DNA of 64,000 nucleotides, from assembly GCA_965205335.1 (NCBI GenBank), contig OZ242164.1, forward strand, positions 864,001 through 928,000, in the 5' to 3' direction. The stretch's first letter is position 1. The number at the start of each line of letters is the position of its first letter. This DNA comes from Candidatus Woesearchaeota archaeon. GTDB taxonomy: Archaea; Nanobdellota; Nanobdellia; Woesearchaeales; UBA583. The position numbers and the translations under genes were made by a program. The notes beneath the pieces were generated by a model. That model was not told the DNA's origin. It did no database searches and saw nothing but the letters and a program-made list of their open reading frames with translations. Below, piece after piece: positions 1 through 64,000 of this stretch.

Positions 1-1
1 A

Positions 2-949
2 TCAAGCAGTCAAAGGACAACTACTTGATTTTTTAAATTGCTCCAAATTTCCCCAATTTTTCTTTTTATAATTCCATGTGGTAAATTTCAGCCGTATATC
101 AATGTGTATGAACTCGGCTTCCTTGTTCACTCCCATACCTTTAAAACCATATTTGCGAGCAGAACATATAAATGCTTTCATTTTTTCATAACTCCACCCC
201 CTGGTACTGATATCAACCGCTGTTCCTCTTAAATGTTCGGAATTCCTGGCATCCGACACATCATCGTTATGTTTGGGGGATCTATAGGCACTGTTGATGA
301 TAAGTGGTTTATTCAAACCAATGTCTTGGTGCACTGCTTTAAGTTTGGACCATACAATATCTCTGACTCCCTCATACCTCTTTCCGGGTCTTTCATCAGT
401 GTAACAACCTCTATTGCAGTTGCAACTCACCACACATTCGCTTAATTTTATCATGCCTCCTCTCTCTATCTCATCCTTTATTTTCTCTTTATTTGTATTC
501 GTCTTATCCTCATCCTTCCTATCCTCATCTGTCCTGTCCCCATCAGTCCTATCTTTATCCGCCCTATTCTCATTTAATAAATTCTTGAACTTCTCATGTA
601 ATTTACCACCGCAACCTAAATTTTCTTTCTTTTCATTATCTATATCAGAACTATCACATTGCTTAAAATACTTTTCCCACATTTCCCATCTCTTAAAATC
701 TTTCTCCTCACAACTCTTCTCTAAAAGCATATCCTTAGTACATCTTTCAATATTACACAACTTATCTGTTCTCTCGCACTTCTCAATTGCCAAAGCTTGG
801 GAAGGAGTTAAAATAACATTAGGAGAATCCTGAAAGAACTTACCAACAACTAAAATTATAACTAAAATAACCACTCCTATAATGATTAGTTCTATAACCT
901 TTTGAAGGGACAACTCAACAGCTTTTTTATTACCTATTGGGCTTCTCAT
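2..949 (-). CDS. Class III signal peptide (pilin-like) protein with C-terminal peptidase M15A (YcbK/D-Ala-D-Ala peptidase-like) domain
   Basis: N-term NKKA|VELSLQKVIELIIIGVVILVII; C-term SAYRSPKHN, SEHLRGTAVD and FIHID (H/D/H Zn ligands); Cys-rich and DxDRT low-complexity linker. Confidence 0.85.
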   Translation of the reverse strand: MRSPIGNKKAVELSLQKVIELIIIGVVILVIILVVGKFFQDSPNVILTPSQALAIEKCERTDKLCNIERCTKDMLLEKSCEEKDFKRWEMWEKYFKQCDSSDIDNEKKENLGCGGKLHEKFKNLLNENRADKDRTDGDRTDEDRKDEDKTNTNKEKIKDEIERGGMIKLSECVVSCNCNRGCYTDERPGKRYEGVRDIVWSKLKAVHQDIGLNKPLIINSAYRSPKHNDDVSDARNSEHLRGTAVDISTRGWSYEKMKAFICSARKYGFKGMGVNKEAEFIHIDIRLKFTTWNYKKKNWGNLEQFKKSSSCPLTA

Positions 950-957
950 CTTAAACT

Positions 958-2439
958 CTATCCCTTAATCACTTCAAAAGAATGGAAATATCTTCTAATC
1001 TTCCCGTGGATTTTAGCTTCAATTTCCAAATCAGGAATCTTAATATCTCCTAAAATACCTTTCTTATTCACAAGTGCAAACCCAATAATTCTTGAATCAT
1101 TCTTTTCAAACCTCTTAAAATTCCAGACTAATTTGAACTGATTTCTCCCCTTCATAACATGATTTGGTTCAGTTAATAAAAAAGAATTATCCCTAATCTG
1201 AAGATACCCAGGCATTCTAAAAATAATCTTCAACAAATCAATCTCGGATTCCTTTATATTTTCAAACCCAATTTTAACCTTCATACTTTTAACACCCTCA
1301 TGCTCAACTTTCTCAACTTCATAAATATCAGTTTCAACATCTAAAGGATTTGATGATTTTCTAATATACCAATAAGTTGCAACACATAAAACAATTAAAA
1401 CCAAAAGATAAAGTGTCAGATAATTAACTGAATAAGTTATAGATTTAGTCTCCCCTTTTTCCAGAGGAATGTTAAATTTTATTCCCTTGTCTGTTTTTTC
1501 ATAATTATCCGAACCTGATGATGAAAATAAGAATCTTTCAAAAAACCCAAGTTTTACATCCCTAACATAAGTATCAAAAACATTACCATTATTTGTTACA
1601 GTAATCATAACCTCATCTTCAAGAAAATTTGATTTAGGTTCAACAACTTCATTTATTTGCCTAATTTCTACAACATTTATTAAACTATTCGCAAACCATT
1701 CTTGAGCAGTGTTTGTATTATTCTCTGTGTGTCTAATAATAACTCTCGCCTCGTACTCCTTTGGATCAATCTTAGGAGATATTTCTGCCTGATAAACTTT
1801 ATAATTTAAAGATTTTGAAAAAGTATCATCAAAGTTCGCAATCTCATGTTCACCTAATTCTACTCTTACATTAACTGAAATTTCCTCTCCCATATTTTTT
1901 ACTTCAATAGTATAATCCAAAGGAGATGCAGGGGACACATCACTTACTGCAAATCTTGGATTAAAAATTATTGGAACAGAATTAGGTTTCTCGATTTTAA
2001 CACGGAACTTCACTAAAACTTCTTCATTTTTTCCTACTACCTTAATAGGAAGATCAAATTCCCCATTATACTCATTATCCTGAGAAATAATTATCTCCTC
2101 AGGGGAAATAACATCAGTACTGTAATCAAACTCTGAATTAGCACTATAACTAAAAGTAATCAGCTTTTTTTTGTTAATTCCTAAATTGAATGTTTTATAA
2201 TTTACTTCAGTATCCCATCCTTTCTGATCAAAAATTACAACTTCAAAGTTCTGAGAAGAATCCAAATTATTATTAACTTCAAGTGCGAATTCTCCATTAA
2301 TATCATCATTAAATACAATACTTTCCTGAGTTTCAATTACTACAGAAAAATCTCCATTTTCATTCAAAGTTATAGCAAAAGCACTACAAATGCCAAATAA
2401 AATCACAAAAAATGTAATAATAAAGGATTTAAAAATCAT
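958..2439 (-). CDS. Exported/membrane-anchored beta-rich protein (signal peptide, Ig-like repeats, one internal TM helix)
   Basis: Start moved to ATG 2439 (MIFKSF..SAFA), preceded by a GGGGAG SD inside the tfb 3' end; TM YLTLYLLVLIVLCVATYWY. Confidence 0.65.
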   Translation of the reverse strand: MIFKSFIITFFVILFGICSAFAITLNENGDFSVVIETQESIVFNDDINGEFALEVNNNLDSSQNFEVVIFDQKGWDTEVNYKTFNLGINKKKLITFSYSANSEFDYSTDVISPEEIIISQDNEYNGEFDLPIKVVGKNEEVLVKFRVKIEKPNSVPIIFNPRFAVSDVSPASPLDYTIEVKNMGEEISVNVRVELGEHEIANFDDTFSKSLNYKVYQAEISPKIDPKEYEARVIIRHTENNTNTAQEWFANSLINVVEIRQINEVVEPKSNFLEDEVMITVTNNGNVFDTYVRDVKLGFFERFLFSSSGSDNYEKTDKGIKFNIPLEKGETKSITYSVNYLTLYLLVLIVLCVATYWYIRKSSNPLDVETDIYEVEKVEHEGVKSMKVKIGFENIKESEIDLLKIIFRMPGYLQIRDNSFLLTEPNHVMKGRNQFKLVWNFKRFEKNDSRIIGFALVNKKGILGDIKIPDLEIEAKIHGKIRRYFHSFEVIKG

Positions 2440-3382
2440 TTTCTCCCCCTTCCTCTTCTTTTGATTTAGCTTTAATTTTTTTAATCTCATCTTCTAAATT
2501 TAATTTAGAAATTATTTCTTTATATCTGTTTCGTATAGTAACCTCCGTAACTCCTGAAACATCTGAAATATCTCTTTGGGTTTTCCTCTCTCCTTCAAGT
2601 AAGCCTGCGATGTATAAAGCCGCTGCTGCAATTCCTATAGGACCACGGCCAGAAGTTAATTCAAGAGATAAAGCCTTTGATAGAATCTCAACAGCTCTTG
2701 ACTGGGTTCCAGCCCCATAATTTAGAACAGATGCAAATCTTGATATGTAATCTACCGGATTTGAAGGCAAAATCTTAATTCTAAGTTCTCTTGTAATATA
2801 ACGATAAGACCTTCCGATTTCTTTTTTATCAATTCCGGATGCTTCCGCGATCTCATCTAATGTTCTGGGGATATTTTGTCTTCTGCATGCTGCATATACC
2901 ACACCTGCTACAACAGATTCAATACTTCTCCCCCTAACTAAGTTTTTCTGAACAGCTTCAGTATACACCTTTCCTGCTTCCTCTTCAATTGAGGATGGTA
3001 GATTCAGAAAAGATGATAACCTCCTAAGTTCTCCTAATGCAATTTTAAGATTCTTTTCCATAACTGTTGAAAGTCTCTTCTGCCACCTCTTTAATCTCTG
3101 AAGCTTATATCTTTGTTTCTTATCCAGAGAAAAAGCATCTGATTCAGAACCAATTGCAGTTCCCATACCCAAATCAAACTTAGTATATGATGTAGGTGCA
3201 CCAGACCTTCTCATCTCGGAATCATCACTTTCTTCAAAATCCCTCCATTCCTTTCCAAGCGAAATATTCTTTCCATCAATTAGAAGCCCACAACTTCTGC
3301 ATATTATTTCTCCCTTATCCTTGTTGTTGTAAAGATTAGAACTTGCACACTCAGGACATTTTTTAATATTATCTCCACTCAT
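2429..3382 (-). CDS. tfb: Transcription initiation factor IIB
   Basis: Zn ribbon CPECxS..GEIICRSCG, EWRDF B-reader, two cyclin repeats, GVTEVTIRNRYKE. Confidence 0.98.
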   Translation of the reverse strand: MSGDNIKKCPECASSNLYNNKDKGEIICRSCGLLIDGKNISLGKEWRDFEESDDSEMRRSGAPTSYTKFDLGMGTAIGSESDAFSLDKKQRYKLQRLKRWQKRLSTVMEKNLKIALGELRRLSSFLNLPSSIEEEAGKVYTEAVQKNLVRGRSIESVVAGVVYAACRRQNIPRTLDEIAEASGIDKKEIGRSYRYITRELRIKILPSNPVDYISRFASVLNYGAGTQSRAVEILSKALSLELTSGRGPIGIAAAALYIAGLLEGERKTQRDISDVSGVTEVTIRNRYKEIISKLNLEDEIKKIKAKSKEEEGGENDF

Positions 3383-3748
3383 TTGTTATAAACTGTAATC
3401 TTTTAAAAAATATTCAAAATTCAATTCTATTACCACAAAGTTTTTAAAGTTTACTAAAAACAAATGGTTTTCAATTTATAATACTCTGTAATTACTATTA
3501 GTGCTAATTATATGAATTAAAGACTATTACTCAAAATATTTATGCATGAATTCTGACCACCATAATCAAATAAAAAATGAAAAGAAACATAAGAATATAT
3601 AGTCAGAGTTTCTATCTAATGATGTACTAAATTCTTTCTTTAAAGCCATATTTCAATGGAGAAATAAAATTACAAGTAAATCAATTTAGAAAAGTCCTCA
3701 TCCCAATAATTTTTTAAACTATTATTTCTTTCCTTTTATGAAGTTGTA

Positions 3749-4288
3749 ATGAGTGATGTGCCAGACATAGACAGATTTTTCTTAGAAAAAGACAGAATTG
3801 CAGTTTTTATAGGGCGTAATGGTTCTTGGAAAAAAAAATTTGAAGAGACTTTTAACTGCAAAATAAACATTAATTCAGATAATGGCGAAGTAATAGTTGA
3901 AAGCAACAACCCAACATCTCGGTTTGTATTATCTAATATTATTCACGCAATAAACTATGGACATAACCCTCAGAGTGCAATAAAACTTGAAGACGAAAAC
4001 TATGTCTTAGACGTAATTGACATAAAAACTATGGTTCGCGATCACAACAGATTAAACACAATTATAGGAAGAATCATTGGAAAAAATGGTTCAACAAGAA
4101 AGTTAATTGAAGACATAACAAAATGCAACGTTAGTGTCTATAATAACTATGTAAGTATTATTGGACCTTATGAGAACACTACACTTGTACATGAAGCATT
4201 GGAAATGTTAATCAATGGAGCATCACACAAATCCTTTTATTTGTTCTTAGAAAGAAACAGGGTGAAAATGGACACAGGACTGCTATGA
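3749..4288 (+). CDS. KH-domain pre-rRNA processing protein (Dim2/Pno1 family)
   Basis: Two KH GxxG loops (FIGRNGS, GRIIGKNGSTRK) and LINGASHK motif. Confidence 0.9.
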   Translation: MSDVPDIDRFFLEKDRIAVFIGRNGSWKKKFEETFNCKININSDNGEVIVESNNPTSRFVLSNIIHAINYGHNPQSAIKLEDENYVLDVIDIKTMVRDHNRLNTIIGRIIGKNGSTRKLIEDITKCNVSVYNNYVSIIGPYENTTLVHEALEMLINGASHKSFYLFLERNRVKMDTGLL

Positions 4289-4389
4289 ACTGCTCTCATT
4301 TATTCAAACACAGAAAAAATTTCTAATTCATCAATTCATAATATCAAGTAGTAACGAAAACATTAAATCATATTTCATTAGAAAATACT

Positions 4390-6825
4390 ATGGATGAACA
4401 AACATTAAGAACCAAAGAAGTTTTTATAGAAAGCGAGCTAAAAGAAGCCTATCTATCATATGCTATGAGTGTAATAATAGGACGTGCTCTGCCTGATGTG
4501 TGTGATGGGCTAAAACCAGTTCACAGAAGAATAATCTATGCAATGCAGGATTTAGGAAACACATTTAACAAACCTCATAAAAAATCTGCAAGAATTGTTG
4601 GAGAAGTAATAGGTAAATATCACCCTCACGGAGACTCCTCAGTTTATGATGCAATGGTAAGACTTGCTCAGGACTGGAATATGCGATACACCCTTGTAAA
4701 CGGACAGGGAAACTTTGGAAGCATTGATGGTGATAATCCTGCGGCTATGCGTTACACTGAAGCTAAAATGTCTAAAATTACAGAAAAATTCTTATTAGAC
4801 ATTGAAAAAGAAACAGTTGAGTGGAGACCAAACTTTGATGACTCACTAAAAGAGCCAGTTGTTCTTCCAACCCGAATCCCTGCCCTTTTAGTTAATGGTT
4901 CTTCGGGAATTGCTGTGGGTATGGCAACAAACATTCCTCCTCATAACCTAAGAGAAATATTAGATGCTGCAATTGATACTATTGATAACCCAGAGCAATC
5001 AGTTGAAGAATTAGTTAGAAAAAACCTCGTAAAAGGTCCTGATTTTCCAACAGGAGCATTAATGCTAAACTCTCCTCAGATTCAGGAAATATATATAAAT
5101 GGAGAAGGTGCTGTTACAATGAAAGCCATCTGTGACATAGAAGAAACAAATAAAGGACGTGAAATAATAGTAATTCATGCAATACCTTACCAATTAAACA
5201 AAGTAAACCTAATTAACCAAATGGTTGAAAATGTAAGAACTGGCAGAATAAAAGACATAACAGACATAAGAGATGAATCAAACAAAAAAGGCATAAGAGT
5301 TGTAATTGAGATAAAAAAGGATTCAGACCCTAATATAATCCTAAACCAATTATACAAATTTACAAATCTTCAGATGAATTTCAATGCAAGACTCTTAGCT
5401 ATCGTTAAAGGAGTTCCAACTATTCTAAACCTGAAATCATATCTTATGAACTTTATCAATTTTAGAAAAGAAATCATAGTAAGAAGAACTAAATTTGAAC
5501 TTAAAAAATCCCAAGAAAGACTGCACATCTTAGAAGGATTAACAATTGCGCTTGATGATATTGATGATGTAATCACTCTTATTAAAAGTTCCAGATCAGG
5601 AGTTGAAGCAAAAGAAGGTTTAATGGGCAGATACAACTTATCAGAAATCCAATCTCAGGCAATCTTGGATATGAGATTACAAAAACTAACAGGACTTGAA
5701 ATGGATAAAATAAGACTTGAATACAAAGAAATCCAAGAACAAATCAAAAGATTAAATTTCATCTTAGATAACGATTCCGAGCAATACAAAATAATCAAAT
5801 TTGAATTTGAAGAAATAAAAGAACAATTTGGTGACGAAAGAAAAACTAAAATAGTTGCAGATGAGGGGACTATGAGCATTGAAGACTTGATTAAAGATGA
5901 AGATTTTGTTGTAATGATTACTCAAAATGATTACATTAAAAAAGTTCCTCTTGAAGAATACAGATCTCAAAAAAGAGGAGGAAAAGGAGTTAATGCAAAC
6001 TTTAAAGGGGAAGATACGATTAAAAACTTATTTGTCTCAAATTCAAAAGATAACATCTTAATATTTACAAATGATGGAAACATAAACTGGATGAAAGCTT
6101 ATGAAGTTCCAACAGTTAAAACTACTATGAAAGGGCGTCCAATTGTAAACTACATTGATTTAAGAGGAAAAAAAATTACAAACATTATTAATGTATCAAA
6201 TCTGCAGGAAGGATATTTAATATTTTTAACAAAGAAAGGAATTATAAAGAAAACTGAAATGAAGAATTTCTGCAGGCCAAGGGCAGGAGGAATTAAAGCA
6301 ATCAATCTTGATGAAGGGGATACTGTTCTATCAGTAATCTATACAAAGGATGTATCACAGGATTTAATAATTCAGTCAAACGTTGGCATGGCAATTCGGT
6401 TCAGGCAGAATGATTTATCCGTTCTTGGAAGAACAGCAAGAGGGGTTAAATCTATGAATTTAAGAAATAATGAGGAAGTTGTAGGTATTGAATTAGCTCA
6501 GGCGGGAAAAACTCTTTTAACCGTCACAAGAAAAGGATTTGGAAAAAGAACTCTATTATCTGAATATCCAACCATTAAAAGAGCAGGACGCGGGGTAATT
6601 GACATTAAAACAGATGAGAGAAACGGAGAAGTTGTCCGGATGAATGCTGTTGGTGAAGATGATGAGATTTTAATTATTACAAAAAAGAAAATTGTACGAA
6701 CACATGTATCTGATTTTAGAATTATCGGAAGAAATACAAAAGGTGTAAAAGTTGTAAACCTTGAAGATGATGATGAGATTCTAAGTGTTGAAAAAATCAC
6801 TAATGAAGATAACAGTGAGGATTAA
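4390..6825 (+). CDS. gyrA: DNA gyrase subunit A
   Basis: [23 protein letters not shown] active-site Tyr, GyrA-box QKRGGKG, pinwheel repeats. Confidence 0.98.
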
Positions 6826-6904
6826 TTTCATATTTATATCTTTATCTTTCATTTATAAGATGCTATTTTAAGAATATACTTATTAATTGAAGAATTTTAA
6901 TCCT

Positions 6905-7405
6905 TTATAGTTTCTTATTTCTTGGCTGTTCTCTTATTGCTGGTTTCTTTGAGAATTTATTGTCTAATTTACCTGATAAAAATTCCTCAATAATCTTAGT
7001 TAAAATCCCAATAAACTCCTCTTTTCCCTTTTCATATTCTTCACGGGTTACAAATTCTATAGGATTCCATAAATCAATATATTTCTCAAGTTTTGCAACC
7101 TCATCTCTTGTTGTCATAATCTTTAATTGCTTTGAAACTCTCAAGTTAAACTCCTTAATTGAATTAATATTCTCTCTTAGACTTAATATATCTGCTCTTA
7201 AGGATTTAATATCCGATGCAATTTTTTTAAAATTTGATATAGAATTATGATCAAGCAGTTCAATCTTTTCATCTGCTAAATCAATCTTTGATTCTAAATC
7301 CTTTTGTCTCTGGGTTACTGATAACAGGGCTTTTGAGTGAGTATCAACTTTATCATAGAATGCTTCCTTATTCTTGTCATCACCGCCAAATATATTTGTA
7401 GGCAT
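6905..7405 (-). CDS. Hypothetical coiled-coil protein (resembles a conserved DPANN family)
   Basis: Heptad-rich sequence; KLEKYIDLWNPIEFVTREE motif. Confidence 0.6.
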   Translation of the reverse strand: MPTNIFGGDDKNKEAFYDKVDTHSKALLSVTQRQKDLESKIDLADEKIELLDHNSISNFKKIASDIKSLRADILSLRENINSIKEFNLRVSKQLKIMTTRDEVAKLEKYIDLWNPIEFVTREEYEKGKEEFIGILTKIIEEFLSGKLDNKFSKKPAIREQPRNKKL

Positions 7406-7539
7406 ATATCCAATCTATCTCTAAATACATTTTAAATATTATAGTTGTAACTATGGGATTAAAAATAAATGATGGAGAGTTACCTCTAAAAGTAGAATAC
7501 AAAATCTTAAAAAACCAAGAAATCAAAAGAGGGTAGATA

Positions 7540-8421
7540 ATGGCTTTTTTAGCAGATAGTTTTGATAGATTTGGAATAGACATAGCAGGATTTTTAAGTG
7601 ATGAGTATTTTGTTATTGGTTTATTGTTTATTGCATTTCTTCTTGGAACTTTTGCTATGTTTAAGGGTCTTTTAAGATTTTCATTCAAAAATTCTGGTCA
7701 GTTTCAGAAAAAAGAAATAAATGTTATTGCATTAATGCTATCAATTATTAGTTCTGCTGGGATTTTCTTTATTTTCAGAGATAGCCCTTCTACAATGATT
7801 TATCTCTTTGGGGGATTTGGTGGTTTGTTTATTGTAATGTTTTTGATAATCTTTTTGATGCATACAATGTATACATTTGCAGAACATTTTAAGGATGAAG
7901 ATGGTCTTTTGGGCAAGGGAGTTGGATGGATTTTCATAATGTCTTTAGGAGTTGTTCTTAGTAGTTATCTGCTTCTTGGATATTCAAATCAAGTTATAAA
8001 AGGACTTACGAACAGTGGTTTATTTAGCTGGATTTCTAATATAGTTGGTGTTGTTACTGAACTTGCATTACTTGCTGCAATTATTTTTGGTTTTATATGG
8101 CTTTTTAAAGGCAATGGTTCGGAAAATAATGATAGTAATGCACATCCCTCATCTGATAATGATTCAGGAGAAGGAATTTTTGGTATTTCAAAGAAGAAAC
8201 AGAAGAATAGAAAGGATGCTGGGGAGATTAAAGGTGTTATGGGGGATATGGTAAAAGGGATTCAAAGGGCAGACAGTGCATTTCGTGAAAAACAGGAAAA
8301 GTTGCAGGAATTAAGTAGAATGGTTCAAGCGCAAGCAGATAACTCTCTTCCTCAACAAAACGAGCAACAAGAAGGAAGTTCTCAAGGAGGTGAAAATAAT
8401 GGAAGTAATCAAAGTGGTTAG
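7540..8421 (+). CDS. Multi-pass membrane protein with charged C-terminal tail (paralog of 11805..12596)
   Basis: About 5 TM segments; FKNSGQFQKKEINVIALMLSIISSAGIFFI aligns with FKSHQKEANVISIMISLISTTGMFFI. Confidence 0.75.
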   Translation: MAFLADSFDRFGIDIAGFLSDEYFVIGLLFIAFLLGTFAMFKGLLRFSFKNSGQFQKKEINVIALMLSIISSAGIFFIFRDSPSTMIYLFGGFGGLFIVMFLIIFLMHTMYTFAEHFKDEDGLLGKGVGWIFIMSLGVVLSSYLLLGYSNQVIKGLTNSGLFSWISNIVGVVTELALLAAIIFGFIWLFKGNGSENNDSNAHPSSDNDSGEGIFGISKKKQKNRKDAGEIKGVMGDMVKGIQRADSAFREKQEKLQELSRMVQAQADNSLPQQNEQQEGSSQGGENNGSNQSG

Positions 8422-8448
8422 TTGTGAATTAGGAGGTGATTTTTGAAA

Positions 8449-9777
8449 ATGTCAAGACGAAGAAGAGATAATGTAAAACTTATTATTGTTCAGAGAATAA
8501 TCCAACTTAATGATACTCTTATAACTGAAGTTACAAGATGGATTAGACAGATTAATGATATAGATGAAATTTTAAAAAAAGATGAGAATTTGGAAATTGA
8601 AGAGAAGGATATGAGTATGAGTTTTGGAAGAAGGAATTTTTCCAAGAAATACAAAGATTTATTTAAATCAATTCAAATGTATGATAACGATTTAAAAAAG
8701 AGACTTAACAAACTAGAGGAATCATTAGAACGTGAAAATAAAGTACTTGCAAAAGTTTTATCAGAAGTTAGTGTTAGAGAAGTTACAATATCTGCAAGTC
8801 TTTTTACAAGCATTGTAGAACATAACAAAGAACAGGTTAGAATTTACACAGATTTGCATAGAAATTATTGGAATTCATTCTTTGGCAATATTCAACAAGT
8901 AGTTGGAGCTTTTGAAGAGGAGGTTTCAGAAGATTCACGTTTGTTTGTAGAGAAGTTTAGCCATTTGTGTGATGTACTTAGAAATGAACATAGAGAAGGA
9001 AAACCTAATGTTGAGGACTTGTTTCTTCATCTCATAGAATGTGTCGACATATTAAACAGATATATACCAGATAATAATTCAAAAGAAGTATTCATACAAG
9101 GTATTGAAGAGAAATCACATGCAAAAAAATTTGCAGATAATTATTTCAATAGTAGAAATGTTCGAAATCAAATCTTTTCAAATAAAAACAAAATTCATAA
9201 ATTGATTTTAAAGGCGAGAGATGGATTTAAGGCCGAAGGGATTGATAAAGATGGTAGAAAGAAAATTAAGAAATTTACAAATGATGTACTTAAAATCCTA
9301 TTTAGAGGGATTGAGGAATTTAAGGATAGGATTGATGATTTGGGAGGAAGTGATAGTAGTTCAAGTGAAGGGACAGGAAGTCTTACCCGAGAAGAGAAAC
9401 AGAAAATAAAAGAGGCATGGAATCAGATATATAGTCGGATACCTAGTGGAACATTTAATACAAGTGGTATTGTACCAGAAGATAAAGTTACCTTAAAATC
9501 TCATTTGATGAATCTAATGGACACATTATTTGGAGGAGAGGAGAAAATTAAGGAGAATAATGGAAGTTATAAGTGTGCACAGTTTTCAAAAGTATGTAAA
9601 GAAATTAGCTCATCAATAGAAGGTAGGGCTAAGCAAAGTAATGTATGGAATGATTTACTTGATTATGCAAAAAAGAATTATCTCAGTATCACCGATTGTA
9701 ATGATCAAAATGTCAATGAATTTCTCCAACGTTTACATTATGTAATATTAGATTTACAGAATCTTGAGAGGTTCTAA
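8449..9777 (+). CDS. Hypothetical alpha-helical/coiled-coil protein
   Basis: Long ORF; GGAGGTGA SD at 8432-8439; start TTG 8443 or ATG 8449. Confidence 0.7.
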   Translation: MSRRRRDNVKLIIVQRIIQLNDTLITEVTRWIRQINDIDEILKKDENLEIEEKDMSMSFGRRNFSKKYKDLFKSIQMYDNDLKKRLNKLEESLERENKVLAKVLSEVSVREVTISASLFTSIVEHNKEQVRIYTDLHRNYWNSFFGNIQQVVGAFEEEVSEDSRLFVEKFSHLCDVLRNEHREGKPNVEDLFLHLIECVDILNRYIPDNNSKEVFIQGIEEKSHAKKFADNYFNSRNVRNQIFSNKNKIHKLILKARDGFKAEGIDKDGRKKIKKFTNDVLKILFRGIEEFKDRIDDLGGSDSSSSEGTGSLTREEKQKIKEAWNQIYSRIPSGTFNTSGIVPEDKVTLKSHLMNLMDTLFGGEEKIKENNGSYKCAQFSKVCKEISSSIEGRAKQSNVWNDLLDYAKKNYLSITDCNDQNVNEFLQRLHYVILDLQNLERF

Positions 9778-11740
9778 AAATAGTAAGATGATCTTTTCAT
9801 TTAAGCATAAAAATCTGTATTCTGATGTAGGGAATGGGCAATGTGTGTTTATTCCATTTAATTTTAATTATATAAAAATAGAATCTTTGTATATTAAAAA
9901 TGAAGCAGGAAATCAGTTCAGTTACAGAATATATTTAGATTTGAATTGCCCATTCACACTTACTCAAAAAGGAGTGTATAGATTTAGAATTCAAAAACTA
10001 AGAACTTCAGGAAATGTAGTTTATCATTATTATTTGCTTAAAGAATGTGTTCAATTGCTAAAAGAAATATTAGAACCAATTCTTCTTGAAATTATTAAAG
10101 GTTCTGGAGATAGACACGCTGACAAACTAACAACACTTGATGAAATAAAAAGAATAAATTCTAAGAAAGAAGATAAAGGAAATGATAAGATTAGATATAC
10201 TGTTTTACACGTTGAAATAGATTCTGTACCTCAAGGGGAGGAACGAAACCCATTTTATTTTATTCAAAGCCCTGACGAAGAATTATTAACACAACTTTCG
10301 GATTTTTCTGAAATGGCAAATGTTATTTATAGCCGTAAAACAATAATGGAAGGCAATGAGGCAAAGAATAAGGTTAAAGAAATATTTAATAAATATGATA
10401 TACCTGAAGATCTTCAAATGCAATTAAGATCTGCATTCAAGATTGATGCTTTTATAGATAGGGATATGAAGAAAATTCAAGTTGGGTGCGGTGGTATTCT
10501 ATATGGTCCTTTTGGAACAGGAAAGACTTTTATTATTCAAAACCCAATTAGAGAAATTTTTGAAGGAGTTTTAGGTTTTGGATATGAAGAGGTTAATCTG
10601 GTTGAAAATGTAGGTACAGACGATAGTATGTATTGGGGAGCAGCAATGAGAACAGTAAATAGGGTCTTCATGCCTATATTTAAGAAAATTCAAACAGAGC
10701 AAAAGCCTTATTTCTACTTTGTTGATGAAGGAGATAAATTTGCCAAGACTCCATCGCATGCAGATGATGATGAAGGGGCAGCGGGTATTAAGAATCTATT
10801 AAATCCTAAGGCGTATCCGGGATTAATATTATGTTTGAACACAAATCTTAAGTCTTCTGAGTTAAATATGGCTTTAATTGGTAGAAGATTAGAAGGTGTT
10901 GAGATTGGGTATCCTAATGAGGAAACTTGTTTTAAAATGTGGAAGATATATAAAAGACTCGTTTTTGGTGAAGATAATGAAGGGAATATTACAGATGAAC
11001 AATACAGAGAATTAGCAAAAATTGTTGCTGGTAGAATTGGTATTGATGCTATTGAAAGTTTTTGTTCACATTATAGAACGCTTACACAATCCGAGATAAA
11101 TGAGGATGTGGATTTTATTGAGTTTAAAAATAAATTTTTTAGGTATGTCTTAAAAAGAGTAAATGATAGAATGGAAAATGACATAAATAAGATAACTTCC
11201 AATCCTGCCACTAATCGTATGAGTGATAGTGAAATTGAGAGTATTAGAAGAGATGCACAGGAGCAAATAAGGAGTATAACAGCAGCATTTTCTGGAAAGG
11301 ATTCAACAGCTATAAATTCTGAATTAATAGAAAAACTTGCTGAGAGTGGAGAGAAGAATCTCTATTTTAAAAATTACAAAATGTTTCGTAAATTACTTTG
11401 TGAGGGTGGAGTGAAGGATGCTATTTTTAAGTACTATAATAATAAATCAGAAATAGATGATGAAGATATAAGCAAGTTAGAAGAATGTTTCGGAAATATA
11501 GATTTTATTATAAGATTTTATGAATATGCACCTTCTGATGTTAAAAATAAATTATTGCCTCTTATTAATAGCATAAATACACTTAGAAATTACATGATTC
11601 ATATTCTATTAGATTTGAATTCTAACAGATTTCGAACAGAGTTTCCACATCTTATAACTGAGAGTGGAAAAAATTTAAGTAGTGAACAAATTGTGGGAAT
11701 TACTACATACCTTATGAGGGAATTGCCAAGTCTTGAATAA
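9764..11740 (+). CDS. AAA ATPase, classic clade (divergent CDC48/Vps4/FtsH-like module) with unknown N- and C-terminal domains
   Basis: Walker A GPFGTGKT, pore-loop-like SMYWG, Walker B FYFVDEGD, sensor-1 LNTN, Arg finger ALIGRRL; start may be ATG 9788. Confidence 0.8.
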   Translation: MRGSKNSKMIFSFKHKNLYSDVGNGQCVFIPFNFNYIKIESLYIKNEAGNQFSYRIYLDLNCPFTLTQKGVYRFRIQKLRTSGNVVYHYYLLKECVQLLKEILEPILLEIIKGSGDRHADKLTTLDEIKRINSKKEDKGNDKIRYTVLHVEIDSVPQGEERNPFYFIQSPDEELLTQLSDFSEMANVIYSRKTIMEGNEAKNKVKEIFNKYDIPEDLQMQLRSAFKIDAFIDRDMKKIQVGCGGILYGPFGTGKTFIIQNPIREIFEGVLGFGYEEVNLVENVGTDDSMYWGAAMRTVNRVFMPIFKKIQTEQKPYFYFVDEGDKFAKTPSHADDDEGAAGIKNLLNPKAYPGLILCLNTNLKSSELNMALIGRRLEGVEIGYPNEETCFKMWKIYKRLVFGEDNEGNITDEQYRELAKIVAGRIGIDAIESFCSHYRTLTQSEINEDVDFIEFKNKFFRYVLKRVNDRMENDINKITSNPATNRMSDSEIESIRRDAQEQIRSITAAFSGKDSTAINSELIEKLAESGEKNLYFKNYKMFRKLLCEGGVKDAIFKYYNNKSEIDDEDISKLEECFGNIDFIIRFYEYAPSDVKNKLLPLINSINTLRNYMIHILLDLNSNRFRTEFPHLITESGKNLSSEQIVGITTYLMRELPSLE

Positions 11741-11804
11741 TTTTATTGATTAATCCTAAGAAGTGAAAGCAAATTTTTATAAGTCATTAAGATAAGGAAA
11801 GGAT

Positions 11805-12596
11805 ATGTTTAGAAAATATTATTTAGCTCTTTTTGGTTTTCTCTTAGCAATAGAGAATTCTTTCGCTAATACCATTACAGAAACTCTCGTGGACACCATT
11901 AGCAGTATTCTTGGTGAAAGGGGCTTGTCAAGTTTAATAACTAATAAATATGTTGTTTTTGCTCTAATATTTATAGGAGTTTTAGTAGGAACTTATAGTA
12001 TTCTTAAAATTCCTCTGTCTATGGCATTTAAAAGCCATCAAAAAGAAGCCAATGTAATTTCAATAATGATATCATTAATATCAACTACTGGGATGTTTTT
12101 TATTCTTACTAACGGAGAACCTTCTCGAGTAGAAGCCGCAATTGCTATTTTTGGAGGAACAATTGGTCTTATAGTTCTATCCATATTTGGAATTTTACTT
12201 TTGGTTTTAGTTGATTATATACTCGTAAATACACTTGAGAGAGAAAGACTATCTCGCTGGTGGGTTGCTGGAATGATTGGTACAGGACTTTTAGTAACTT
12301 CCGTGTTATTAGTAGTTATAGACAAAACAGTAGAATTATATACTGAAACTTCCATGACTCAGTGGTTAAGTGGGTTACTTTTATCATTAGAAAATATATT
12401 TACTATTATCTTAATTTTAACGTTCATCTATATTATTTTCCGAAGTAGGAGAAAAAGCAAAGAAGGGCAAGAATTATTAAAAAGCAATCCTAATATTAGA
12501 AAAGCACAAAATATTATTAAAAAGATTAATAAGAACAATAAAAAAATGAAAGAAATACTAAGGGATATTAAACATAAAGTTGGAGGAGGTTCATAA
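11805..12596 (+). CDS. Multi-pass membrane protein (paralog of 7540..8421) with signal peptide and basic C-terminal helix
   Basis: Signal peptide ..ENSFA, about 5 TMs, shared KE(A/I)NVI motif. Confidence 0.75.
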   Translation: MFRKYYLALFGFLLAIENSFANTITETLVDTISSILGERGLSSLITNKYVVFALIFIGVLVGTYSILKIPLSMAFKSHQKEANVISIMISLISTTGMFFILTNGEPSRVEAAIAIFGGTIGLIVLSIFGILLLVLVDYILVNTLERERLSRWWVAGMIGTGLLVTSVLLVVIDKTVELYTETSMTQWLSGLLLSLENIFTIILILTFIYIIFRSRRKSKEGQELLKSNPNIRKAQNIIKKINKNNKKMKEILRDIKHKVGGGS

Positions 12597-12597
12597 A

Positions 12598-13641
12598 ATG
12601 GCAGGAAATTTAATAGCGGATTTAATCGAAGATTTTAAAAGTTTAGGGACATTGGCTGAAGTAACTCAAGATGATTTAAAAACTCTTGAAGGTTTATCTG
12701 TAAATCCTGATGAGTTAGATGAAGGTCCACTGGCAAGTATAATTTCACCATTTAAAAAAATGTATCGTAATAATCACTTAAAACTAACAAGTGATGTAAA
12801 TGGAGCTATTGAACACCTTAAAGGAGTTAGTAAGTATAGTGATGAAATAGTAAAATGGCTTGGAGACTTTAGAGTTATAAGAGAACATTCTGAATTAATG
12901 AAGTTATTTAATAATCCTAATCAAGAAGGTGCTACGTTCTCAAGTCAAATTGAAGGATTGTCTCGAAATTTTGATTTATATGTCCAAAAGGTAGGTATGT
13001 CTTTAGAAAAAGAAGAAAATTTAATAGGTGAATCTGCTGAAATAGAACATATGTCTACTTATCGTGATAAAATAGTTAAGAAATTAGAAGAAATTAAAAG
13101 TATTCAAGGGGAGAATAATTATAAAGACATTAAGGAAATGTTTATAGAGTATGCTACAGGAGAGATAGGTAGGAGAATTAGAGATAGTACATCTATAAGT
13201 AAAGTAGTAAGAGAAGTTCTTCCTCAAATTAATCAGTTAATACTTCTGGCAGAAGATGAAATTTTTAAGAAACTTAATGGAAATTTTGATAGTTATAGGA
13301 GGGGAATTATTAGAGGTTTCTTTGTAATATTTTTTGGAGATTTAGAAAAGTTTAAAGAAGAAAATTCTAATGAATATCTAGAAAATTGCCTTAAAGAAAT
13401 TAATGGTCTAGAAACATTGAAATATGGGAATTTTGAAGTAAATATTAAAGACCCAAGTAGAATTGAATATAAAGGTAAGCCCAATGAAATCTTCAAACTT
13501 TCTTCTACCACGTTATTGCATTCAGTTCTTATAAGTCCAGATGGTCTTTCTTTAAGGTTTAAAGATACAAATGATGGAAAAGAAGTGACTAAAAAGATTT
13601 CTACATTAAACCTAAGGACACCTCCTCCCCAAAAGATGTGA
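12598..13641 (+). CDS. Hypothetical alpha-helical protein
   Basis: ATG 12598 after GGAGGAGG SD, directly after the upstream stop. Confidence 0.7.
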   Translation: MAGNLIADLIEDFKSLGTLAEVTQDDLKTLEGLSVNPDELDEGPLASIISPFKKMYRNNHLKLTSDVNGAIEHLKGVSKYSDEIVKWLGDFRVIREHSELMKLFNNPNQEGATFSSQIEGLSRNFDLYVQKVGMSLEKEENLIGESAEIEHMSTYRDKIVKKLEEIKSIQGENNYKDIKEMFIEYATGEIGRRIRDSTSISKVVREVLPQINQLILLAEDEIFKKLNGNFDSYRRGIIRGFFVIFFGDLEKFKEENSNEYLENCLKEINGLETLKYGNFEVNIKDPSRIEYKGKPNEIFKLSSTTLLHSVLISPDGLSLRFKDTNDGKEVTKKISTLNLRTPPPQKM

Positions 13642-13784
13642 CATCTCAAAGAGAGCAGTAAGTTTGGGATGTTGAAGTTTCAACGTCTATTTCTGTTAAG
13701 GTTAATAATAATGAAAATAAAAATGATTACTAATGAGTAGTTAAAAAGGAAAGATTTATAAATAAAAGTCTCTTACTCCTTTAC

Positions 13785-14507
13785 ATGGAAAGTTCAGGTA
13801 TTAAAAGAAAAGCTAGCGAGTCAGGCACTCCTAATGGTAGTGATAGAGAAAATAGGTTAACAGAAATCATAGGTTATGTAACCATTGGTAATTTAAATTC
13901 ATATCGGAAGAAACATCCTAAAATAGCAACAGGAGTATTGGCTCTAGCATTAGCAGGTGGTATATTAGGAATTAAATATTGTGGTAATAATGAAGCAGTT
14001 AATGTTCCTCCTACTGTTCAAGAGATCTATACTGAAAGATCAAAGGAGAAAAAACCTGATGAAGTAACAATTTTAGAGGATACATCTAAAGGATCTGATG
14101 TTCCAGCTACTCCACAAACACCTAGTGTTCCAAGTAAAAGTGTTGAGAGGCAACCATATAGTAAAGGACCAGAGAAAGAACCAACAAAGGTCCTCTTACA
14201 AAAAAAAAGCCATTTAGAAGAAATGTGTCCTAACTATAATCCATCTGAAGAGGACAGAGATGATATACTTAGATGTATAAATAAGGAAGCACGTTATTTA
14301 GTTCACGGTAAGCGTGAAGACCAACAATATTTAACAAGTATATCTGGAGTAGTTAATCTTTTAGAAGATGAAAGAATAAGAGGAATTAAGAAAAGAGCAA
14401 TTCTTAGTCCTTATGCTCAAAGATGTGGAATTTCAGAAGATGAAATAAGAAGTTCGAATATAGAAGATTTAGAAGAAAAGGTAAATAGTTGTTATACCTC
14501 AAAATAA
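13785..14507 (+). CDS. Orphan membrane-anchored protein with Pro/Thr/Ser linker and Cys-containing extracellular domain
   Basis: TM IATGVLALALAGGILGI; TATA-like TTTATAAA at about 13755. Confidence 0.6.
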   Translation: MESSGIKRKASESGTPNGSDRENRLTEIIGYVTIGNLNSYRKKHPKIATGVLALALAGGILGIKYCGNNEAVNVPPTVQEIYTERSKEKKPDEVTILEDTSKGSDVPATPQTPSVPSKSVERQPYSKGPEKEPTKVLLQKKSHLEEMCPNYNPSEEDRDDILRCINKEARYLVHGKREDQQYLTSISGVVNLLEDERIRGIKKRAILSPYAQRCGISEDEIRSSNIEDLEEKVNSCYTSK

Positions 14508-14871
14508 AATAATTAATTCTATAATTCTTTAGATAATGTAATTCTTATAGTGGAATCTTTTAATAAGTATTACCATAATTTTACAGTGCAAGATAACTAA
14601 ATTTATAAGAAAATATCTTATAAATTTTATCCTTCTCAGAAATAAGTAAATCAATAAATAAAGAGACAGTGTTTTTGAAAAAACAAAACTATGGATATAT
14701 TTTTACATATAAAATTGATTATGTACATACAATTAGGATAGAGTCTCTCTTTAATAAAATTATGTCAGAAAAGGCACTTAATTGTTTGCTTAAATTTATC
14801 CTTACTTGGAAGTAACAAATACAAAAGCTTTATAAATAATAAGATATTATTACTATTTAACAGTAAAGAAA

Positions 14872-16296
14872 ATGAAAATGAAAACAAATTTAGAGGGTTT
14901 GTGTATACGAGGACTTGCATCCTCATTTAAAAAAAGTATAACGACTGCCGCATTAGCGGCAATGATGGCATCGGGTCCACAAGTTTCCGCACAACAAGCG
15001 GCAATGATGGCATCGGGTCCACAAGTTTCCGCACAACAATATAATCTCGCAGAAAGAACAGATTGTGTTAGTGAAAATGTGGAAGTAGTTTCTCTTGATG
15101 ATAAACAAGGATATTCAGTTGCAAAAACATATTGTCCTAGTAAAGGTAAACCAGTTGGACAATTTAGTGATAGACTTCGAGAGTCTTTGGGTTTGGAACA
15201 GGATGAAAGTAAAGTAATAGAGGCATATTATCTTGATGATTCAGGAAAGCCTGCACTTTCTCCTATTGGTGTGTATTGTACTTTGAATGATTCTCATATG
15301 ACTGACTTAACTCATTTAGGAAGAGATCATCCTTCAGGTGTCCCACTTGGAGTTAGAGTTAGAGAATCTACAGAAGAAGATGGATGTGCTGTTGAATCAG
15401 AGGTTCATTATGCGATTGAAAATGATTTCAATGAAAAATTTGAGGATTTAACTGGTAGAATTAGAAAATTAGAAGAGATTGGTAGTAGTCGCCCACAATC
15501 AGAAAAATCATCGGAAGCACCAGTAGAACCACCTGAGGTACAAGCAGTTCCTGCAGAACCAGTAGAACCACCAACGGAAGTTGTACAAATTCCTCATTTC
15601 GTAGTACCATTAAGAGGTAACAGCACTAAGAATTTACCAGTTGTAGTTTACGAAGATAATTTAGTTAAATCAGTTATAGGATTAGATCCAAGGAATGGAT
15701 ATTCTCCAGAATATGGTAATGCAAGTTATGACTCATTCCAGCTTTCTAATGAAGAAATTGCGAAAGAGTTATTAAGACAAGCAAATTTGGAAAAATTAAT
15801 ACATTCTGTTTCCTCAAAGATAGGTGCTATGGCTGTTAAAGAACATTATGGAGGTGCCCCTGAATTAGGAAGAGATATAATTTTACATGAAACTTTAGGT
15901 GATCTTGGTCTCTCTAAAAAAGAGTTACTTAATGGTGGGTTCAATTACGGAGCAGATTCGGCTGCAGCAGACTTAGTAGTAGAAAGAGCTAAGGAGGGAG
16001 GAATATATACAATGCAAGATCTTGCTGGACTTACAGACAAAAATCTTCTTTCAAAGTTTCTGGATCTTGGATATAAATTTATAACGGTTAAACGTATTGT
16101 CCCCGGCAGTTCTTTTAATCATGTGCGTACTAAAGGAACAAGAAGAGCATTAAACAAAGAGATTAAACGTGCTAAGAAGGATGTTTTTAAAACATGTGGA
16201 TCTTTAGGCTCCCAGAATGGGAGGATAGCATGTGCTTTTGATAGAGGATATCGTGTAATAGGAGAAATTGTTGGGAACAGAGGTAATAGAAAATGA
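14872..16296 (+). CDS. Orphan secreted protein with duplicated signal-peptide end and PVEPP linker
   Basis: KKSITTAALAAMMASGPQVSA signal peptide; Cys pairs; overlaps the next gene (ATGA-type coupling). Confidence 0.65.
   Translation: MKMKTNLEGLCIRGLASSFKKSITTAALAAMMASGPQVSAQQAAMMASGPQVSAQQYNLAERTDCVSENVEVVSLDDKQGYSVAKTYCPSKGKPVGQFSDRLRESLGLEQDESKVIEAYYLDDSGKPALSPIGVYCTLNDSHMTDLTHLGRDHPSGVPLGVRVRESTEEDGCAVESEVHYAIENDFNEKFEDLTGRIRKLEEIGSSRPQSEKSSEAPVEPPEVQAVPAEPVEPPTEVVQIPHFVVPLRGNSTKNLPVVVYEDNLVKSVIGLDPRNGYSPEYGNASYDSFQLSNEEIAKELLRQANLEKLIHSVSSKIGAMAVKEHYGGAPELGRDIILHETLGDLGLSKKELLNGGFNYGADSAAADLVVERAKEGGIYTMQDLAGLTDKNLLSKFLDLGYKFITVKRIVPGSSFNHVRTKGTRRALNKEIKRAKKDVFKTCGSLGSQNGRIACAFDRGYRVIGEIVGNRGNRK
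14956..15039 (+). repeat. Perfect 42-bp tandem duplication (AAMMASGPQVSAQQ x2)
   Basis: gcggcaatgatggcatcgggtccacaagtttccgcacaacaa at 14956 and 14998. Confidence 0.95.
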
Positions 16297-16871
16297 ATAA
16301 AAAATTAATTAAAATAGTAGGTGCTGCAGCGTTATTATATGGCGCATCTACATTAGAGGCAGGACCACTTCATACTGGTTATGTTGCTAATTTGGAGAAA
16401 AAATATGTAAAAAGAATGTGTAAAGATAACAAAGGATTAAGGGCTAAATATAGAAATAATCTAGAACAGTGTGTACAAGATGTTAATGGAAGTTTCAATC
16501 AAAAAGCTCAGGTAGTTAAGAGGTTAATGGATTTCAATGTTGCAACAGGATATCTTGGTGATAGTCTGCCTCGTCTACCTCAATATTCTATGGTAAGTGC
16601 TTCTGAAGAAGACAAACTTAGAATAGCAGCAAAAGTAGCAATAGATGTGACTCCAGAAACATTGTCATACTTTAATGCCACAATGCTAGAAGTCAAAGGA
16701 CACAATAAAATTAAGGGAGACCTTAATGAAGCAATAAGAGATGATATAATTGCAACGGGAGTACTTACTGCTGTGGGTTCGTTTTTCTTAGGAAATGGTG
16801 TAGCGAAAGCAGTTGAAGGAGTTAGTCATAAATCCCCTAAGATTATGATAAGAGCACCGGGTGTAAATTAA
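16293..16871 (+). CDS. Orphan secreted protein with C-terminal hydrophobic Gly-rich helix
   Basis: MNKKLIKIVGAAALLYGASTLEA signal peptide; IIATGVLTAVGSFFLGNGVA. Confidence 0.6.
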   Translation: MNKKLIKIVGAAALLYGASTLEAGPLHTGYVANLEKKYVKRMCKDNKGLRAKYRNNLEQCVQDVNGSFNQKAQVVKRLMDFNVATGYLGDSLPRLPQYSMVSASEEDKLRIAAKVAIDVTPETLSYFNATMLEVKGHNKIKGDLNEAIRDDIIATGVLTAVGSFFLGNGVAKAVEGVSHKSPKIMIRAPGVN

Positions 16872-16895
16872 AAGTTAGAAAGAGGAAAAAATAAA

Positions 16896-19800
16896 ATGAA
16901 AAAACAATTACTACTGATGCTGTTTGCAATCTTATTATCTTTAGGATTTGCATTTGCTTCAGAGACACAAGGTGAACAATATCATGTTTTCCAGATGAAC
17001 TTTGCAGATGAAGTTCCAAATTCAGTATTTGTAACAGGTGGAGAATGTGCCAATACTCTGTGTAGTACATTTAAACCATCATCACAAGTTGAAGTGTACA
17101 ATGGCGCACAAGCATTTGAATGTGACAGATTATATTCAAATAATGTGAATGACTTCAAATCATGTATGGCGAGAGCTAAACTGAGTTCAAACATTCATCC
17201 AATACAAAATAATGGAGATTATGTTGCAGTTAAAGTTAATATACCTAACAATTATGCATTTGGACACTTACTATGGTTCTCAACAGAAGGAGACACATAC
17301 ATACCTTGGTATGCTCAGGTAACATATGACTGTTCAGGTGGAGAAGTATGTTTTTATCCAGCGGCAAGTAGCAAGGGAAATGCAACAGACATTAACTTTG
17401 ACAAATTTCAAAGAATTGCAATTGCTGAAGTAAGTCAAGTTAACATAAAAAACCTTGACGATGACACAAAACCAATTCAAATAGAGGTTCCAGTTCAAAT
17501 AGAAGAAACTGTTTGTTCAGCTTATAGAGCAGCTAATGGTAACTATGAAGTTCCAAACTTCCCCCAAGGATACTCTGATCTTAGTGCTAACACAAACATT
17601 AAACTAACTATTAAAAACAATCATAACAGCGAAGTGCTATTAACAGAAGATGTTAACTTACCTATTGAAGCAGACACATGTGCAGCGCTTCATGCATTTA
17701 CATGGACTCCTCCAGAAGATTTACTTGACACAGAAATTAAATTTAGAGTGGAAACAGATGTTGTTGACAAACAAGTAAGTGAGTCCAAAAAAGACTTCCA
17801 CGAAGTAATTGAAACAATCTACCCAGAAGACCTTACCGGACAATGTTGGAGTAGAGCTTACGATTTAGTATTAACAAATGATCCATATGAAGAATTATCA
17901 ACAAGTATAGTTGAAATAACTAAAGGAGAGAAAGTATATGCAATATTTAATGCAGGAACATGGAAAGGTAATGAAATAACTCCTCTTGAAACATCTTGGC
18001 AAATTAAATTTAACAGTACAGTAGTTAAAGAGGGAGAATTTCAGACTCAAACAAATGATGTGCAGAAAATTACAGTTGATCTAACAGAGGCTATCTCAGT
18101 TGTTGATGCAGGAAATTATAGAGTTCAATTAATAACAAGAGCATCAAGTACTCAGAATTGTGATGTGAGTGTACCTGTAGTTCAGAATGTGAACTTAGAC
18201 GTTCGTGAAATTGATATGTTTGAAGTTGAATTTGAAGTAATGGAAGAAGGAGACCAATACAACAAAATAGATGGAGCAAACATTAGCTTAGTATTAACCG
18301 AGTCTCACGAGTACTTTGCAAGCAAACCAGAATATGACAAAAGTCAAACAACTGACACGCAAGGAAAAACTACATTTAACGAAGCTACAAGAGGAGAATA
18401 CACGTACACAATAACAAAAAGTGGATTCCAGAGAGTTACAAACAATGTAATTGTTGGTTCAGACACAACGGTAACAATCTCTCTACCAAAAAATAACAAT
18501 GCACCTACAATTGATTTACCTCACAACAGAACAGTAGATATTAAGAGCACATTAGAACTAGATTTAGAAGATTATGTACATGACTTTGAAGATGCATTTA
18601 GTGATTTAAATCTTAGCGTAAGAAAAGCATCAGGAAACGCGCAAGTGCAAATAGAGAACTCAAAATTAATAGTAAAAAAGAATTCAGTTGGAAATGTTGA
18701 CCTTGAAGTAACAGTAACTGACAGTCAAGGGGCATCAGCTAGTGATTCAATGTTAGTTAGTTTCATTGATAACAATGCTCCTGTAATTAATTCATTTGTT
18801 GCAAATCCTACTAACGGAGATGCTCCATTTACAACTACATTTGAAATAGATGTTCATGATGCTGATGGAGATACTCTAAGATGTACTATAAACTATGATG
18901 ATAGAAGTACAAATAAAGAAGGTAACTGTGATGAAATTGATGGAATAACTCACACATACAACACAGTTGGAACATACAATGTAGTTTTAACAGTAAGTGA
19001 TGGCAAAAATGATCCTGTTAAACAAACTGAGCAGGTATTTGTATTTGAAAGAAACTACTCATCACCTCATATTGGGTTTTTCACATTAGAATCAAGCAAT
19101 GGTGATTATATACCAACTGATTTAACATTAGTTTGGGAAGTAACTCACCCTGACAACCTTGATACAAAATGTTTCCTTAGAATTAATGGAGTTTCAGAGA
19201 GCGTTAATTGTAAAGATACAAAGAATATAAACAACTTTGACAGATTAGGAGAATCCAGATTCATATTGCTTGCAGATGATGGGGAACACCAAGTATCAAG
19301 AAAACACATTAAAGTATTTTATAGAGAAGAAGATGAGGAAAACACACCACCAGTAATTGATGAATTCACAGTTAATACAACAAAAAGCACATTAGGTATG
19401 ATTGCACAATTTACCACAGCAGTATCAGATGCTGATGGAGATAGTTTAAGATGCTCTATTAACTTTGGAGATGGAGTTACAATACAAGACTCAGAATGTG
19501 ATCCATTAAGAAGTGTAGAACATCAATATAATGGAGTAGAAGACTTCACTGCAATATTTAGTGTAACAGATGGAGTAGACACAACATCAGAATCTATTAC
19601 AGTTGCATTAGAAGAAGATAAAGTAGAAGTGAATAACACACCTCCAGTAATTGAAGAATTCACAGCAGATCCAACAGAAGGCTCGGTAGGAGTGGAAGTA
19701 ACATTTACTACAAGAGTATCAGATGTTGATGAAGATAGTTTAAAATGTTCTATTGACTTTGGAGATAGCGTTACAGAAGATGATACATACTGTACATTTT

Positions 19801-21446
19801 TAGAAACAATAAAACATCAATACAACAGTTTAGGAACATACACCGCAACATTTAATGTAACAGATGGAACAGACACAGCATCAGAATCTATTACAATCAC
19901 AGTAACTGATGAGGAAAACTCACGTCCAGTAATTGAAGAATTCACAGCAGATCCAACAGAAGGCTCAGTAGGAGTGGAAGTAACATTTACTACAAGAGTA
20001 TCAGATGTTGATGAAGATAGTTTAAAATGCTCTATTGACTTTGGAGATGGAGTTGCAGAAGATGACACATATTGTGTCTTCTTAGAAACAGTAGAACATC
20101 AATATAACACTGTGGGAACATTCACTGTAAGATTTAGTGTAACAGATGGGACAAACACAGTCTCAGAATCTATTGCAATCAATGTAAGAGAAAACAACGC
20201 ACCTGTTATAAACCGATTTGAAGCAAGCCCTAGCGGAGGACGTTCACCTCTTATTGCTTCATTTTATGTGGACGTAACTGATTCAGATGGAGATAGTGTA
20301 TCATGTAGAATTGATTTTGGAGATGGAACATTATCACATCAGGATGATTGTTACTTATTAAATGGAGTGACTCACCAATACATAGGAATTGGTAAATATA
20401 CTGCAAAATTAGTTGCAGAAGATGAGTTTGGTAAGGAAATTTATGCAACAGAAACAATTAGAGTAATATCTCAAGAACCTTTAGTTGAGTTCTTTACTCT
20501 AAGCACATCAACAGGAAGTTATATCCTTCCAAATGACATAACACTGCAATGGAAAGCAACTCACCCTGATGAAGTGCCAGTTACATGTGACTTAATAGTT
20601 AACGGTGCTAAAACATCTAATGTTGGATGTCAGAACTCAAAAACACTCTCAAACTACAATGTTGAAGGAACTGCAAAATTCGAGATAGTTGTAAGAGATG
20701 GATATGGAAACTCAGATAGCAAGAGCATTGAACAATTATTTGCGAAAGTTCCGTTAACTCATGAAAATTTAGACTTGGAAATTGACTCTGTAATTGAACC
20801 GGGAGATTTCAGATTCTACTTAGAAGTTAGTGACGAGAGTATTGCAAGAAGACAATTGTACTTAGAACCACAAATCAGATGTAATGGAGTTACAAGCCCG
20901 CTATCTAACAGCAGAAAATTAGAAACTTCCGCTAAATCAAGTGTATACATTGGTTCAGTTACAAGATTTGAATTTATAACAAATACACTTGATTACCGTT
21001 CAAATATTCCAAAAGAAACTCAGTGTGTATTCTCTGTAAGAGTTACAGACAAATATGGAACAGACCTTGAGTTAAATGAGGATGTAAGATTTGAATACGG
21101 AGTGGGTCAGACTCAAATCCAATCAATTAGAGGAAGTGGAACTGACATTGCAAATTACATGCAAACAGCTCTTAGTGGCAATATTGAACCAGGATTTAAT
21201 TCAGTAGAGTTCAATTTGATAAATAATGAAGTAGAGGACAAAAGAATTACAGTCTCACTATTGAGCAGAGAACTTGGAATCAATTATGTATTGGATAGAA
21301 GATTAGAACCAGATACATTACTGAGAGTTCAAATTCCAATATACATTTCAGATAATGTAGAATCAGGAATGTATCCTGTTAGAATTAGTTTCACTGATGA
21401 AAACGAAGGAAGACAAACAAGATACACTTACATAAACATTGAATAA
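16896..21446 (+). CDS. Large surface protein with PKD/Ig-like repeats and a carboxypeptidase-regulatory-like domain
   Basis: Signal peptide ..GFAFA; repeated IDFGDG..HQYN..GTYTA.F.VTDG PKD motifs; 1516 aa. Confidence 0.85.
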   Translation: MKKQLLLMLFAILLSLGFAFASETQGEQYHVFQMNFADEVPNSVFVTGGECANTLCSTFKPSSQVEVYNGAQAFECDRLYSNNVNDFKSCMARAKLSSNIHPIQNNGDYVAVKVNIPNNYAFGHLLWFSTEGDTYIPWYAQVTYDCSGGEVCFYPAASSKGNATDINFDKFQRIAIAEVSQVNIKNLDDDTKPIQIEVPVQIEETVCSAYRAANGNYEVPNFPQGYSDLSANTNIKLTIKNNHNSEVLLTEDVNLPIEADTCAALHAFTWTPPEDLLDTEIKFRVETDVVDKQVSESKKDFHEVIETIYPEDLTGQCWSRAYDLVLTNDPYEELSTSIVEITKGEKVYAIFNAGTWKGNEITPLETSWQIKFNSTVVKEGEFQTQTNDVQKITVDLTEAISVVDAGNYRVQLITRASSTQNCDVSVPVVQNVNLDVREIDMFEVEFEVMEEGDQYNKIDGANISLVLTESHEYFASKPEYDKSQTTDTQGKTTFNEATRGEYTYTITKSGFQRVTNNVIVGSDTTVTISLPKNNNAPTIDLPHNRTVDIKSTLELDLEDYVHDFEDAFSDLNLSVRKASGNAQVQIENSKLIVKKNSVGNVDLEVTVTDSQGASASDSMLVSFIDNNAPVINSFVANPTNGDAPFTTTFEIDVHDADGDTLRCTINYDDRSTNKEGNCDEIDGITHTYNTVGTYNVVLTVSDGKNDPVKQTEQVFVFERNYSSPHIGFFTLESSNGDYIPTDLTLVWEVTHPDNLDTKCFLRINGVSESVNCKDTKNINNFDRLGESRFILLADDGEHQVSRKHIKVFYREEDEENTPPVIDEFTVNTTKSTLGMIAQFTTAVSDADGDSLRCSINFGDGVTIQDSECDPLRSVEHQYNGVEDFTAIFSVTDGVDTTSESITVALEEDKVEVNNTPPVIEEFTADPTEGSVGVEVTFTTRVSDVDEDSLKCSIDFGDSVTEDDTYCTFLETIKHQYNSLGTYTATFNVTDGTDTASESITITVTDEENSRPVIEEFTADPTEGSVGVEVTFTTRVSDVDEDSLKCSIDFGDGVAEDDTYCVFLETVEHQYNTVGTFTVRFSVTDGTNTVSESIAINVRENNAPVINRFEASPSGGRSPLIASFYVDVTDSDGDSVSCRIDFGDGTLSHQDDCYLLNGVTHQYIGIGKYTAKLVAEDEFGKEIYATETIRVISQEPLVEFFTLSTSTGSYILPNDITLQWKATHPDEVPVTCDLIVNGAKTSNVGCQNSKTLSNYNVEGTAKFEIVVRDGYGNSDSKSIEQLFAKVPLTHENLDLEIDSVIEPGDFRFYLEVSDESIARRQLYLEPQIRCNGVTSPLSNSRKLETSAKSSVYIGSVTRFEFITNTLDYRSNIPKETQCVFSVRVTDKYGTDLELNEDVRFEYGVGQTQIQSIRGSGTDIANYMQTALSGNIEPGFNSVEFNLINNEVEDKRITVSLLSRELGINYVLDRRLEPDTLLRVQIPIYISDNVESGMYPVRISFTDENEGRQTRYTYINIE
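19350..20180 (+). repeat. Three tandem PKD-domain DNA repeats (units start 19350, 19644, 19926)
   Basis: ccagtaattga(t/a)gaattcacag at each unit; units 2 and 3 nearly identical over most of their length. Confidence 0.85.
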
Positions 21447-21505
21447 TCCTTTCAATTTCATCATTTTCTTTAACAAATACCTCTAAATTCAAGTTAAACT
21501 TTTTT

Positions 21506-22633
21506 TTAATCTAAATCTAACACAATCTCATTATTTTTGTAATTCAATTTAGAAACCACCTTTTTTAACTTCTCATCAGAATTAATCATTTCTTTAACAT
21601 AATCCCACCCTTTTTCTTTCCCAGTTTTACTTATGCGTTCAAGCAATTGCTCAACTAAAGAATAATTCTCATATATCTTATTCCCATACAAATTATATCT
21701 CTCATAATCCCTTAGAACTTCCTCTTTTAATTTTTCCTGTTTAGAAAGCCTATTTTGAAGTTTTTTAAACTCAGTGCTCAATTGCTCCACTTTACTATCT
21801 TTCTGCTCAATATGTTGCTCAAAATAGCCCTTAATTGCATCATTAAAAGAATTAACTCTCTCTAAATTACTCACTGACTTAAATCTAATAGGAAAAAAAT
21901 CTAAAATCATGCCATTCTCCCTTAAAACACATGGTTCTTCCTTAGAACTTAAAACAGAATTAACTGAACTAATCAACTTCTTAACGTCCTTAAACTCACT
22001 GCATAAAACATCCTTATTAACTTCCAACCTAAAACAAACCTCCTCAGAGAATTTCCCACCAAGTCCTAAATTAATTGCTAAAAACTTAACTAAACTCAAA
22101 TCAGAACCTCTCAGTTCATCACTTAATTTCATCTCATCTGTATTCATATAAGAAATATCCTTTTTAGGAGGCAACTTGTAAACATCATGAACCATCACAT
22201 TTCTTGCTTTAAACTTTCTTTTAACCAAAGAATTCAAAATCACATTATCACTATCACAAACTATAATGTTCCCCTTAGCAAAAAGTTCTAAATAAACATA
22301 ATATGTCTCTATCTTTTCCAATCTTTTCTGCTCAAAACTAATCTTAATAATACGTTCATTTGGAATTAAAGAAATCTCTCTAATAAAAGATGATTTCAAA
22401 TACTTACGCAGATAAGACACAAAGGAATCAGGCGTGGAACTATCAACCTTGGAATCACCGAGATAAATATACTTAGAGACTTTATTTATCAAATATCTAT
22501 GCCCAACTCCGCGAACATAAACCCTTATATAGAAAATCCCCTCATCATAATAAAAACTATCCACACGGTTATTCTCAAAGACTTTAAACTCACGAACCAA
22601 ATAAAATAAATCAACTGATGAAATCTGTTTCAT
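21506..22633 (-). CDS. Rqc2/RqcH (NFACT) N-terminal half: NFACT-N, HhH and first coiled coil
   Basis: ISSVDLFYLVRE, FVSYLRKYL, NERII, LELFAKGNIIVCD, LGLGGKFSEEVC. Confidence 0.85.
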   Translation of the reverse strand: MKQISSVDLFYLVREFKVFENNRVDSFYYDEGIFYIRVYVRGVGHRYLINKVSKYIYLGDSKVDSSTPDSFVSYLRKYLKSSFIREISLIPNERIIKISFEQKRLEKIETYYVYLELFAKGNIIVCDSDNVILNSLVKRKFKARNVMVHDVYKLPPKKDISYMNTDEMKLSDELRGSDLSLVKFLAINLGLGGKFSEEVCFRLEVNKDVLCSEFKDVKKLISSVNSVLSSKEEPCVLRENGMILDFFPIRFKSVSNLERVNSFNDAIKGYFEQHIEQKDSKVEQLSTEFKKLQNRLSKQEKLKEEVLRDYERYNLYGNKIYENYSLVEQLLERISKTGKEKGWDYVKEMINSDEKLKKVVSKLNYKNNEIVLDLD

Positions 22634-22797
22634 TTGTCCTCTAAACTTCGGAATTGTTCCCCTCTTTCATTTTATCTTCCTTTTCAATCTCCCCAATTAT
22701 CATAACTTAGCCACAGTTTAACCTTATATAAAAGTTTGTTTTAAGAACAAAAAAATCAAATGTTAATATTTATAAATTCCCCATTCCAGATAAAAAT

Positions 22798-24048
22798 ATG
22801 AAAGATTTTGAAATACTCAAAGGAACAAAGGATTCCTCATTTAGTGAACAGATTAAAATCAACGAGATATTACAGACAATAAGAACCAATTTTGAAAAAT
22901 ATGGATTTAGACCCTTTGATACTCCAAGCATTGAATATATGGATACTCTAATGAATAAATACAAAGAAGACGATGAAATTGTTCAGGAGATATTTAAAGT
23001 AAAAGATAGAGGAGATAGGGATTTAGGTTTAAGATATGATTTAACTGTTCCTCTATGCCGTTATATTGCATCTTCAAAACAGCCCAAACTTCCATTTAAA
23101 AGATATGCAATTGGAAATGTGTTTCGAGATGGTCCTATTAAATCAGGTAGATTAAGAGAATTTACCCAGTGCGATGCAGATATTATAGGTATAAAGGATA
23201 TTTGCGCAGAAGCTGAAACTCTTAAAATGTTTTATGATACATATAAAGAAATTGGAATTGATGCAGTAATTGAACTAAACAATAATAAAATCTTAAGAGG
23301 GGCTTTATTACAGGAGGGATTTAAAGAAGAGGAATTGCAGGGATTAATCTTAAGCATTGACAAATTGAAAAAAATAGGCGAAAGAGGAATTCTTGATGAA
23401 ATCAAACAAAGAAATTTAGATGAGAACAAAGTTAAATCAGCCATTTTCACCCTATCATTAAAAACATTTGAAGAACTTGACAAGAAAGCATCCAATAACG
23501 AACTAAATGAAGGAATATCCCAATTAAAAGAACTAGTTAAATATCTTGATAATTTGAAAGTTAAATACAGACTTAATTTCTCAATGTCAAGAGGGCTTGC
23601 AATTTATACTGGTAATATTTGGGAAGCATACGACACTAAAAAAAGAATTGAATCTTCAATTGGTTCTGGTGGGAGATATGATAAGATAATTGGGGATTAT
23701 ATACAAGATGGGCGGGAGTATTCTGCATTTGGAGTTTCATTTGGTTTGGCTCCTATTCTAAAATGCATTAAATCAGAAGACAATAAAATTAGTAATACAG
23801 AGATTTTAGTTGCTCCGTTAAATTCAAATGAAAAATTGATAAACACTGCATTAAACTTAGCTCAAAATCTAAGAGGAAAGGGTAAAAACACAGAAATATG
23901 TTATGATTTCAAGTTAAAAAAAGCATTTGATTATGCGGATTACATAGGAGCAAAAGAGCTTGCAATAATTGGCAGAAAGGACTTAGAGAAAGAAGTTTAC
24001 ACATTAAAAAATCTTAGTACAAAAGAAGAAAAAGAAGTTAAATTATAA
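22798..24048 (+). CDS. hisS: Histidine--tRNA ligase
   Basis: LRYDLTVP, GRLREFTQCDAD, GSGGRYD, anticodon-binding C-terminal domain. Confidence 0.97.
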   Translation: MKDFEILKGTKDSSFSEQIKINEILQTIRTNFEKYGFRPFDTPSIEYMDTLMNKYKEDDEIVQEIFKVKDRGDRDLGLRYDLTVPLCRYIASSKQPKLPFKRYAIGNVFRDGPIKSGRLREFTQCDADIIGIKDICAEAETLKMFYDTYKEIGIDAVIELNNNKILRGALLQEGFKEEELQGLILSIDKLKKIGERGILDEIKQRNLDENKVKSAIFTLSLKTFEELDKKASNNELNEGISQLKELVKYLDNLKVKYRLNFSMSRGLAIYTGNIWEAYDTKKRIESSIGSGGRYDKIIGDYIQDGREYSAFGVSFGLAPILKCIKSEDNKISNTEILVAPLNSNEKLINTALNLAQNLRGKGKNTEICYDFKLKKAFDYADYIGAKELAIIGRKDLEKEVYTLKNLSTKEEKEVKL

Positions 24049-24159
24049 TCATTATTTTCTAAAGTTAATTGTGTTTTTCTTGGCTTTAGATGTTCATTTT
24101 CGTCCGATTAATTTATAAATAAGAAAGCATTTACTTAGAATAGTAACAAGTAGATACTA

Positions 24160-26475
24160 TTGAAAGTGACAAATCAAGACAATTCTAGAGAAGAAGGACA
24201 AGAGAATTTAGAAGAGAAAATAGGGCTCTTTGGTAAATTCAGAGGACGAGGGAAGAAGAAAAAAGCAATAGTTGATGTGAGTTTTATGTCTTTACCAGGT
24301 CATAAAATTAATCTCAATGAAGGAGGAGGTGTTGATATTAATTCTGAAGAAGGTAAGGGTGTATCTTTGAAAATTCACAAAGAGAGGGGAAAGACTAGTA
24401 TTAATCCTACAGATGATCCGAACATTGCACATGTAAATTCTGATAGAGAGACTATTTTTGAGTCTTCTTTCCCTGGCATGGATGTTTTTGTTGGTAAAGG
24501 AGGGAATCGTTTTAAACCTATTGATGATAGAAATATTTCTTTTAACCTATTAGACAGGATGTTTTTGAATTTTGGTGGTAATATGAAAAATTATTTTCTT
24601 GCTAGACCTACATCCAGAAAAGGTATAAATTATATCATTAATGGTGTGATTGGGGTGGTTGAAGCTATCATTCCAAGAGGTGGAGGATTGCTTACTAAGT
24701 ATGGTGAGAAGGATACTAAATTAGTTCCTGTCTCCGAGTCAGGTACATCTGTTGAAGTAGGTAAGGAAGTTAAGGTGGTTGTTCCAAAAGATAGAGGATT
24801 GCTTACTAAGTATAGTGAGAAGGATACTAAATTAGTTCCTGTCTCCGAGCCAGGTACATCTGTTGAAGTAGGTAGGAAAGTTAAGGTGGTTACTCCAAAA
24901 AGAAAAAATTTATCTGCGAAATTTGGAGGAGATGGTACTGATACAATAAGTCCCACAGATAATTCTGTTCCAGTTGTTAATGCAGGTAGAGAATTTGAAG
25001 CTAGAACTTTAGAGGAGGAGATATTATCAGTGGAACTTGGCAGGAATTGGGCTATATTTAGACCTAAAGGCAAAGGGGATGATAACCCATCTGTAACTTT
25101 GCATGATAAGATAGAAGTTACGCCTCTGAAAAGTAGAGGTATAATTTGGAATGTGATAAAGAAAGGAAGATCAGCGGTGGTGACCGCTGAACCTATAAAA
25201 AAGGGAGGAAAATTTCTTAGAATGCCCAATGGAATACTTAATCTTAATAATTTTAAATATAAGTTGAGTGATGGGGGAATATTTGATTTTAATAAAGAAA
25301 AATGGAAGAAAAGATGGGTTAAAGGACTTTCTTTGATGGTATTAGGTAGCGCATTAGCAGGCGGAGTATTAAAATATCAATACCTAATGAATAATAATGA
25401 AGGGAGTTCTCCACAACAACCTCGTTCCAAGCGATTTGATAGTATACCAGAATTAGTAGAGGCAAATGGTATTTATATTTATCATAAGGGTGCTTTTGAT
25501 AGATGGACAGATGTCTGGTATGATATTAATACATCGCAAGGATTGTGTGAAAAAGATACTTATGTAACAGATAGAGTAAAAAGCAGACATCTTCTAGTAA
25601 GACTTGATGGGCGTGTCCCAAGGATTGTAAATACAAATGGGAACAATCAGAAAGAGAAAAAAAACCGAGGAAGAATGGTAGTTTCTCGTGAGATTCTAAT
25701 GAATTATGATTTGAGAATAGGTCATGGAGGAGATTTTGTTCTCCCTATAAGAAAAGGTGAACAAGGATATCCTTTTGCATTATATTGTAATGGAAGTAAA
25801 ATGGGAAAAGCAGTTGAGAGGTATCTTTCAGGAACGATACCACCTAATCAATGGTGGAAGGGGGCAGGATTGAAGAACAAGGAACTTAAATATGGTTCAG
25901 CATTTGAAGGAATTTTTAAAGATTTTAAAGATAATGAGGGAAATCCTACACTGCCCCAAGAACTTACACACTTACTTAAAGCACAAGCACTTGTTGAGAG
26001 TAGATTTATACCAGAGTCTATATCTCCTTCTGGTGCGAGGGGAATTCTGCAATTATTAAGAGGTACTCTTAGTCATTATGGTGTCAAGAGAGAGAATGAT
26101 TTTAAAATCCCTTATCAAATCAGATGTGCTTATGCACACTATGAAGATAAAATTAAGGAATTCAAACGATCATTGGGAGATATAAGAGCATCTGATGAAG
26201 ACAAAGCAAAACTTGCACTTTATTTAGCGATGCAGGCATATCATAGTGGGGAAGGTAATGTAAGTGGGATATTAAAAAAACCAGAATCAAAAGGAATCTT
26301 AGAAAAACTATTATCTGAAAACAGAAGTCCTCAAGAAGTAGTGCATGGATTGATAATATCAAATTATGGATTTGGAAAAATTTCTAATCGCAAAATAGGA
26401 GAAGAGTCCATAAATTACTTACCAAAGATCTTTGCCGCAGAAAGATTTCTATCAGAGAATGAATTGAGAAAGTAG
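24160..26475 (+). CDS. Membrane-anchored lytic transglycosylase (SLT family) with long N-terminal extension
   Basis: Catalytic ALVES, SGARGILQL, QAYHSGEGN, NYLPKI; TM GLSLMVLGSALAGGVL near aa 390. Confidence 0.85.
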   Translation: MKVTNQDNSREEGQENLEEKIGLFGKFRGRGKKKKAIVDVSFMSLPGHKINLNEGGGVDINSEEGKGVSLKIHKERGKTSINPTDDPNIAHVNSDRETIFESSFPGMDVFVGKGGNRFKPIDDRNISFNLLDRMFLNFGGNMKNYFLARPTSRKGINYIINGVIGVVEAIIPRGGGLLTKYGEKDTKLVPVSESGTSVEVGKEVKVVVPKDRGLLTKYSEKDTKLVPVSEPGTSVEVGRKVKVVTPKRKNLSAKFGGDGTDTISPTDNSVPVVNAGREFEARTLEEEILSVELGRNWAIFRPKGKGDDNPSVTLHDKIEVTPLKSRGIIWNVIKKGRSAVVTAEPIKKGGKFLRMPNGILNLNNFKYKLSDGGIFDFNKEKWKKRWVKGLSLMVLGSALAGGVLKYQYLMNNNEGSSPQQPRSKRFDSIPELVEANGIYIYHKGAFDRWTDVWYDINTSQGLCEKDTYVTDRVKSRHLLVRLDGRVPRIVNTNGNNQKEKKNRGRMVVSREILMNYDLRIGHGGDFVLPIRKGEQGYPFALYCNGSKMGKAVERYLSGTIPPNQWWKGAGLKNKELKYGSAFEGIFKDFKDNEGNPTLPQELTHLLKAQALVESRFIPESISPSGARGILQLLRGTLSHYGVKRENDFKIPYQIRCAYAHYEDKIKEFKRSLGDIRASDEDKAKLALYLAMQAYHSGEGNVSGILKKPESKGILEKLLSENRSPQEVVHGLIISNYGFGKISNRKIGEESINYLPKIFAAERFLSENELRK
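24671..24892 (+). repeat. 111-bp imperfect tandem duplication (37 aa) in the SLT N-terminal extension
   Basis: GLLTKY(G/S)EKDTKLVPVSE(S/P)GTSVEVG x2. Confidence 0.9.
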
Positions 26476-26484
26476 TTAATAAAA

Positions 26485-27747
26485 ATGGATAATAAAAACC
26501 TTTACAGTAAAATAAAAAAATATGGAGCTTCGGCAGGACTGCTGTTTGGGCTCTTTTTAGGAGGTTGTGATTACAATTTTCATGATAAAAATAACTCTTC
26601 AGATGCTCAAACTAATAAAGTTACAAAAACCCTTCCTTTAGAGTATTCCAAAAGACATCCATCAATACAAGCCTTAATTAAAGATAGAGGTGTTGAATAC
26701 TACCCTCCTAGTTCTTTTCAAACATGGACTCATTCATTAGTTGATATTTGTACAGGCACAGGTATTTGCTCAAAAGACGAATATAAGAGGCAAAGGTACA
26801 GACGAGTTTTTATAAGACTTGATGGAAAACTTGCAGGAACTGTAAATAGTAATACATTACCAGCAAGTATTAGAGGAGGTCAGCCCAGACGATTTAATGA
26901 AACAGAATGGAAACAAGTTGACGTGAGAATTAAAAGTGGACATGATTATGTTATTCCTTTTAATCAAGGTGATAAAGGATATCCATTTGGATTTAAATGT
27001 AATGGAAACATATTAAGAATCGGAATTGAGAGATACCTAAGGGGAGATATTAGAGGAGAGTATGGAGAATATGGGGAATATAATGTAGATTTTTACGAAG
27101 CATCATGGGGTGTTTATGTTGAAAATGGATTTCGGAAAAGAGGGATATTGCCAGAAGAGATATTTTATATAGTTAATGGTATGGCAAATGTTGAGAGTAA
27201 TTTCCTAAGAAGTGCAGAAAATAGTTCAACGGGTGCAAGGGGAATACTTCAACAGATGCCCAAAACTCTTCAAGATTGTGGAGTTCCTCAAAGTATGCAT
27301 AAAGATAGACTTGCTCAACTTGATTGTGCTTATAGATATTTTGAAGATAGATTTTCTCATTATGAACCACTAATAAATAATATAAAGATTAGTTCAGAAC
27401 AAAGAAATGAATTCTTGCTTTATCTGGCTGTTCAGGCTTATCATACAGGACAAGGTAATATAGAAAAAATATTAAAAGACCCAGAATCAATTAAAATTGC
27501 AAATAGATTTGTAGAAGAAGGAAGAGACCCTATTGAAATAGTACATGGGTTAACGATATTAAATTATGGACTTGGAAATAATGGGACTAAGGTAGGATTA
27601 GTATCTAGTTCTTATCTTCCCAAAGTAATAGCATCAGTTAGAATCTTAGAAGAAGTTAGACGAAAAAGAAGAAAAGAAGGGAATAGGATTAAAGGATATT
27701 CACTCCCTCCTCTACTCTTTCCTGAAGAAGAGGAAGGTAATAAATAA
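26485..27747 (+). CDS. Lipoprotein-like lytic transglycosylase (SLT family), paralog of the upstream gene
   Basis: Lipobox-like LFLGG|C; ANVES, TGARGILQQ, QAYHTGQGN, SYLPKV. Confidence 0.85.
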   Translation: MDNKNLYSKIKKYGASAGLLFGLFLGGCDYNFHDKNNSSDAQTNKVTKTLPLEYSKRHPSIQALIKDRGVEYYPPSSFQTWTHSLVDICTGTGICSKDEYKRQRYRRVFIRLDGKLAGTVNSNTLPASIRGGQPRRFNETEWKQVDVRIKSGHDYVIPFNQGDKGYPFGFKCNGNILRIGIERYLRGDIRGEYGEYGEYNVDFYEASWGVYVENGFRKRGILPEEIFYIVNGMANVESNFLRSAENSSTGARGILQQMPKTLQDCGVPQSMHKDRLAQLDCAYRYFEDRFSHYEPLINNIKISSEQRNEFLLYLAVQAYHTGQGNIEKILKDPESIKIANRFVEEGRDPIEIVHGLTILNYGLGNNGTKVGLVSSSYLPKVIASVRILEEVRRKRRKEGNRIKGYSLPPLLFPEEEEGNK

Positions 27748-27760
27748 TCATAACTAACCC

Positions 27761-27888
27761 GGCTCTGTCCGGAAATTGCTTTTTCCAAAATCTATGCTAA
27801 CTATATTCAATCAAAGAAAAAAATTATTCGTCAAAAGTTGCTTTATTGATACAATATTTTAAGTTCTCTTGAATTTCCGGACAGAGCC
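27761..27888. mobile_element. 128-bp MITE with IS5-type ends
   Basis: 17-bp TIR GGCTCTGTCCGGAAATT/AATTTCCGGACAGAGCC; 8-bp TSD ACTAACCC (27753-27760, 27889-27896). Confidence 0.92.
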
Positions 27889-27931
27889 ACTAACCCAAAA
27901 CTTTTATATAAGAACTTGAATTTATTTTTTT

Positions 27932-29146
27932 ATGTCATCAGATAACCTTCCAGTTCAACCGACAATTAATATGGGAATTGTTGGACATGTAGACCATGGA
28001 AAAACAACATTAACTAAACTTCTCTCGGGAAAATGGACTGATACGCACTCAGAAGAAATCAAAAGAGGAATTACAATAAAATTAGGATATACTAACTTTA
28101 CAATATATGAAAACTCAGATACATATTCAACAAAAAAAGAAGAGGGAGTACCTGTCAGGAAAATCTCAATAGTAGATGCCCCAGGTCACGAATCATTTAT
28201 GGCTACAATGATTTCAGGAGCCGCTGTTATGGATTGCGCCTTATTAGTCATTGCCGCAAACGAAAAATGTCCTCAGGCTCAAACAATTGAACACCTCAAA
28301 ACACTTGAAATCGCAGATGCAAAAAACATAATCATTGTCCAGAATAAAATAGATTTAGTTACAAAAGAAGAAGCCCTTGAAAATTTCAGGCAAATTAAAG
28401 CCTTTCTTAAAGGGACAATGGTGGAAAATGCTCCCATAATCCCAATCTCAGCCCAGCACGGAGCTAACCTATCAAACCTATTAAAATACATCTACAAAAC
28501 ATTTGAAAACCCAATCAGGGACACATCAGGAAATCCGAATATGAATATAATACGTTCATTTGACATTAACAAACCTGGAGAATCATATAAAAACCTAAAG
28601 GGGGGAATTCTTGGTGGAGCGATTAAATCAGGAACACTAAAAGTAGGAGATGAACTTGAAATAAAACCGGGACTTCAAAAATCAAAAGAAGGAAGAGTAA
28701 TCTGCACTCCAATAATTGCAAAAGTTGAGGACTTAATGTCAGACAAAGATAAACTAGAAAATGCAATCCCAGGAGGTTCCATCGCAATTATGACGGAATT
28801 AGACCCATACATAACCAAAACAGATTCATTAGTTGGTCAAATTGTAGGAATTAAAGACACTCTGCCTGAACCCTTATCTGAATTAACATTTGAACTGCAT
28901 ATGTTTGATAAAATAACCACATCCTCAGGAGAACACCCAGTTAAACCAATAATATTAGGAGAACCGTTAATGCTAATTGTTAATTCAATGACAACAGTTG
29001 GAGTTACCATTAAAGTAAACCCAAAAGAAGCATCAGTTAAATTAAAAAGACCGATTATGGCATTTGGGAATGATAGAGTAGTTATTTTCAGAAGATTTGA
29101 AGGAAACAAATGGAAAATAATGGGCTATGGAATAATTAAGAGTTAA
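27932..29146 (+). CDS. eif2g: Translation initiation factor 2 subunit gamma
   Basis: GHVDHGKTT, RGITIKLGY, DAPGHE, QNKID, RSFDINKPG. Confidence 0.97.
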   Translation: MSSDNLPVQPTINMGIVGHVDHGKTTLTKLLSGKWTDTHSEEIKRGITIKLGYTNFTIYENSDTYSTKKEEGVPVRKISIVDAPGHESFMATMISGAAVMDCALLVIAANEKCPQAQTIEHLKTLEIADAKNIIIVQNKIDLVTKEEALENFRQIKAFLKGTMVENAPIIPISAQHGANLSNLLKYIYKTFENPIRDTSGNPNMNIIRSFDINKPGESYKNLKGGILGGAIKSGTLKVGDELEIKPGLQKSKEGRVICTPIIAKVEDLMSDKDKLENAIPGGSIAIMTELDPYITKTDSLVGQIVGIKDTLPEPLSELTFELHMFDKITTSSGEHPVKPIILGEPLMLIVNSMTTVGVTIKVNPKEASVKLKRPIMAFGNDRVVIFRRFEGNKWKIMGYGIIKS

Positions 29147-29166
29147 ATGTATCTTCAGTCACAAAA

Positions 29167-30041
29167 TGTGTAGTATTATGACATATGTCACCACCTCAAC
29201 TTTCTCTGAAAGTTGTCAAACTCATAAGGAGGAGTTCGACCAAATAAGCTCTCATGAGGCCTAAAAGCATTGTATCTATATCTAAATAACTCTAAATCAT
29301 TGTTGCAATACCTAATTTCTCTGTCAATTGTTCCAAACAAACGTTCCACTTTTCCATTTGTTTGAGGACGGTTAACTCTAGTTCTAATGTGCTTAATCTT
29401 TCTTCTTTGGCACCATTTATCAAACTTAGACTTCTTACTTGTGAGTCCATATGGTGCTCCATTGTCACTGATTATTTGATTAGGATTTCCAAATTTCTTG
29501 ATTAAATTATCAAGAAATTGTGTTACAATTGGTGTTGTAACAGTTGGAACATGTAAAATACCTAAACAATAACAGGTGGCATCATCAATGACTGCAATTA
29601 TTTTACCTTTTTCACCAAATTCACTGTCATCAATATGCCAGAGTGAATTTGAGTGTTTACGTTCAAAACGAACGTATTTAACAAGAGACCCTCTATTTCC
29701 TTCTTTACGAGTTAAATTATTCTCTCTAAGAACTTTATTAATGGTTCTCTCTGAAATATCCAGATTAGGTAGGATTTTATGAAGCTTTAATAGATCTTGT
29801 TTGGTCTTGTAGACTTATCTTGATAATCCCATATTTCTTTATCAAAACGTTGTTGCCAACGTTTTAAAGTACGAATACTTACAAAGTATTTGCACTTCTC
29901 AGCAAGTATTTTCTTGCATTTTGAATAAGAGTTTTGTTTAACTCTTAGTTTTATGAAAACTTTCCTAATTTCGTATTTTTTCATAAAATTAACAAGAATT
30001 GTTAATTTTTAGACTGGTGACATATGTCATGATACTACACA
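29167..30041 (-). mobile_element. IS481-family insertion sequence with disrupted transposase
   Basis: 27-bp TIR TGTGTAGTATTATGACATATGTCACCA/TGGTGACATATGTCATGATACTACACA; HTH ORF 29984-29787, then in another frame an rve core (WHIDD, SDNG, PQTNGKVERLF, YNAFRPH). Confidence 0.85.
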
Positions 30042-30057
30042 TTATTATAATTAAAAT

Positions 30058-30378
30058 TTATTTACAATATTTTTTTTGAAATTTCTTTTCATCCATACAT
30101 AATAATATTATACCCTCAATAAAACCAACTATTGCAGGAATAATAGTCCAAAAAAATACTAAGTATAATATACCCATTCCTGTTTGTCCTAAATAAAATT
30201 TATGAACTCCAAGACCACCAAATAAAATTCCAAACCATCCTGCTTTTTTTCTACTTAATTCTTTTCCTTCATCTATATGTTGTTTCACACCACAATGAGG
30301 ACATATCTCTGCTTGTTTCTTAATTGCATCTCCACAAGATGAACAATATACTTCATCAAATTTCTTTTCTTTTACCAT
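30058..30378 (-). CDS. Zinc-ribbon plus TM2 domain protein
   Basis: CSSCG..CPHCG; LFGGLGVHKFYLGQTGMGILYLVFFWT. Confidence 0.9.
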   Translation of the reverse strand: MVKEKKFDEVYCSSCGDAIKKQAEICPHCGVKQHIDEGKELSRKKAGWFGILFGGLGVHKFYLGQTGMGILYLVFFWTIIPAIVGFIEGIILLCMDEKKFQKKYCK

Positions 30379-30446
30379 TTTTATTGTTTATTTTTCTATG
30401 TATATGTGGGAATTTCTTTATATTTTATAAGTTTTTCTATGTATAT

Positions 30447-30602
30447 ATGGTAAAAAAATATGTAGGAATATCACTTCCTCAAACTTTAGTAGATAAATTA
30501 GATTTATTTTTAAAACATAATAAAGAATATCAGAATCGTTCAGATTTTATTAAAGAAGCAGTCAGAATCAGAATACAACAAATAGAAAATAATAAAAAAT
30601 AA
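30447..30602 (+). CDS. Ribbon-helix-helix (CopG/NikR-like) transcriptional regulator
   Basis: VGISLPQTLVDKLD..YQNRSDFIKEAVR; ATG 30447; divergent from the TM2 gene. Confidence 0.8.
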   Translation: MVKKYVGISLPQTLVDKLDLFLKHNKEYQNRSDFIKEAVRIRIQQIENNKK

Positions 30603-30686
30603 CCTTAATTTAGGTGACGTTAACTTAACAACTCAAAAAATAATTACCTTTATAAACCTTTTCGGATTAACTAAAACTATATTAAA

Positions 30687-30968
30687 ATGGTATCAGGAAG
30701 ACTAAAATCGCACAGACTAAGAAGAGTTCAGGTTAAAACATCTAAGGGAACTAAAACTCATTACAGACAAAGAAACAGAAGCATTCCAAAATGTGCTATA
30801 ACCAAAAAACCGCTTAAAGGAATTCCCAGACTGACAAATCGCAAATTTAAAAATTTAAACAAATCGCAGAAAACCGTGTCAAGAGCATACGGAGGATATA
30901 TGAGTGCAGAAGCACTAAAACAAAAAATCCTAAACGAAATAGTTCTAAACTCAGAAAATAAAAACTAA
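30687..30968 (+). CDS. rpl34e: 50S ribosomal protein L34e
   Basis: RRVQVKT..HYRQR..PKCAI..LKGIPR..SQKTVSRAYGG. Confidence 0.92.
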   Translation: MVSGRLKSHRLRRVQVKTSKGTKTHYRQRNRSIPKCAITKKPLKGIPRLTNRKFKNLNKSQKTVSRAYGGYMSAEALKQKILNEIVLNSENKN

Positions 30969-30970
30969 AC

Positions 30971-31990
30971 TCAATACCTTAAAATTGCTCCAATTCCTCC
31001 CAGACCATCAATTATCTTTCCGCTCTCGTTTTTTGAATTCACTATAACCAAATCACCATTTAACTTCTCACAGGTATTCATCAAATCATTTAACTCATTA
31101 TATGCATTCTCATCTCTTTTTCTGCTAATCAAATCAGTTGTAACAATTAATACCTCACATGAACCCTGAGTTACTTTCTGGGAAGTATTCAAAAACCCAT
31201 AAACATACTTATCGCCCTTATTCACATTCTCAAGAAACTTAGAAACAATTTCATTTTCAAAACCTAAATTTGAATTTAGCACTAACCCCTTCTCATTAAT
31301 CTCCTTAATAACCCTTGAAACTGAACTTGCTGAAACATCCGGAAAGCTATAAACCAAAACACTCAAACCAATCTTATCTTTAACATACTTAGCCAACTTA
31401 TCTTTAAAATGCCCTGCGCCTGCCAAAACGAAATTAGAATAATCCCTTTTCAGATACTCCTCAATTATATTAAACTTCTCCTCTTCCTCATCTACCTCGC
31501 TATGATATCCTTTCTTAGAACCAAGTCCCCTCTTCTCAAACAAAACACTAAAATTAAAATCAGTAAACTCAGTTACTATTAAATCATCCTTATCAAGCAA
31601 AACCAAAAGATTCTTGGACTTTTTAGATTCCATTGAACGCTTAAGAATTTTCTCCTCAAACTTTAAAACTCTTATCTTTTCAACTTTAACCTTATCATTA
31701 ACATTAAAACTAAGCGAATGTGCCTGCCCAATTGCGGTAAACTCTGTTTCATTTTGAATCTCTCCCCAAACTCTTAAAGTATCGCTTTGAAAAGATGTTT
31801 TTAAAACTTTCAGAACCACAAAAATAACCTTTCTTACCTGCTTTGTGTTGTTATCTCCTATCTTAACTTTTCTCTCTGTTGTGGCAAAAACCTTATCCTC
31901 AGGAGCAATAAACTGAGATAAAACCCATAAATCTTCAAGACTCTCAATTAACAATTCAAAATTAAGACTTTTCCGATTAATCAACTTCAT
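30971..31990 (-). CDS. pelA: Pelota/Dom34 ribosome rescue factor
   Basis: ESLEDLWVL, TERKV, LRVWG, AGAGHFK, GLGGIGAILRY. Confidence 0.93.
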   Translation of the reverse strand: MKLINRKSLNFELLIESLEDLWVLSQFIAPEDKVFATTERKVKIGDNNTKQVRKVIFVVLKVLKTSFQSDTLRVWGEIQNETEFTAIGQAHSLSFNVNDKVKVEKIRVLKFEEKILKRSMESKKSKNLLVLLDKDDLIVTEFTDFNFSVLFEKRGLGSKKGYHSEVDEEEEKFNIIEEYLKRDYSNFVLAGAGHFKDKLAKYVKDKIGLSVLVYSFPDVSASSVSRVIKEINEKGLVLNSNLGFENEIVSKFLENVNKGDKYVYGFLNTSQKVTQGSCEVLIVTTDLISRKRDENAYNELNDLMNTCEKLNGDLVIVNSKNESGKIIDGLGGIGAILRY

Positions 31991-32033
31991 AAAATATCCT
32001 CACAATAATTATTTAAAAACTTATACATAATAA

Positions 32034-32160
32034 GGCTCTGTCCAAAAATTGTTTTCTCCAAAATCCATACTAATTATATTCAATCAAAGAAAAAAACTAT
32101 TTGTCAAAAATTACTTTATTGATACAATATTTAAGTTATCTTAAATTTATGGACAGAGCC
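32034..32160. mobile_element. MITE copy (same family as 27761..27888), degenerate TIRs
   Basis: GGCTCTGTCCAAAAATT...AATTTATGGACAGAGCC; interior matches the 27761 copy; no TSD seen. Confidence 0.85.
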
Positions 32161-32199
32161 TATTTTCTGAGTTGTTAAGTTAAAGGAGGATAATTTATT

Positions 32200-32620
32200 A
32201 AAATTATAATTTTATTTCAAATTCACTATTTTCAAGGAGAAAAAAACTAAGAATGTCGCTAAGAATGTCGCTAAAAGTAATAAAGAGAAAAGATTGGATT
32301 CTATATTAGAGAAAATTAAAAATGAAGAGAAGGTAACGATTAGAGAATTAATTCATACGAGAAGTTTAGATATCGATTTTTAAGTTGATAGAAATTATTT
32401 TAAAGTTATTCTCTGGAGAGATATCGTAACTGATAAGAAAGAAAAAAATGGAACTACCCAGAAAACTACCCAGAAAATCACTCACAAAACTACTAAGAAA
32501 ATAGTTACTTTGATTATGAAAAATCCTAAAGTTAGCAAGAGAGAATTATCCCAGTTAGACGGGATTAGTGAAGACGGGGTTAAATTCCAACTAGATAAAC
32601 TGAAAAGAGAAGATATTAAA
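32200..32620 (+). pseudogene. Stacked fragments of AlbA/RecG-like regulator C-termini (tetrapeptide-repeat linker plus wHTH)
   Basis: KNVAKNVAK and TTQKTTQK linkers; NPKVSKRELSQLDGISEDGVKFQLDKLK wHTH; no intact N-terminus. Confidence 0.5.
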
Positions 32621-32766
32621 CCAGGAAAAACAAATAATTGGAACTTTAAAAGAATTGAAATAGTATTATCTGATTTGTTACAGAACCCTTTACACCTAAA
32701 CCTTTATAATTGCTTCTCTTAACGCTTCTTCTGGCAATTCAAGTTGTTCCTTTCTTTCTCTTCCTA

Positions 32767-32934
32767 TTATATAAATCCAGTATTGTAAATCTGAACTCCA
32801 TTTAAAGTTTCATTTTGGTAATCTTTTAATATATGTTTAATATTGTTTGTAATATGTTCAGGGATTTTAATGACATCTAATAAACCCAATAGATTAGATG
32901 ATGACATTAAATTAAGTAAAGTCTCATTAATCAT
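32767..32934 (-). pseudogene. Possible N-terminal remnant of a type III restriction (Res) subunit
   Basis: IPEHITNNIKHILKDYQNE resembles Res N-termini; truncated after 55 codons; followed by another remnant (ELPEEALREAII). Confidence 0.3.
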
Positions 32935-33493
32935 TTTTTAATTAAGTTAAAGTGCCTAAATATAAATTTAGGTGTTTTCATAACTTTAATAATTTCTTCT
33001 TTGCAAATAATAGGAATTTTTATATATAATTTATAATCTGCTTTTCTATTTTCTTCAGTTATAATGTGTGGATCAAAACCTTCTTTTGTTAGATATTTAG
33101 AGTATAAATTAGATATAAATCGGCAGAACTTTCTTTAAAATCTCTTATTTCTTTTTCAATTAATTGCTCTTTCGTTAAATTCTCATTTTCTTTGTTTTTT
33201 AGAAATTTCTCATTATCTTTTATATAATGTTTTTCTGCAAGTGTATCAAAATCATTTTGTAAAAATTCTGTATCTATTATTTTGTTTTTGTTTTCTTTAT
33301 ATAGACCCAATTCCATTTTTAAACCTTTATTGTATATTTCATCAAAAACTTTATCTAAAATTATAATTTTTTCTTCTTCTATTTGTTTTCTATGAAAATT
33401 AATTAAAAGTTTGAAATTTTCTCCATAATCATTATAGTAGAAATTTAAACTTATAAAAAAATTAGTATCAGGAATAAAGACTTCTTTATTCAT
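32931..33493 (-). pseudogene. PIN-like DUF4411 family protein, frameshifted
   Basis: FIPDTNFFI..ADLYLI, then in a shifted frame SKYLTKEGFDPHIITEEN..KIPIICKEE to a stop at 32931. Confidence 0.75.
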
Positions 33494-34742
33494 TCCCTAT
33501 GCCTCCATTCCTTAAATAATAAACATCATCAATTCTATCTTCAATATAATTTATTTCAAGCAATTTCTGATGGAGAAGAGATTTATATTCTGTTCTTTGT
33601 GGTACGAAAAATTTCTTGTTTGGATTTTCCTTCTCATATTTCTCTTTCTTTTTCTGTAATTCTTCTCTTTCTCTTTTCAATCCTGCTTCATAATTCTCTT
33701 TTATTTAATTTAATTTATTTCTATAATGTATTTCATCTATTTTGTTTAAATTCCTTAATCCTGTATAGAGGGAAGAATAACTTAAAAATGTCTTATTGTA
33801 AAAAATTTCAATATTCTCTTTTTGTAGATTATTTTCTTTTTTAGCAAACTCCAAATTCTCAAATGAAGTTTTATATTCATATAATTCAAAATAAAAAGCA
33901 AAGTTATAACACCAATTCTCAATTTTATTATTTGTAATTTTAAATTTCTCTTCAATCCCTTCTACTTCTTCCTCATCAATTAAATAATGTGCAAATTCAT
34001 GGAGTAAAGTAAATGTTTCTTTTCTAACTGATTTTTGCTGTTTCAAAACTATTAAGTATGGACTTATAAAAAAGCCATCAAATTTTAATTTTTCTTTGTT
34101 CCATCTTTCTTGCCAATATTCTTTATGTTCAAAAATAAAGATATTATTATTTTCTATTATTTTAAAGAGTGTTTTTAGATATTTGCTTTTCCCCCCCTCT
34201 GAATTCTTGTTCTCATCTTGAAAGAATTTTGTGTTTAAGTTCTCTTTTTCATAAATCTTAAAGAACTCTCTAATCTCTTTTACAACATCCAAGACATCAT
34301 CAGTTTTATAGTTATATTTTCTAAAAACTCTTTTAACATCATAATTTATATTCTGTGCTAAAATCTCACATTCTAATCTTTTATCCTCAAATTTAGATAC
34401 AACTTTTATATCTTCAAAGTTTAAATCATCCACAACTTTTTTTCTAAAGAAGATACTCTTTGATTTTGTTTTCTCTATATTTTCCATAGATGTGTAAAAG
34501 GAAATTCCTTTGTCAAAGATTTTATCAATTTTCTTTAAAAGAGATAATTTTATTTTATCTTTTTTTAAATCTTGGATTTTCACTTTATTTTTAGTTCCTT
34601 CATTAATTTTATCCAAGACAAAATCAATATCTACATTAAAATAATATAAAAGGTATTGTAATCTGTTAAAATTAAAATTTACTTCAAATTTGTTGCTAAA
34701 ACTTCTATCTTTTAAAGGATTTAGAATATTTTTAGACTTCAT
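33486..34742 (-). pseudogene. ImmA/IrrE-family metallopeptidase with a premature in-frame stop
   Basis: FTLLHEFAHYL (HExxH) and IENWC; TAA at 33705-33707, after which the same frame continues (IKENYEAGLKRERE..) to 33486. Confidence 0.8.
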
Positions 34743-34935
34743 ATCTTATTTAATAATCTTTCTCTTACTTTAAATGTCTTTCTATTAACAGGTTCTGGTC
34801 AATTTGGGTAGGTAGTTAAAATTCTGTTTATTTTTAGGATATTTACTAAATAAAATTAGGTTATGGTTATTTTTGGTCACCTGATAATAATTATTAATTT
34901 TATTTCAACAACATTTCTATCTTATTATATTCATT

Positions 34936-35275
34936 TTATCTCACCTCAAAACAAATACCCTTTAAATTCTTATTAATCTCTTCCTCCAATTTATCACTTT
35001 TCTTATTGTAAATCATTTTAAAATTTCCCAATGTCCTGCACTTGTTTTTCCAACCCTTCTTATTGCATTCTTAGATTTCAACTTCTCAATGTATTCTTTA
35101 ACAGTATCAGAACTAATACCTAACTTAATTGCCAACTCATTTCTTGAAATTTTAGAATTTGCTTGTACTTCCAACAACATCTTTTTTTCTAATTCAGTAA
35201 GTTCAACTTGGGGGGTATCTTGGGGAGTATCTTAGAGGGTATCTTGGTGGGTAGAAAATCTTCTTAAAATAATTA
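34936..35275 (-). pseudogene. Remnants: wHTH C-terminus of an AlbA/RecG-like regulator plus an HsdM-like C-terminal tail
   Basis: DTPQ repeats then ISRNELAIKLGISSDTVKEYIEKLK..RRVGKTSAGHWEILK*; KSDKLEEEINKNLKGICFEVR*. Confidence 0.5.
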
Positions 35276-35393
35276 TGCATAATAACAAAAAAAAACACCT
35301 AAAACGATATGATTCGTTGTAGTTTGTTTACAATTGCATACAATTTGGAAAAGTTTCAAAATTAAACATTATTTTTTCGAGTTGTTAATTCTT

Positions 35394-35509
35394 AAATTGT
35401 TTTCTCCAAAATCTATGCTAAATATATTCAATCAAAGAAAAAAACTATTTTTCAAAAATTGCTTTATTGATACAATATTTTAAGTTCTCTTGAATTTCTG
35501 GACAAAGCC
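35394..35509. mobile_element. Truncated MITE copy (left TIR mostly missing)
   Basis: Interior nearly identical to the 27761 MITE; right end AATTTCTGGACAAAGCC. Confidence 0.8.
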
Positions 35510-35555
35510 CATAGCATAAATCCATATAGACATTAATTGCAATCTAACAACAAAA

Positions 35556-36254
35556 TCAAACATATCTCTCAAAATAAATATCTTCTTCTGATGCTCCTTT
35601 CTCTAACAATTTATTCTTAACCTCTTCTACCATCAAAGACAAACCGCAAACATAAAACTCAGAATTCAATACATCTACTCCATCTAAATTATCCTGAGTA
35701 TACCCTATTCTTCCTTCCCATTTCTCAGTTGGCTTTGATATAACTGGAGTAAACTTAAAATTTGGATTATTCTCTTCAATTTCCCTAAACTCCTTCTCAA
35801 ACAAAATTTCATCTTTATATCTAATCCCAAGTATCAAATGCATTTGCTTATCCGTTCCATTTTCAATAAGATTTAATATCATTGACCGAAGAGGACTAAT
35901 TCCTGTTCCAGTTGCAATAAAAACTATCTTCTCCTTTTGGGATTCATCATCCAATGCAAAAAGTCCCAAAGGACCTTTAACCTTAACCTTATCTCCTATT
36001 TTCTTTCTAAAAAGATATGGTGTTGTTCTTCCATTCTCAACAAGATTTACACACAACTCTATTTGTCTTTTCAACTTATTTGATGATGCTATTGAATAAG
36101 GCTTTAAGAATCTCTTCCCCTCCGATTCAAAAATCAAATTTACAAATTGCCCGGGCTTAAAACTAATCTCCTTATCCAAATCTATCGTGAATAACTTTGT
36201 ACTTTTCCCCTCATTCTCTATCTTTGAAAACACACCATTAAAACCAGATACCAT
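35556..36254 (-). CDS. FAD/NAD(P)-binding oxidoreductase (ferredoxin-NADP reductase family)
   Basis: FKPGQFV, KPYSIAS, GRTTPYL, GPLG, ATGTGISP, YVCG, FERY. Confidence 0.9.
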   Translation of the reverse strand: MVSGFNGVFSKIENEGKSTKLFTIDLDKEISFKPGQFVNLIFESEGKRFLKPYSIASSNKLKRQIELCVNLVENGRTTPYLFRKKIGDKVKVKGPLGLFALDDESQKEKIVFIATGTGISPLRSMILNLIENGTDKQMHLILGIRYKDEILFEKEFREIEENNPNFKFTPVISKPTEKWEGRIGYTQDNLDGVDVLNSEFYVCGLSLMVEEVKNKLLEKGASEEDIYFERYV

Positions 36255-36303
36255 TATACGAAAAACAACAGGCGCACCATTTAAATCATTTGTGTTTTAG
36301 AAC

Positions 36304-36573
36304 TTAACACAAATCTAAATGATGTTTATACATAACTGCCACATCCTTATCTAGTTTTTTCAGATTAATTATTATCTGCTCTCTAATATCTTTAGAATCT
36401 ATATGCGAATGACTCTTAGTCCACTTTGTAACTCTCTTTGAAACCACATCTGCAAGTTTCTCAGATTTCTCTTCACTATAATGAGAATTCAATGCAGCAG
36501 CATAAACACTTGCATAAACCTTCTTCTCATCATACTCTTCAATATTTGACTTTCTTTTAATAGTTAGTACCAT
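36304..36573 (-). CDS. Stand-alone ATP-cone domain protein
   Basis: IKRKSNIEEYDEKKV..IDSKDIREQI. Confidence 0.8.
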   Translation of the reverse strand: MVLTIKRKSNIEEYDEKKVYASVYAAALNSHYSEEKSEKLADVVSKRVTKWTKSHSHIDSKDIREQIIINLKKLDKDVAVMYKHHLDLC

Positions 36574-36574
36574 T

Positions 36575-37282
36575 TTAATTTAAATTAATTGTCCCGTTTG
36601 CAATAAGCATTAACAACCACCCAAGCCCGATTAACAATAAACCTGCGGCAAGTCTCATATATGACTTATTTGACTGCTTCCAGTTTTGAATAGACGAAAG
36701 TTTCATCCCAATCACTGTAAGTATTAAAATTACAATAAGTGGAAGCACAAATATAATATTATATATTACAAGTAATATAAGAGCCGCTAAATTGAAATTC
36801 TGTGCCAAAATTAATGTAATTGCAAGATAAGGTCCTCCTGTGCAGGGAAGTTCAACAGATGCAACAAATATCCCTAAAAAGATTACTGTTCCGACAGACA
36901 CATTCTGCATTTTTTTCTGGATTTTTTTGGCATATTCTTTTGGGATACTTAATGATATACTTTTACCATACCAGAAATAATCCTTTATCTCAAGCAGTCC
37001 CGCCATTACAACAAGAGTTCCAACCACAATTGATATATATTCTGCAACATATAACGGAATATTTGCCATAAAGGCTATAAGTCCCAAGCCAAACAAAAAA
37101 TAAGTAGTAAAAACTGCAAAGACATACAAAAGTCCTATTTTGATCATCTTGCTTTTCTTCTTTGACACAAGAATGGTTGACAAAAGCAAAATCATAACCC
37201 CAATAGCACAAGGATTAATACTATCAATTAAAGCAGTTAGAACAATAGTTGTAAGTTGTGGTAATTCCAATTCAACTACCAT
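36575..37282 (-). CDS. CcdA/DsbD-like (GAP family) transmembrane electron transporter
   Basis: DSINPCAIGV and VELPCTGGPYL Cys motifs; about 6 TMs. Confidence 0.85.
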   Translation of the reverse strand: MVVELELPQLTTIVLTALIDSINPCAIGVMILLLSTILVSKKKSKMIKIGLLYVFAVFTTYFLFGLGLIAFMANIPLYVAEYISIVVGTLVVMAGLLEIKDYFWYGKSISLSIPKEYAKKIQKKMQNVSVGTVIFLGIFVASVELPCTGGPYLAITLILAQNFNLAALILLVIYNIIFVLPLIVILILTVIGMKLSSIQNWKQSNKSYMRLAAGLLLIGLGWLLMLIANGTINLN

Positions 37283-38046
37283 TATTCCACCACCTCATAT
37301 CCTTTCTGTTCATCATAAACCCAATCATCACTTCCCCATGGATCATATTCTTTTCTCAATTCCTTATAATTCTCATATGTCCATCCCTGAGCTGCCCATG
37401 AATTACAGATTCTGTCAGTTTTATTTGGCAAATCTACTCCAAACTCTACAATTACACAATCTCCTGATGGAACTAAAGGGTGAGGATAATACATATAATT
37501 TTGAACATCCTTGATTCTCATTCCATTTACATATACTGCTAATTCTCCAGATAAATTACCGCACAAATCCCCATTACTTACCTTAATTGTTCCCTTATCC
37601 TCTGTTGGAAATACTAATTTAGAATTTGTCAATTCTCCTCCTATCACCTTAAAAAATGAATCAAAATCTATCTCTGAAATATCATCAACAGTTCCTTCCA
37701 CATGAACCCTATTATCATTATGTTCATGAAATAAAGGAGTTCCAACTTTATTCTTTAGTCCTTTCGGGTTTATCAAGTCTAACTCTTCACCGCACACCCA
37801 AACCCTAAAATCTGCATGCCAATGGACAGGACCCTTTGTCTCAGAATTAATATTTTTATATACAGTATGTCCTCCCAAATACAGAGTTGATAACAATACT
37901 GGAATTATAAACAATAAGAATAACACTTTTTTACAATTCTTGCTTTTACACTTACTTGGCGGAAAAACAATCACAAAAAATGATAATATAAAGATCCATA
38001 ATGCAGTCAGAATAATATATAATGTAGGGTCTGAATAATTTACCAT
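37282..38046 (-). CDS. Membrane-anchored His-motif protein (putative metal-binding)
   Basis: 2 TMs, then VHWHADF, FHEHNDNRVHVEG and Cys residues. Confidence 0.65.
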   Translation of the reverse strand: MVNYSDPTLYIILTALWIFILSFFVIVFPPSKCKSKNCKKVLFLLFIIPVLLSTLYLGGHTVYKNINSETKGPVHWHADFRVWVCGEELDLINPKGLKNKVGTPLFHEHNDNRVHVEGTVDDISEIDFDSFFKVIGGELTNSKLVFPTEDKGTIKVSNGDLCGNLSGELAVYVNGMRIKDVQNYMYYPHPLVPSGDCVIVEFGVDLPNKTDRICNSWAAQGWTYENYKELRKEYDPWGSDDWVYDEQKGYEVVE

Positions 38047-38330
38047 TTATCTATTCCTTTTGATATTACCATTAAAGTCAGTTCATAAATCCCTTTAAGT
38101 ATTGCAATCCAGAAAACAATGATAAGAAATGCTGTAAGATACATCTCTTTTTCTAAGTATTTAAAAGGAAGTATATCTGAAACTGTCTGTGATTTTTCCT
38201 CTGATTCCTCTTCATGGACATCATCCACTCCTTCATAGGCTAAGACTATTGGCATAACAAAAAGAATTACAAGAACCCAAACTACTCTCTTGAATCTAAC
38301 AAAAGGGGCAACCTTCTTCTTCCTCTTCAT
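38040..38330 (-). CDS. Small two-TM hypothetical protein
   Basis: Two hydrophobic segments; overlaps the downstream gene start. Confidence 0.55.
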   Translation of the reverse strand: MKRKKKVAPFVRFKRVVWVLVILFVMPIVLAYEGVDDVHEEESEEKSQTVSDILPFKYLEKEMYLTAFLIIVFWIAILKGIYELTLMVISKGIDKW

Positions 38331-38456
38331 GCTTCTTTTCTTTCTCTGGTTTTTCTTTATCTACCATATAAATTATCACTTAACTGTATTATTTATAAAG
38401 ATTTATTGTATTAGTTAAGGGAATACACAACAAATATTAAGTTTCAAAATAAAGAA

Positions 38457-39152
38457 TTATATATTTTTCATAAGATTCTTCAAATCTTTTATAAAATTAT
38501 CAAACATCTTCACATTATGACTCTCTTCAACATTAGTTTCACTCAAAACATATCCACAATCGGTATCCACTTCAACTATTGCCCTTCCCTTTTTAGAAGG
38601 TTTTTTAATCCTTAACGTCTCATCCTCATCAGGAGTTACAAAATAAACCTTAATATGTTTTGTTGCATCATCCAAAGAAAGTTTAAACTTCCAATAACCA
38701 GTCAGGGCTACCCTCTCTCTTAATGTAACTTTACTTGAAAGAACCACAATAACCTTACTTGTTTTTGGCTCATAAATAATTATATCTACATCTGGAAGAT
38801 GTGAACCAAATTCCCCATAATCAATAAGCAAATTTCTTTTTACTTGACTCAATTCCTTTGATAAATTTTCAGATTTTGTTCTTTCAAGAGAATTACCATC
38901 TACAATACTTAATCCCAAAGTCCTTACTTCATCAGAAATAATATGAATAATCAGTTTTTCAAGATTTTTGCCCTTGAAGGCTCTCCAAAATTGCTCATGA
39001 TCTCCACTTGCCGTTGGGTTCATTTCCCAATATTTTTTATGTAAAATCTTTGCCTCTCTAAGGAGTTTAGAAATATGTCTGTATGCATTAACTCCATATC
39101 TTCTCTGATTTTCTTCATAAAGTTCTTTTAAATCCTCAAACTTCATTACCAT
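38457..39152 (-). CDS. Type II restriction endonuclease, BsaWI-like (CCGG family)
   Basis: RAFKGKNLE, LPDVDIIIY, SSKVTLRERV (PD..K...RER signature). Confidence 0.8.
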   Translation of the reverse strand: MVMKFEDLKELYEENQRRYGVNAYRHISKLLREAKILHKKYWEMNPTASGDHEQFWRAFKGKNLEKLIIHIISDEVRTLGLSIVDGNSLERTKSENLSKELSQVKRNLLIDYGEFGSHLPDVDIIIYEPKTSKVIVVLSSKVTLRERVALTGYWKFKLSLDDATKHIKVYFVTPDEDETLRIKKPSKKGRAIVEVDTDCGYVLSETNVEESHNVKMFDNFIKDLKNLMKNI

Positions 39153-40587
39153 CTTTCTTGAATTTCTCCATTACTAAAATATATTCATAAGAATAAGCCA
39201 ATCTGTTAGCATTTTGTTTTGAAGTAAATCTTCCAGTTTTTGAATCTCTTGTCTGAGGTAACACCTTTGATGGAATCTTTCTCTTTATTATATTATGTAC
39301 CTTAAAACCAATATTTAACATAATTTCAACAAAAACTTGAGCATTTAATATTGGAACTCCCCTTAATTCCGTATTTCCAATCACAATACAAGTTCTGCCC
39401 TTGCGCTTTAAAACTCTACACATTTCCTCAAAGCATTCTTGCATCTCAAAAAAATAATTTCTCACTGCCTCTGATTCATTTTTGGATTTTTTACTTAATT
39501 CTATTATCTCCTGTTTTGCTAATTCGCTCTTAATTCCATTGTAATCAGATTCTTTTTTATGAATTGAACCAATAAAGTCCTTTCTAAATTCACTCACACT
39601 ATTGGTGTATCCAAGCCACAAAGCACTAAGTTGATGCAAGTCTGCATACTCATATGAAGTAACATAAGGAGGAGAAGTTACAATTAAACTAACAGAATTA
39701 TTTTCTATGATAAGATTTCTTGCATCTCCCTTCCTTAAATTCAAATAATTACTTAAATTATCCCTAACATCAGAAGGCAGAACTTCCCAATAAGTATCAT
39801 TACCTTTAACCATTTTCATAATTTGTCTTGTGAATAATTTTAGCGGAGAATCTATCCTTTTATTCAAATCCCTTGTTGGTTTTATGCTCTTCATTAGCCA
39901 AATAGAAGCATTCTTTAAAACATTTGAAAAGGCACATAAACAGAAATTACGGATGTCTTTATCATTAATTGTATCTATCCTTCCCAGAATTATACCCAAG
40001 TCATATCTTAATTTTTCGTTGGGAAACCAGTACTCAAGCCTTTCATTTTCCGGTATAACAGGCAGGATTTTTACATCTAATAAACTTTTTTGCCCATTGT
40101 CAGATTCAAAATAAGACCTTAAATCTGATAGGACTCTATTTATTTCATATTTCAATTTCTTGGGATTAATGGGAGTTGCTTTAACTTTGGAAATTAAATA
40201 AGCAACGGGATTTATATCAACTCCCACGACTTTTCTTTTCGCAACTAAAGATTCAATCAGAGTAGTTCCACAGCCCATAAATGGGTCACAAACAATATAA
40301 TCTACATCTGTATTCTCCTCAATACATCTCCTTGCAAGTTGGGGAATAAACTTGGCAGGATATTTATGAAAGCCATGAGTTGCATAAGATGTATCTTTTT
40401 GTGTTAAATCTTCAAAGACCCAACTTGGATCATCTTCCAAATGTTCAAAAATATGTTTTAATTCCACTTGTTTGTTAGGAACTTTCTCTATTAATACTCC
40501 TTTCTCAGTATGCAATAATTGTAAGTAATTCCTCTTTTTCTTCTTCGCTAATTTCTCAAATTGTAATTCCATTTTACAACTCTTCAC
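39136..40587 (-). CDS. Type II DNA methyltransferase, probably N4-cytosine (alpha motif order)
   Basis: HKYPAKFIPQL, DPFMGCGTT (motif I) before VTSPPY (motif IV). Confidence 0.9.
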   Translation of the reverse strand: MKSCKMELQFEKLAKKKKRNYLQLLHTEKGVLIEKVPNKQVELKHIFEHLEDDPSWVFEDLTQKDTSYATHGFHKYPAKFIPQLARRCIEENTDVDYIVCDPFMGCGTTLIESLVAKRKVVGVDINPVAYLISKVKATPINPKKLKYEINRVLSDLRSYFESDNGQKSLLDVKILPVIPENERLEYWFPNEKLRYDLGIILGRIDTINDKDIRNFCLCAFSNVLKNASIWLMKSIKPTRDLNKRIDSPLKLFTRQIMKMVKGNDTYWEVLPSDVRDNLSNYLNLRKGDARNLIIENNSVSLIVTSPPYVTSYEYADLHQLSALWLGYTNSVSEFRKDFIGSIHKKESDYNGIKSELAKQEIIELSKKSKNESEAVRNYFFEMQECFEEMCRVLKRKGRTCIVIGNTELRGVPILNAQVFVEIMLNIGFKVHNIIKRKIPSKVLPQTRDSKTGRFTSKQNANRLAYSYEYILVMEKFKKDGNEV

Positions 40588-40709
40588 AAAAATAATTATT
40601 TTTTACACTCTTAAATCTCATCTTTAAACACTCAGTATAATTATATTTATTAATACAAGAGATTATTATATATACCTTTCTAAGAGTATATAATAGAATA
40701 AAATCTTGA

Positions 40710-40781
40710 TGCACATACCGGGATTCGAACCCAGATCTCCGGCTTGGAAGGCCGGAATTCTAGCCGTTGAACTATATGTGC
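40710..40781 (-). tRNA. tRNA-Gly(TCC), CCA not encoded
   Basis: Acceptor GCACATA/TATGTGC, anticodon stem CCGGC-CTTCCAA-GCCGG, T loop TTCGAAT. Confidence 0.95.
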
Positions 40782-40893
40782 CCCTGAAAAAAGAAAATAA
40801 TTCTATTTTATAAGTCTTGTTATCTAAGATAACTTATATATTATCCTTTTAAATTAAGAAAACATTTTTAAACTTTCAAATCCTATATATCAT

Positions 40894-41529
40894 ATGAAAT
40901 CAAAAAAATTAAAGTTAATCCTTTTAATCTTTATTATCTTATTTGCCTTAATAGTTCTATTTATTTACAACACTCATAAATCGGTTGAACAAGAACTAAG
41001 TGAAGAAGATTTAGAATTAAGAGAACTTTTGAAAAATCAAAATATTCAATCTAATGAACCAAAAATAATAGAGATGGATTTAGAATCAAAGTCTAATGAA
41101 GAAACTGAAAACGAAACAATTGAAAACAATGACACTGTAATTTCGCAAACAGAAAGCCAATCTGAATTGGTATTAATAAAAAGCGGTAATTTTGATCCTA
41201 ATGCTACTGGCAGTGATACATTTCACAGAGGATGGGGTTCAGTCAAATTAGTTAAATTTGAAGGAAAACATAAAATTATCTTTGGGGAAGATTTTAGAGT
41301 AATCAATGGGCCTGATTACAAATTATATCTGCTTAAAGAACAAAATATCCAAACAGAAGATGAATTTAATAAAAATAAAGCAGATGCATATAGAATTGCT
41401 GATATAAAACAATTTAAAGGTTTTCAGACATTTGAAGTGCCCCAAGACATTAACCCTGATGAAATTGAAAGCGTTGTTATATGGTGCGAGAGTTTTAGCC
41501 AGTTCATATCATCTGCGAATTTATATTAA
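40894..41529 (+). CDS. Membrane-anchored DM13 domain protein
   Basis: N-terminal TM; HRGWG, NGPDYKLYL, VVIWCESF. Confidence 0.85.
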   Translation: MKSKKLKLILLIFIILFALIVLFIYNTHKSVEQELSEEDLELRELLKNQNIQSNEPKIIEMDLESKSNEETENETIENNDTVISQTESQSELVLIKSGNFDPNATGSDTFHRGWGSVKLVKFEGKHKIIFGEDFRVINGPDYKLYLLKEQNIQTEDEFNKNKADAYRIADIKQFKGFQTFEVPQDINPDEIESVVIWCESFSQFISSANLY

Positions 41530-42048
41530 TCATATTGAAGTTGTCCCTGTTCTTATGTTTTTGAGATAAAATTTAAAAATATCTTCTGGTGCTATAGATA
41601 TTGCATAGAACCCCCAATTGTGTCTATTAAACTCACTCTTTAATCTAAGTATATAATCTTTACTAAAACATTCTTCGCGAGGGACTATTAGAGATAAAGT
41701 TTCTAATCTTGGTTCTAAATTCTGTGTTAACTCCCTTAGATTTTCTGCTAACACATGTGAAAAAGGGTTGCCATAGACTAATACAAAAAGAGATCCTTCC
41801 TTATCTCTTTCTGCTACTTTTATTCTATATTTCAATCCCTCAATAAAAAATTTACCTGAAAATAAAAGTTTTTTATCATCTTTTGTTAATATTACTTCTT
41901 CCTCATCTGGAGATATTTGAGAAAAATGGTATGAGGAAGAATTTCTTATTCTATCAGGAAATGGTATTACTTTCCTGCGAGGAGTAGAATCATTTAAAAG
42001 AGCACTTTCAAGATCGTGTTTAGGAACTGGCTGTTGTATTGCTTGCAT
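41530..42048 (-). CDS. Hypothetical protein
   Basis: 172-aa ORF with upstream TTTATAAA; no recognisable motif. Confidence 0.5.
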   Translation of the reverse strand: MQAIQQPVPKHDLESALLNDSTPRRKVIPFPDRIRNSSSYHFSQISPDEEEVILTKDDKKLLFSGKFFIEGLKYRIKVAERDKEGSLFVLVYGNPFSHVLAENLRELTQNLEPRLETLSLIVPREECFSKDYILRLKSEFNRHNWGFYAISIAPEDIFKFYLKNIRTGTTSI

Positions 42049-42097
42049 CCTAAAAAAATCTCCAGTAATTAATCTTTATAAACTTTTATATTATATG

Positions 42098-42184
42098 GGC
42101 TTTGTACGAAAAGTCTATATCTTGTATAAAAAAATTTTAAAGTATATTATATATTGATATTTTAGTTACTTTTCGTACAAAGCT
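42098..42184. mobile_element. 87-bp MITE of a second family
   Basis: TIR GGCTTTGTACGAAAAGT/ACTTTTCGTACAAAGCT; 9-bp direct repeat TATTATATG at 42089-42097 and 42185-42193. Confidence 0.85.
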
Positions 42185-42307
42185 TATTATATGCTAAAAT
42201 CTCGCACTCTTTAATATTAAATCTCCAATTTATTTTTAAATATCTTAAAATTTTCCCCAAAGCCTTAAAGATGAATTTTATAAATGTTGAGAAGATGATA
42301 TTATTAC

Positions 42308-43465
42308 ATGAGATTTAATGTAATACTTGCTTTGTTTGTCTTAACATTTATTAGTGCATGCACATTAGAAGTTGAGAATCAAAGCAGAGACGTTAATGAG
42401 GTGAATAACACAGTGGAAGTGGATAATAAAGAATATGAAGTAGCAACATTCTCAGGAGGATGTTTTTGGTGCAGTGAGAAAGACTTTGAGAGATACGAAG
42501 GAGTAATTGAAGCAATTTCAGGATATGCTGGTGGAGAAGAGGAAAACCCTACATATGAGCAGGTATCATCAGGAAAAACAGGGCATAGAGAAGCAGTCTC
42601 TGTTCGTTATGACCCAAAAATTATAAGTTACGAAGAATTGCTTGAGATTTATTGGACACACATTGACCCAACAGATGACTCAGGTTCTTTTGTTGATAGA
42701 GGCTTTCAATATACATCAGCCATATACTATCATAACGAGATGCAAAGAGAACTTGCAGAAAAATCCAAAAAAGAACTTGAAGACTCTAAAAAATTTGACA
42801 AACCAATAGTTACCCCAATCATAAAATTTACAACATTTTATCCTGCTGAAGAATACCATCAGGACTATTACAAAAAAAATCCCATAAGATATAAAATTTA
42901 CAGAGGTGGTTCTGGAAGAGATAGATTTATTGAAGAAAACTGGGAAAACCAGACAGGAGAAAACGAGATTGGGGAAAACAAGATTGAAAAAGAGCAAGAA
43001 ACCGAACTGCCAACTAATTGGGAAGAATACGAAAAACCAGATGATGGAGAATTAAAAGACGAGCTATCTCCATTATCTTATGATGTAACACAAAATGATA
43101 CAACAGAGAGATCCTTTGATAATAAATACAATGACAATAAAGCAGAGGGAATTTATGTTGATATTGTATCAGGCGAACCCCTTTACAGTTCAACAGACAA
43201 ATATGACTCAGGAACTGGATGGCCTTCTTTTACAAAACCATTAAACGAATCTCACATTGTTTTGAAAAAGGATCACAAAATATTCATTCCCAGAACAGAA
43301 GTTAGATCAAAGTATGGGGACTCTCACATAGGACATGTATTTAATGATGGACCTGCTGATAAAGGTGGGAAGAGATACTGCATGAATTCTGCGGCAATGA
43401 GGTTTATTCCAAAAGAAGAAATGGAAAAAGAAGGCTATGGAAGTTATCTACATTTGTTTGAATAA
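42308..43465 (+). CDS. msrAB: Exported lipoprotein-like peptide-methionine sulfoxide reductase MsrA-MsrB fusion
   Basis: Lipobox-like FISA|C; [17 protein letters not shown]; [22 protein letters not shown]. Confidence 0.95.
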
Positions 43466-43500
43466 CTAATATCAAATTTTATTATAAACTATTATCCTTT

Positions 43501-43854
43501 TTATAACTTTAACTCAACTGCTTCAATCAAATATTCTTCAATCTTTTTCCTGTCTATCTCTTCAACTGACTTAATCAAAATGTACTTAACTTTCTTAGTC
43601 CCATTAGAAAATAAATTATATCTATCACTCATTGCAAACCCATTTTCAAAACCCATTTTAACACAATCATTTTGTGGAAACAATCCTACATAATAACCTG
43701 CCTTAGGATGAACATACCCAAGTCCATGCCAACCCATATAAACTTTCTCTTTTGTATTTGGAAAAGTCTGAAAAATAATACCTGACAACACATCAATAAT
43801 TTCACGTATGTGAGAGGGATAAAACGAAAGCAATTCCTCTGGATTTTTCTTCAT
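43501..43854 (-). CDS. DUF1801 (YdhG-like) protein
   Basis: EKVYMGWHGLGY..KMGFENG..GTKKVKYI pattern. Confidence 0.75.
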   Translation of the reverse strand: MKKNPEELLSFYPSHIREIIDVLSGIIFQTFPNTKEKVYMGWHGLGYVHPKAGYYVGLFPQNDCVKMGFENGFAMSDRYNLFSNGTKKVKYILIKSVEEIDRKKIEEYLIEAVELKL

Positions 43855-43902
43855 ACATACAACAAACCCTAAACAATTATAAATATATTTAAATGTTGAG
43901 AT

Positions 43903-44691
43903 TTATTTAAAATTTAACTCCAATCCAATTGGACAATGATCACTGCCCATAATCTCATTATAAATCTCTGCTTTTTCAATATTACTTCTCAAACTCTCTG
44001 AAACGCAGAAATAATCAATACGCCATCCCACATTCTTAGCTCTTGCATTAAACATATATGACCACCAAGAATACTTTTTCTCATCTGGATGCAATTCCCT
44101 GAATGTATCAATAAAACCTGCTTCTAAAATCTTTCCAAACTTTTCTCTTTCCTTATCTGTAAACCCTGCATTGCCAGGTTTTGTTTTTGTAGTCTTATTA
44201 GTATTGGGATTTTTCAAATCAATCTCATTATATGCAACATTTAAATCCCCGCATAAAACAACTGGCTTTTTTTTCTCCAAACCCTTAACATATTCTAAAA
44301 AATCAATATCCCATTCATTATACCGATAATCCAATCTCTCAAGCCCTCTTTTAGAATTAGGAGTATAAACACAAACTAAATAATACTTACTAAACTCAAC
44401 ACTAATAACTCTTCCCTCATCATCATGCTTTGAAATTCCCATCCCAAGTTCTACACTCTTAGGTTCAACCTTTGAAAAAACAGCAGTTCCACTATATCCA
44501 CTTTTCTTTGCACTATTCCAATACTCATAACCAAGTTCTTTAAGTTCATCCCCTAATTGTTCAGGGCGAGCCTTTGTCTCTTGAAGACACACAATGTCCG
44601 CATTCAACTTTTTAATAGAATCAATAAAACCCTTCTTAATAACTGAGCGAATCCCATTAACATTCCATGAAACAATCTTAACATTTCCCAT
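43903..44691 (-). CDS. xth: Exodeoxyribonuclease III / AP endonuclease
   Basis: [31 protein letters not shown]. Confidence 0.96.
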
Positions 44692-44744
44692 AAAAAAGCA
44701 TAAAACAAATCATTTAAATAACTTTTGAAAAAATAAAAATCCTA

Positions 44745-45530
44745 TTACCTAAGCCCAAGAGCCTTTAAAATACTCCTTAAAAAACTATTCTCCACTTCAA
44801 GTTCCTCAATCCTTCTCTGATATTCACCACTATCAACTCTTCTTGCTAAATGATGATACTGGCGCGCCGTATGAGAATTAGGTTTAATATGCACAATAGG
44901 ACTTTTCTTGTAAATTGCTTCACGCATTGCCCTATCATCCATAATGACACTCACAATAGGAGTCTCAAGCAAACTCTCGATGGCTCTAAGACCCAAATCA
45001 AAATTATCCTTGCGAACCTTATTTAAAACAACTCCCTTAACAGGAATTCCAATCTCTCTGGCAAGAGTTACAACCTTAAAAGCATCAGTTACAGCAGGAA
45101 GTTCAGGATTTGTAATCAAAATCACTTCATCCGCATTTCTTAAAACTGAAATACTCTCATTCCCAAGCCCTGCAGCGCTATCCACTACAACATAATCACA
45201 CATCTCTCTCAAATCATCAAAAATACTTTTAATCTTTCTTGAATTAACCTCTGAAAAACTTCTAATTGACAAACTTCCAGGGAGCAATTTAAAACCTAAG
45301 GGATGCATATAAATAGCATCATTTAAATTAGCTTCTCCTTTAAGAACATCATTTAAAGTAACTGGAAACTTTGTAAACCCTAAATGCAAACCAACATTTG
45401 GAGTTGTCAGATTTCCATCAACCAAAATAACATCTTTCCCATGCTTAGAAAGAGAAGTTGCAAGATTAACACTTGTAGTTGTTTTTCCAACTCCTCCTTT
45501 TCCTGACGAAATAACAAGTAACTTTCCCAT
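44745..45530 (-). CDS. minD: MinD-family ATPase
   Basis: SGKGGVGKTT deviant Walker A, DSAAG, C-terminal amphipathic FLRSILKALGL. Confidence 0.9.
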   Translation of the reverse strand: MGKLLVISSGKGGVGKTTTSVNLATSLSKHGKDVILVDGNLTTPNVGLHLGFTKFPVTLNDVLKGEANLNDAIYMHPLGFKLLPGSLSIRSFSEVNSRKIKSIFDDLREMCDYVVVDSAAGLGNESISVLRNADEVILITNPELPAVTDAFKVVTLAREIGIPVKGVVLNKVRKDNFDLGLRAIESLLETPIVSVIMDDRAMREAIYKKSPIVHIKPNSHTARQYHHLARRVDSGEYQRRIEELEVENSFLRSILKALGLR

Positions 45531-45583
45531 TTTTTTACTATGAAAAAAGTTAAGAATAAATCTTATATAACCAATTATAACTA

Positions 45584-46033
45584 CTAACTAGCAACAGAAC
45601 TTAGAGATGAACAAGCCACCTTCAAATTATCAAAAAAATCCAAAAGTTTATTCATATTAATAACATACTCCTCTCCATCAATATATGACACCATACACAA
45701 ATTCTTTCTGTACTCTCCAATACTATCAAAATCACTTAACAATAACCTCTTTAACAAAAAATAATCTGACAGATCAATATTAATTCCTCTTGCCGCTAAC
45801 GAATCAGATAAAAGTTGCACCTTATGAGATACAGGTGAATCCCTAAACTCTTGGGCATCAACAAATATATGATATGCTATTACAAAAAAATTTTCGTAAC
45901 CTACAACAATAGTTCCCATTACCTTTCTGAGCATTTCTGTAGTTCTTGTGAATTTACATGATACATAAATCATATGTTCAATACTATTTAGATGTCTTCT
46001 CAGATTAATTAACTGTTCAACTGTCTCTTCCAT
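45584..46033 (-). CDS. Hypothetical protein (resembles a conserved DPANN family)
   Basis: HMIYVSCKFTRT motif; co-oriented in the nac-minD run. Confidence 0.6.
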   Translation of the reverse strand: MEETVEQLINLRRHLNSIEHMIYVSCKFTRTTEMLRKVMGTIVVGYENFFVIAYHIFVDAQEFRDSPVSHKVQLLSDSLAARGINIDLSDYFLLKRLLLSDFDSIGEYRKNLCMVSYIDGEEYVINMNKLLDFFDNLKVACSSLSSVAS

Positions 46034-46038
46034 TTTTT

Positions 46039-46374
46039 TTAATTTAAGTTTACGATTGCTTGGGCGATATCGCCATCTGCTTTCTCAAGTGCCTTCCTTG
46101 CTTTCTCATCCGAAACTCCAGCCTGCTCACAAACAACTTTCACATCATCATCTGAAATGAAAACTTCAGTTTTATTTCCTTCTTCTCTAAAATCCCCTGA
46201 CAACTGAAAAGTAGTCTGATTACGCATTGAAATCTTCTGAACTGAAGGATTATCAAAAACCAATGTATTTGAAGGTGTCTTTATAATTACACAAGTAGCA
46301 CCCACATCCTCCTGAGACATTCCAAACTGTTTCATCATTTGTTGAACTTGTCTTGGATTCACGCCAGGTATCAC
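46039..46374 (-). CDS. nac: Nascent polypeptide-associated complex protein
   Basis: NPRQVQQMMKQFG; UBA-like DDVKVVCEQAGVS..GDIAQAI. Confidence 0.93.
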   Translation of the reverse strand: MIPGVNPRQVQQMMKQFGMSQEDVGATCVIIKTPSNTLVFDNPSVQKISMRNQTTFQLSGDFREEGNKTEVFISDDDVKVVCEQAGVSDEKARKALEKADGDIAQAIVNLN

Positions 46375-46442
46375 TCTTAAACCATTTACCTAAATATTAG
46401 GTATTTCTCCCTCCTTATTTTTTATCTCATTAATCATTTTAT

Positions 46443-46607
46443 TCAACTTACATTAAATAATATCCAAATAAAACCAACAGTTGCGAGCGAAAAGATAATC
46501 ACGAGTTTAGGGCTAAACTCAAATTTTGTGTGTAAAGAAGATGAAAATCCTCCCACCAATCCACCCTGACCAGAAGGAAGAGAGATGCCACTTTGTTTTC
46601 TCGCCAT
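46443..46607 (-). CDS. secG: Preprotein translocase subunit Sec61beta (absent from the ORF track, 54 aa)
   Basis: MARKQSGISLPSGQGGLVGGFSSSLHTKFEFSPKLVIIFSLATVGFIWILFNVS. Confidence 0.85.
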   Translation of the reverse strand: MARKQSGISLPSGQGGLVGGFSSSLHTKFEFSPKLVIIFSLATVGFIWILFNVS

Positions 46608-46758
46608 TTAGTACTTAATTAAGACAAGTAATTATATAAACTTTTGGTGTTTCTACAAGTAACAACACATAAAACATTGATACATTTTAATAGAAGAAAG
46701 AAACAATCTATGAATAACAAAAACAAACCTATTTAAACACAGAAAAACCATTATAACT

Positions 46759-47583
46759 ATGAAGATAGCCTTAAAACTAAACAAATCCATTAACGATAAC
46801 GCAAACATTTACTTTGAAAAAGCAAAAAAACTCAAATCCAAAATTAAAGGGATAAATAACATCATTTCTAGAACCAAAAGAGAAATCAAAGAATTTGAAA
46901 ACAAAAAACAAGAATACATAAAAAAAAAAGAAATAACCTATAAGATAAACCTTCATAGAAAAAAAGAATGGTATGAAAAATTCAGATGGACTAAAACATC
47001 AAAAGGATTTCTTGTTGCAATCGGCAAAGACTCAGGAACAAATGAAATTCTTATTAAAAAGCATCTTGAAGAAAACGATTTGGTAATACACACGCAGGCT
47101 CAGGGCTCTCCTTTTGGTTTAATTAAAAATGCAAAAGATAAAGTTTCAAAAGAAGAAATTGAAGAAGCCATGCAGTTTGTATGCTGTTTCTCAAAACAGT
47201 GGGCGAGAGGATATGGAAATGCAGATGCCTTCTGGGTTTTACCTAACCAAATATCAAAAAAAGCCCAGAGCGGTGAATACATATCAAAAGGAGCATTTAT
47301 GATAAGAGGGAAAAAAAACATCGTAAAAAACATTCAGACAAGAATCTGTCTTGGAGTAACAAAACACAAAATCAAAACTCCCGAGGGAGAAATTGAAACA
47401 GAAGAACTATTCTCAGGTTCAGAAAAAGCCTGCATAAAACTATGCAAAAACAGATACATTAAACTTGAACCAGGAAACTCAAATTACAAAGTCCTAAACA
47501 AAGAAATAAAGAAGAAATTAAAAACCCATATTGAAGATTTGCCCAAATACATCCCAAACAACTGCAAAATACTAAAAAAATAA
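46759..47583 (+). CDS. Rqc2/RqcH (NFACT) C-terminal half: coiled coil plus NFACT-R
   Basis: SINDNANIYFEKAKK, KKEWYEKFRW, GKDSGTNE, QISKKAQSGEYISKGAFMIRGKK. Confidence 0.88.
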   Translation: MKIALKLNKSINDNANIYFEKAKKLKSKIKGINNIISRTKREIKEFENKKQEYIKKKEITYKINLHRKKEWYEKFRWTKTSKGFLVAIGKDSGTNEILIKKHLEENDLVIHTQAQGSPFGLIKNAKDKVSKEEIEEAMQFVCCFSKQWARGYGNADAFWVLPNQISKKAQSGEYISKGAFMIRGKKNIVKNIQTRICLGVTKHKIKTPEGEIETEELFSGSEKACIKLCKNRYIKLEPGNSNYKVLNKEIKKKLKTHIEDLPKYIPNNCKILKK

Positions 47584-47610
47584 AAAACATTATAACCAAA
47601 ATTATCCAAG

Positions 47611-48903
47611 TTACTTCTCATATAAAACGTCTACACTTCTTATATCAAACCCTTCCAGATTTGAACTCCATAACTTCTCAAAATTTTTCCTATCCTTTGA
47701 CAAACAATACGCAAGCCTTGAAAAAAGAGTTTCACTTGTTAAATTCATGCCATGCCCAAAAGCACTTGTTGCTTTAATATGTCTTCCATATGAATAAACA
47801 TTCAAATTAACCCCACCATAAACACACTGCGTGCTCATAACAACTTTTGCTTTCTTTGCCAAACTTTCAAGTTCCTTTAAATTCCTTGAATTCTCTCTTG
47901 TAAACTCATCTATCTCATCAACTGCCATATGTCCAAGCCCTGTTCCCTCTATAACTACCCCATCATAAAACTCAAGATTTCTTATCTCTCTACTCATTAA
48001 ATTAGGATGGGACTTAAAAAATCCTATCTTCAACTTAGTATTATACTTAGAATAACAAAACTTGCTTTTGGGCTCTTTTGTAAACAACTCCTCTCGCTTA
48101 ATAACAACTTTATCATCTACAATCTCTGCAACATGTTCATAATTAATCTGCTTAAAAGCATCTCTTCTTGACGAATGCATCTTCCTAACATTTATTGCAT
48201 CAAAAATAACAAAACTCTTATCAGAAATATTCCCATGCATGCACACACAAACCCTTCTAAAAGCCCTATCAAACTTTGAATTCTCTTTAATAAAAACTAC
48301 TGTGGCCCTTAAATTTGAATATGCATCTGAACTTGCTCTATCTGAACTTCTCTGAGCTCCAACTATAACAATTGGAATATTAAGATTTTCAACAGAATAC
48401 TGCAAAGCGGGAGCACTATATTGAATAGTATCTGTGCCATGCGAAATAATTATTCCTGCAAGATTTTTCTTTCCAATAATCTTATCAATCTCATCTAACA
48501 ACAAATTCCAATGATTAAAATTCATATCCCCAGAAAAAATATTTCCAATCATCTTAGCCTCAATATGAACTATCTCATTAAGTTCTGGATACATACTAAT
48601 AAGTTCATTAGGAGTAAACTTAGAAGATACTGCCCCAGTTTTATAATCAACCTTTGATGCAATAGTTCCACCCGTATGAAGTATAACAACTTTTGGCAAA
48701 TCCATATCCTTGCTCTTATCTCTTACTACCTTTTCACTTTTCCTATCCACTACCGTCTTCTTTGAAACAATTTTGCATTCAGATTTTAAAACATTAGAAT
48801 TATACCCAGACTTCAACTTAATTGTCATATATCTATCATCCTCCTTCAAAAGAATTCCCTTTAAAACTTCATCCTTATACTCTACTACAATCTCTATGTT
48901 CAT
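47611..48903 (-). CDS. gatD: Glu-tRNA(Gln) amidotransferase subunit D
   Basis: KLKSGYN, HTGGTIASKVDYKTG, HGTDT, GAQRSSDR, KMHSSRRDAF. Confidence 0.95.
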   Translation of the reverse strand: MNIEIVVEYKDEVLKGILLKEDDRYMTIKLKSGYNSNVLKSECKIVSKKTVVDRKSEKVVRDKSKDMDLPKVVILHTGGTIASKVDYKTGAVSSKFTPNELISMYPELNEIVHIEAKMIGNIFSGDMNFNHWNLLLDEIDKIIGKKNLAGIIISHGTDTIQYSAPALQYSVENLNIPIVIVGAQRSSDRASSDAYSNLRATVVFIKENSKFDRAFRRVCVCMHGNISDKSFVIFDAINVRKMHSSRRDAFKQINYEHVAEIVDDKVVIKREELFTKEPKSKFCYSKYNTKLKIGFFKSHPNLMSREIRNLEFYDGVVIEGTGLGHMAVDEIDEFTRENSRNLKELESLAKKAKVVMSTQCVYGGVNLNVYSYGRHIKATSAFGHGMNLTSETLFSRLAYCLSKDRKNFEKLWSSNLEGFDIRSVDVLYEK

Positions 48904-48997
48904 AACATAAATTCAATCTATAAATTTATAAGTCTTTTGAGTTAAAAAATTTCACACAACTAACAAACACACAAACTCCAGACAACTAAACCTAAAA

Positions 48998-51271
48998 CTA
49001 TCTACTCCAAGTAATAAAAGAACTTAAATCAGGGGCACTATTAATATTAAATCTATCATACTCTGAATTTCCACTTGAATCAACAGGAGATACCTTTCTA
49101 ACCTCAATTGAAGTAATATCAGAAGAATATTGCAGATTTTCAATCTTTCCATTGTCATCGACTTCTGAAGTTATTACATTTGGTGAATCTAATTCACTTC
49201 TGTACACTAAAGTTTGAGTATATAAAGATTTAACGTCTTCCGATTCCTTAGGCCTCCACTGGATGAAAAAATCATTTCCTACTCTATTTAAACTATAAGA
49301 CACAAAAACCACAGAACTAATATCGGGTGGTTTATTATCTATTATCTCTACAACATTCTTATATGGCCTAATTAAAATTCCATCTTCCTTATTTAGAACA
49401 TAATAATTAGTATCACTTGTGGAACTCTGTGAAATATCATACTCCTTAAAAATCTCTCTGAGAGTTCCACGTCCCTGCTCATCCTCTGTAACCAAAACAA
49501 CATTATAATTCTTTGAATTCTCTAAACTAAACTCAGGTCCAACAAAAACAACTTTTTCGTAATTTGGATTATTCACATTAGAAATATCAGAAGTAACCAA
49601 AACATTAGTATCTATTTTTGACAAACTCTTATAACAAAAATTTGTATTGCAAACACCTTTTTCAAGTTCCACATCATCATCACCCACTTTATAAACATAC
49701 AAACCGTATGAATAAATCTCATCATCAGAATTATCGTCAACATTAATATTAATAGCAAATGAATTCTCCATATCTGGCAAATTATTAATTATAGAGACTT
49801 CATCCGTTCTCAAAGATCTTGGCCCAAAAACCTTTTGGGGGATTTTTGAATTATATGAAAGTTTAAGCAGATTCTCATCTGTAAAATAATTATAATTCGG
49901 GTGATCTACTGCAAAAACAGCAAAATAAACCTTTCTCCCTTCCTCAAGCAGAACATAATCCTCAGAATCAAAATCATATATCTGATAAACTATTTTACTC
50001 TTAATACTATTTGGTCCAAAACCACCTTCACCATCAACTAATAAAAGATTCAAATTCAAATTGCTATCCTCATTAGAATGATAATACTTAACTCCATCAA
50101 CTGAAATAGAAGTATCATGCAAAGTACTTGGAATCTCGCTATTAACAAGCAAATCCTTCAACTTATTATATTTCTCAGAACCATAAACTTCAGGATCAAA
50201 AAAATCCTCATATGAATATAGCACAATAAACCTATTAGAAACTTCCTTTGTTGCAAACTTTGAAATTCTTATCTTTATTGCATTATCTAAAACCTCAAAA
50301 TTACTAAGAGAATATTCAACCACATCATAAGGAGCCTCATCTAAAACAATCATAAACTCCAAATCCAAATTACCTTCCTTAGAATCAAAATTAACCATGA
50401 AAATATCATAACCTTCAAGAGGAATTTCAGAAAGTTCTTTTACAGAAACATCAAACTCACTTAAAATTTTAGAATTCTTCTTACGAATCAATTCCTTAAA
50501 AATCAAATTAATACAATACTCTACTTTATTTATTACATTATCTGGAATATCCTCACGCCTTCTGCAAACAGGAATTTCACTTTTCACAGAATCAGATAAC
50601 TCAGGCAGAACATGATTTATCACATTAAAAAGTTCAGAATAAGAACCTAATACAAAATCAAACTCATATACATTATCTCTTGAAACAGAACCCACATCAG
50701 AAGAATACAACTGATTAGATGAAATACTTATCAAAAACTCAGAATGAGAAGCAGAACTAACATCTATGGACTTAAGATCTAAATCATTACTTTTACTAAA
50801 AAACCCCCCTATTTCTTTTTTCAATTCTTTTTCTAAATAAATTGCAAAAGCATTATTAAACTCCTCCACATCACTAATACAAGAAACACCATCACTATCA
50901 TCTGTCTTTGTTTCATCAATTAACTTCTGATTATAAAAAATAGGTGTTTTTGTCTCGTCATAAAGACATCCAACAAAATTCTCTCTATCAAGATCATCTA
51001 AATTCCTTTCAATACCATATAACTGGTTATCTATGAAATCATCAATTGACTTTGAAGCATAATTCAAAACAAACGAATTCAAAAAAATCTCTTCATAAAA
51101 AGATATTGAATTAGACTTATCAACAGATTTCAAAATAAAAAACTCTTTATCAAAATATGAATCCTTATGACTTGACAAAACAAAAATAAAAAAAGCTAGA
51201 ACTAAAATAATCATTGCGACAGACATAATATATGGGAAAATTGTACTTGCTTTTTTATTAAACATAATCAT
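48998..51271 (-). CDS. Large acidic surface protein with class III-like signal peptide
   Basis: NKKA|STIFPYIMSVAMIILVLAFFIFV; beta-rich C-terminal half. Confidence 0.6.
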   Translation of the reverse strand: MIMFNKKASTIFPYIMSVAMIILVLAFFIFVLSSHKDSYFDKEFFILKSVDKSNSISFYEEIFLNSFVLNYASKSIDDFIDNQLYGIERNLDDLDRENFVGCLYDETKTPIFYNQKLIDETKTDDSDGVSCISDVEEFNNAFAIYLEKELKKEIGGFFSKSNDLDLKSIDVSSASHSEFLISISSNQLYSSDVGSVSRDNVYEFDFVLGSYSELFNVINHVLPELSDSVKSEIPVCRRREDIPDNVINKVEYCINLIFKELIRKKNSKILSEFDVSVKELSEIPLEGYDIFMVNFDSKEGNLDLEFMIVLDEAPYDVVEYSLSNFEVLDNAIKIRISKFATKEVSNRFIVLYSYEDFFDPEVYGSEKYNKLKDLLVNSEIPSTLHDTSISVDGVKYYHSNEDSNLNLNLLLVDGEGGFGPNSIKSKIVYQIYDFDSEDYVLLEEGRKVYFAVFAVDHPNYNYFTDENLLKLSYNSKIPQKVFGPRSLRTDEVSIINNLPDMENSFAININVDDNSDDEIYSYGLYVYKVGDDDVELEKGVCNTNFCYKSLSKIDTNVLVTSDISNVNNPNYEKVVFVGPEFSLENSKNYNVVLVTEDEQGRGTLREIFKEYDISQSSTSDTNYYVLNKEDGILIRPYKNVVEIIDNKPPDISSVVFVSYSLNRVGNDFFIQWRPKESEDVKSLYTQTLVYRSELDSPNVITSEVDDNGKIENLQYSSDITSIEVRKVSPVDSSGNSEYDRFNINSAPDLSSFITWSR

Positions 51272-51277
51272 CTTTCT

Positions 51278-51850
51278 TTAAGGACCTCCAGGAACTCTGA
51301 CAATAGGAGAATTTGGTAAAAACTTATTAAAATAGACTTTAGTATAACCTGAATTAGAAGTTCTAATAGTCACAAAATAATTCAAGTTCAAAAGAGGACC
51401 ATAATAATAAATAGGAGCATCCTTTTCACTTTTTATATCAAGCAGAGTATCTCTATTAACTTTTGTGCCTGAATGTTTCTCATAAAGTTCATAAATATCT
51501 TTTTTTTCTGATGACTTACCAATCTCACTTAGGTATTCTTCTTTATATTCCCCAACCAAAGATAAACTATCTTTAGTATCAAGCCAGATTAAATCATAAA
51601 CCCTATAATCACGCGAACTGTCTCCAAAATGCTCTTTGGCTTCATCATCACTAATCTTTAGCATCAGAAAAGTATTAACAAAAACTCTGGGGAACTCATA
51701 TAACAAATCAGGAACACTTTCTTCTATATCATCATTAAGTGCACTTGAAGAAGAAAATGCAAGGTACATTACAACAGAACAAACTACTAAAGTCACTGCC
51801 CAAAGCACATATGAATACAACAAATACTGGGCTTTTTTTGAATCTTTCAT
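51278..51850 (-). CDS. Pilin-like protein with class III signal peptide
   Basis: SKKA|QYLLYSYVLWAVTLVVCSVVMY. Confidence 0.6.
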   Translation of the reverse strand: MKDSKKAQYLLYSYVLWAVTLVVCSVVMYLAFSSSSALNDDIEESVPDLLYEFPRVFVNTFLMLKISDDEAKEHFGDSSRDYRVYDLIWLDTKDSLSLVGEYKEEYLSEIGKSSEKKDIYELYEKHSGTKVNRDTLLDIKSEKDAPIYYYGPLLNLNYFVTIRTSNSGYTKVYFNKFLPNSPIVRVPGGP

Positions 51851-51853
51851 TTT

Positions 51854-53566
51854 TTAATAATGAGGAAATTTGTGAACCTTCTTAAAAATATCATAAACCT
51901 TTGTTAAATCATCAAATGTATCAAGTTGAGCAACAATATTAGCTCTATCTCTCTTCTTTGCTTCCTTACTGTATTTTTCAGGAACATCAGGTCCACTTGA
52001 TTTCTTAATATTTTTACTTCTCTTTTCTTCCTTCTTACCACCCCCAATATCAGGTTTAATTACTGAAAACAAATCCGTTTCATCAGGATCTGGAAATTCT
52101 TCATTAAAGAAATTCATATATGCAAGCAAATCATCACGAATTATAGCCAATTCTTCAATAAATGATTCCATAATTCTGAGATTATCCACCTTTAACTTCT
52201 CTCTATATGATGCTAATTCATAAATATTCCATGTTACTCCCTTATAATTTATATCATTTCTCGTATTGGGAATAAACTGCTCTCCTTGTTGCGTTGTAAT
52301 CTTCTCAGAACGTCTTCTCTGTGAAAAATTATACTCAATTATTGGTAACTTTCTCATATCTATCTTGAAAACATAAGCAGGATTTTCTTTCCATTTCCTT
52401 TTTATTTCCTTAAACTCCTTAGGGGTAATATCCTTATTTTTTGATTCAAAAAAAACATACTTAGGATGAGTTCCTCTTTCTTCTCCTGCTAAAAACCCAC
52501 TCTTTTTTCTATATTTTCCAGCTATTATCTCAAAACCATTAATAAAAAGTCCATATCTTGTAAACTCAATATCTGTCATCTCATTCTCCCCTCTGGGCTT
52601 AAAGAAATATCTTGGAGAAACCACTTTGATATTAGAAAAAGAAGCATCCATAAGATTTAACAAATCAGGATGATTCTCCTCAAAACCGTAAAACCAATTT
52701 TCTGAACTTGTTCCTTCCATCTTCCTGTTAATCTCCATCAAAAGAGGTTTCATAAAAGTAATATACATCTGCGTCTGGGCATAAATATTTTTCAAAGCTG
52801 AAATCTTAAGTCTAAACGTCATCTCAGTATCCTTAATTGCAGTTGGAAGCCAAGTATAAAACCTATACATAAACCTTGCAGTATGTTCTGATGCCAAATG
52901 AGACACATCAACAGGATAAATATCTTCATCAAGTTGCTGCTTAAATGTCTTTTTTGTCTGAAAAGGATCATCTAAATTAATTCCAAAAAACAACTGAGGC
53001 AAAAGAGCAAAATCCAACCCCTGTTCTGTCTGAGGCTTGTGCATTTGCCAGATTTTTCCACCATCAACCTCATTCACCCATTTATCCTTTAAATGATTAA
53101 CCGCTTCATTTCTCTCATTTCTCCATTTCTTCAAATCCTCTGAATTAGGGTTCTCCTTTTTCAGTTCGTTCTGAACCAAAGCATCATTATAAGTTATCTT
53201 ATCAAACCACTTTTTATAAAAGTGAACTTCCTTAACCTCTTTTAGAAGAGGAATCAAATGCTGACGAATAAGAGTTATCAACTGCTGAAAATTCTCCTGA
53301 AAAGCCTTTATTGCATTTCCCTTAATTTGTCTCACATTTCCTCCAAACTGAGAGGATTCACTAAAATAGTGATTATCCTCAAACTTTAGAAAATTCCATC
53401 CTTTCCCGTTAGTATGTCCGAAATGAATATGCCAAAAATAAATATCAGACAAATCTACATTAGGTCCATGAATAGATATCCTCAATTCCATAAAAGGTTT
53501 ATCTAAAGAAGCAGTCCGAGTGTACTCTGTCTTAGCTCTATCTAAAAGCAAAAAATCATCAGCCAT
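51854..53566 (-). CDS. Hypothetical protein (resembles a conserved DPANN family)
   Basis: 570-aa ORF; LKDKWVNEVD and YDIFKKVHK motifs. Confidence 0.65.
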   Translation of the reverse strand: MADDFLLLDRAKTEYTRTASLDKPFMELRISIHGPNVDLSDIYFWHIHFGHTNGKGWNFLKFEDNHYFSESSQFGGNVRQIKGNAIKAFQENFQQLITLIRQHLIPLLKEVKEVHFYKKWFDKITYNDALVQNELKKENPNSEDLKKWRNERNEAVNHLKDKWVNEVDGGKIWQMHKPQTEQGLDFALLPQLFFGINLDDPFQTKKTFKQQLDEDIYPVDVSHLASEHTARFMYRFYTWLPTAIKDTEMTFRLKISALKNIYAQTQMYITFMKPLLMEINRKMEGTSSENWFYGFEENHPDLLNLMDASFSNIKVVSPRYFFKPRGENEMTDIEFTRYGLFINGFEIIAGKYRKKSGFLAGEERGTHPKYVFFESKNKDITPKEFKEIKRKWKENPAYVFKIDMRKLPIIEYNFSQRRRSEKITTQQGEQFIPNTRNDINYKGVTWNIYELASYREKLKVDNLRIMESFIEELAIIRDDLLAYMNFFNEEFPDPDETDLFSVIKPDIGGGKKEEKRSKNIKKSSGPDVPEKYSKEAKKRDRANIVAQLDTFDDLTKVYDIFKKVHKFPHY

Positions 53567-53672
53567 TTATATAAACCAATATATTTTTAATTTATAAATT
53601 TCGTTCTAACTTAATAAGTAGTGTTTAAAAGCGCAAAAGCAGATTTATAACTAAACAAAAATTCCTAAAAAT

Positions 53673-54293
53673 ATGTTAAGCGAATTCATTTCCAAAACTC
53701 ATATTAAAAAATTGGCAATATACAAAAATAAATTTTCCTGTAACAAACCATTTAACAATCTATCAATACCTAAATTTTTAGACGAAAAACTTGCAAGAAA
53801 AATTAAAAACGCCTTAAAAAAAGAGGAATACTACATTGAAGAAAACGATTTATACAAATTCCAGAGAACAGTTGACTTTAAACACCTAAAAAACAAAACC
53901 CTAAAAGAACTTAGAAATAACTTGTTATCAGAAGAATTCATATCCTATATTGAAAATCTCACAAATACCAAACTAAAAAGAAACAAAATTGACTTGCACT
54001 CTCTAAAACTTCTAAACACTCATTATCTTCTGTGCCATGACGATGATATTTTAGGCAGAAAAATAGCATTCATTCTAAACCTCTCTGAAAACAGGAGCAC
54101 AAAAGATGGAGGAAACTTAGAATTATTTGAATGCAAAAACAACAAACCATTTAAAATTTGCAAATCAATTACTCCCCAATTTAACCAATTTAACATTTTT
54201 ATTGTAGAACCAAACAAATCCTTTCATCAAATATCAGAAGTACTGTCAAACAAACAAAGAATATCAATTTCAGGATGGTTTCATTACAAATGA
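53673..54293 (+). CDS. 2OG-Fe(II) oxygenase, OGFOD1/Tpa1-like catalytic domain
   Basis: YLLCHDD..GRKIAFIL (HxD), GGNLELF, SFHQISEV (distal His), RISISGWFH (RxS). Confidence 0.88.
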   Translation: MLSEFISKTHIKKLAIYKNKFSCNKPFNNLSIPKFLDEKLARKIKNALKKEEYYIEENDLYKFQRTVDFKHLKNKTLKELRNNLLSEEFISYIENLTNTKLKRNKIDLHSLKLLNTHYLLCHDDDILGRKIAFILNLSENRSTKDGGNLELFECKNNKPFKICKSITPQFNQFNIFIVEPNKSFHQISEVLSNKQRISISGWFHYK

Positions 54294-54895
54294 AAATTAA
54301 CAAAACATACGAAAAAAAATCTATAATCTCTCAGATGAGTAAATACTTTAATCAAAATGAATTTATCTTATTAAACAGTTTCTTTGAGAATGACATATCC
54401 AAAATTAAATCCAATATTCTAAAAGAAGATTTTAAAGAAGAATACAACCCAATATCTCACAGAAAAAAAATTCTTAACAAAAAAGACATATATGCTCCTA
54501 AAATACTTGAATTATTTAACTATTTTAAATCAAAAGAATTCACTCATTTAATAAAAGAAATAACCCATTTAAACCTTCGGATTACAAACATTGAACTATA
54601 TAAATATTCACATAAAGATTTCATAATACTAAACGATGAAACAAAACCACAAAACACTGTTGATGTAATATTTGATTTAACCTCAGATTGGAAAAAAGAA
54701 AATGGAGGTATTCTAACTTATACAACAAAAAACAAAGAACTCCTATATATAACTCCTGATTTTAATACATTAACAATAGTAAATAAGCCCAAAGAAATTA
54801 TGAAATACTTAAAATACATAAATAACAAAGCAAAAACTAATCAAATACTTAGATTTGAAATTACCTTTAATATAAGGAAATTACCAAAAAAATAA
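54290..54895 (+). CDS. Degenerate 2OG-oxygenase fold, OGFOD1/Ofd1 C-terminal-domain-like
   Basis: ATGA overlap with the upstream stop; INKTY, WKKENGGILTY, ELLYITPDFNTLTIV, MKYLKYIN; HxD replaced by NDE. Confidence 0.78.
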   Translation: MKINKTYEKKSIISQMSKYFNQNEFILLNSFFENDISKIKSNILKEDFKEEYNPISHRKKILNKKDIYAPKILELFNYFKSKEFTHLIKEITHLNLRITNIELYKYSHKDFIILNDETKPQNTVDVIFDLTSDWKKENGGILTYTTKNKELLYITPDFNTLTIVNKPKEIMKYLKYINNKAKTNQILRFEITFNIRKLPKK

Positions 54896-54986
54896 ATAAA
54901 AAAATCAGAAAACCTTTCTAAACTAACTCTTTTAACACACCTCTACTTTTAGAAAAATTTATAATCTAATAGAAATTAAAAATAAT

Positions 54987-55448
54987 ATGTTTATGCCAAA
55001 TATTCCAAGAAGAAAAATCTATGAAGTAATGCTTGAATTTGAAGATGGAATGATTGAAATGCAGATTTTGCTCTATAACAGAGATAATTTTGAGAAATTC
55101 AGAGAATCATTTTACGATGAAGGTTATCCTAAAATAAGAACTTCCTATAAAAAAATTAAAGTTCTAATGATTATGTTCTTGGAAAACAGAAAATATACAT
55201 CCCATGAAGAATTTGAAAAGGACTTAAATCATCTAAAAAGAAATGATGAAAATGTCAAAAAACATTTATGGAAGAGTAAGAATTTACCTTTAAAATTCAA
55301 ATTTCTAATATTAAGAATAGATTATCTTATGAGAAAATATCCAAAAATAAACAACAGATTCATTGCCAGAATTCTGTATCGAAACTTTGACAAGTTCAAT
55401 TCTCAAGTTCCCAAAATTCTTGAACTAAGACGCGATTATATGAAATAA
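54987..55448 (+). CDS. Hypothetical protein
   Basis: 153-aa ORF ending 1 nt before the ThiS-like gene. Confidence 0.55.
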   Translation: MFMPNIPRRKIYEVMLEFEDGMIEMQILLYNRDNFEKFRESFYDEGYPKIRTSYKKIKVLMIMFLENRKYTSHEEFEKDLNHLKRNDENVKKHLWKSKNLPLKFKFLILRIDYLMRKYPKINNRFIARILYRNFDKFNSQVPKILELRRDYMK

Positions 55449-55449
55449 A

Positions 55450-55650
55450 ATGGAAATATACATTGAAAAAGAAAATACAACAAAACAAATTAAACTTGAA
55501 AAAAATGAGAAGATAAAAGAAGTTTTAAAAGAACTTGGAATCTCAATAAACTCTGTAATTCTCGTTAAAAATGATACAATATGCCTTGAAGATGAAACAG
55601 TTTCAGATGAAGACAAAATAAAAATCCTCTCAGTTGTTTCAGGCGGTTAA
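55450..55650 (+). CDS. MoaD/ThiS-family ubiquitin-like protein (SAMP-like)
   Basis: 66 aa beta-grasp pattern ending ILSVVSGG. Confidence 0.9.
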   Translation: MEIYIEKENTTKQIKLEKNEKIKEVLKELGISINSVILVKNDTICLEDETVSDEDKIKILSVVSGG

Positions 55651-55740
55651 AGATACGTCCACAAATATAAATCCTATTTGTAAATTCCTTACTGTCTCCT
55701 CACACATAAAGTTTATTAAAGAGATTTTCCAAGAAGAGAT

Positions 55741-56322
55741 ATGGCAAATCAGGAAATAGTAGATTACATAAAAAAATACAAAGACTCATATCCAGAAGAA
55801 TCTATAAGAATACAACTTGTAAATAGTGGATATAGTGAATCAGAGATTAATGAAGCATTTGGAGGAAATTCACAAGTTACTAATTTAGAGAACGCACATT
55901 ATGCTGGGTTCTGGATTAGATTTCTTGCATATATCTTAGATTCTATAATTATTGCAATACCTTTAACTCTTGTTTATATTATTCTCAATTTTATATTGGT
56001 CTTTATTTTTTCAATAAGTGAAATTGCAGCATTTTTGATTACTTATGTTATATTTGCTGTTCTGCCTATTATTGTATTTCTAACTTATGAATTTATTATG
56101 GTTGGAAAAAAGGGAGCAACACTTGGGAAAATGATAGTTGGTGCAAAGATAACTAAAGACAATGGAGAAGAGATGGATATGGGTTCATCAGCACTTAGAC
56201 TTTTAGGAAAGTTTATTAATTCTTTCACATTATGCATTGGATTCTTAATGGTGGGGTTTACTGAAAAGAAACAAGGACTTCATGATATGATTGCAAAAAC
56301 ATATGTAATCTACAAAAGATAA
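55741..56322 (+). CDS. RDD family membrane protein with small N-terminal helical domain
   Basis: YAGFWIRFLAYILD, GATLGK, KKQGLHDMIAKTYV. Confidence 0.9.
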   Translation: MANQEIVDYIKKYKDSYPEESIRIQLVNSGYSESEINEAFGGNSQVTNLENAHYAGFWIRFLAYILDSIIIAIPLTLVYIILNFILVFIFSISEIAAFLITYVIFAVLPIIVFLTYEFIMVGKKGATLGKMIVGAKITKDNGEEMDMGSSALRLLGKFINSFTLCIGFLMVGFTEKKQGLHDMIAKTYVIYKR

Positions 56323-56323
56323 A

Positions 56324-57307
56324 ATGGAAAGTAATTATGGAAAACTCTTCACATTTTCTTATAATCAGTTAAAAAAGAATAAAGAATTAGTATTACCGTT
56401 TTTCTTCTACTACCTAACATTTTTCATTTGTCTTATTCTATTTATTCTTCTCTCAGGTGCAACAAGTTTAATTAGTGAATATAACAATATGGATGATGAA
56501 TACAATAAATACTACCAAGAAGAATTAGAAAAAGGAAATAATTATCCACAGTCGAAATTAGATTATTACTTTGAAAACTCACAACTATTCAAAGAAAAAT
56601 TCTCAGGTGATAATCTAATGAAATTAGCTCTTGTTGGCATATTCACATTAATATTTGGGTGGCTTTTAGGAGTTTACTTTCAGAGCATAGGCTATTTTCA
56701 GAACTCAAAAGCCGCATCAGAAATAGAATATAAACCAGATTTCTTTTACAGCATGAAAAACTCAAAATACATACCATTAATTAAAGTAAAACTCCTATGG
56801 TTTGCAATAATCTTTACGCCTCTTATAATAATAGGTGTAGCAATATTATTATCTTTTACAGTAAATGAATTACTTGGAGTATTATCCATATTCATCGGAA
56901 TAATTCTATATATTGCCTACATAATATATGTTGGAGTTAGACTATTTTTTTTAATCCCCAAATTATACTTTGAAGAAAAATCTAATAAAGAACATAAAAT
57001 AAAAAAAACTTCAACTATTGATTTATTCAAACACACAATAGAATTATCAAAAAACAAATTTGCAATATTATTTGTACTCGCGTTAATATTTTATGCATTA
57101 GCATCTGTAGTTGATACACTATATGACATCTCCTTTCATTTTTCTATTTTTATGTTTACACTAGGTGCTCCAATGTTCTTATTTATTTTATTCTTCCTAT
57201 TGATTTTAATCTTTGTATCTGTTCTGACTTGTTACTTGAATTTATTTCTTATGAACTCATATCAGGATTTTAAAAATAACATTTCAATCTCAAAAACCGA
57301 TAAATAA
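56324..57307 (+). CDS. Multi-pass membrane protein
   Basis: About 6 TM segments; directly follows the RDD gene. Confidence 0.7.
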   Translation: MESNYGKLFTFSYNQLKKNKELVLPFFFYYLTFFICLILFILLSGATSLISEYNNMDDEYNKYYQEELEKGNNYPQSKLDYYFENSQLFKEKFSGDNLMKLALVGIFTLIFGWLLGVYFQSIGYFQNSKAASEIEYKPDFFYSMKNSKYIPLIKVKLLWFAIIFTPLIIIGVAILLSFTVNELLGVLSIFIGIILYIAYIIYVGVRLFFLIPKLYFEEKSNKEHKIKKTSTIDLFKHTIELSKNKFAILFVLALIFYALASVVDTLYDISFHFSIFMFTLGAPMFLFILFFLLILIFVSVLTCYLNLFLMNSYQDFKNNISISKTDK

Positions 57308-57372
57308 GATACAAATTATCTATTTTAAAGTTAAGACGCACTTATATATATTTATTTTTCCCTCCTCTAGGT

Positions 57373-58218
57373 ATGAGTCTTTTTGGAAAGAAAAAAGAAA
57401 AAGAAGATATGAAACAAACTCAGGATATAAAAAATACAAGTTCAATTTCTCCTAATCAATCTAATTTAAATAATGTGCCATCTTTTGGGCAAACTGCCTC
57501 AAACCCAAATCCATTTGTAAACCCTTTTGCAGAGAATAACAATTCTCCTATATCAAGTGCAAATCCAACACCTAATCCCACATTCAATCCAGCACCAAAT
57601 TCAATGCCTAATCCAGAACCCATCCCTAATGTCCAGATGCCTAATTCTAATCCTCCTATGCCTCCTCCTATGTCACACCAACAGCAACCAATACAACCAA
57701 TGCAATCACTTTCAATGCCACTACAGGATTTAAATTCATCAATGCCATCTCCACAACCTTCACAATCTATACAACAGCCAATGCAACAACCAGTAAATAT
57801 ACAAACTCCAAATGAAGCACCTTCTAGTACAGCACCTAAAGAAAACAATCAACTATCAAAAGAAGATATTGAGGAAATGATTGATGAAATCGTTGAAAAA
57901 GTTATAGAAGAAAGATGGAAAACATTAGTTAGCAATGTTGAAAAAGTTGTATCATGGAAAGAAAAACAAGAATCCCATATCAATATGATTAAAGAAGATA
58001 TTGTTTCAATTAAAGAAACATTTGACAAACTTGAAAAAAGACTCATATCAAAAATAGAAGACTATGATAAAAATGTACTTGATGTGAACTCTGAAATTAG
58101 AGCCTTAGAAAAAGTCTTTCAGAAAATAACTCCTACTCTTGTCAATAATGTTAACGAATTATCAAAAATTGCAAAAGATATAAAATCAGGCAGAGATGCA
58201 CAAGAAGAATCAATATAA
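57373..58218 (+). CDS. Pro/Asn/Gln-rich disordered protein with C-terminal coiled coil
   Basis: PNP/QP low complexity; IEEMIDEIVEKVIEERW..EIRALEKVFQKI. Confidence 0.7.
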   Translation: MSLFGKKKEKEDMKQTQDIKNTSSISPNQSNLNNVPSFGQTASNPNPFVNPFAENNNSPISSANPTPNPTFNPAPNSMPNPEPIPNVQMPNSNPPMPPPMSHQQQPIQPMQSLSMPLQDLNSSMPSPQPSQSIQQPMQQPVNIQTPNEAPSSTAPKENNQLSKEDIEEMIDEIVEKVIEERWKTLVSNVEKVVSWKEKQESHINMIKEDIVSIKETFDKLEKRLISKIEDYDKNVLDVNSEIRALEKVFQKITPTLVNNVNELSKIAKDIKSGRDAQEESI

Positions 58219-58221
58219 ATT

Positions 58222-58905
58222 TTAACTCTTAAAGAAACCAAAAGAACGTGTCTTCTTTTCTATCAGCCCTGAATTTGTAATATCAAACTCAACTTTTTTA
58301 GACTCCTTTCTAAACTTATGCTTTATAAGACATGCTATCTTTACATCCATTTCTTTATCTAACTCAATAATTGTCTTAGACCAATACTCAATAACATTTC
58401 CCCCAACCATTTTCTTTTCCTTTGTATCAAAATTAGTGTACATCTGATTTGTTACAAGAATTGGTATGTGAAATGTTCTTGAAATTTCGGTTAGTAATCT
58501 TAATTGCTCTCCTAAATTAGTATTTATTTTCGCAGGAGAATCCCCAAGCTTCAGACGATATAACATTACAAGAGAATCAACAATTACAAGTCCAATCTGA
58601 GAGGAATTTTTTATCTGTTTATTTAAATTAAGAATAATCTTGTGTTGCTCCTCAAAAGATTTTGGATTTAAAACAATTACATCCTTTAGATTAACTGACT
58701 CATATATCTGTTTTAACCTCTCAGCACTAAAACCACCTTCTGTATCAATATATATCACTTTCTTTTTCATTTTCAAAGCAGATACGCAATATTGAAAACA
58801 AACTGTTGATTTACCAACCCCAGGAGGTCCATAAATAGTAGTAATTGTATCTGATTGTAACTCCCCTATTATATCATCAAAAAAATTATCAAGTTTTAGA
58901 GTCAT
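58222..58905 (-). CDS. radB: DNA repair and recombination protein RadB
   Basis: YGPPGVGKS, YIDTEGGFSAER, VIVDS, VTNQ, KHK basic patch; no RadA N-terminal domain. Confidence 0.93.
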   Translation of the reverse strand: MTLKLDNFFDDIIGELQSDTITTIYGPPGVGKSTVCFQYCVSALKMKKKVIYIDTEGGFSAERLKQIYESVNLKDVIVLNPKSFEEQHKIILNLNKQIKNSSQIGLVIVDSLVMLYRLKLGDSPAKINTNLGEQLRLLTEISRTFHIPILVTNQMYTNFDTKEKKMVGGNVIEYWSKTIIELDKEMDVKIACLIKHKFRKESKKVEFDITNSGLIEKKTRSFGFFKS

Positions 58906-59041
58906 AAAAATATTTAACCTTACTTTTTTATAAACGCTTTGCTAAACTTTTTTAAAATCACTTAATTTCAGGATAAAATCCATTAGTAGTATTTTTATTA
59001 AGCCTAAATATAATTTCTTAATTTACAAATCCTAAATAATG

Positions 59042-60071
59042 GGCTCTGTCCGAAAATTAATTTTTTTAAGGAAGAAGAGATGAAAACACTATTTGATACT
59101 AAAACATTATTATTTTTCTTTTGAAAATTATCCAATTTTCATAGAAGAAAATTACATAAGAAAGTTTTTTTCTTATGTTATACCACAGAATATTCCATGC
59201 TATTTCTCTTTTTTTCATAAAATGTGTCCTACTTCTGATATTTAGTCCTTGAACTCTCTTCAGGGATGAAAACACACTCTCCACATTGTTCCTTTTATTG
59301 TATAATTCTTTATTTTTGTGATATTTTTGTTTGATTTTACAATGTTTAACGATATTATGTTTAGTTTTTCCATAATTTTTTGGCGGGAAAATCAAATCTA
59401 TATCTTTTTCTTTGAGATTTTCTAAATGATCAAAGGAAAAGTATCCTTTATCTGCGACAAGGACACTTTTCCTGACTTTTAATCTTTTGAAAAGTTTGTT
59501 TGCAACTTTTGAATCATGCTGATTCTTAACCAAGAAAGAAAAGTCTATTATTTGTTTAGAGCCTTGCACATCACAAATTATGTCTAATTTATGCCAAGGA
59601 GATTTGGGTTCAAATCGTATTCTATGTTTGTAATAAGTAGTTTTATGGTCTGCATCAATTCCCGAACCATCAATTGCTACAAGTTCTGGGTTGGAATTCT
59701 CTAAAGAAAATCTAATCAAATCTCGGATAAAAGAAACTGAGAAGGACTTTAACCAATCATGGAGAGTTGATTTTCCTGGAATATGTTTTAGTTGCAACCA
59801 ATGTTTCCAAGCAGTTAAAACGCCGTCTAAATTGCTTACGAACCTTCTAAGAGATTTTCCTGATTGGATATATAAGACTATTATAGCAACTCTTTGATAA
59901 TTATTAAAGAGTTTGCAACCCCTCACAAAATTGTGAGGCCTTAACCTTAAACTATGACAAAGTTTAAGTATTTCTTTATGTAAACTATTAGTAAAGTTGG
60001 TTGTCTTTAGCATAAAAAACTACCAACTTTACACTTTATTAATTCTTTGATTTGAATTTTCGGACAGAGCC
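59042..60071 (-). mobile_element. Complete IS5-family element (size and 8-bp DR fit the ISH1 subgroup)
   Basis: TIR GGCTCTGTCCGAAAATT/AATTTTCGGACAGAGCC; TSD AAATAATG at 59034-59041 and 60072-60079. Confidence 0.92.
59099..60013 (-). CDS. IS5-family DDE transposase
   Basis: AIDGSG, VADKGY, YNKRNNVESVFSSLKR. Confidence 0.92.
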   Translation of the reverse strand: MLKTTNFTNSLHKEILKLCHSLRLRPHNFVRGCKLFNNYQRVAIIVLYIQSGKSLRRFVSNLDGVLTAWKHWLQLKHIPGKSTLHDWLKSFSVSFIRDLIRFSLENSNPELVAIDGSGIDADHKTTYYKHRIRFEPKSPWHKLDIICDVQGSKQIIDFSFLVKNQHDSKVANKLFKRLKVRKSVLVADKGYFSFDHLENLKEKDIDLIFPPKNYGKTKHNIVKHCKIKQKYHKNKELYNKRNNVESVFSSLKRVQGLNIRSRTHFMKKREIAWNILWYNIRKKLSYVIFFYENWIIFKRKIIMF

Positions 60072-60076
60072 AAATA

Positions 60077-60787
60077 ATGGAAACATTTATTAATATAATT
60101 CTTATTTTTAATTCTATGCTAATTACATCTGATGGACATTTCCAACAAACTGAAATTGATTTATCACAAATTAGATTATATCAATTAGATAAGATTGGAG
60201 AGGGAAGACATAGAGAAGTATTTAGATTAAATGACAGATATGCGTTCAAAGTTTTGAAGCCAGAAATTAAAAGAAGTTATGGACCAATCCATAATATTAC
60301 TATTCCTGCTAATATATACACAAGACTTAGAGTTGGAACTACAGATTTTAACCAGTTTGAATATGATAAATATAAAGAATTTATTGAAAGAGTTCCTGTT
60401 GAAATGAGGAACAGATTTTCCCATATTCATTCTGTTGGGGAAATAGAGGAGAGAAGTTTTTCAATTTCAGATTTAGTAGTTAATAGCGATGGCAGTTTGA
60501 GTAGAACACTATTGCAATATGACAGGTTAGATGATGATAAATTTTGGAAAAGAATTAAAGAATTAGAAGAGATGTTAATAAGTTTAGATATTCCTTTCCT
60601 TGATGTTAGAGGAGGGAATATTGCAGTTAGAGAAGTGGCTGGGGAAGCATACCCAGTGCTAATAGATTTTAAGAGCCTTACTAGAAGACTTTATCCTCTT
60701 CAATTTTGGTTATTCTTCAAAGAACTATTATCTAGAAAAATGCAAAGAAGATTTGCAAGGATGAGAGAGAGACATAAACTAAGTTAA
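60077..60787 (+). CDS. Protein-kinase-like protein (YrbL-like)
   Basis: IGEGRHREVF, AFKV, DVRGGNIAV, VLIDF. Confidence 0.7.
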   Translation: METFINIILIFNSMLITSDGHFQQTEIDLSQIRLYQLDKIGEGRHREVFRLNDRYAFKVLKPEIKRSYGPIHNITIPANIYTRLRVGTTDFNQFEYDKYKEFIERVPVEMRNRFSHIHSVGEIEERSFSISDLVVNSDGSLSRTLLQYDRLDDDKFWKRIKELEEMLISLDIPFLDVRGGNIAVREVAGEAYPVLIDFKSLTRRLYPLQFWLFFKELLSRKMQRRFARMRERHKLS

Positions 60788-60905
60788 ACATAATTACGCA
60801 CAATCATATTTTTTATAAGTACTTTTCTAAACTTTTTTAAAACTACTTAATATTAGGATAAAAACTTAACTACAATATTTTTATTAAATATAACTACACT
60901 ATCTT

Positions 60906-61016
60906 ATGGACATTACAACAATCCTGATTGTTATAATTTTGGGGATCTTTGCAGGAATATTTACTGGTCTTATACCTGAGGTTCACATCAATACGACAAG
61001 GTTTAAAAAAGATTGA
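60906..61016 (+). pseudogene. N-terminal stub of a TctA/DUF112 membrane protein
   Basis: MDITTILIVIILGIFAGIFTGLIPEVHINT then a stop; degraded sequence follows. Confidence 0.6.
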
Positions 61017-61528
61017 CACATATCTTCTATTATTGATGCATACAATATCTTATTCACATCCTCGGGCTCAAGTGTTAGAATTGACAATGTTACAAGAAAT
61101 AATGTGTTTAGATTAAACAACAACTTACCAGAGATGGAAGATGCGTAAGAATCTTCAGTTTAGATTTATCTGGTTAAGATAAAGAGTTTTATCATTGGGG
61201 TATTATTGGAAGAGAAAATTATCGTCCAAAAGTAATTGATTTCTGGAGAAAAAAAGTAATAACAACTTATATGTTCAAAAAAAAGTCCAGAACAATATCA
61301 GAAGCAGAGATATGCTTAATTTTTTCTTTTTTTGTTAAATAATTTACAGTTTTTTAATACCATTTTCTATATAAGTAAATCAAGAAAAGTAGATGTAGAG
61401 TATTTTTTAACAGTCTTTTATATATTTTGTTGAATATACCAAGAGTTCATTTGATGAATGTATTAATTATTTCTGTAATATTTAATCTGATTTAAGTGAG
61501 TTTTAATAGCAATAGTAAAAATAAAAAA

Positions 61529-62905
61529 TCACTTTCTCATAAACCTTCTAAGCATTGAGAAATCATCCATACTCTCTCTTGCAAGAGTCTGATAGAACTG
61601 ATATATAATCATAATCATAAGCAAAATACCTGTTCCGCTTGTTAGTGCATACAGCAAATCCGCAGTTGATGCCAAAAGCCCAATACCAATACCTCCCATA
61701 ATTGTTAAAGGTATAATGTACCTATCCAAAATCTTTTCAATAATTCTCACATCCTTTCTAAAACCTGGGATTTGAAGTCCTGAATTAATAATCTGCTTTG
61801 CCTGAGACTTTGAATCCATTCCTGCTGTCTGAACCCAGAAATATGAAAAAATAGTAGCACCAATGACAAGAAAAACAGTATAAGAGAGCATATGAGTCCA
61901 AACATCGAATGTAAGAAAACTTTCTAAATTAACCCAGAAACTTTCTTCTGGTAGCTGGAGATAACTAATAATTGTAACGAATAATCCTTGCCCTTCCTCA
62001 AGTCCTCTCCAATTCGTCCAAAGACTTGACCAAAGAACCAGATTAGCACTAAGTGCTGAGATTAAAATAACTGGAATAACACCTGCATAGAAAAAATTTA
62101 AGGGCCATCTTATGCTCTGTCCTCTTATTCTTCCAAAAGATAGTGGAATTTCCACATTTACTGACTGAAAAAATACTATCAAAAAGAACAACCCAATTGT
62201 AACACAAACAGGACCTAAAACACTCGTTAGAAATGAATAAGTATCTCCTGTTGATAAAAAGTGCAGTCCTGCCCATAATGCCCCTACAGCAGTATCTGTA
62301 CCTCCAAATCCCCAACCTAAATCTCCTATCTGTGTAAACGGACTAAAAAAACGTAGAAATAATGCTTGTCCTATTCCTGCGGCTATAAAGAGCGAAACTC
62401 CACTTCCAAACCCCCATTTCTTAACAATCTCATCCATATAAACTACAATAAATCCCCCAAGGGCTAATTGAAGAGATACAATCCAAAATAATGAAGGACT
62501 CTGTGGGGTTACCGCACCAAATGCAACATATACAATTGACTCTACAATAATAAAAGCAAAAGTTAAGAGTTTTTGAGTTCCTGACCATATAAACTTTCCT
62601 TCCTCATTGTTTAAATCAATATTAATAATACCCGAACCTTTAAGCAACTGTAACACAATAGATGTAGTAACAATTGGCCCAATTCCCAGAGTTAGCAATT
62701 TTCCAATCTTTGCCCCAAGCAATAACTCCAGTGCTTGAAAATAATCTGATTGAGCTGCACTAATTCCATACAATGGAATTGATGCAAGAAATAAAAAAAG
62801 AATCAAAATCCCAAAAGTCCATATCAATCTCTTTTTCAGTGTCTGTTTCTTAGCTGGTGAAGAAACCTCTGGAAGACTCATTAATATATTCTTATAAAGT
62901 GACAT
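61529..62905 (-). CDS. secY: Preprotein translocase subunit SecY
   Basis: LGIGPIV, KWGFGSGVSLFI, GLQIPGFRKD, SGTGILL. Confidence 0.97.
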   Translation of the reverse strand: MSLYKNILMSLPEVSSPAKKQTLKKRLIWTFGILILFLFLASIPLYGISAAQSDYFQALELLLGAKIGKLLTLGIGPIVTTSIVLQLLKGSGIINIDLNNEEGKFIWSGTQKLLTFAFIIVESIVYVAFGAVTPQSPSLFWIVSLQLALGGFIVVYMDEIVKKWGFGSGVSLFIAAGIGQALFLRFFSPFTQIGDLGWGFGGTDTAVGALWAGLHFLSTGDTYSFLTSVLGPVCVTIGLFFLIVFFQSVNVEIPLSFGRIRGQSIRWPLNFFYAGVIPVILISALSANLVLWSSLWTNWRGLEEGQGLFVTIISYLQLPEESFWVNLESFLTFDVWTHMLSYTVFLVIGATIFSYFWVQTAGMDSKSQAKQIINSGLQIPGFRKDVRIIEKILDRYIIPLTIMGGIGIGLLASTADLLYALTSGTGILLMIMIIYQFYQTLARESMDDFSMLRRFMRK

Positions 62906-63034
62906 AAAATTTATTAAAATTAATATGTTTAAAAATCTTTGTTATCCAATTCATTGAACAGACTTTAAAACTAGAAACATAAAATTATAAAATAATAGAT
63001 TTCTTATTCAATACAGACACGAAAACTAAAAAAT

Positions 63035-63562
63035 TTATTTATCAGAATTAGAACTTTCCTCTGATTCACCTAAAACTTCCACTTTTCCACCTACCGCTTC
63101 AATCTGTGATTTAGCAGGCTCTGAAATATCATTGCATATAACTGTTAACTTTCTTGTAAACTTTCCTCGTCCTAAGATCTTATCAATCTTATATTTAGTT
63201 GAATCAAAAACATCATTTTCAATCATTTTAGAACTAACCATCTTTTCATAATTATCTTCAATATATGATAAAGACATTGTATTACTTGCCTTTTTATGAA
63301 CAGAATTAAATCCCCTTGTACCAAAATATTCATTACCAGCCTTTAATTTTGATAACTTAACTTCTTTCTTTGCTGAGATTGATTTAAGAATTGACTTAGC
63401 ATTTGATAATATACTTGTTTTCTTAGCATCTCCTCTCTTACCAGTACCAGACATTCCAATACCTCCTCTATTCCCAGCACCCCTGTGCTTTTTCTTATGT
63501 CCCCATCCATGTGAAGAACTTCCTCTCATTCTATGGGACTTTGACTTTTTATTCTTTAACAT
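63035..63562 (-). CDS. rpl15: 50S ribosomal protein uL15
   Basis: RGSSSHGWG..KHRGAGNRGG.G, KILGRG, IEAVGG; upstream of secY. Confidence 0.94.
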   Translation of the reverse strand: MLKNKKSKSHRMRGSSSHGWGHKKKHRGAGNRGGIGMSGTGKRGDAKKTSILSNAKSILKSISAKKEVKLSKLKAGNEYFGTRGFNSVHKKASNTMSLSYIEDNYEKMVSSKMIENDVFDSTKYKIDKILGRGKFTRKLTVICNDISEPAKSQIEAVGGKVEVLGESEESSNSDK

Positions 63563-63605
63563 AAAAAAAGAAACAAAATACAGTTTATAAATATTAAGGT
63601 AGTAT

Positions 63606-64000
63606 GGCTCTGTCCGAAAATTAATTTTTTTAAGGAAGAAGAGATGAAAACACTATTTGATACTAAAACATTATTATTTTTCTTTTGAAAATTATCCAAT
63701 TTTCATAGAAGAAAATTACATAAGAAAGTTTTTTTCTTATGTTATACCACAGAATATTCCATGCTATTTCTCTTTTTTTCATAAAATGTGTCCTACTTCT
63801 GATATTTAGTCCTTGAACTCTCTTCAGGGATGAAAACACACTCTCCACATTGTTCCTTTTATTGTATAATTCTTTATTTTTGTGATATTTTTGTTTGATT
63901 TTACAATGCTTAACGATATTATGTTTAGTTTTTCCATAATTTTTTGGCGGGAAAATCAAATCTATATCTTTTTCTTTGAGATTTTCTAAATGATCAAAGG
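63606..64000 (-). mobile_element. Second copy of the IS5-family element (runs off the window end)
   Basis: Nearly identical to 59042 onward; one synonymous difference seen (aatgttta vs aatgctta). Confidence 0.92.

Follow-up and report, generated by a model that had tools for sequence, protein, structure and literature searches.

The 315-residue protein P0001, encoded at the beginning of the 64,000-nucleotide stretch of archaeal DNA analyzed here (the window), is best explained as the product of one allele of a genus-wide polymorphic locus, in which a conserved N-terminal carrier is joined to exchangeable peptidoglycan-cleaving domains. It is probably a surface-tethered, cassette-switching anti-murein enzyme, with an M15 peptidase as the cassette of this particular allele. 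The features of the gene and of the two genes upstream are as follows (window coordinates).

2429..3382, minus strand: tfb, coding for transcription factor B (TFIIB, 147 bits), at the head of a packed run of genes
958..2490, minus strand: surface-protein gene (493–510 residues), upstream of the M15 gene and tightly coupled to it; the true start is likely 2439
2..949, minus strand: complete gene of P0001 (315 residues; ORF translation, Pfam), comprising carrier module, linker, and M15 peptidase
920..949, minus strand: residues 1–10 (MRSPIGNKKA), putative class III (prepilin-type) leader ending in K-K-A, which fits the FlaFind core motif at −2, −1, and +1 and not at +2
899..919, minus strand: residues 11–17 (VELSLQK), conserved block from the putative +1, with Lys17 invariant in a seven-row alignment
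830..907, minus strand: residues 15–40, single hydrophobic helix (AlphaFold2 pLDDT 85–96; hydropathy scan), membrane anchor or pilin-type α1N
548..805, minus strand: residues 49–134, six-Cys helical module (pLDDT 85–91)
455..547, minus strand: residues 135–165, charged low-complexity tether with pentapeptide repeats DKDRT/DGDRT (pLDDT <50 at residues 137–150)
65..454, minus strand: predicted LAS-fold zinc peptidase domain, with the Pfam Peptidase_M15_3 match spanning nucleotides 98–355
233..235, 212..214, and 104..106, minus strand: zinc ligands His239, Asp246, and His282, respectively; also Asp284 (98..100) and Arg223

The KKA motif, hydrophobic helix, Cys-rich charged spacer, and complete M15A zinc site singled out by a first-pass annotation of this DNA are all found in the 315-residue gene, whose stop codon is at window positions 2–4 of the minus strand (ORF translation). 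The reading frame is not a chance one, since the homologues P0002 and P0005 are 51–53% identical to it over the full length. In the AlphaFold2 model of P0001, based on a shallow alignment of 19 rows, a 26-residue helix is followed by a coil (residues 41–48) and by the helical Cys module, with no β-sheet head. The cysteines of the module are found in positions 58, 65, 70, 80, 98, and 113 (four more are located at 172–182), with Cys70, Cys80, and Cys98, as well as Trp88, invariant in the seven-row alignment; six cysteines in this module would fit an extracellular location. The module, together with the N terminus, is the conserved carrier of ~125 residues. Its matches to solved structures are weak (best Z 3.4–3.7), which does not imply a new fold. 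The DNA encoding the tether is a 15-nt tandem repeat, present in 4.9 copies (window positions 500–573).

The C-terminal part of P0001 is best explained as a predicted LAS/M15 zinc peptidase that would cut the peptide part of bacterial peptidoglycan. Residues 199–284 match Pfam Peptidase_M15_3 with 60.7 bits (cut-off 23.2, E 1.7e-16), a scan of the whole genome giving 63.3 bits, and Peptidase_M15_2 is matched with 31.8 bits (cut-off 27), so that the M15 assignment made from the letters alone is borne out by the profile, with the zinc ligands intact. The exact zinc motif is S237-x-H239-x-x-G242-x-A244-x-D246, with H282-x-D284 located later in the chain. His239 and Asp246 align with the motif of the zinc D-Ala-D-Ala carboxypeptidase from Streptomyces albus (1lbu), found as a sequence match in the PDB (NSEHLRGTAVD in P0001, NSRHMYGHAAD in 1lbu), and both residues are conserved in seven aligned M15 sequences. 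The modeled domain (AlphaFold2 pLDDT 84–94) aligns with 1lbu over 122 residues (Z 10.2, rmsd 3.3), as befits the LAS fold; a Foldseek search also identified 1lbu (E 9.7e-5), with further matches to ChiX, Ply500, LysECD7, and LysB4. By tblastn, 295 phage records annotated as peptidase M15 or endolysin match at 33–39% identity, the nearest phage relatives being those of phages of proteobacteria. The MepK equivalog (NCBIfam NF053624, murein L,D-endopeptidase) is matched with 41 bits, well below its cut-off of 185, and no peptidoglycan-binding domain was found in P0001 with Pfam or NCBIfam at E ≤ 0.1 or E ≤ 0.01. P0001 shares with 1lbu and with the M15 endolysins of proteobacterial phages the fold, the H-x6-D...H site, and the SAYR motif. 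Those enzymes, however, are soluble, either secreted or phage-released, with a peptidoglycan-binding domain present or none, whereas in P0001 the catalytic part follows a Cys-rich module on an archaeal prepilin-like anchor, and the organism that encodes it has no wall.

Within the carrier family the M15 allele is rare, limited to P0001, P0002, and P0005. A word-indexed homologue search was sparse, returning four proteins (one when the M15 domain alone was the query, seven when a profile was used), so that an exhaustive profile search was needed; even the N-terminal similarity of P0001 and P0003 was missed by BLASTP and seen by global alignment. The profile of residues 1–125 finds 46 cluster representatives among 1.84e9 proteins, and the carrier is N-terminal in all of them. 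A Pfam match (E ≤ 1e-3) is present in 31 of the 45 representatives scanned, the classes being Muramidase (16), SLT (6, one also with M23), Amidase_2 (3), M23 (2), Glucosaminidase (2), M15_3 (1), DUF2272 (1), and a VgrG3-like domain (1, below the cut-off); the other 14 have no Pfam match, and four of these are only 62–127 residues long. The C-terminal cassettes found on the carrier comprise M15, a hedgehog-like LAS domain, muramidase, amidase, SLT, M23, and glucosaminidase. Exchange among close relatives is most evident in the pairs P0001/P0003, with 82% identity in the N-module and 25% in the unrelated C-terminal parts, and P0009/P0010 (84% and 21%, respectively). A tree of the N-module shows no fewer than 23 changes of catalytic class over 45 rows (label shuffles give a mean of 25.7), a count that is rough because the tree is poorly resolved, with 24 of its 42 inner branches open. 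Five sister pairs with SH-aLRT of at least 96 nevertheless carry different catalytic domains.

The locus itself is conserved. The order of genes is as described in the first-pass annotation, with the M15 gene in a packed run behind tfb: the TFIIB gene is followed by the surface-protein gene, and the M15 gene starts 8 nt past the stop codon of the latter. The surface protein consists of a Sec-type signal, three β-sandwich ectodomains, a TM helix, and a conserved cytoplasmic domain, and its structural matches are limited to generic tandem β-sandwich arrays. A carrier gene lies directly after the surface-protein gene in 15 of the 20 genomes of the genus, and at none of 28 loci from other genera. 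The downstream neighbor, in G000 and at no fewer than nine loci of the genus, is a convergent, conserved gene for a Trm5-like methyltransferase; it adjoins the carrier gene, beside which there is no cognate immunity gene.

Could the gene have come from a virus or another foreign source, or be an artefact of binning, in either case a phage endolysin alien to the archaeon? The GC content of the catalytic half is 38–41% (38.4% in this gene), compared to 31–31.7% in the N-module, the nearest named relatives are phage endolysins, and in genome G016 a stand-alone M15_3 gene is present within a phage-like lysis cassette. Such an origin is contradicted by synteny and is extremely improbable: the gene is part of one archaeal contig of 1.2 Mb, with tfb on one side and the Trm5-like gene on the other, and it shares its reading frame with an archaeal module that is specific to the genus and has its slot in those 15 genomes. 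The earlier proposal of a resident gene rather than recent cargo holds for the slot but not for the catalytic domain, which is swappable cargo, as seen from its GC content (38.4% vs. 31.7%) and from P0003, where a nearly identical N-module is followed by an unrelated C terminus.

The expected absence of peptidoglycan in the archaeon agrees with its single-contig genome (95% complete), in which no match was found to Mur_ligase_M, to the PBP Transpeptidase, or to FTSW_RODA_SPOVE (SEDS), in keeping with a lack of synthesis genes for murein and pseudomurein alike. Since Mur ligase, PBP, and SEDS genes are missing, the target of P0001 would be foreign murein, and an autolysin acting on the cell's own wall is ruled out. 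Pseudomurein as the target is ruled out by inference, since the sister cassettes include muramidase, MurNAc-L-Ala amidase, and SLT, whose target bonds are missing from pseudomurein. The genome also has three further SLT ORFs, and it holds four or more murein hydrolases in all. Together with the poor metabolism of DPANN genomes, this number would be consistent with nutrient scavenging, in which wall debris would be digested to feed the archaeon with no living bacterium attacked or attached to. This explanation appears improbable, as neither AnmK nor a NagB-type (Glucosamine_iso) gene was found in the genome, the enzymes are tethered and not released, and rapid switching of cassettes would be more typical of systems engaged in conflict.

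The manner in which the carrier is held at the surface depends on the N terminus, where a short charged leader of 10 residues precedes the hydrophobic helix. In the core motif of FlaFind 1.2, [KRDE][GA][ALIFQMVED][ILMVTAS] (PMC4307647), Lys9, Ala10, and Val11 fit, whereas Glu12 in the position +2 is outside the set [ILMVTAS]. Perhaps the motif is too strict to cover this lineage, since the Pfam-confirmed archaellin of the same genome (KKG↓AQ) also deviates at +2. The leader is absent in 21 of the 46 family representatives, which start at about +1, as well as in 5 of the 15 slot genes of the genus, and its processing is thus not essential to the family. Where a leader is present, it ends with [KR][GA] (25 of 25 representatives), nearly always as K-K-[G/A]. 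In this genome, the residue x of [KR]K-x preceding an N-terminal hydrophobic segment is Gly or Ala in 22 of 61 cases, compared to a background of 9.6% (binomial p 2e-8), and this set includes the archaellin. Additionally, tiny pilin-like ORFs in 11 genomes of the genus share NKK[GA]↓[VIM]EL[TS][LF]Q; no Pfam pilin family matches either these ORFs or the N terminus of P0001. Cleavage of the leader by a prepilin peptidase would be, by a little, the likelier fate of this allele.

An uncleaved type II anchor, with K-K-[G/A] as its positive-inside flank, would make P0001 a plain signal-anchored ectoenzyme, which is quite conceivable, if short of probable. Nearly half of the family has no leader, position +2 does not conform to FlaFind, and the invariant Lys17 is located just before the hydrophobic core and Lys37 after it, as in an ordinary single-span helix. 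Such an anchor leaves unexplained why every leader-bearing representative ends with [KR][GA], with Gly and Ala rare here (9.4% of residues) yet strongly enriched in this position, and why the same motif occurs in the archaellin and in the pilin-like proteins of the genome.

The first-pass annotation proposed instead a modular minor pilin, its leader cut by a PibD/FlaK-type peptidase and its helix becoming part of a type IV filament (in all probability of the tip, and in company with the tiny pilin-like protein of 58–67 residues), so that the filament would carry the hydrolase to a bacterial cell. The prepilin peptidase and T4P ATPase on which that proposal was made to depend are both present, as two Peptidase_A24 ORFs (40.7 and 32 bits, cut-off 26.5; the two A24 genes are found at C1:623657-625051 and C1:1021636-1022490) and a pilus operon with a T2SSE ATPase (134.2 bits), two T2SSF platform genes (44 and 43.1 bits), and canonical pilins (NRKG↓QVAVEF and LA↓QSSFEYL). 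The leader and the first mature residues closely resemble the tiny pilin-like ORFs (a profile matches the G000 copy with E 4.1e-6, in addition to the shared motif), and the leaderless relatives, by beginning at about the predicted +1, mark it as a real boundary. Bacterial modular pilins with grafted functional modules are also established (PMC8179133). However, the model has no pilin head, Lys17 and Glu20 would be placed inside the core helix, +2 is a glutamate, and the 21 relatives with no leader cannot be substrates of the peptidase. The pilus operon is ~217 kb away from the M15 gene, with no linkage, and in eight genomes of the genus the tiny pilin-like gene is found on other contigs. The resemblance to class III leaders stands in part, while incorporation as a minor pilin is possible but rather improbable. 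Slightly less probable is the broader idea that type IV filaments serve this genus as a weapon used on contact or as a means of entering a host, and that a prepilin-type carrier, derived from its tiny major pilin, would show interchangeable murein hydrolases on them; if true, archaeal modular pilins with an enzyme as cargo would be seen here for the first time, as part of an effector system that switches cassettes, needs no immunity genes, and is directed at bacteria, beyond the archaeal domain.

Comparison with known systems reveals partial similarities. Like P0001, the modular type IV pilins (PilB of S. sanguinis; Raynaud et al. 2021, PMC8179133) have a class-III-type N-terminal carrier and a linker-joined functional module with many alternatives, but they have the canonical pilin fold and their incorporation was shown, whereas the model of P0001 shows no pilin head, its leader is optional within the family, and all modules are wall hydrolases. 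The survey in that paper covers bacterial IPR012902 proteins, and "archaea" does not occur in its text. Much as proposed here, prepilin-leader solute-binding proteins combine a function other than that of a pilin with a leader of the prepilin type, are processed by PibD, and stay attached to the surface; theirs, though, is a dedicated assembly system, Bas. In bacterial polymorphic toxin and effector systems (T6SS Tae/Tge/VgrG3, CDI), a conserved N-terminal trafficking part is combined with rapidly exchanged C-terminal toxic domains. The carrier family shows the same arrangement, with a conserved N-terminal part and C-terminal domains exchanged among close relatives, and some of its alleles resemble the C-terminal domain of VgrG3 with 19–23 bits, below the cut-off. 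Unlike in polymorphic toxins, the carrier locus has neither an immunity gene, which a producer with no wall would not need, nor an injection machine, and every cassette is directed at murein.

Peptidoglycan hydrolases of archaea (Strock et al. 2025, PMC12352652) and large SLT proteins of Woese- and Pacearchaeota (Castelle et al. 2021, PMC8204110; Vigneron et al. 2022, PMC9723730) have been reported before, and such enzymes, encoded by archaea with no murein, are read there as antibacterial or host-attachment tools. As presented there, they differ from P0001 in having catalytic plus peptidoglycan-binding architectures and Sec/Tat signals, or in being giant GH23 proteins. The passages covered by term searches make no mention of a prepilin-type leader, a shared carrier, or a cassette-switching locus ("class III" and "pilin" both have zero occurrences in PMC12352652). 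P0001, with no recognized peptidoglycan-binding domain, is not modular in the sense used by Strock et al. (PMC12352652), that of a catalytic and a peptidoglycan-binding domain.

We propose that the carrier, made of a K-K-[G/A] leader, one hydrophobic helix, and a six-Cys helical ectodomain, would set the protein in an N-in/C-out orientation, with the flexible charged tether holding an interchangeable murein-hydrolase domain outside the cell. The cassette would be M15_3 here and, in the same slot of sister genomes, a muramidase, amidase, lytic transglycosylase, M23, glucosaminidase, or another LAS domain, so that switching would change which bond gets cut. After cleavage, the enzyme would be expected to stay anchored through its N-terminal helix, either in the membrane or within an assembly resembling a bindosome, and not to act as a regular pilus subunit. 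Because the archaeon makes neither murein nor pseudomurein, the substrate would be the wall of a touched bacterium, whether host or prey; we infer both the extracellular topology and the action upon contact. In a diderm bacterium, the wall is out of reach of a tethered enzyme unless the outer membrane is breached.

Whether some DPANN archaea depend on bacteria and not on fellow archaea is still unsettled, and the matter has so far rested mostly on scattered genes of lytic transglycosylases. Here, a genus whose genomes encode no wall of their own keeps a dedicated slot for at least seven kinds of murein hydrolase on one carrier, a pattern for which there is hardly an explanation other than regular encounters with the walls of bacteria. 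The combination of the same anchor and the same genomic spot with many wall-cutting enzymes points to bacteria as hosts or prey, and widens the concepts of modular pilins and polymorphic effectors to archaea. The locus also offers handles, namely a carrier module for raising antibodies, a predicted cleavage site, and a panel of natural enzymes that, through the bonds they prefer, may hint at the partner's wall chemotype, and its compact, naturally shuffled wall hydrolases form a set for enzyme studies.

P0001, the 315-residue protein under study, is encoded by a complete ORF, whose start codon lies 8 nt beyond the stop of a surface-protein gene, and that gene overlaps tfb at the latter's 3' end; the first-pass annotation was thus right about both the gene and the packed run behind tfb.

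2..949, minus strand: P0001 gene, complete ORF, 315 aa
958..2490, minus strand: surface-protein gene upstream of P0001, 493-510 aa
2429..3382, minus strand: tfb (TFIIB, 147 bits), 3' end overlapped by the surface-protein gene

The surface protein comprises three β-sandwich ectodomains and a TM helix, is near-universal and single-copy in the order, and is best conserved in a β-rich cytoplasmic domain of ~130 aa. The source genome (G000) is a single 1.2-Mb contig with 31% GC and a completeness rating of 95%, of which the window spans C1:864001-928000; its archaeal markers (TFB, archaellin, an aIF2-gamma-like ORF) and the labels of its protein-atlas neighbours (Nanobdellota, Woesearchaeota) are consistent with a DPANN archaeon.

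The AlphaFold2 model of P0001 (19-row alignment, mean pLDDT 78.7) is divided as follows, the first ~125 residues being termed the carrier and the interchangeable C-terminal hydrolase the cassette.

MRSPIGNKKA, 10 residues: leader
Residues 15-40: helix
Residues 41-48: coil
Residues 49-134: six-Cys helical module, pLDDT 85-91
Residues 135-165: charged linker, low confidence, encoded by a 15-nt tandem repeat
Residues ~166-295: compact catalytic domain, pLDDT 84-94

The repeat (500..573; 4.9 copies, 72% matches) codes for DKDRT-like pentapeptides of this tether, and its copy number could alter tether length from strain to strain.

The compact domain belongs to Peptidase_M15_3 (60.7 bits vs a Pfam cut-off of 23.2). 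Its zinc motif S-x-H239-x-x-G-x-A-x-D246 aligns with that of the Streptomyces albus DD-peptidase (1lbu) and is followed by H282-x-D284, bearing out the complete M15A zinc site noticed earlier. The same enzyme is the top structural match (Foldseek E 9.7e-5, VIA-align Z 10.2), ahead of ChiX, Ply500, LysB4, VanX, and hedgehog N-domains, so that profile and structure prediction both give an M15/LAS domain. The MepK equivalog model stays far under threshold (41 vs 185 bits). Against phage records, tblastn gives 295 matches with 33-39% identity, mostly endolysins or 'peptidase M15' from phages of proteobacteria.

While the N-terminal ~120 residues of the homologue P0003 are 82% identical to those of P0001, the C-termini are unrelated, that of P0003 being a hedgehog-like LAS domain. 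A second pair, P0009 and P0010, likewise combines nearly the same carrier (84% identity) with different enzymes (21%). A HMMER profile of residues 1-125 (seven-row alignment A1), searched against 1.84 billion representatives at E<=1e-3, matched 46 proteins, all with the module at the extreme N-terminus; one family member bears the NCBI label 'Nanoarchaeales archaeon'. A carrier-bearing gene directly follows the surface-protein gene in 15 of the 20 genus genomes, counting G000, with a convergent Trm5-like gene opposite wherever the locus extends far enough, and the carrier profile found no such gene in the other five (82-92% complete).

Cassettes in the slot after the surface-protein gene, by genome, and among 45 carrier proteins (Pfam, E<=1e-3)
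Muramidase: G017, G012, G003, G009; 16/45 (PF11860)
SLT: G016 above cut-off, G011, G006, G010 below cut-off; 6/45, one with M23 too
SLT+M23: G001
M23: G007; 2/45
Amidase_2: G002; 3/45
Glucosaminidase: 2/45
M15_3: G000; 1/45
DUF2272: 1/45
VgrG3-like (C-terminal domain), below cut-off: G004, G013; 1/45
No cassette: G015, 173 aa
No Pfam family at E<=1e-3: 14/45

Four of the 14 proteins without a family are fragments or small proteins (62-127 aa), and the remaining ten carry SLT-like 'GLIQF' or VgrG3-like 'YGNFGLN' or 'FGLFQFN' motifs, recognized by eye and simple patterns rather than profiles. The slot is conserved within the genus and new there: the order shares the surface protein as part of its core gene set (116/151 genomes at E<=1e-10), and a carrier gene lies downstream of it in none of 28 loci from other genera. 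Unpublished genomes enter both of these tallies (G150) and a tally of 93/301 (G223, G130, G261), and no specific claim depends on them alone.

On a tree of the N-module (45 rows of >=200 aa; short rows and the homologue P0004 excluded), the catalytic class switches at least 23 times, compared with a mean of 25.7 in label shuffles, 20/300 of which reach <=23; the tree is weakly resolved, with 24/42 inner branches open. Five sister pairs at SH-aLRT >=96 bear different domains. In G000, the GC content is 38-41% in the catalytic half, 31.7% in the carrier, and 29.3% in the upstream gene. A stand-alone Peptidase_M15_3 gene of 134 aa (77 bits, 38% identity to the P0001 domain) is found in G016 (L011:1495-1896, minus strand), on a binned contig, where its neighbours are a nuclease-like ORF and genes for small membrane proteins. 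The arrangement resembles a phage lysis cassette, and genes of this type may have been the source of the cassette.

The first reading went further and took P0001 for a minor pilin with a class III signal, an interpretation supported in part; the observation itself was confirmed. That the N-terminus is a prepilin signal cut by a prepilin peptidase is, for the P0001 allele, slightly favoured. G000 encodes two Peptidase_A24 proteins, a pilus operon (ATPase, two TadC-like genes, pilins 'NRKG|QVAVEF' and 'LA|QSSFEYL'), and a Pfam-confirmed archaellin ('NKKG|AQGIGTL'), so that both the peptidase and the type IV pilus ATPase presupposed by that interpretation are present. In a crude set of 1181 ORFs of G000, 61 proteins have [KR]K-x no more than 8 residues ahead of a hydrophobic segment at the N-terminus; G or A occupies x in 22 of them (36%) vs 9.6% elsewhere (p 2e-8). 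Additionally, 11 genus genomes contain tiny ORFs (58-67 aa) that read NKK[GA]|[VIM]EL[TS][LF]Q before a hydrophobic helix, almost equal to NKKA|VELSLQK of P0001, and that of G000 matches the carrier profile at E 4.1e-6.

G000:C1:861912-862097, plus strand: tiny pilin-like ORF, lying 2 kb ahead of the window (relatives: L071-L083)
48998..51271, minus strand: 757-aa gene, 'NKKA|' N-terminus, then hydrophobic helix
51278..51850, minus strand: adjoining 190-aa gene, 'SKKA|' N-terminus, then hydrophobic helix

None of these has a Pfam family. The tiny ORFs, each ending ~20 aa after its single hydrophobic helix, may encode a major pilin of very small size, and the two larger products may be further prepilin-type surface proteins. 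Outside the window (G000:C1:947844-951145), three genes in a row encode proteins with N-termini of the KKA| type. One of them is a weak match to DUF7287 (26 bits vs a cut-off of 27), and another, 794 aa long, contains the lectin-like domain Laminin_G_3 twice (130.9 bits), so that its layout resembles that of a modular pilin whose module is a lectin.

However, PMC4307647 gives the core motif of FlaFind 1.2 in a form that excludes the E of P0001 at +2, a position at which the archaellin of G000 is also off the motif. The leader is absent from 21/46 carrier representatives and 5/15 genus slot genes; many leaderless proteins start with 'ME[LIF]xxxK', near the predicted +1, which supports a real boundary there but also shows processing to be dispensable. 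K17, invariant in A1, sits at the edge of the hydrophobic core, the arrangement of an ordinary membrane anchor, and the predicted model of P0001 lacks a pilin head. The M15 domain and the pilus genes of the minor-pilin proposal stand; true incorporation of P0001 into a filament is unlikely.

The predicted target of the carrier family is foreign, bacterial murein. As the first-pass annotation had presumed, G000 appears to make no peptidoglycan: its profile scan matched no Mur_ligase_M (also a pseudomurein marker), PBP transpeptidase domain, or FtsW/RodA, while the same profiles do match in bacteria. Muramidase-, amidase-, and SLT-type cassettes cut MurNAc-dependent bonds that pseudomurein does not have, and therefore the family as a whole would be aimed at bacterial walls. 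Three SLT ORFs, of which two lie inside the window, bring the murein hydrolases of G000 to at least four.

24160..26475, plus strand: SLT protein, 771 aa, 39.9 bits
26485..27747, plus strand: SLT protein, 420 aa, 33.6 bits, lipobox-like 'LFLGGC' N-terminus
G000:C1:959317-959589, outside the window: third SLT ORF, 58.4 bits

The first two are tandem paralogues between HisRS-like and aIF2-gamma-like genes. Neither AnmK nor NagB-type genes were found in G000, which makes it slightly less likely that wall sugars simply serve as food.

The bacteria-killing archaeal murein hydrolases of PMC12352652 are described as having PG-binding domains and signals of the Sec or Tat type, and neither 'class III' nor 'pilin' appears in that paper (0 occurrences each). 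Other papers interpret giant SLT proteins of Woese-/Pacearchaeota, and the GH23 genes that Woesearchaeota carry, as pointing to bacteria as hosts or prey (PMC8204110, PMC9723730), report class III signals on non-pilin proteins of the Sulfolobus bindosome (PMC3387779), and establish modular pilins in bacteria (PMC8179133). The literature searched, to which our claim of novelty is limited, contained no archaeal prepilin-like carrier shared by switching murein-hydrolase cassettes. In our best reading, P0001 is probably such a protein, a putative anti-murein enzyme tethered to the cell surface, with a carrier that is prepilin-like and a cassette that switches among relatives.

What the first reader, a model, noticed from the sequence alone, without database searches (positions are those of the whole stretch)
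2..27747. Complementary peptidoglycan-attack toolkit suggests an archaeal symbiont or predator of bacteria
Seen: within 28 kb, one peptide-cleaving (M15A) and two glycan-cleaving (SLT) enzymes, each with a different surface-targeting signal (class III, internal TM, lipobox-like), plus a 1516-aa PKD adhesin-like protein and orphan secreted proteins. No peptidoglycan synthesis gene is in the window. Known: cultivated DPANN symbionts have archaeal hosts, and lysozyme-fold enzymes do not cleave pseudomurein. Inference: this organism attaches to and breaches, or scavenges, bacterial walls. The genes are not one operon, so a single system is a hypothesis.
Basis: inference. Interest (0 to 1): 0.8.

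Follow-up and report, generated by a model that had tools for sequence, protein, structure and literature searches.

The report
Swappable bacterial-wall cutters in DPANN archaeon
A tiny archaeon that cannot build a bacterial-type cell wall carries four membrane-bound enzymes that cut such walls, one of them at a fixed genome position where sister species carry other wall-cutting heads, which fits the already published idea that these archaea attack or feed on bacteria.

Summary
The enzymes are real. The window lies in a single-contig 1.2 Mb Nanoarchaeota/Woesearchaeota-type genome with no Mur ligase or PBP. It encodes one M15_3 (LAS) metallopeptidase and two tandem SLT lytic transglycosylases with intact catalytic motifs and matching predicted folds. 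A third SLT lies 68 kb further on.

They are not one system. Housekeeping genes separate them. The PKD protein and the TM/AAA part of the orphan block recur in a sister species that has neither SLT nor M15.

The new result concerns the M15 gene. It fills a slot just downstream of a conserved membrane-protein gene in 20 of 20 genomes of the genus. The slot protein keeps an N-terminal anchor plus Cys-rich module, while its C-terminal head varies: M15, Amidase_2, muramidase, SLT, M23, VgrG3-like. Of 67 database proteins with this module, 48 carry a peptidoglycan-hydrolase domain and none carries another enzyme family over its Pfam cut-off.

The SLT pair is an insertion between hisS and eif2g. Outside this genus its relatives were found only in Marinobacter-type Gammaproteobacteria.

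Attack on bacterial walls by Woesearchaeota is already published (Castelle 2021, Vigneron 2022, Strock 2025). Host, activity and expression remain untested.

The parts
2..949 (-). Slot protein, 315 aa. Layout: N-terminal KKA motif, TM at residues 18-36, Cys-rich module (about 58-113), low-complexity linker, and a C-terminal M15_3/LAS zinc peptidase head (about 166-300; H239, D246, H282).
   Evidence: Pfam. PHROG endolysin family phrog_894, E 1.6e-20. PDB sequence match to 1lbu. AF2 model with pLDDT 81-92 across most of the domain (residues 191-290). Foldseek top hit 1lbu at 2.9e-5, followed by L-Ala-D-Glu endopeptidases and endolysins. Invariant residues.
958..2490 (-). p510, a conserved membrane protein of unknown function. 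It has TM segments at 24-42 and 358-376 and a conserved C-terminal domain. It lies 8 nt upstream of the slot gene on the same strand.
   Evidence: No Pfam family. Hydropathy. Found in 20 of 20 genus genomes and in 119 of 151 genomes of the order (this tally includes the unpublished genomes G121 and G132).
2429..3382 (-). TFB gene, the upstream neighbour of p510. It ties the locus to core archaeal genes.
   Evidence: Pfam TFIIB, E 1.7e-43. TFB was also seen upstream of p510 in G201 and G158.
24160..26475 (+). SLT771. Layout: basic N-terminal region of 388 aa with tandem repeats, TM-like segment at 389-404, a GYPF/Cys N-domain, then an SLT domain (E613-S614, GILQL 628-632, AYHSG 693-697).
   Evidence: PHROG 'lytic tail protein' family, E 9e-9.
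26485..27747 (+). SLT420, the tandem paralogue of SLT771 (37% identity over 346 aa). It has a lipobox-like LGGC at 25-28, an N-domain at 55-215 and an SLT domain (E237-S238).
   Evidence: AF2 model with pLDDT 74.9 and pTM 0.77. Foldseek top hits are MltF, MltD, MltE, MltC and Slt.
22798..24048 (+). hisS, the left flank of the SLT insertion.
   Evidence: Pfam. In G201 hisS is followed directly by eif2g. One independently built contig bridges NFACT, hisS and the start of SLT771 with 0 mismatches in runs X1 and X2.
27932..29146 (+). eIF2-gamma gene, the right flank of the SLT insertion.
   Evidence: Pfam. Synteny.
27760..27890 (.). MITE-like repeat of about 128 bp with terminal inverted repeats, between SLT420 and eif2g. 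Contigs break here.
   Evidence: Depth 221 against 6-9 in the flanks. 52 blastn hits across the genome.
16896..21446 (+). PKD-repeat surface protein, 1516 aa, signal peptide, net charge -135. It is not linked to the hydrolases.
   Evidence: A 39%-identical homologue sits in the same position in G201, which lacks SLT and M15.
7540..13641 (+). Orphan module of five genes: 5-TM protein, 444-aa protein, AAA ATPase, 5-TM paralogue, 353-aa protein. It is not linked to the hydrolases.
   Evidence: The first four genes have homologues in the same order in G201; the 353-aa protein had no G201 match at E <= 1e-5.

Best explanation
This is a DPANN (Nanoarchaeota/Woesearchaeota-type) archaeon that lacks the tested peptidoglycan-synthesis genes. 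It displays murein hydrolases on the outer face of its membrane, and they act on the walls of bacteria it touches.

Locus 1 (TFB, p510, slot gene) encodes a protein with a conserved N-terminal anchor plus Cys-rich stalk. Its C-terminal catalytic head has been exchanged repeatedly among species of the genus. In this genome the head is a LAS/M15 zinc peptidase that would cut the peptide stems. In sister species it is an amidase, a muramidase, a lytic transglycosylase, an M23 endopeptidase or a VgrG3-like lysozyme.

Locus 2 is a tandem pair of lytic transglycosylases that would cut the glycan strands. They were taken once from, or share one origin with, a family otherwise found only in Marinobacter-type Gammaproteobacteria. 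They sit as an insertion between hisS and eif2g.

Shown: gene presence, intact motifs, folds, anchors, distribution and synteny. Inferred: export topology, activity on peptidoglycan, and the ecological purpose. I rank the purposes as breaching a host or prey wall first, killing competitors second, and scavenging third.
For: Genome context
- One contig of 1,199,749 bp, 95% complete, 0.97% contamination. Named eIF2-gamma relatives are Nanoarchaeota, Woesearchaeota or Nanoarchaeia.
- No hits for Mur_ligase_M, PBP transpeptidase, Amidase_2, M23, NlpC/P60, GH25 or Amidase_3 in this genome. The inventory is therefore 3 SLT plus 1 M15_3.

Enzymes
- Catalytic residues are invariant.
- Folds match the lytic transglycosylases MltF/D/E/C and Slt, and the Zn DD-peptidase 1lbu plus phage L-Ala-D-Glu peptidases.

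Slot
- p510 is present in 20 of 20 genus genomes, and the next same-strand ORF starts -49 to +82 nt after it.
- Heads of the other 19 by Pfam: Muramidase 8, SLT 3 (one of them with M23 as well), M23 alone 1, Amidase_2 1, weak VgrG3_C-like 2, none 4.
- Three of the four 'none' proteins are 37-49% identical in their best pairings (29% at the weakest) to the two weak-scoring SLT-type slot heads, those of G209 and G214.
- All 22 slot proteins have an N-terminal TM. C58 and C70 are near-invariant.

Module in the wider database
- A profile of the N-terminal module finds 207 representatives at E <= 1e-3, always at the protein N-terminus among the 150 listed.
- I scanned 67 of them. 48 carry one of 7 peptidoglycan-hydrolase families, and none carries another enzyme family over its Pfam cut-off.

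SLT pair
- It is absent between hisS and eif2g in G201.
- Its family is in 5 of 19 sister species, with one weak match (E 9.3e-6) among the 21 genomes searched from other families of the order.
- All 80 kept loci from 185,579 species genomes are Pseudomonadota, mostly Marinobacter.
- The archaeal rows form one side of a branch with support 98/97.

Assembly and divergence
- GC of the hydrolase genes (0.33-0.36) equals that of their neighbours.
- An independent contig bridges hisS and SLT771.
- Relatives with 97.5% and 93.1% identical eIF2-gamma have SLT homologues only 48% and 69.5% identical, and an M15 homologue 53% identical.
Against: - Nothing here shows activity, export or expression. No RNA run was listed as holding the locus.
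- None of these proteins has a known wall-binding domain, and the genome has no LysM or PG_binding_1.
- An enzyme tethered to the archaeal membrane cannot reach the periplasmic wall of a Gram-negative cell without crossing the outer membrane. Yet the closest relatives of both enzyme types come from Gram-negative bacteria or their phages.
- The Marinobacter-type family is itself uncharacterised. The one bacterial member scanned did not reach Pfam SLT at E <= 1e-5.
- Branches in the tree are very long and the root is unknown, so the direction of transfer is inferred from distribution only.
- The rapid-divergence argument rests on contig lengths shared by database proteins. I could not see those contigs, so orthology is unverified.
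- All cultivated DPANN hosts known to me are archaea (recalled; YN1 with Sulfurisphaera appears in the listing).
Confidence: 0.7

Rival explanations
1. Scavenging. The hydrolases digest free wall debris from dead bacteria to supply amino sugars and amino acids to a biosynthetically poor cell. No living partner is involved.
For: The genome is small at 1.2 Mb. The glycan-cutting and peptide-cutting activities are complementary. Published proposals describe a DPANN 'shunt' that recycles microbial biomass.
Against: There is no AnmK to use the 1,6-anhydroMurNAc that lytic transglycosylases produce. There is no amidase in this genome. The enzymes are membrane-tethered rather than freely secreted. 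Repeated head swapping and fast divergence look more like a conflict with living, varying targets than like digestion of a uniform polymer.
Confidence: 0.15
2. Substrate other than bacterial murein. The lysozyme-fold and LAS-fold domains act on the archaeon's own surface glycans or peptides, or on the envelope of an archaeal host.
For: No wall-binding domain was found. The LAS fold also occurs in non-wall proteins such as Hedgehog. All cultivated DPANN have archaeal hosts (recalled).
Against: Seven different families, all specific for murein bonds, alternate on the same N-terminal module, and no other enzyme family over its Pfam cut-off does: 48 of 67 carry such a family. The set includes MurNAc-L-Ala amidase, M23 and M15, which cut bonds involving D-amino acids or MurNAc. 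The genome has no Mur ligase or PBP, so there is no self murein or pseudomurein to remodel.
Confidence: 0.08
3. Passenger genes. These are remnants of phage, plasmid or conjugative elements (endolysin, VirB1-like SLT) with no role for the archaeon.
For: The M15 head matches phage endolysin families and 409 phage records. A MITE-like repeat abuts SLT420. The third SLT sits next to a HerA/DUF87-type ATPase.
Against: Both window loci are flanked by housekeeping genes: Trm5/TYW2, TFB, hisS and eif2g. GC is fully ameliorated. Catalytic residues are conserved. The heads are fused to an archaeal anchor module and kept at one locus in 20 of 20 species. SLT420 has no phage match.
Confidence: 0.05
4. 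Assembly or binning chimera. Bacterial genes were joined by mistake to an archaeal contig.
For: Contigs built independently from the runs break inside SLT771 and at the repeat before eif2g.
Against: The genome is a single 1.2 Mb contig. A 4734-nt independent contig spans NFACT, hisS and the SLT771 start with 0 mismatches in two runs, and depth is even across the region: 8.7/6.3/6.0 and 4.4/3.8/3.9. The breaks coincide with an internal tandem repeat and a 52-copy repeat. GC is 0.33-0.36. The same slot is filled in 19 other genomes.
Confidence: 0.02

Closest known systems
Murein-like lytic transglycosylase proteins of Woesearchaeota and Pacearchaeota (fam00969 of Castelle et al. 2021, PMC8204110; GH23 genes of Vigneron et al. 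2022, PMC9723730)
   Same: The same archaeal radiation, the same SLT/GH23 domain, extracellular placement, and the same inference of action on bacterial walls. In my sample of the order, 123 of 201 genomes carry an SLT domain.
   Different: Those papers describe large SLT proteins, up to 3000 aa. In the passages I read they do not describe a fixed locus with exchangeable heads, an M15 partner, or a Marinobacter-type subfamily. Here the proteins are 315-811 aa. M15_3 is rare: 6 of 201 genomes of the order. I could not test membership of fam00969, and supplements are closed.
Woldo and Danwoldo, secreted peptidoglycan hydrolases of Halogranum salarium, and the archaeal PGH survey of Strock et al. 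2025 (PMC12352652)
   Same: Archaeal hydrolases aimed at bacteria. [quoted passage not shown]
   Different: There the retained module is a known wall-binding domain (PG_binding_1) with a Tat signal, and killing was demonstrated. Here the retained module is an N-terminal membrane anchor plus Cys-rich stalk with no known binding domain, so their 'modular PGH' definition would probably miss these proteins. Nothing has been assayed here.
Phage M15 endolysins of Gram-negative hosts, and the Streptomyces albus Zn DD-peptidase (1lbu)
   Same: The same LAS fold and H-x6-D...H zinc site. Identity is 31-39% over residues about 162-299 among the 15 records listed, out of 409 phage records that match.
   Different: Phage enzymes are small, soluble and act from inside the cell. 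This one is fused to an archaeal N-terminal anchor and stalk of about 165 residues.
Family 1 lytic transglycosylases MltE, MltF, MltD and Slt
   Same: E-S catalytic motif and fold.
   Different: There is an extra conserved N-domain with a GYPF motif and two Cys, shared only with Marinobacter, Saccharospirillum, Ketobacter and similar proteins. The archaeal copies carry a lipobox-like or internal anchor.
Polymorphic toxins and T6SS wall-hydrolase effectors
   Same: A conserved N-terminal delivery part with interchangeable C-terminal enzymatic heads, fast divergence, and VgrG3-like heads among them.
   Different: All recognised heads target murein. No immunity gene is expected or was seen, because the producer has no murein. 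No injection apparatus is linked to the locus. This is a resemblance in logic, not membership.

Membership tests
Peptidase M15 / LAS zinc peptidases (Pfam PF08291 Peptidase_M15_3) | Profile match above the curated cut-off | tested here: met
   60.7 bits against a cut-off of 23.2. 63.3 bits in the genome scan.
Peptidase M15 / LAS zinc peptidases (Pfam PF08291 Peptidase_M15_3) | Zinc ligands H-x6-D and a downstream H | tested here: met
   H239, D246 and H282 are invariant in 7 sequences. The H and D align to the corresponding H and D of the 1lbu sequence; that these are its zinc ligands is recalled.
Peptidase M15 / LAS zinc peptidases (Pfam PF08291 Peptidase_M15_3) | LAS fold | tested here: met
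   The model has pLDDT 81-92 across most of the domain, residues 191-290. Foldseek gives 1lbu at 2.9e-5, then ChiX, RB49/T5 peptidases, LysECD7 and Ply500.
Peptidase M15 / LAS zinc peptidases (Pfam PF08291 Peptidase_M15_3) | Cleavage of a murein peptide bond, and which bond | not testable with these tools
   Needs an enzyme assay on muropeptides.
Family 1 lytic transglycosylases (Pfam PF01464 SLT, GH23) | Profile match above the curated cut-off | tested here: met
   36.2 and 30.9 bits against a cut-off of 21.3.
Family 1 lytic transglycosylases (Pfam PF01464 SLT, GH23) | Catalytic Glu in an E-S motif, plus the G-L/I-x-Q and A-Y-x-x-G motifs | tested here: met
   E237, S238, G253, Q256 and Q317-A-Y-H-x-G322 are invariant in 32 sequences. 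The equivalents in SLT771 are listed.
Family 1 lytic transglycosylases (Pfam PF01464 SLT, GH23) | Lysozyme-like fold | tested here: met
   The catalytic domain has pLDDT 90-97 over most of residues 251-360. The leading Foldseek matches, down to E about 1e-2, are all lytic transglycosylases; 21 hits fall at E <= 1e-3.
Family 1 lytic transglycosylases (Pfam PF01464 SLT, GH23) | Formation of 1,6-anhydroMurNAc products | not testable with these tools
   Needs LC-MS of digestion products.
Archaeal class III (prepilin-type) signal peptide | A [KR]-[GA] cleavage site directly followed by the hydrophobic stretch | tested here: inconclusive
   A KK[GA] motif lies before the TM in 13 of 22 slot proteins. 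Several residues, some charged, intervene. No class III family matched at E <= 1.
Archaeal class III (prepilin-type) signal peptide | A prepilin peptidase in the genome | tested here: met
   Two Peptidase_A24 matches above the cut-off.
Lipobox lipoprotein signal | L-x-x-C at the end of a short N-terminal hydrophobic region | tested here: met
   LGGC at residues 25-28. The Cys is conserved in P0002 and P0003. Lipidation itself was not tested.
Polymorphic toxin systems | Conserved N-terminal part with variable C-terminal toxic domains | tested here: met
Polymorphic toxin systems | A cognate immunity gene downstream, and linkage to a secretion apparatus | not tested
   I did not annotate the genes downstream of the slot for immunity genes; in G000 the next gene beyond it encodes Trm5/TYW2. 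I therefore file this as 'works like', not as a member.
DPANN fam00969 large murein-like LT proteins (Castelle 2021) | Membership of that protein cluster | not testable with these tools
   The family model is not available and supplements are closed.

The most novel reading that the evidence does not exclude
The slot protein is a host-range determinant. It is a membrane-anchored or pilin-like stalk (KK[GA] motif, with two prepilin peptidases in the genome) that presents an exchangeable murein-cutting head to the surface of a bacterial partner. Species of this Woesearchaeal genus swap heads (peptidase, amidase, muramidase, transglycosylase) to match the wall chemistry of different bacterial hosts or prey. 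On this reading the lineage would be a DPANN clade living on bacteria rather than archaea, and the head type would predict the host.
Probability: 0.2. Interest if true: 0.85.

Novelty: new variant of a known kind. Interest (0 to 1): 0.55.

Why it matters
Whether any DPANN archaea live on bacteria is still open. The published evidence consists of scattered lytic transglycosylase genes.

A locus kept in every sampled species of a genus, whose only variable is which murein bond its head cuts, is stronger comparative evidence that bacterial walls are a constant target of this lineage. It also gives concrete reagents for testing this: small ectodomains to express, and an N-terminal module that can be used as a search handle in metagenomes.

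It shows as well that surveys requiring a known wall-binding domain will probably undercount archaeal wall hydrolases.

The general idea is not new, and nothing here shows activity or a host.

Tried and rejected
- Expression: no RNA holder was listed for the locus.
- The protein-atlas search on the 474-aa orphan gave no usable hit. On the M15 N-terminal 165 residues it gave only sub-threshold hits, 0.79.
- The orphans at 7540-16871 stayed without a family in Pfam, PHROGs and NCBIfam, apart from an AAA domain.
- I first read M15 as a sporadic acquisition: M15_3 is in 6 of 201 genomes of the order and 3 of 20 of the genus. I also treated G201 as a hydrolase-free control. Both readings were corrected once the slot was found, because G201 carries Amidase_2 there.
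- p510 as a dedicated partner of the hydrolase: rejected. It is widespread in the order (119 of 151), and in other families it is not followed by a hydrolase. Of 20 loci fetched, one was too short. Pfam on 12 same-strand downstream ORFs (the first sizeable one in most of these loci) gave 0 hydrolases. The other 7 I read by eye only: 5 begin with what look like rpoH/rpoB, and 2 have only short ORFs. I therefore sent no complex-prediction job.
- Marinobacter gene context: a stand-alone gene among unrelated genes, so no functional lead.
- A TlyC/CNNM 'pore-forming toxin' homologue is present, but the same family rings in 12 of 14 control genomes, so it is uninformative.
- Literature on a fixed-locus head-swapping hydrolase in DPANN: searches found none. 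Two recent Nanobdellota/Woesearchaeota genome papers have 0 occurrences of peptidoglycan, murein, transglycosylase, lysozyme or muramidase. Supplements could not be seen and may list such genes.

Full report
**What is in the window**

- 2-949(-) encodes a 315-aa Peptidase_M15_3 protein (E 1.7e-16).
- 24160-26475(+) encodes a 771-aa SLT protein.
- 26485-27747(+) encodes a 420-aa SLT protein.
- 16896-21446(+) encodes a 1516-aa protein with five PKD stretches.
- Between 7540 and 16871 lies a run of ORFs without family matches, apart from one AAA ATPase.

These genes are interleaved with TFB, a KH protein, GyrA, NFACT-N, HisRS and eIF2-gamma. The rest of the window holds SecY, L15, an eRF1/Pelota-like protein, NAC and RadA-type genes. 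The window is G000:C1:864001-928000 of a single contig of 1,199,749 bp, rated 95% complete with 0.97% contamination. GC is 0.31. The closest named eIF2-gamma relatives, at 55-71% identity, are labelled Nanoarchaeota, Candidatus Woesearchaeota or Candidatus Nanoarchaeia.

**Are the enzymes intact?**

For M15:
- H239, D246 and H282 are invariant in a 7-sequence alignment.
- The H and D align to the corresponding H and D of the Streptomyces albus DD-peptidase 1lbu; that these are its zinc ligands is recalled.
- The best PHROG family is an endolysin family (E 1.6e-20).
- The AF2 model is confident across most of the catalytic domain.
- Its best Foldseek match is 1lbu (2.9e-5), followed by Hedgehog-N, ChiX, phage RB49/T5 L-Ala-D-Glu peptidases, LysECD7 and Ply500.

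For the SLTs:
- The E-S motif, G-x-x-Q and Q-A-Y-H-x-G are invariant in 32 sequences.
- The SLT420 model has pLDDT 74.9 and pTM 0.77.
- Its leading Foldseek matches are all lytic transglycosylases: MltF 5e-5, then MltD, MltE, MltC and Slt.

**Targeting signals**

M15 has one strong hydrophobic segment at residues 18-36 after a KKA motif. SLT771 has a moderate segment at 389-404 preceded by KKRW. This predicts a 388-residue basic cytoplasmic part and an external catalytic part (the topology is inferred from the positive-inside rule). SLT420 has L-G-G-C at 25-28, and the Cys is kept in its two archaeal relatives. No class III signal family matched the M15 N-terminus at E <= 1. The genome does encode two Peptidase_A24 homologues. 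The class III reading therefore stays open.

**Genome-wide inventory**

The genome has three SLT matches, the third at C1:959317-959589 and outside the window. It has one M15_3 match. The following families gave zero hits:
- Mur_ligase_M and Transpeptidase
- Amidase_2 and M23
- NlpC/P60 and GH25
- LysM, PG_binding_1 and Amidase_3
- AnmK

The organism therefore lacks both wall-synthesis families tested, carries four wall hydrolases, and lacks the kinase that recycles lytic-transglycosylase products.

**Is it a chimera?**

No. Besides the single contig, a 4734-nt contig built independently from public runs X1 and X2 spans NFACT, hisS and the SLT771 start with no mismatch. Depth is even across the region. 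The two contig breaks fall at an internal tandem repeat of SLT771 and at a repeat of about 128 bp at 27760-27890, where depth is 221 against 6-9. That repeat has 52 blastn hits across the genome. GC of the hydrolase genes (0.33-0.36) matches that of the neighbours. The genes just beyond the M15 gene, outside the window, are Trm5/TYW2, NifU and an MFS transporter, not phage genes.

**The SLT pair**

- The two genes are tandem paralogues, 37% identical over 346 aa, including a conserved domain N-terminal to SLT.
- A search of 5.8 billion proteins found only 6 relatives: the protein itself, two archaeal proteins, and three at 25-29% identity, one of them named as a Marinobacter protein.
- A scan of one genome for each of 185,579 species confirmed 90 of 94 candidates. 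All 80 kept loci are Pseudomonadota. Most are Marinobacter, with Saccharospirillum, Ketobacter, Cellvibrionaceae and Oceanospirillaceae as well.
- Among archaeal relatives the family is in 5 of 19 sister species. In two of these the match holds an in-frame stop. Among the 21 genomes searched from other families of the order there was one weak match, at E 9.3e-6.
- In a 32-row tree the six archaeal rows form one side of a branch (98/97), on very long branches. The root is unknown.
- In sister genome G201, hisS is followed after 48 nt by eif2g, so the pair is an insertion in this lineage.
- In Marinobacter the homologue is a stand-alone gene among unrelated genes. SLT420 has no phage match.

**SLT and M15 in the wider group**

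SLT domains occur in 123 of 201 sampled genomes of the order and in 14 of 20 of the genus. M15_3 occurs in 6 of 201 and in 3 of 20. The presence of SLT is therefore an ordinary trait of this radiation, as already published.

**The new point: a fixed slot with exchangeable heads**

The gene just upstream of M15, called p510 here (958-2490, two TM segments, no family), is present in 20 of 20 genus genomes. In all 19 others the next same-strand ORF starts -49 to +82 nt after it. That ORF again encodes an N-terminal TM followed by a Cys-rich stretch. Its C-terminal domain differs between species:

| Head | Genomes |
|---|---|
| Muramidase PF11860 | 8 |
| canonical SLT plus M23 | G040 |
| M23 alone | G158 |
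| Amidase_2 | G201 |
| weak SLT | G209, G214 |
| weak VgrG3_C-like | G203, G211 |
| nothing by Pfam | 4 |

Three of the four 'nothing' proteins are 37-49% identical in their best pairings (29% at the weakest) to the G209/G214 heads. G212 and G217 carry a second, shared C-terminal domain (58% identical between the two). I read it by eye as LAS-like; no search supports that. Counting this genome, 17 of 20 slots hold a clear murein hydrolase, 2 hold a weak one and 1 holds none.

A profile of the N-terminal 130 residues finds 207 cluster representatives at E <= 1e-3, always at the protein N-terminus among the 150 listed. I scanned 67 of the 150 listed. These were the hits with E <= 1.5e-5 and at least 200 aa; nine shorter ones were dropped.

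| Pfam family | Proteins |
|---|---|
| Muramidase | 22 |
| SLT | 13 |
| VgrG3_C-like (one above the cut-off) | 4 |
| Amidase_2 | 3 |
| M23 only | 3 |
| Glucosaminidase | 2 |
| M15_3 | 1 |
| DUF2272 only | 1 |
| weak MG280 | 1 |
| none | 17 |

That gives 48 of 67 with a murein-hydrolase family and none with another enzyme family over its Pfam cut-off. At least 11 of the 67 appear to be the genus proteins themselves, judged from equal length and equal Pfam scores.

A database protein, P0009, shares 81% identity with the first 125 residues of this M15 protein. Its C-terminal domain is different and is weakly Hedgehog/LAS-like.

Outside the genus, p510 homologues are common: 119 of 151 genomes. 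This tally includes two genomes flagged unpublished, G121 and G132, and no other claim rests on them. They are not followed by a hydrolase in the loci I checked. Pfam on 12 downstream ORFs gave 0 hits. Seven more loci were read by eye only, and one was too short.

**Fast divergence**

Database proteins that share a contig length, and so presumably a contig, show the following.
- One relative has eIF2-gamma 97.5% identical, its SLT420 homologue 48% identical and its M15 homologue 53% identical.
- Another has eIF2-gamma 93.1% identical and its SLT homologue 69.5% identical.

The order is discordant. This suggests allele replacement or strong diversifying pressure. I could not see those contigs, so this is an inference.

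**What is not part of it**

The PKD protein and the first four genes of the TM/AAA orphan module recur in the same order in G201, which has no SLT and no M15. The 353-aa protein and the three small orphans at 13785-16871 had no G201 match at E <= 1e-5. No wall-binding domain exists in the genome. The 28-kb grouping is at the edge of chance. The third SLT is an 811-aa multi-TM protein beside a HerA/DUF87-type ATPase, near LamG and DUF7287 genes. It may belong to a different apparatus.

**Possible targets**

The M15 head matches 409 phage records. The 15 listed are 31-39% identical over residues about 162-299. The named bacterial hosts in the summary and listed rows are Gram-negative Proteobacteria. 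The SLT family points to Marinobacter-type bacteria. By the nearest-homologue logic of Strock et al. this hints at marine or saline Gram-negative targets. An outer membrane would, however, shield their wall from a tethered enzyme, so the hint is weak.

**Literature**

I read passages, not whole papers.
- Castelle et al. 2021 (PMC8204110) proposed that LT proteins of Pacearchaeota and Woesearchaeota bind and degrade bacterial walls, and that some of these archaea may be episymbionts of bacteria.
- Vigneron et al. 2022 (PMC9723730) proposed predatory, 'vampiristic' Woesearchaeota on the basis of GH23 genes.
- Zhang et al. 2024 (PMC10936187) noted the same gene in DPANN from oxygen-deficient zones.
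- Strock et al. 2025 (PMC12352652) found modular PGHs in 175 of 3,706 archaeal genomes, prominent in Nanoarchaeota. They showed killing by two haloarchaeal enzymes and proposed repeated replacement of catalytic domains.

None of my searches found a description of a fixed locus with an anchor and stalk module and exchangeable heads in DPANN. Supplements were closed.

**Verdict**

The 'toolkit' framing is not supported. The added value is the head-swapping slot and the narrowly shared lytic-transglycosylase family. Function, export, expression and host remain untested.

Noticed in passing
window 27760-27890 (and 51 other places in G000:C1): MITE-like element of about 128 bp with terminal inverted repeats. 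It has 52 blastn hits genome-wide, and depth is 221 against 6-9 in the flanks in public runs. It causes contig breaks.
   Followed up: partly
window 7540-13641: Orphan module of five genes: 5-TM protein, 444-aa coiled-coil-like protein, 658-aa AAA ATPase, a 5-TM paralogue (27-33% identical to the first) and a 353-aa protein. The first four have homologues in the same order in sister genome G201. Function unknown.
   Followed up: partly
G000:C1:957334-959769 (L107:11335-13770), outside the window: A third SLT protein, 811 aa, with a multi-TM N-terminus and classic ES/GLMQ/AYNGG motifs. It lies beside a divergent HerA/DUF87-type ATPase on the other strand and downstream of LamG (794 aa) and DUF7287 genes. 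It may be part of a cell-to-cell transfer or pilus-like apparatus.
   Followed up: partly
window 958-2490 (-): The p510 family is a single-copy membrane protein with a highly conserved C-terminal domain of about 130 aa. It is present in 119 of 151 genomes of the order, a tally that includes the two unpublished genomes G121 and G132. It has no Pfam family. In other families it appears, by eye, to lie upstream of rpoH/rpoB.
   Followed up: partly
window 21506-22633 (-) and 46759-47583 (+): NFACT appears split into two genes 24 kb apart. One holds the N-terminal and middle domains (375 aa). The other holds the tail of NFACT_N plus NFACT-R_1 (274 aa).
   Followed up: no
window 24650-24870 (SLT771 residues about 176-245): Two near-identical tandem repeats of about 35 aa in the basic, presumably cytoplasmic N-terminal part of SLT771. 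Independent contigs break here.
   Followed up: no
protein P0009 (database, 321 aa): Its first 125 residues are 81% identical to this M15 protein, but it carries a different C-terminal domain with a weak Hedgehog/LAS-like match (E 0.0027). This looks like a recent head swap between close relatives.
   Followed up: partly
window 38457-40587 (-): BsaWI-type restriction endonuclease next to an N6/N4 DNA methylase. This looks like a type II restriction-modification pair, lying beside tRNA-Gly (40710-40781).
   Followed up: no
window 53673-54895 (+): Adjacent 2OG-Fe(II) oxygenase and Ofd1_CTDD-like genes. Together they look like a split Ofd1/Tpa1-type prolyl hydroxylase, which is unusual in archaea.
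   Followed up: no
window 59099-60013 (-): DDE_Tnp_1 transposase (IS element), the only transposase seen in the window.
   Followed up: no

Follow-up and report, generated by a model that had tools for sequence, protein, structure and literature searches.

What does an operon do when an AAA+ ATPase is the only one of its five products that matches a known family? The genes lie in a 64,000-nt stretch of DNA, analyzed as a whole and called the window here, from a small, symbiotic-type, Woesearchaeota-type DPANN archaeon with a 1.2 Mb genome. Hardly any of the molecular parts with which DPANN build and control their contact with hosts have been described, and how they do so is an open question; the locus supplies a defined candidate, in which an AAA unfoldase whose catalytic residues are intact is joined to four proteins of no known family. 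An earlier note on this DNA had recognized no named system with this layout, and none in Pfam, NCBIfam, PADLOC, or PHROGs matched the operon. The four partner proteins (genes 1, 2, 4, and 5) were likewise identified by none of the family, defence, phage, PDB, and fold searches. Our preferred reading, with a probability of roughly one half, is that the operon represents an accessory, fast-evolving, genus-specific AAA+ module of Woesearchaeota-type DPANN that works at the membrane.

All five open reading frames (ORFs) that the earlier note had described as co-oriented and closely spaced were present (Table 1). The two strong Shine-Dalgarno sites it had reported also proved to be there, AGGAGGTGA before an in-frame ATG of gene 2 and GGAGGAGGT before one of gene 5, and the real starts of genes 2, 3, and 5 are therefore likely to be 8449, 9788, and 12598. 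Measured from these starts, the successive intergenic gaps from gene 1 to gene 5 were 27, 10, 64, and 1 nt. A hairpin followed by a T-rich run lies behind gene 5, a type of consensus match found three times against 2.6 expected. Judged from the sequence and its relatives, the five genes are a real, conserved operon.

Table 1 Features of the five-gene operon, with positions counted from the first nucleotide of the window
Feature	ORF	Position	Strand	Description
Gene 1	7540-8421	7540..8421	+	Polytopic membrane protein, 293 aa
Shine-Dalgarno site AGGAGGTGA		8431..8439	+	9 nt before ATG 8449 (gene 2); from sequence
Gene 2	8443-9777	8449..9777	+	Soluble all-helical partner, 442 aa; ORF opens at TTG 8443
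Gene 3	9764-11740	9788..11740	+	Single-domain classic-clade AAA+ ATPase, 650 aa; ORF opens at TTG 9764
Gene 4	11805-12596	11805..12596	+	Gene 1 paralog, 263 aa
Shine-Dalgarno site GGAGGAGGT		12582..12590	+	7 nt before ATG 12598 (gene 5); from sequence
Gene 5	12580-13641	12598..13641	+	Soluble partner of gene 4, 347 aa; ORF opens at TTG 12580
Hairpin then T-rich run		13667..13688	+	Candidate transcription-unit end; consensus match only

Fifteen related loci, drawn from 13 genomes within a single genus, were compared: the order transmembrane (TM) protein, soluble partner, AAA recurred in 12/15, and 5/15 had a second TM and soluble pair. Because this order recurs at protein identities of only 16–48%, the arrangement is far above chance. 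Junctions over 13 loci ranged from −26 to +27 nt between TM protein and partner and from 2 to 13 nt between partner and AAA, and the gene 2 partner always came after the TM gene. Two loci (L043 and L044) contained the pair with no AAA, which makes the TM and soluble pair the basic unit. In one genome (L040, identical to L037) the middle gene resembled the AAA N-domain only weakly and had no P-loop; together with the two AAA-less loci, this means that the membrane and soluble parts are not strictly dependent on the ATPase. The AAA and the gene 2 partners were found only in one genus, where 12/20 genomes had them; searches of 21 further families of the same order did not detect the AAA. Conservation across DPANN, which the earlier note had proposed to check, was not supported. 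One closed genome of that genus (G007) was missing the module, which therefore serves no core function.

Gene 3 is, by its motifs, a divergent single-domain classic-clade AAA. It matched PF00004 at 33.9 bits (E 5.1e-8; Pfam cut-off 21.2 bits) and has an AAA core flanked by a private N-domain (~230 aa) and, on the C-terminal side, a helical extension (~200 aa). The earlier note had credited it with every classic-clade motif, and the protein did contain an aromatic pore loop besides the Walker A, Walker B, sensor-1 Asn, and Arg finger elements; of these, Walker A G-x-G-K, Walker B D-E, sensor-1 N353, and Arg finger R367 were invariant in 28/28 rows of the family alignment. One relative had a deviant P-loop, DYGGTGKS. 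The pore loop S-M-Y-W-G was present as stated in the earlier note, but the conserved aromatic was Tyr and not Trp: this position held Tyr in 18/28 rows, Phe in 1/28, His in 1/28, and Thr, Gln, or another residue in 8/28, while the Gly was kept in 26/28. The nearest solved structures in a PDB profile search were unfoldases of the classic clade, with matches to AFG2 (7.9e-22), VCP-like (1.4e-19), NSF (4.5e-15), and Vps4 (1.4e-14). In the family tree 23/28 rows formed one clade (support 96/98), and the genome's own Cdc48 D1/D2 and PAN fell in a separate clade (support 95/97), so the AAA of the module is not a copy of the housekeeping AAAs. The N-domain had no recognizable adaptor-binding fold, its profile finding nothing in the PDB below E 0.09. 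FtsH models matched 3/6 members of the AAA family through the AAA domain only, and we rejected an FtsH identity for gene 3 since it had no TM segment in its sequence and no match to Peptidase_M41.

Genes 1 and 4 encode paralogous membrane proteins, as had been proposed, with 33% identity over 125 aa (BLASTP, E 7e-15). The model of gene 1 (mean pLDDT 64; 74–92 over residues 21–110) contained five TM helices and a long tail helix at 219–268, and its tail comprised an acidic linker, a GIFG motif, a Lys patch, and this amphipathic helix. Gene 4 likewise contained TM helices, together with a signal peptide; its amphipathic tail was short and basic. Across the gene 1 family (18 clusters), a signal peptide with lipobox occurred in 13/26 rows, and in 16/26 the loop from TM4 to TM5 contained Cys-x(10-14)-Cys; a Lys/Arg-rich loop followed TM1. 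The tails shared a conserved Gly/Phe motif and an amphipathic helix, with a hydrophobic moment matched by ≤5% of shuffles in 17/26 rows. The lipobox signals, the Cys loop, and the Lys/Arg-rich loop together would place the tail in the cytoplasm, and the predicted topology has the N-terminus outside, five TM helices, and a cytoplasmic C-terminal tail. Two of the four proteins of no known family are probably exposed on the cell surface. The moderately confident gene 1 model had no match above noise level in fold searches, and a MotA/ExbB/ZorA-type stator fold was absent from the best 50 rows of each. MotB chains matched the tail region of the TM profile at E 0.016–0.022 only.

Of the two soluble partners, gene 5 is the fastest-evolving member of the whole operon. 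It had three relatives at 59–61% identity and is, on profile comparison, probably orthologous to its barely alignable positional equivalents (hhalign 78%, E 1.8e-5). The model of gene 2 (pLDDT 62.6) was all-helical, and the protein had no Pfam, PDB, or fold match. The weak resemblance that the earlier note had seen between genes 2 and 5 found no support, and no relationship between the two was detected (BLASTP E 1.0; hhalign probability 0.1% and 0.25%). The ESCRT-III/PspA, WXG100, dynamin-like, and MotA-like folds proposed there were absent from the fold searches with the moderate-confidence models of genes 1 and 2.

These parts suggest how the module may work. Its core is a polytopic membrane protein with a tightly coupled, soluble, all-helical partner, followed by a cytoplasmic AAA, and in the sub-lineage of the window a second pair of paralogous membrane protein and soluble partner comes after the AAA. 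Gene 3 would assemble into a hexamer, and the membrane-protein tails, the helical partners, or both would bring this hexamer to the cytoplasmic side of the membrane. ATP-driven threading through the Tyr-x-Gly pore loops might then disassemble, recycle, or extract membrane-bound assemblies, in the manner of Vps4 on ESCRT-III, NSF on SNAREs, or Cdc48 at Derlin. We put the odds that such a hexamer acts there on the TM tails and helical partners at about even.

The strongest alternative, though an improbable one, is an undescribed antiviral or abortive-infection system in which the AAA would be sensor or motor and the membrane proteins would be membrane-damaging effectors. ATPase and TM-effector layouts are common in defence systems, and the module is accessory and patchily spread, with the TM family in 11/19 other genomes of the genus and none in G007. 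It also evolves very fast: the operon proteins shared 23–48% identity, compared with 71–78% for GyrA and 52–66% for HisRS in the same genomes. The NCBIfam model for the anti-phage ATPase IteA matched 3/6 AAA members, through the generic AAA domain only (best E 1.2e-6). Against this, PADLOC-DB 2.0 (2023) had no match for genes 1, 2, 3, and 5 at E up to 0.01, and gene 4 matched ZorB at E 0.0098 with no stretch passing alone. The position of the locus relative to HisRS was constant in four genomes, and no integrase or known defence gene adjoined the module in the loci examined, except for one transposase (L013). The neighbors of the operon are surface proteins and not defence genes, and the lipoprotein-type signals and disulfide-type outer loops fit resident, surface-exposed proteins.

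Still less probable is ESCRT-like or BAR-like membrane shaping, with genes 2 and 5 polymerizing or scaffolding beside genes 1 and 4 and the AAA as a Vps4-like recycler. CdvC was the NCBIfam model that matched AAA members most often (5/6, best E 2.6e-15), but gene 3 itself scored 15.7 bits against the CdvC equivalog, far from its cut-off of 650 bits, and had no MIT family at E up to 1. Residues 1–158 of gene 2 were modeled as a long antiparallel helical bundle whose fold neighbors included BAR/F-BAR domains at Z 9.2–10.3; these values are below the noise level that the tool states for helical bundles (Z about 13), and the top match was a designed bundle. Neither gene 2 nor gene 5 matched Snf7 or PspA in family searches at E up to 1. 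The genome had no PF03357 (Snf7) match of its own, which would favor this reading, but the search was of low sensitivity, its control being positive in only 1/14 genomes and never over the cut-off.

The surroundings of the operon bear on a third alternative, a machine dedicated to exporting or assembling the surface proteins encoded downstream, with the membrane proteins as conduit and the AAA as motor; we consider this about as doubtful as membrane shaping. The earlier note correctly placed the operon ahead of orphan genes and a PKD protein. Three orphan genes lie downstream, followed by a giant PKD protein of 1516 aa; among the orphans directly behind the operon (13785-16871), three have N-terminal hydrophobic signals. 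In one related genome (G011) the genes downstream of the module likewise encoded a PKD protein, along with an SLT-domain protein, and at one related locus (L010) a YadA-head repeat protein was upstream. In three loci with the three-gene form (L009, L041, and L042), the module was followed by a TatD DNase and not by surface proteins. The first two arrangements fit export and the third does not. At their N-termini the downstream proteins have signal-type sequences of the ordinary kind and should therefore use Sec; SecY is encoded in the window at 61529-62905. The hairpin and a 143-nt gap separate gene 5 from these genes, and secretion in prokaryotes is not usually powered by AAAs of the classic clade. 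Finally, that the genes are unrelated neighbors or partly spurious ORFs with no common function is strongly disfavored and very improbable, for although 4/5 proteins match no family and the gene 5 equivalents barely align, the order is kept in 12/15 loci at such low identity, the TM/partner/AAA junctions are tight or overlapping, and all five proteins have relatives in sister genomes.

The preferred reading of an AAA module at the membrane could be extended to the host contact itself, although we regard this as unlikely. The module would then handle the symbiont side of contact with the host cell through an independently invented NSF/SNARE-like or Vps4/ESCRT-like cycle. Membrane proteins that are surface-exposed and fast-diversifying, with a lipid anchor and a variable disulfide loop, would be located where the two cells touch. 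Inside the cell, their helices would join the helical partners in assemblies able to shape or open the membrane, and the AAA would reset them. In this reading the module is encoded beside an adhesin-like PKD protein and cell-wall lytic enzymes. If action at the membrane is true, the operon offers a new set of adaptors and substrates for the classic AAA clade and an experimental handle on the membrane biology of an uncultivated lineage. Unless it is shown to act in host contact or defence, its one-genus range and accessory nature keep its general importance limited.

Among known systems, the anti-phage ATPase and TM systems in PADLOC-DB 2.0 resemble the module in combining an ATPase with membrane proteins and in their patchy, fast-evolving character. 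NSF/alpha-SNAP/SNARE and the module each bring together an AAA of the classic clade, a soluble protein that is all-helical, and membrane proteins with cytoplasmic amphipathic or coiled-coil helices. Unlike SNAREs, however, the membrane proteins of the module are polytopic with C-terminal helices and not tail-anchored, and family and profile searches found no SNARE, SNAP, or NSF_N similarity in it; matches to a syntaxin (E 0.85) and a 20S-complex chain (Foldseek probability 0.2) were at noise level. Of the solved structures, those of Cdc48/VCP/AFG2 matched the AAA core best, and in Derlin/p97 a polytopic membrane protein recruits the AAA through a short motif in its cytoplasmic tail. The genome's own two Cdc48 proteins carry tandem AAA domains and CDC48_N, whereas gene 3 had a single PF00004 stretch and no CDC48_N in the family search and belongs to a separate clade; a rhomboid or Derlin fold was not listed for the moderate-confidence gene 1 model. 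Gene 3 differs from Vps4/CdvC in its private N-domain and C-terminal extension and the lack of a detected MIT, and the module differs from Cdv in that family searches linked neither gene 2 nor gene 5 to Snf7 or PspA. Gene 3 nevertheless shares with Vps4/CdvC a single classic-clade AAA domain and an aromatic-x-Gly pore loop, and the module, like Vps4/CdvC with ESCRT-III, presumably acts on helical proteins at a membrane, with polytopic membrane partners that the Cdv system lacks.

The five ORFs of the operon were found precisely where the earlier note had placed them, and the two strong Shine-Dalgarno sites it reported each precede an in-frame ATG, at 8449 and 12598 respectively. Another ATG, at 9788, is 10 nt past the gene 2 stop codon, and with these three starts the genes are spaced by 27, 10, 64, and 1 nt. 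A hairpin with a T-rich tail (a consensus match only) lies 3' of gene 5, and the spacer to the next gene is 143 nt long and A+T-rich. The source genome is a single 1.2 Mb contig, estimated to be 95% complete, with ~31% G+C. The window encodes TFIIB, aIF2-gamma, aRF1, and a Sec61-type SecY whose closest relatives in a named genome collection were mostly Woesearchaeota or Nanoarchaeota MAGs, and the assumption of a DPANN host therefore holds. Close SecY relatives at five fetched loci (L050, L055, L058, L068, and L069) were labelled Methanosarcinales or Bdellovibrionales, and one protein of the membrane family (P0009) carried the name Urechidicola; the bins concerned are probably mislabelled.

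Gene order was conserved within the genus. We applied the family profiles to all ORFs in 15 informative loci from 13 genomes, taking ORFs of related loci to begin at their first start codon and counting transmembrane (TM) helices by a crude hydropathy scan; two more metagenome contigs break off within the TM gene and were uninformative. The order TM protein, soluble protein, AAA ATPase was present in 12/15 loci, and a second TM/soluble pair in five of the 15, including the window. Junctions between the TM gene and its partner ranged from -26 to +27 nt, and those between the partner and the AAA gene from 2 to 13 nt. At one of the two-pair loci, L040 (the same as metagenome locus L037), the middle gene encodes 444 aa with weak likeness to the AAA N-domain and no P-loop, and it may have lost its ATPase domain. 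Two other loci (L043 and L044) contained a TM/soluble pair only, and the AAA protein of L042 had a deviant P-loop with Walker B kept.

Single-sequence searches recovered AAA relatives in 7/19 other genomes of the genus and in none of 21 genomes each representing another family of the order, while a profile search found the TM family in 11/19 of the former. Neither family had a match in the closed genome G007, from the same genus, where the 20 kb directly preceding HisRS held nothing like the module; this makes the module accessory. HisRS is found ~9–12 kb past the module in four genomes; the locus was thus inherited in place, and on this kept position, with no adjoining integrase in the loci examined, a mobile or viral origin was rejected. 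Relative to five other genomes of the genus, the window’s genome showed identities of 71–78% for GyrA and 52–66% for HisRS vs 27–48% for gene 1, ~24–26% for gene 2, 23–34% for the AAA protein, and 24–31% for gene 4; gene 5 was undetected by tblastn in those five. The module’s fast evolution and its patchy, accessory distribution favor a serious rival to an unfoldase acting at the membrane, an undescribed defence system, which we consider unlikely. Genes 1, 2, 4, and 5 had nothing significant in Pfam, NCBIfam, PADLOC, or PHROGs.

Outside the genus the parts of the module were distributed differently. Of 5.8 billion proteins, the TM profile was scored on the 8000 candidates with the most shared words and identified at least 18 clusters, which lacked Pfam domains and informative names; in large protein databases the gene 2 profile found three clusters and a search with gene 5 four proteins including itself. 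Searching 1.84 billion representatives with the AAA profile gave 55 matches with an E-value of 1e-30 or lower; of the 150 matches listed, 21 began no later than profile position 29 and ran through the AAA core, ~10 were partial, and the rest covered the generic AAA domain only. Across the order, 39/201 genomes (a tally that counts one unpublished genome, G150) matched the TM profile at E up to 1e-3. Most of the TM-profile proteins at ten loci from other families (L027–L036) matched one another (E ~1e-13 to 1e-31), and on this profile similarity the membrane domain at the N-terminus of genes 1 and 4 is part of a wider Woesearchaeales family. These proteins span 180–2355 aa, with up to three paralogs per locus and fn3 domains in two; orphans of up to 1038 aa neighbor them, and no AAA or gene 2 relative adjoined them in any of the ten loci. 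Neighborhood conservation is thus supported within the genus and not supported across DPANN: the membrane domain is order-wide in Woesearchaeales, and its union with the AAA and gene 2 proteins was found only within the genus among the genomes searched.

Gene 3 exceeded the Pfam AAA cut-off, and the Walker A Gly-x-Gly-Lys, Walker B Asp-Glu, sensor-1 Asn, and one Arg finger were invariant across the 28-row alignment of its family. The pore-loop Gly was kept in 26/28 rows; the aromatic position held Tyr in 18, Phe in one, and His in one, and the aromatic was missing in the other 8/28. The AAA motifs and aromatic pore loop (S-M-Y-W-G) originally read from the sequence are confirmed, except that conservation falls on the Tyr of this loop rather than on the Trp that had been compared with Vps4. 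We placed 54 AAA domains in a tree, made up of the 28 rows of the family, eight domains from six proteins of the same genome, and 18 single-domain representatives picked from the 150 profile matches listed, with the genome’s own paralogs as the only named references. Twenty-three of the 28 family rows formed one clade (96/98) separate from a clade of Cdc48 D1/D2 and PAN (95/97); the remaining five sat on long branches at unsupported forks, and the backbone was unresolved. At an NCBIfam threshold of 1e-40, a setting that was too strict, all 38 scanned nearest single-domain representatives fell short, and Pfam scans of 12 of these returned PF00004 only, accompanied by AAA_16 in two. As judged from sequence, the gene 3 family is a private, divergent classic-clade family outside any named subfamily. 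The AAA N-domain profile found nothing below E 0.09 among PDB sequences, and in the ESM Atlas it gave a TRIP13_N cluster at 0.82, a value at the tool’s own noise level and lacking Pfam support.

Genes 1 and 4 are paralogs, as originally proposed (33% identity over 125 residues, E 7e-15). The gene 1 model, built from a 26-row alignment, had moderate confidence (mean pLDDT 64, with 10-residue block means of 74–92 across residues 21–110) and consisted of a short N-terminal helix, five TM helices, a disordered linker, and a long C-terminal helix (219–268). A signal peptide with a lipobox-like L-[ST/A]-G-C occurred at the N-terminus in 13/26 rows of the family, and in 16/26 the loop joining TM4 to TM5 held a variable Cys-x(10-14)-Cys; the window’s gene 1 and its three nearest relatives had neither, and gene 4-type proteins had ordinary signal peptides. 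The loop after TM1 is Lys/Arg-rich. Together, the signal peptide/lipobox, the Cys loop, and this basic loop support a predicted N-out, C-in topology that would place the C-terminal tail on the cytoplasmic side with the AAA protein. Gene 1-type tails run from an acidic/Ser-rich linker through a short motif and a Lys patch to an amphipathic helix. The motif is a conserved G-[IFL]-[FL]-G-x-hydrophobic-F-G-G, shortened in the window to GIFG, and the hydrophobic moment of the tail was reached by at most 5% of shuffled tails in 17/26 rows. Conservation in the family was highest in TM2 and lowest in the tail helix. Several AAA N-domains locate clients via short linear motifs in cytoplasmic tails, which makes the tail motif no more than a lead. 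The gene 1 model had no Foldseek match in the PDB at E up to 0.001, the family profile found nothing below E 0.016 among PDB sequences, and exhaustive structural alignment (VIA-align) gave a best Z of 9.6, with generic helical arrangements on top and below the tool’s noise level.

The weak resemblance once seen between the soluble partners, genes 2 and 5, was not supported (BLASTP E 1.0; profile-profile probabilities of 0.1% and 0.25%), and neither showed a relation to the AAA profile in hhalign. Gene 5 has three relatives at 59–61% identity, and its profile matched same-position genes in other genomes (78% probability, E 1.8e-5, 151 columns), from which it is judged a real gene. The gene 2 model (pLDDT 62.6, moderate confidence; pTM 0.43) was all-helical with three long N-terminal helices, and Foldseek matched it to nothing at E up to 0.001 in the PDB and to nothing in the viral library. 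The gene 2 family profile found nothing below E 0.0076 among PDB sequences, and ESM Atlas gave no usable match. In exhaustive structural alignment, residues 1–158 reached Z 12.4 to a designed helical bundle, with BAR-type domains next at ~Z 10, all below the tool’s own noise level for helical bundles (~Z 13). The folds the earlier note had proposed (ESCRT-III, PspA, WXG100, dynamin, and MotA) were absent from the rows listed for the moderate-confidence models of genes 1 and 2, as were rhomboid and Derlin folds. An ESCRT/BAR-like cycle of membrane shaping is less supported than a defence system and appears improbable.

The surroundings of the operon contain its expected neighbors, the orphan secreted genes and the PKD protein, downstream. 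A relative of the PKD protein (40% identical) and a third SLT protein occur downstream of the module in genome G011, and genes of similar length at the same downstream positions in other genomes had no phmmer match to those of the window. The upstream coiled-coil protein is far better conserved than the operon (54–61% identical in two genomes, 48% in G007) and does not adjoin the module in those genomes. At loci L011, L012, and L013, the place directly upstream of the module that GyrA occupies in the window is taken by genes for glycogen synthase and amylo-alpha-1,6-glucosidase. Signal-peptide orphans, a giant PKD protein, SLT-type enzymes further on, fast evolution, and variable outer loops give hints of a role at the cell surface or in host contact, against which three loci of the three-gene form (without a second TM/soluble pair) have a TatD DNase after the module.

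Coordinates of the operon and of features in its surroundings and in related loci
Location	Feature	Observation
Window 958-2490, 48998-51271, 51854-53566 (- strand)	Large ORFs of 510, 757, and 570 aa	No Pfam match at E up to 1e-5
Window 6905-7405 (- strand)	166-aa coiled-coil protein	Divergently transcribed, just upstream of operon; no family match
Window 7540-13641	Operon, genes 1–5	
Window 13785-21446	Three orphan genes (240, 474, and 192 aa), then 1516-aa PKD/Big_9 protein	PKD/Big_9 protein with signal peptide
Window 24160-26475 and 26485-27747	Adjacent proteins with SLT lytic-transglycosylase domains	In an archaeon
L040:9393-10727 (- strand) = L037:8174-9508	Gene in AAA position	Both flanking TM/soluble pairs intact
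L013:10547-12262 (genome G001)	Adjacent paralogs of 263 and 297 aa	Mutual E 1e-78; downstream of module, DDE transposase beyond

The simplest reading of the module, which we hold at about even odds (probability ~0.5), is that an AAA ring would be recruited to the membrane and act on assemblies of the TM protein and its partner by threading. We base this on the intact ATPase residues and threading loops of gene 3, on the fixed order that places it directly after a membrane protein and its soluble helical partner, and on the conserved, predicted-cytoplasmic tail. The tail, the soluble partner, or both could recruit the ring, which would then remodel, recycle, or extract membrane/partner assemblies via ATP-driven threading. 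The locus without an ATPase domain, the two pair-only loci, and the relatives without a pore-loop aromatic count against strict dependence of the module on its ATPase. A dedicated exporter is, like the membrane-shaping cycle, less supported than defence and a poor prospect.

The family profile of the AAA protein was compared with solved structures and matched classic-clade unfoldases: AFG2 (7.9e-22), an archaeal VCP-like protein (1.4e-19), Cdc48/p97 (~1e-16), NSF (4.5e-15), and Vps4 (1.4e-14). CdvC was the most recurrent NCBIfam match (5/6 family members, best E 2.6e-15), and gene 3 itself scored only 15.7 bits on that model vs a cut-off of 650. The genome also encodes two Cdc48 proteins, both with CDC48_N, and a PAN-like protein, and these score 146–318 bits on PF00004 whereas gene 3 scores 34. 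The layout, as previously suspected, is unlike any named system in the Pfam, NCBIfam, PADLOC, and PHROGs libraries searched, and our full-text literature searches turned up no account of the module. The module is not yet established as a new principle. The AAA unfoldase is of a kind already known; what is new is the set of membrane and helical partners that accompanies it.

Follow-up and report, generated by a model that had tools for sequence, protein, structure and literature searches.

The overlapping gene pair and its two domains

The window, by which we mean the whole 64-kb stretch of archaeal DNA analysed here, carries on its + strand gene 1 (53673..54293; 206 amino acids), the putative catalytic subunit and the equivalent of the N-terminal domain of OGFOD1/Tpa1, and gene 2 (54290..54895; 201 amino acids), a putative non-catalytic double-stranded beta-helix subunit and the equivalent of the C-terminal domain of OGFOD1/Ofd1. 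The two share an ATGA overlap on the + strand (54290..54293), in which the ATG of gene 2 (54290–54292) interlocks with the stop codon of gene 1 (54291–54293), the letters at the junction being ...CAT TAC AAA TGA AAA.... An in-frame ATG at 54275 offers an earlier start for gene 2 and is the one chosen by the ORF listing; 54290 is the better start, since an alignment of 43 homologues opens at its Met (consensus MxxxINxxY). A candidate archaeal TATA box, TTTATA, was read from the + strand sequence at 53644..53649, 24–29 nt 5' of the gene 1 ATG, a position at which it would give gene 1 a transcript that is leaderless or has a short leader; a second TTTATA lies at 54958–54963, 24–29 nt 5' of the ATG of the next gene (54987), and no such box separates the two overlapping genes. 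The NFACT gene is likewise split in the 64-kb window.

The original prediction described the locus as an ATGA-coupled, two-gene form of the eukaryotic ribosomal prolyl hydroxylase, in which gene 1 stands for the active N-terminal domain and gene 2, a second oxygenase-like fold lacking iron ligands, for the inactive C-terminal one. Direct reading of the sequence bears out both open reading frames and their overlap as well as every motif that had been quoted for gene 1 (LLCHDDDILGRKIAFIL, GGNLELF, SFHQISEVLS and RISISGWFH), and the homology claim is upheld by Pfam, phmmer and Foldseek alike, the two profiles proposed as a check both matching above their cut-offs. Gene 1 matches 2OG-FeII_Oxy_4 with an E-value of 4.1e-29 (101 bits, cut-off 27) and is the only match to PF13640 in the 1.2 Mb genome. 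By phmmer against the PDB, its residues 26–204 align with chain residues 80–258 of human OGFOD1 (E 1.8e-29), followed by yeast Tpa1 (E 2.8e-17), and no other PDB sequence is matched at E<=0.01. Among 24 eukaryotic OGFOD1 proteins the identity to gene 1 is 35–42% over 87–97% of the gene 1 length.

The iron triad of gene 1 is intact (H122, D124 and H185), as is the 2OG-binding R196-x-S198. These residues line up with H155, D157, H218, R230 and S232 of human OGFOD1, the uS12/RPS23 prolyl 3-hydroxylase (PDB 4nhx, 4nhy), as they are named in PMC4396695, so that the HxD...H triad and the RxS motif are common to the two proteins. None of the 20 aligned archaeal homologues departs from the triad or the arginine, and the same holds for all 27 sequences of a set that includes 11 eukaryotic ones; gene 1 is accordingly predicted from its residues to be a catalytic 2OG/Fe(II) domain. 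The Tyr169 of OGFOD1 hydrogen-bonds the C-5 carboxylate of 2OG. At this position the window has Asn136, which is nearly invariant among the 20 close homologues of gene 1, whereas the tyrosine is retained in all five of the Asgard copies of gene 1 discussed below and also in loci from one scan, the search pattern of which itself ends in Tyr.

Gene 2 matches Ofd1_CTDD (PF10637) over profile positions 10–239 of 255 (E 7.2e-18; 65 bits, cut-off 27), and it also matches the C-terminal domain of OGFOD1 at chain residues 461–540 by phmmer (E 2.3e-11). The Pfam scores of both genes lie well outside anything that chance would give. The AlphaFold2 model of gene 2 (mean pLDDT 96.7) has as its best Foldseek matches OGFOD1 (4nhy, TMq 0.87) and the C-terminal domain of fission-yeast Ofd1 (6e0t, TMq 0.84, TMt 0.69), in keeping with the second oxygenase-like fold that had been proposed. 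At the positions aligned with H122, D124, H185 and R196 of gene 1 it carries N, E, K and I, and in an alignment of 43 homologues the four columns in turn have H (18 sequences), D (4), H (3) and R (18). The protein is thus an iron-free second beta-helix domain of the Ofd1_CTDD type. Its similarity to gene 1 extends along the entire protein (hhalign probability 99.4%, E 2e-21), and the two genes are ancient paralogues.

The archaeal pair differs from its eukaryotic counterparts in how the domains are joined. OGFOD1 is a single chain with a 31-residue proline-rich linker and an acidic insert in its C-terminal domain, whereas the archaeal form, in an archaeal rather than a eukaryotic host, consists of two polypeptides from overlapping genes and lacks the insert in gene 2. 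The C-terminal domain of Tpa1 resembles gene 2 in fold (TMq 0.75–0.76) and only weakly in sequence (E 0.35), and the archaeal pair has no match to the 95-residue linker and other elements, absent from OGFOD1, to which the dimerisation of Tpa1 has been ascribed (PMC4396695). Profiles built from DPANN sequences match the eukaryotic fused proteins end to end, with 133–191 bits for the N domain and 96–164 bits for the C domain, the exceptions being an insect protein in which the C domain is found in two pieces and a fish protein of 1004 amino acids that is matched in fragments. Single-domain prokaryotic and phage 2OG-FeII_Oxy_4 or prolyl hydroxylases, such as the Pseudomonas P4H and PHD2-like enzymes, share the double-stranded beta-helix fold and cofactor chemistry with this family and occupy nearby clusters in the protein atlas; they rank lower as fold matches to the gene 2 model (TMq 0.59–0.69), have no Ofd1_CTDD partner and are missing from the PDB matches of gene 1 at E<=0.01. 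We therefore rejected the reading of gene 1 as a generic single-domain bacterial enzyme of the P4H/PHD type, given its conserved partner gene and its PDB matches, which are confined to OGFOD1 and Tpa1.

Occurrence of the pair and variation at its junction

Whole-genome sampling covered two phyla, and the genome-wide pattern scans saw four motif variants only; within that scope the pair was found in 75 of 401 genomes sampled from the phylum to which the window belongs, in 13 of the 19 further genomes from the window organism's genus, and in 5 of 301 genomes sampled from the second phylum. The five holders in the second phylum were recognised as Asgard archaea by their eukaryote-like actin, ESCRT-III and haem-copper oxidase, and are of the aerobic Heimdall/Kari type. 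So patchy a distribution, in the phylum sample as in the genus, implies that the pair is not essential. In the first scan gene 2 lies directly 3' of gene 1 at 28 of 28 loci; in the second, which gave 12 loci, both genes are complete at eight, gene 2 is partial at two and absent at two, and at these last two loci it was not found within 3 kb of gene 1, so that the second subunit may be dispensable there or encoded elsewhere. All five Asgard loci have the pair. In many DPANN archaea and in a few of the Asgard group the two genes are inherited together, as neighbours that usually overlap. The surrounding genes give no conserved tie between the pair and the ribosome, no gene being common to more than 9 of 29 loci.

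The split form is found at every archaeal locus with both genes (45 distinct loci, the window included), and the fused form in all 24 eukaryotic sequences that were placed in trees. The homologues retrieved by one search fall into 572 clusters at 50% identity; among the best 150 matches, 133 are stand-alone proteins of <=214 amino acids, and the 17 fused proteins with a species name are all eukaryotic. We rejected the idea that the pair entered the archaeal bins as eukaryotic contamination: it occurs in a 1.2 Mb single-contig genome and about 660 kb into a large Asgard contig and is always split. A viral origin was likewise unsupported, the eukaryote-type patterns matching no viral contig and the archaeal patterns giving one partial single-domain match.

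In the window the two genes share 4 nt and the frame of gene 2 is −1 with respect to that of gene 1, which raises the question of whether a single fused protein might be made after all, either because a programmed −1 frameshift joins the two ORFs during translation or because the split is a sequencing error. Across 29 loci, in which the starts of gene 2 were picked by a heuristic, the junction is a 4-nt overlap in 9 and a 1-nt overlap in 5, and over the whole set takes the form of overlaps of 1–23 nt or gaps of 1–31 nt; gene 2 is found in either of the two frames other than that of gene 1, the stop codons differ, and a slippery site at a fixed place is not conserved. A junction so variable argues against frameshifting, and the recurrence of the split at the 45 loci, from independent assemblies that include single-contig genomes, rules out an assembly error, leaving a fused product very improbable. 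Our main reading, to which we assign a probability of roughly 0.6, is instead that gene 1 and gene 2 form one operon and encode a two-subunit orthologue of the uS12 (RPS23) prolyl 3-hydroxylase OGFOD1/Tpa1/Ofd1.

Candidate substrate and proposed use of oxygen

In the mechanism that we propose, the overlap would couple translation of gene 1 to that of gene 2, and the two proteins would associate through their minor sheets in the manner of the two domains of OGFOD1. The resulting heterodimer would use O2, 2-oxoglutarate and Fe(II) to hydroxylate the KQPNSA-loop proline that uS12 of the organism itself carries in the decoding centre, and the modification, and with it possibly the accuracy of decoding or termination, would come to depend on the supply of oxygen, iron and 2OG. 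In humans the uS12 loop proline hydroxylated by OGFOD1 is Pro62. The original prediction had called for an inspection of this loop, and KQPNSA is indeed present both in the uS12 of the window's genome, which reads EKTEREAKQPNSALRKCV, and in that of the five Asgard holders, which reads SKQPNSALRKCV. Its presence does not by itself single out uS12 as the target, since only six uS12 genes were viewed and all of them come from pair-holding genomes; uS12 is accordingly a putative substrate of the archaeal pair.

The pair may also act as an OGFOD1-like hydroxylase on a target other than uS12, such as a different translation factor, a protein of the host cell or a small molecule, a reading that we consider unlikely. 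Substrate specificity is unreadable from sequence, and related single-domain prolyl hydroxylases have other targets, the Foldseek list itself containing the Pseudomonas P4H with EF-Tu (4iw3). The exchange of Tyr169 for Asn in the window's clade would alter the 2OG pocket, and DPANN archaea rely on hosts. Against these points, the pair retains the full two-domain architecture of the uS12 hydroxylases and not the catalytic fold alone, OGFOD1 is the closest solved hydroxylase to gene 1, and the loop that is the target in eukaryotes occurs in archaeal uS12.

As to oxygen, the window's genome encodes an Fe/Mn superoxide dismutase and, within the 64-kb window, an MsrA/MsrB fusion; a search of that genome for COX1 and cytochrome bd found neither. 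Lacking these terminal oxidases, the window organism would use O2 as a substrate or signal and not for respiration. COX1 is present in all five of the Asgard pair holders. The proposed reaction would thus place an O2-dependent modification of the translation machinery both in DPANN cells that are tiny and do not respire and in Asgard archaea that have an oxidase, and may bear on how oxygen shaped the lineage leading toward eukaryotes.

Origin of the split and fused forms

The original prediction offered two origins for the split form, a prokaryotic precursor of the fused enzyme or a eukaryote-to-archaeon transfer followed by fission, and listed a phylogeny among its checks. The trees gather the eukaryotes into a single group, which one branch sets apart in each of them (support 95–100); paralogue rooting gave two root positions. 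The nearest archaeal neighbour of the eukaryotes is the window's clade (support 100/98), the groups of the N tree return in the C tree, and archaeal branch lengths are comparable with or exceed the whole eukaryotic spread. In a paralogue-rooted tree of 98 rows the root falls inside DPANN, and in one of 128 rows it falls on the eukaryotic branch with the archaeal copies as one group; we used neither root because the two trees disagree in its placement. A homologue search aimed at single-domain outgroups listed, in nearly every row, eukaryotic full-length OGFOD1. The duplication that produced the N and C domains is older than the divergence of archaea and eukaryotes, and both a fusion in eukaryotes and a fission after an early transfer are compatible with the trees.

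We tentatively propose, at rather less than even odds, that hydroxylation in the decoding centre was an archaeal invention and that OGFOD1 arose by fusion of an archaeal operon that survives in DPANN and in Asgard archaea of the Heimdall/Kari type. The closest living relative of the eukaryotic form would then be the window's DPANN clade, so that a DPANN-like symbiont could have supplied the gene to the eukaryotic stem, in place of vertical descent from the Asgard host. It is also possible, though again short of an even chance, that the archaeal pairs descend from the fused gene of an early eukaryote (stem or early crown), transferred once, split and then spread among DPANN and Asgard archaea. 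Such a transfer is consistent with the patchy archaeal distribution, with the second split gene, NFACT, in the same window, and with the 128-row tree, in which the N clade joins the C tree beside the eukaryotic C domains (support 91); the AU test does not reject monophyly among the archaeal C domains (p-AU 0.46), and a single fission and a single fusion are equally parsimonious. The single eukaryotic group, however, means that no sampled eukaryotic lineage is the donor, the 98-row tree roots inside DPANN, and the archaeal diversity is deep, as seen in the long branches, the number of homologue clusters and the predominance of stand-alone proteins among the best matches. A simple route, moreover, would be for a tandem duplicate to begin as two genes and to be fused later.

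The OGFOD1/Tpa1/Ofd1 subfamily has been stated to occur only in eukaryotes (PMC4396695), and a passage of a 2015 review describes protein modification by 2OG oxygenases as common among eukaryotes and a large number of prokaryotes "but not archaea" (PMC4543633). Our search of one collection of papers by enzyme name and archaeal group names found no description of the enzyme in archaea. If the archaeal pair is a natural two-subunit form, the role of the enigmatic C-terminal domain becomes testable by omitting one subunit, and the origin of a eukaryotic ribosome modification becomes traceable, one fusion or one fission separating the two forms. Some archaeal homologues already carry the label "Tpa1-like" from automatic annotation.

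A two-gene archaeal counterpart of OGFOD1

Gene 1 (53673–54293, forward strand, 206 amino acids) and gene 2 (forward strand, ending at 54895) together encode an archaeal version, divided into two subunits, of an enzyme known from eukaryotes; its activity is predicted from the sequence. Gene 1 matches the Pfam family 2OG-FeII_Oxy_4 (E 4.1e-29), and a search of all PDB sequences at E<=0.01 returned nothing but human OGFOD1 (E 1.8e-29, query residues 26–204) and three entries for Tpa1 (E about 3e-17). Residues H122, D124, H185 and R196-x-S198 align with H155, D157, H218 and R230-x-S232 of OGFOD1, which serve the human enzyme as iron triad and as RXS motif for 2OG binding (Horita et al., PMC4396695). 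All 20 archaeal homologues keep the triad and the arginine, as do all 27 sequences of a set that includes 11 eukaryotic proteins. One residue of the 2OG pocket differs, with Asn136 at the position of OGFOD1 Tyr169, and may alter 2OG binding.

Gene 2 matches Pfam Ofd1_CTDD above the curated cut-off (E 7.2e-18, profile positions 10–239 of 255) as well as the C-terminal part of OGFOD1 (E 2.3e-11). Its AlphaFold2 model, built from 43 sequences, has a mean pLDDT of 96.7, and Foldseek places OGFOD1 (TMq 0.87) and the C-terminal domain of fission-yeast Ofd1 on its own (TMq 0.84) at the top, whereas single-domain hydroxylases score lower (TMq 0.59–0.69). The two genes are paralogous over their whole length in a profile-profile comparison (probability 99.4%, E 2e-21), yet at the triad and arginine positions of gene 1 gene 2 carries N, E, K and I, and these positions are degenerate across its 43 homologues. 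The observation behind the original prediction, an OGFOD1/Tpa1-type N-terminal domain followed by an oxygenase-like fold without iron ligands, is confirmed in every detail, and each gene matches the HMM that had been named for it.

The two reading frames had also been described as coupled by an ATGA overlap, and in CATTACAAATGAAAA the stop codon of gene 1 and the ATG of gene 2 do share four bases. Gene 2 has two in-frame starts, at 54275 and 54290; we take it as 54290–54895 (201 amino acids) because the alignment of 43 homologues begins at the overlap ATG. A TTTATA lies 24–29 nt upstream of the gene 1 ATG, where we infer a promoter element, and a second precedes the next downstream gene by the same spacing; since the window sequence has none between gene 1 and gene 2, the pair looks like a self-contained bicistronic unit. 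Across 29 loci, with gene 2 starts picked by nearness to the profile start, the genes overlap by 4 nt in nine, 1 nt in five and 13 nt in five, the remainder overlapping by 8–23 nt or being separated by 1–31 nt, and both non-zero frame relations occur. This variety, seen in independent assemblies, argues against the split being a sequencing artefact and equally against a conserved programmed frameshift joining the two genes.

Distribution of the split and fused forms

The 46 close stand-alone homologues of gene 1 are 195–219 amino acids long except for one of 181, and source names such as "Rps23 Pro-64 3,4-dihydroxylase Tpa1-like" and "2OG-Fe(II) oxygenase [Nanoarchaeota archaeon]" hint that automatic annotation already points toward a Tpa1-like identity. 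All 24 longer relatives are OGFOD1-like (490–555 amino acids), 23 with fungal or insect names and one without a name. An exhaustive search of gene 2 against 1.84 billion cluster representatives returned 572 clusters at E<=1e-3; among the best 150 of these, 133 are of at most 214 amino acids and 17 of at least 363, with the match at the C-terminal end. Every fused protein with a species name in the best 150 is eukaryotic (holders include Rozella, Basidiobolus, Chromosphaera, Pythium, a locust and amphioxus), and those lacking names have motifs of the eukaryotic type.

The pair is widespread in DPANN archaea and occurs also in aerobic Asgard archaea. Of 19 further genomes in the genus, 13 hold it (single-protein query), and of 401 genomes sampled from the phylum 75 do, in 58 of 281 genera (profile query, E<=1e-8), nearly all of the 75 having two adjacent matches. 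Pattern scans covered one genome for each of 185,579 species. In the first, gene 2 was a separate ORF directly after gene 1 at all 28 loci; the second, with eukaryote-type motifs, added 12 loci, eight with both genes complete and separate and two with a partial gene 2 (truncated by the contig end in one case, next to a stretch of N in the other). At the last two, the DPANN-labelled L041 and L042 of eukaryote-like motif type, no gene 2 lies within 3 kb of gene 1, and either the partner is encoded elsewhere or these lineages manage without it. Some public locus labels are unreliable, since loci filed under "Methanosarcinales" or "Bdellovibrionales" have sequences identical to those from the window's own genus.

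The second scan included a locus labelled Candidatus Kariarchaeota, which NCBI taxonomy places in the Asgard kingdom, and among 301 genomes sampled from that genome's phylum five (2.9–3.6 Mb) carry the pair, in each case as two ORFs. All five encode actin (Pfam Actin score 445–456 bits) along with haem-copper oxidase subunit I, and have two Snf7/ESCRT-III genes side by side. In one, the pair lies about 660 kb into a large contig, which excludes contamination by a DPANN contig for at least that genome, and an identical public locus is labelled Candidatus Heimdallarchaeota. The Asgard gene 1 proteins have Tyr at the Tyr169 position. One pair-bearing Asgard contig (C377, locus L051, genome G431) also has, at about 7221–8324 and 13024–13959, ORFs that resemble, by eye over the first 50 residues, a RuBisCO-type large subunit and an aIF2B-like ribose-1,5-bisphosphate isomerase.

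The OGFOD1 subfamily is described as eukaryote-only (Horita et al., PMC4396695), and a 2015 JBC review says "but not archaea" of protein modification by 2OG oxygenases (PMC4543633). No description of an archaeal OGFOD1/Tpa1 homologue was found in the mostly open-access literature searched, including that on DPANN and Asgard archaea; the pair may already be in print beyond that range. The Ofd1_CTDD literature found consists of older structural or survey papers, and "Tpa1" in the Asgard literature found abbreviates a transporter.

Fusion or fission

Joint trees divide the N domains from the C domains with full support, with archaeal and eukaryotic sequences on both sides, so that the duplication is older than the archaeal-eukaryotic divergence. 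The trees leave out a 1004-amino-acid fish protein whose repeats are odd and two eukaryotic rows that are partial, and also the archaeal loci L041 and L042, which lack gene 2, L045 and L048, whose gene 2 is partial, and L050 and L019, which duplicate L054 and L057. Eukaryotes form one side of a branch in every concatenated N+C tree, with supports of 95 (SH-aLRT), 97 and 100/98 (bootstrap/SH-aLRT) in three trees, the last of which was built with care on 36 of the 64 rows. The 13 loci of the window's clade likewise hold together (support 99–100) and are joined to the eukaryotes by a branch with support 98, or 100/98 in the 36-row tree; the Asgard sequences (95/91) fall on the opposite side of that branch with the remaining DPANN sequences. 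Several rows, the window's included, deviate in amino-acid composition, and the two stems are fairly long. Constraining eukaryotes to group with Asgard costs 14.65 log-likelihood units (p-AU 0.027), a weak rejection, as the grouping was chosen after the tree was inspected.

The original prediction offered a prokaryotic precursor later fused in eukaryotes or a eukaryote-to-archaeon transfer followed by fission. One fusion on the eukaryotic stem would explain the data, as would one fission after a very early transfer. Paralogue rooting gave conflicting positions, on the eukaryotic branch in a 128-row tree and between a single DPANN group and all other sequences in a 98-row tree, and archaeal monophyly is not rejected (p-AU 0.46). 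Because the eukaryotes stay together on one side of a branch throughout, the data do not fit a recent transfer out of any eukaryotic lineage sampled.

Predicted target and genomic setting

The uS12 of the source genome carries EKTEREAKQPNSALRKCV and that of the five Asgard holders SKQPNSALRKCV, the loop in which the original prediction puts the target proline of OGFOD1 and which it proposed to look for. In human OGFOD1 the target residue is Pro62 (Horita et al., PMC4396695). Together with the retention of the full two-domain architecture of uS12 hydroxylases and a catalytic core very close to that of OGFOD1, the loop suggests that the pair hydroxylates uS12, a reading to which we give a probability of roughly 0.6. 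The loop is necessary for it but not discriminating, because it was read solely in pair-holding genomes. Caution about uS12 as target comes from the patchy distribution of the pair, which is hence not essential, the lack of any conserved ribosome-linked gene in the neighbourhoods compared, and Asn136 with its possible effect on 2OG.

The source genome (1.2 Mb, a single contig, rated 95% complete) belongs to a DPANN-type archaeon, since relatives in its genus and order are publicly labelled Woesearchaeota, Nanoarchaeota and Nanoarchaeia. The window is AT-rich (GC about 26–35%), and its genes for TFIIB, aIF2-gamma, an eRF1/Pelota-like protein, SecY with a Sec61-type plug and a RadA/RadB-type ATPase mark it as archaeal. 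Gene 1 is the only PF13640-type oxygenase found in the genome, and neither COX1 nor cytochrome bd was found in it. A Fe/Mn superoxide dismutase, a fused MsrA-MsrB methionine sulfoxide reductase (42308–43465, forward) and a DM13-domain protein (40894–41529, forward) point to exposure to O2. The organism evidently meets O2 without respiring it, a setting that O2 as substrate or signal would fit.

Directly upstream of the pair, on the reverse strand, are three consecutive ORFs of 757, 190 and 570 amino acids (48998–53566), the first and third of which, when scanned, gave no significant Pfam family. Downstream, an unassigned 153-amino-acid ORF (54987–55448) precedes a 66-amino-acid ThiS/SAMP2-like protein with a GG end (55450–55650, forward; ThiS E 1.3e-8, SAMP2 E 5.3e-7), which is not a conserved neighbour at other pair loci. 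The ribosome-quality-control factor NFACT also seems to be divided between two genes that lie 24 kb from each other on different strands, one for an NFACT_N protein (21506–22633, reverse, E 2.9e-38) and one with the end of NFACT_N plus NFACT-R_1 (46759–47583, forward, E 1.1e-30), making it a second split translation-linked gene in the window. A 1516-amino-acid protein with several PKD and Ig-like domains (16896–21446, forward) is probably a surface protein, and two adjacent large SLT lytic-transglycosylase-domain proteins (24160–26475 and 26485–27747, forward; E 4.9e-9 and 2.2e-7) could cleave the peptidoglycan of a bacterial partner. A BsaWI-type restriction endonuclease adjoins an N4/N6 DNA methylase as a type II restriction-modification pair (38457–40587, reverse), with tRNA-Gly(TCC) just downstream (40710–40781), and a DDE_Tnp_1 transposase (59099–60013, reverse, E 8.9e-22) marks an insertion sequence within this 1.2 Mb genome.
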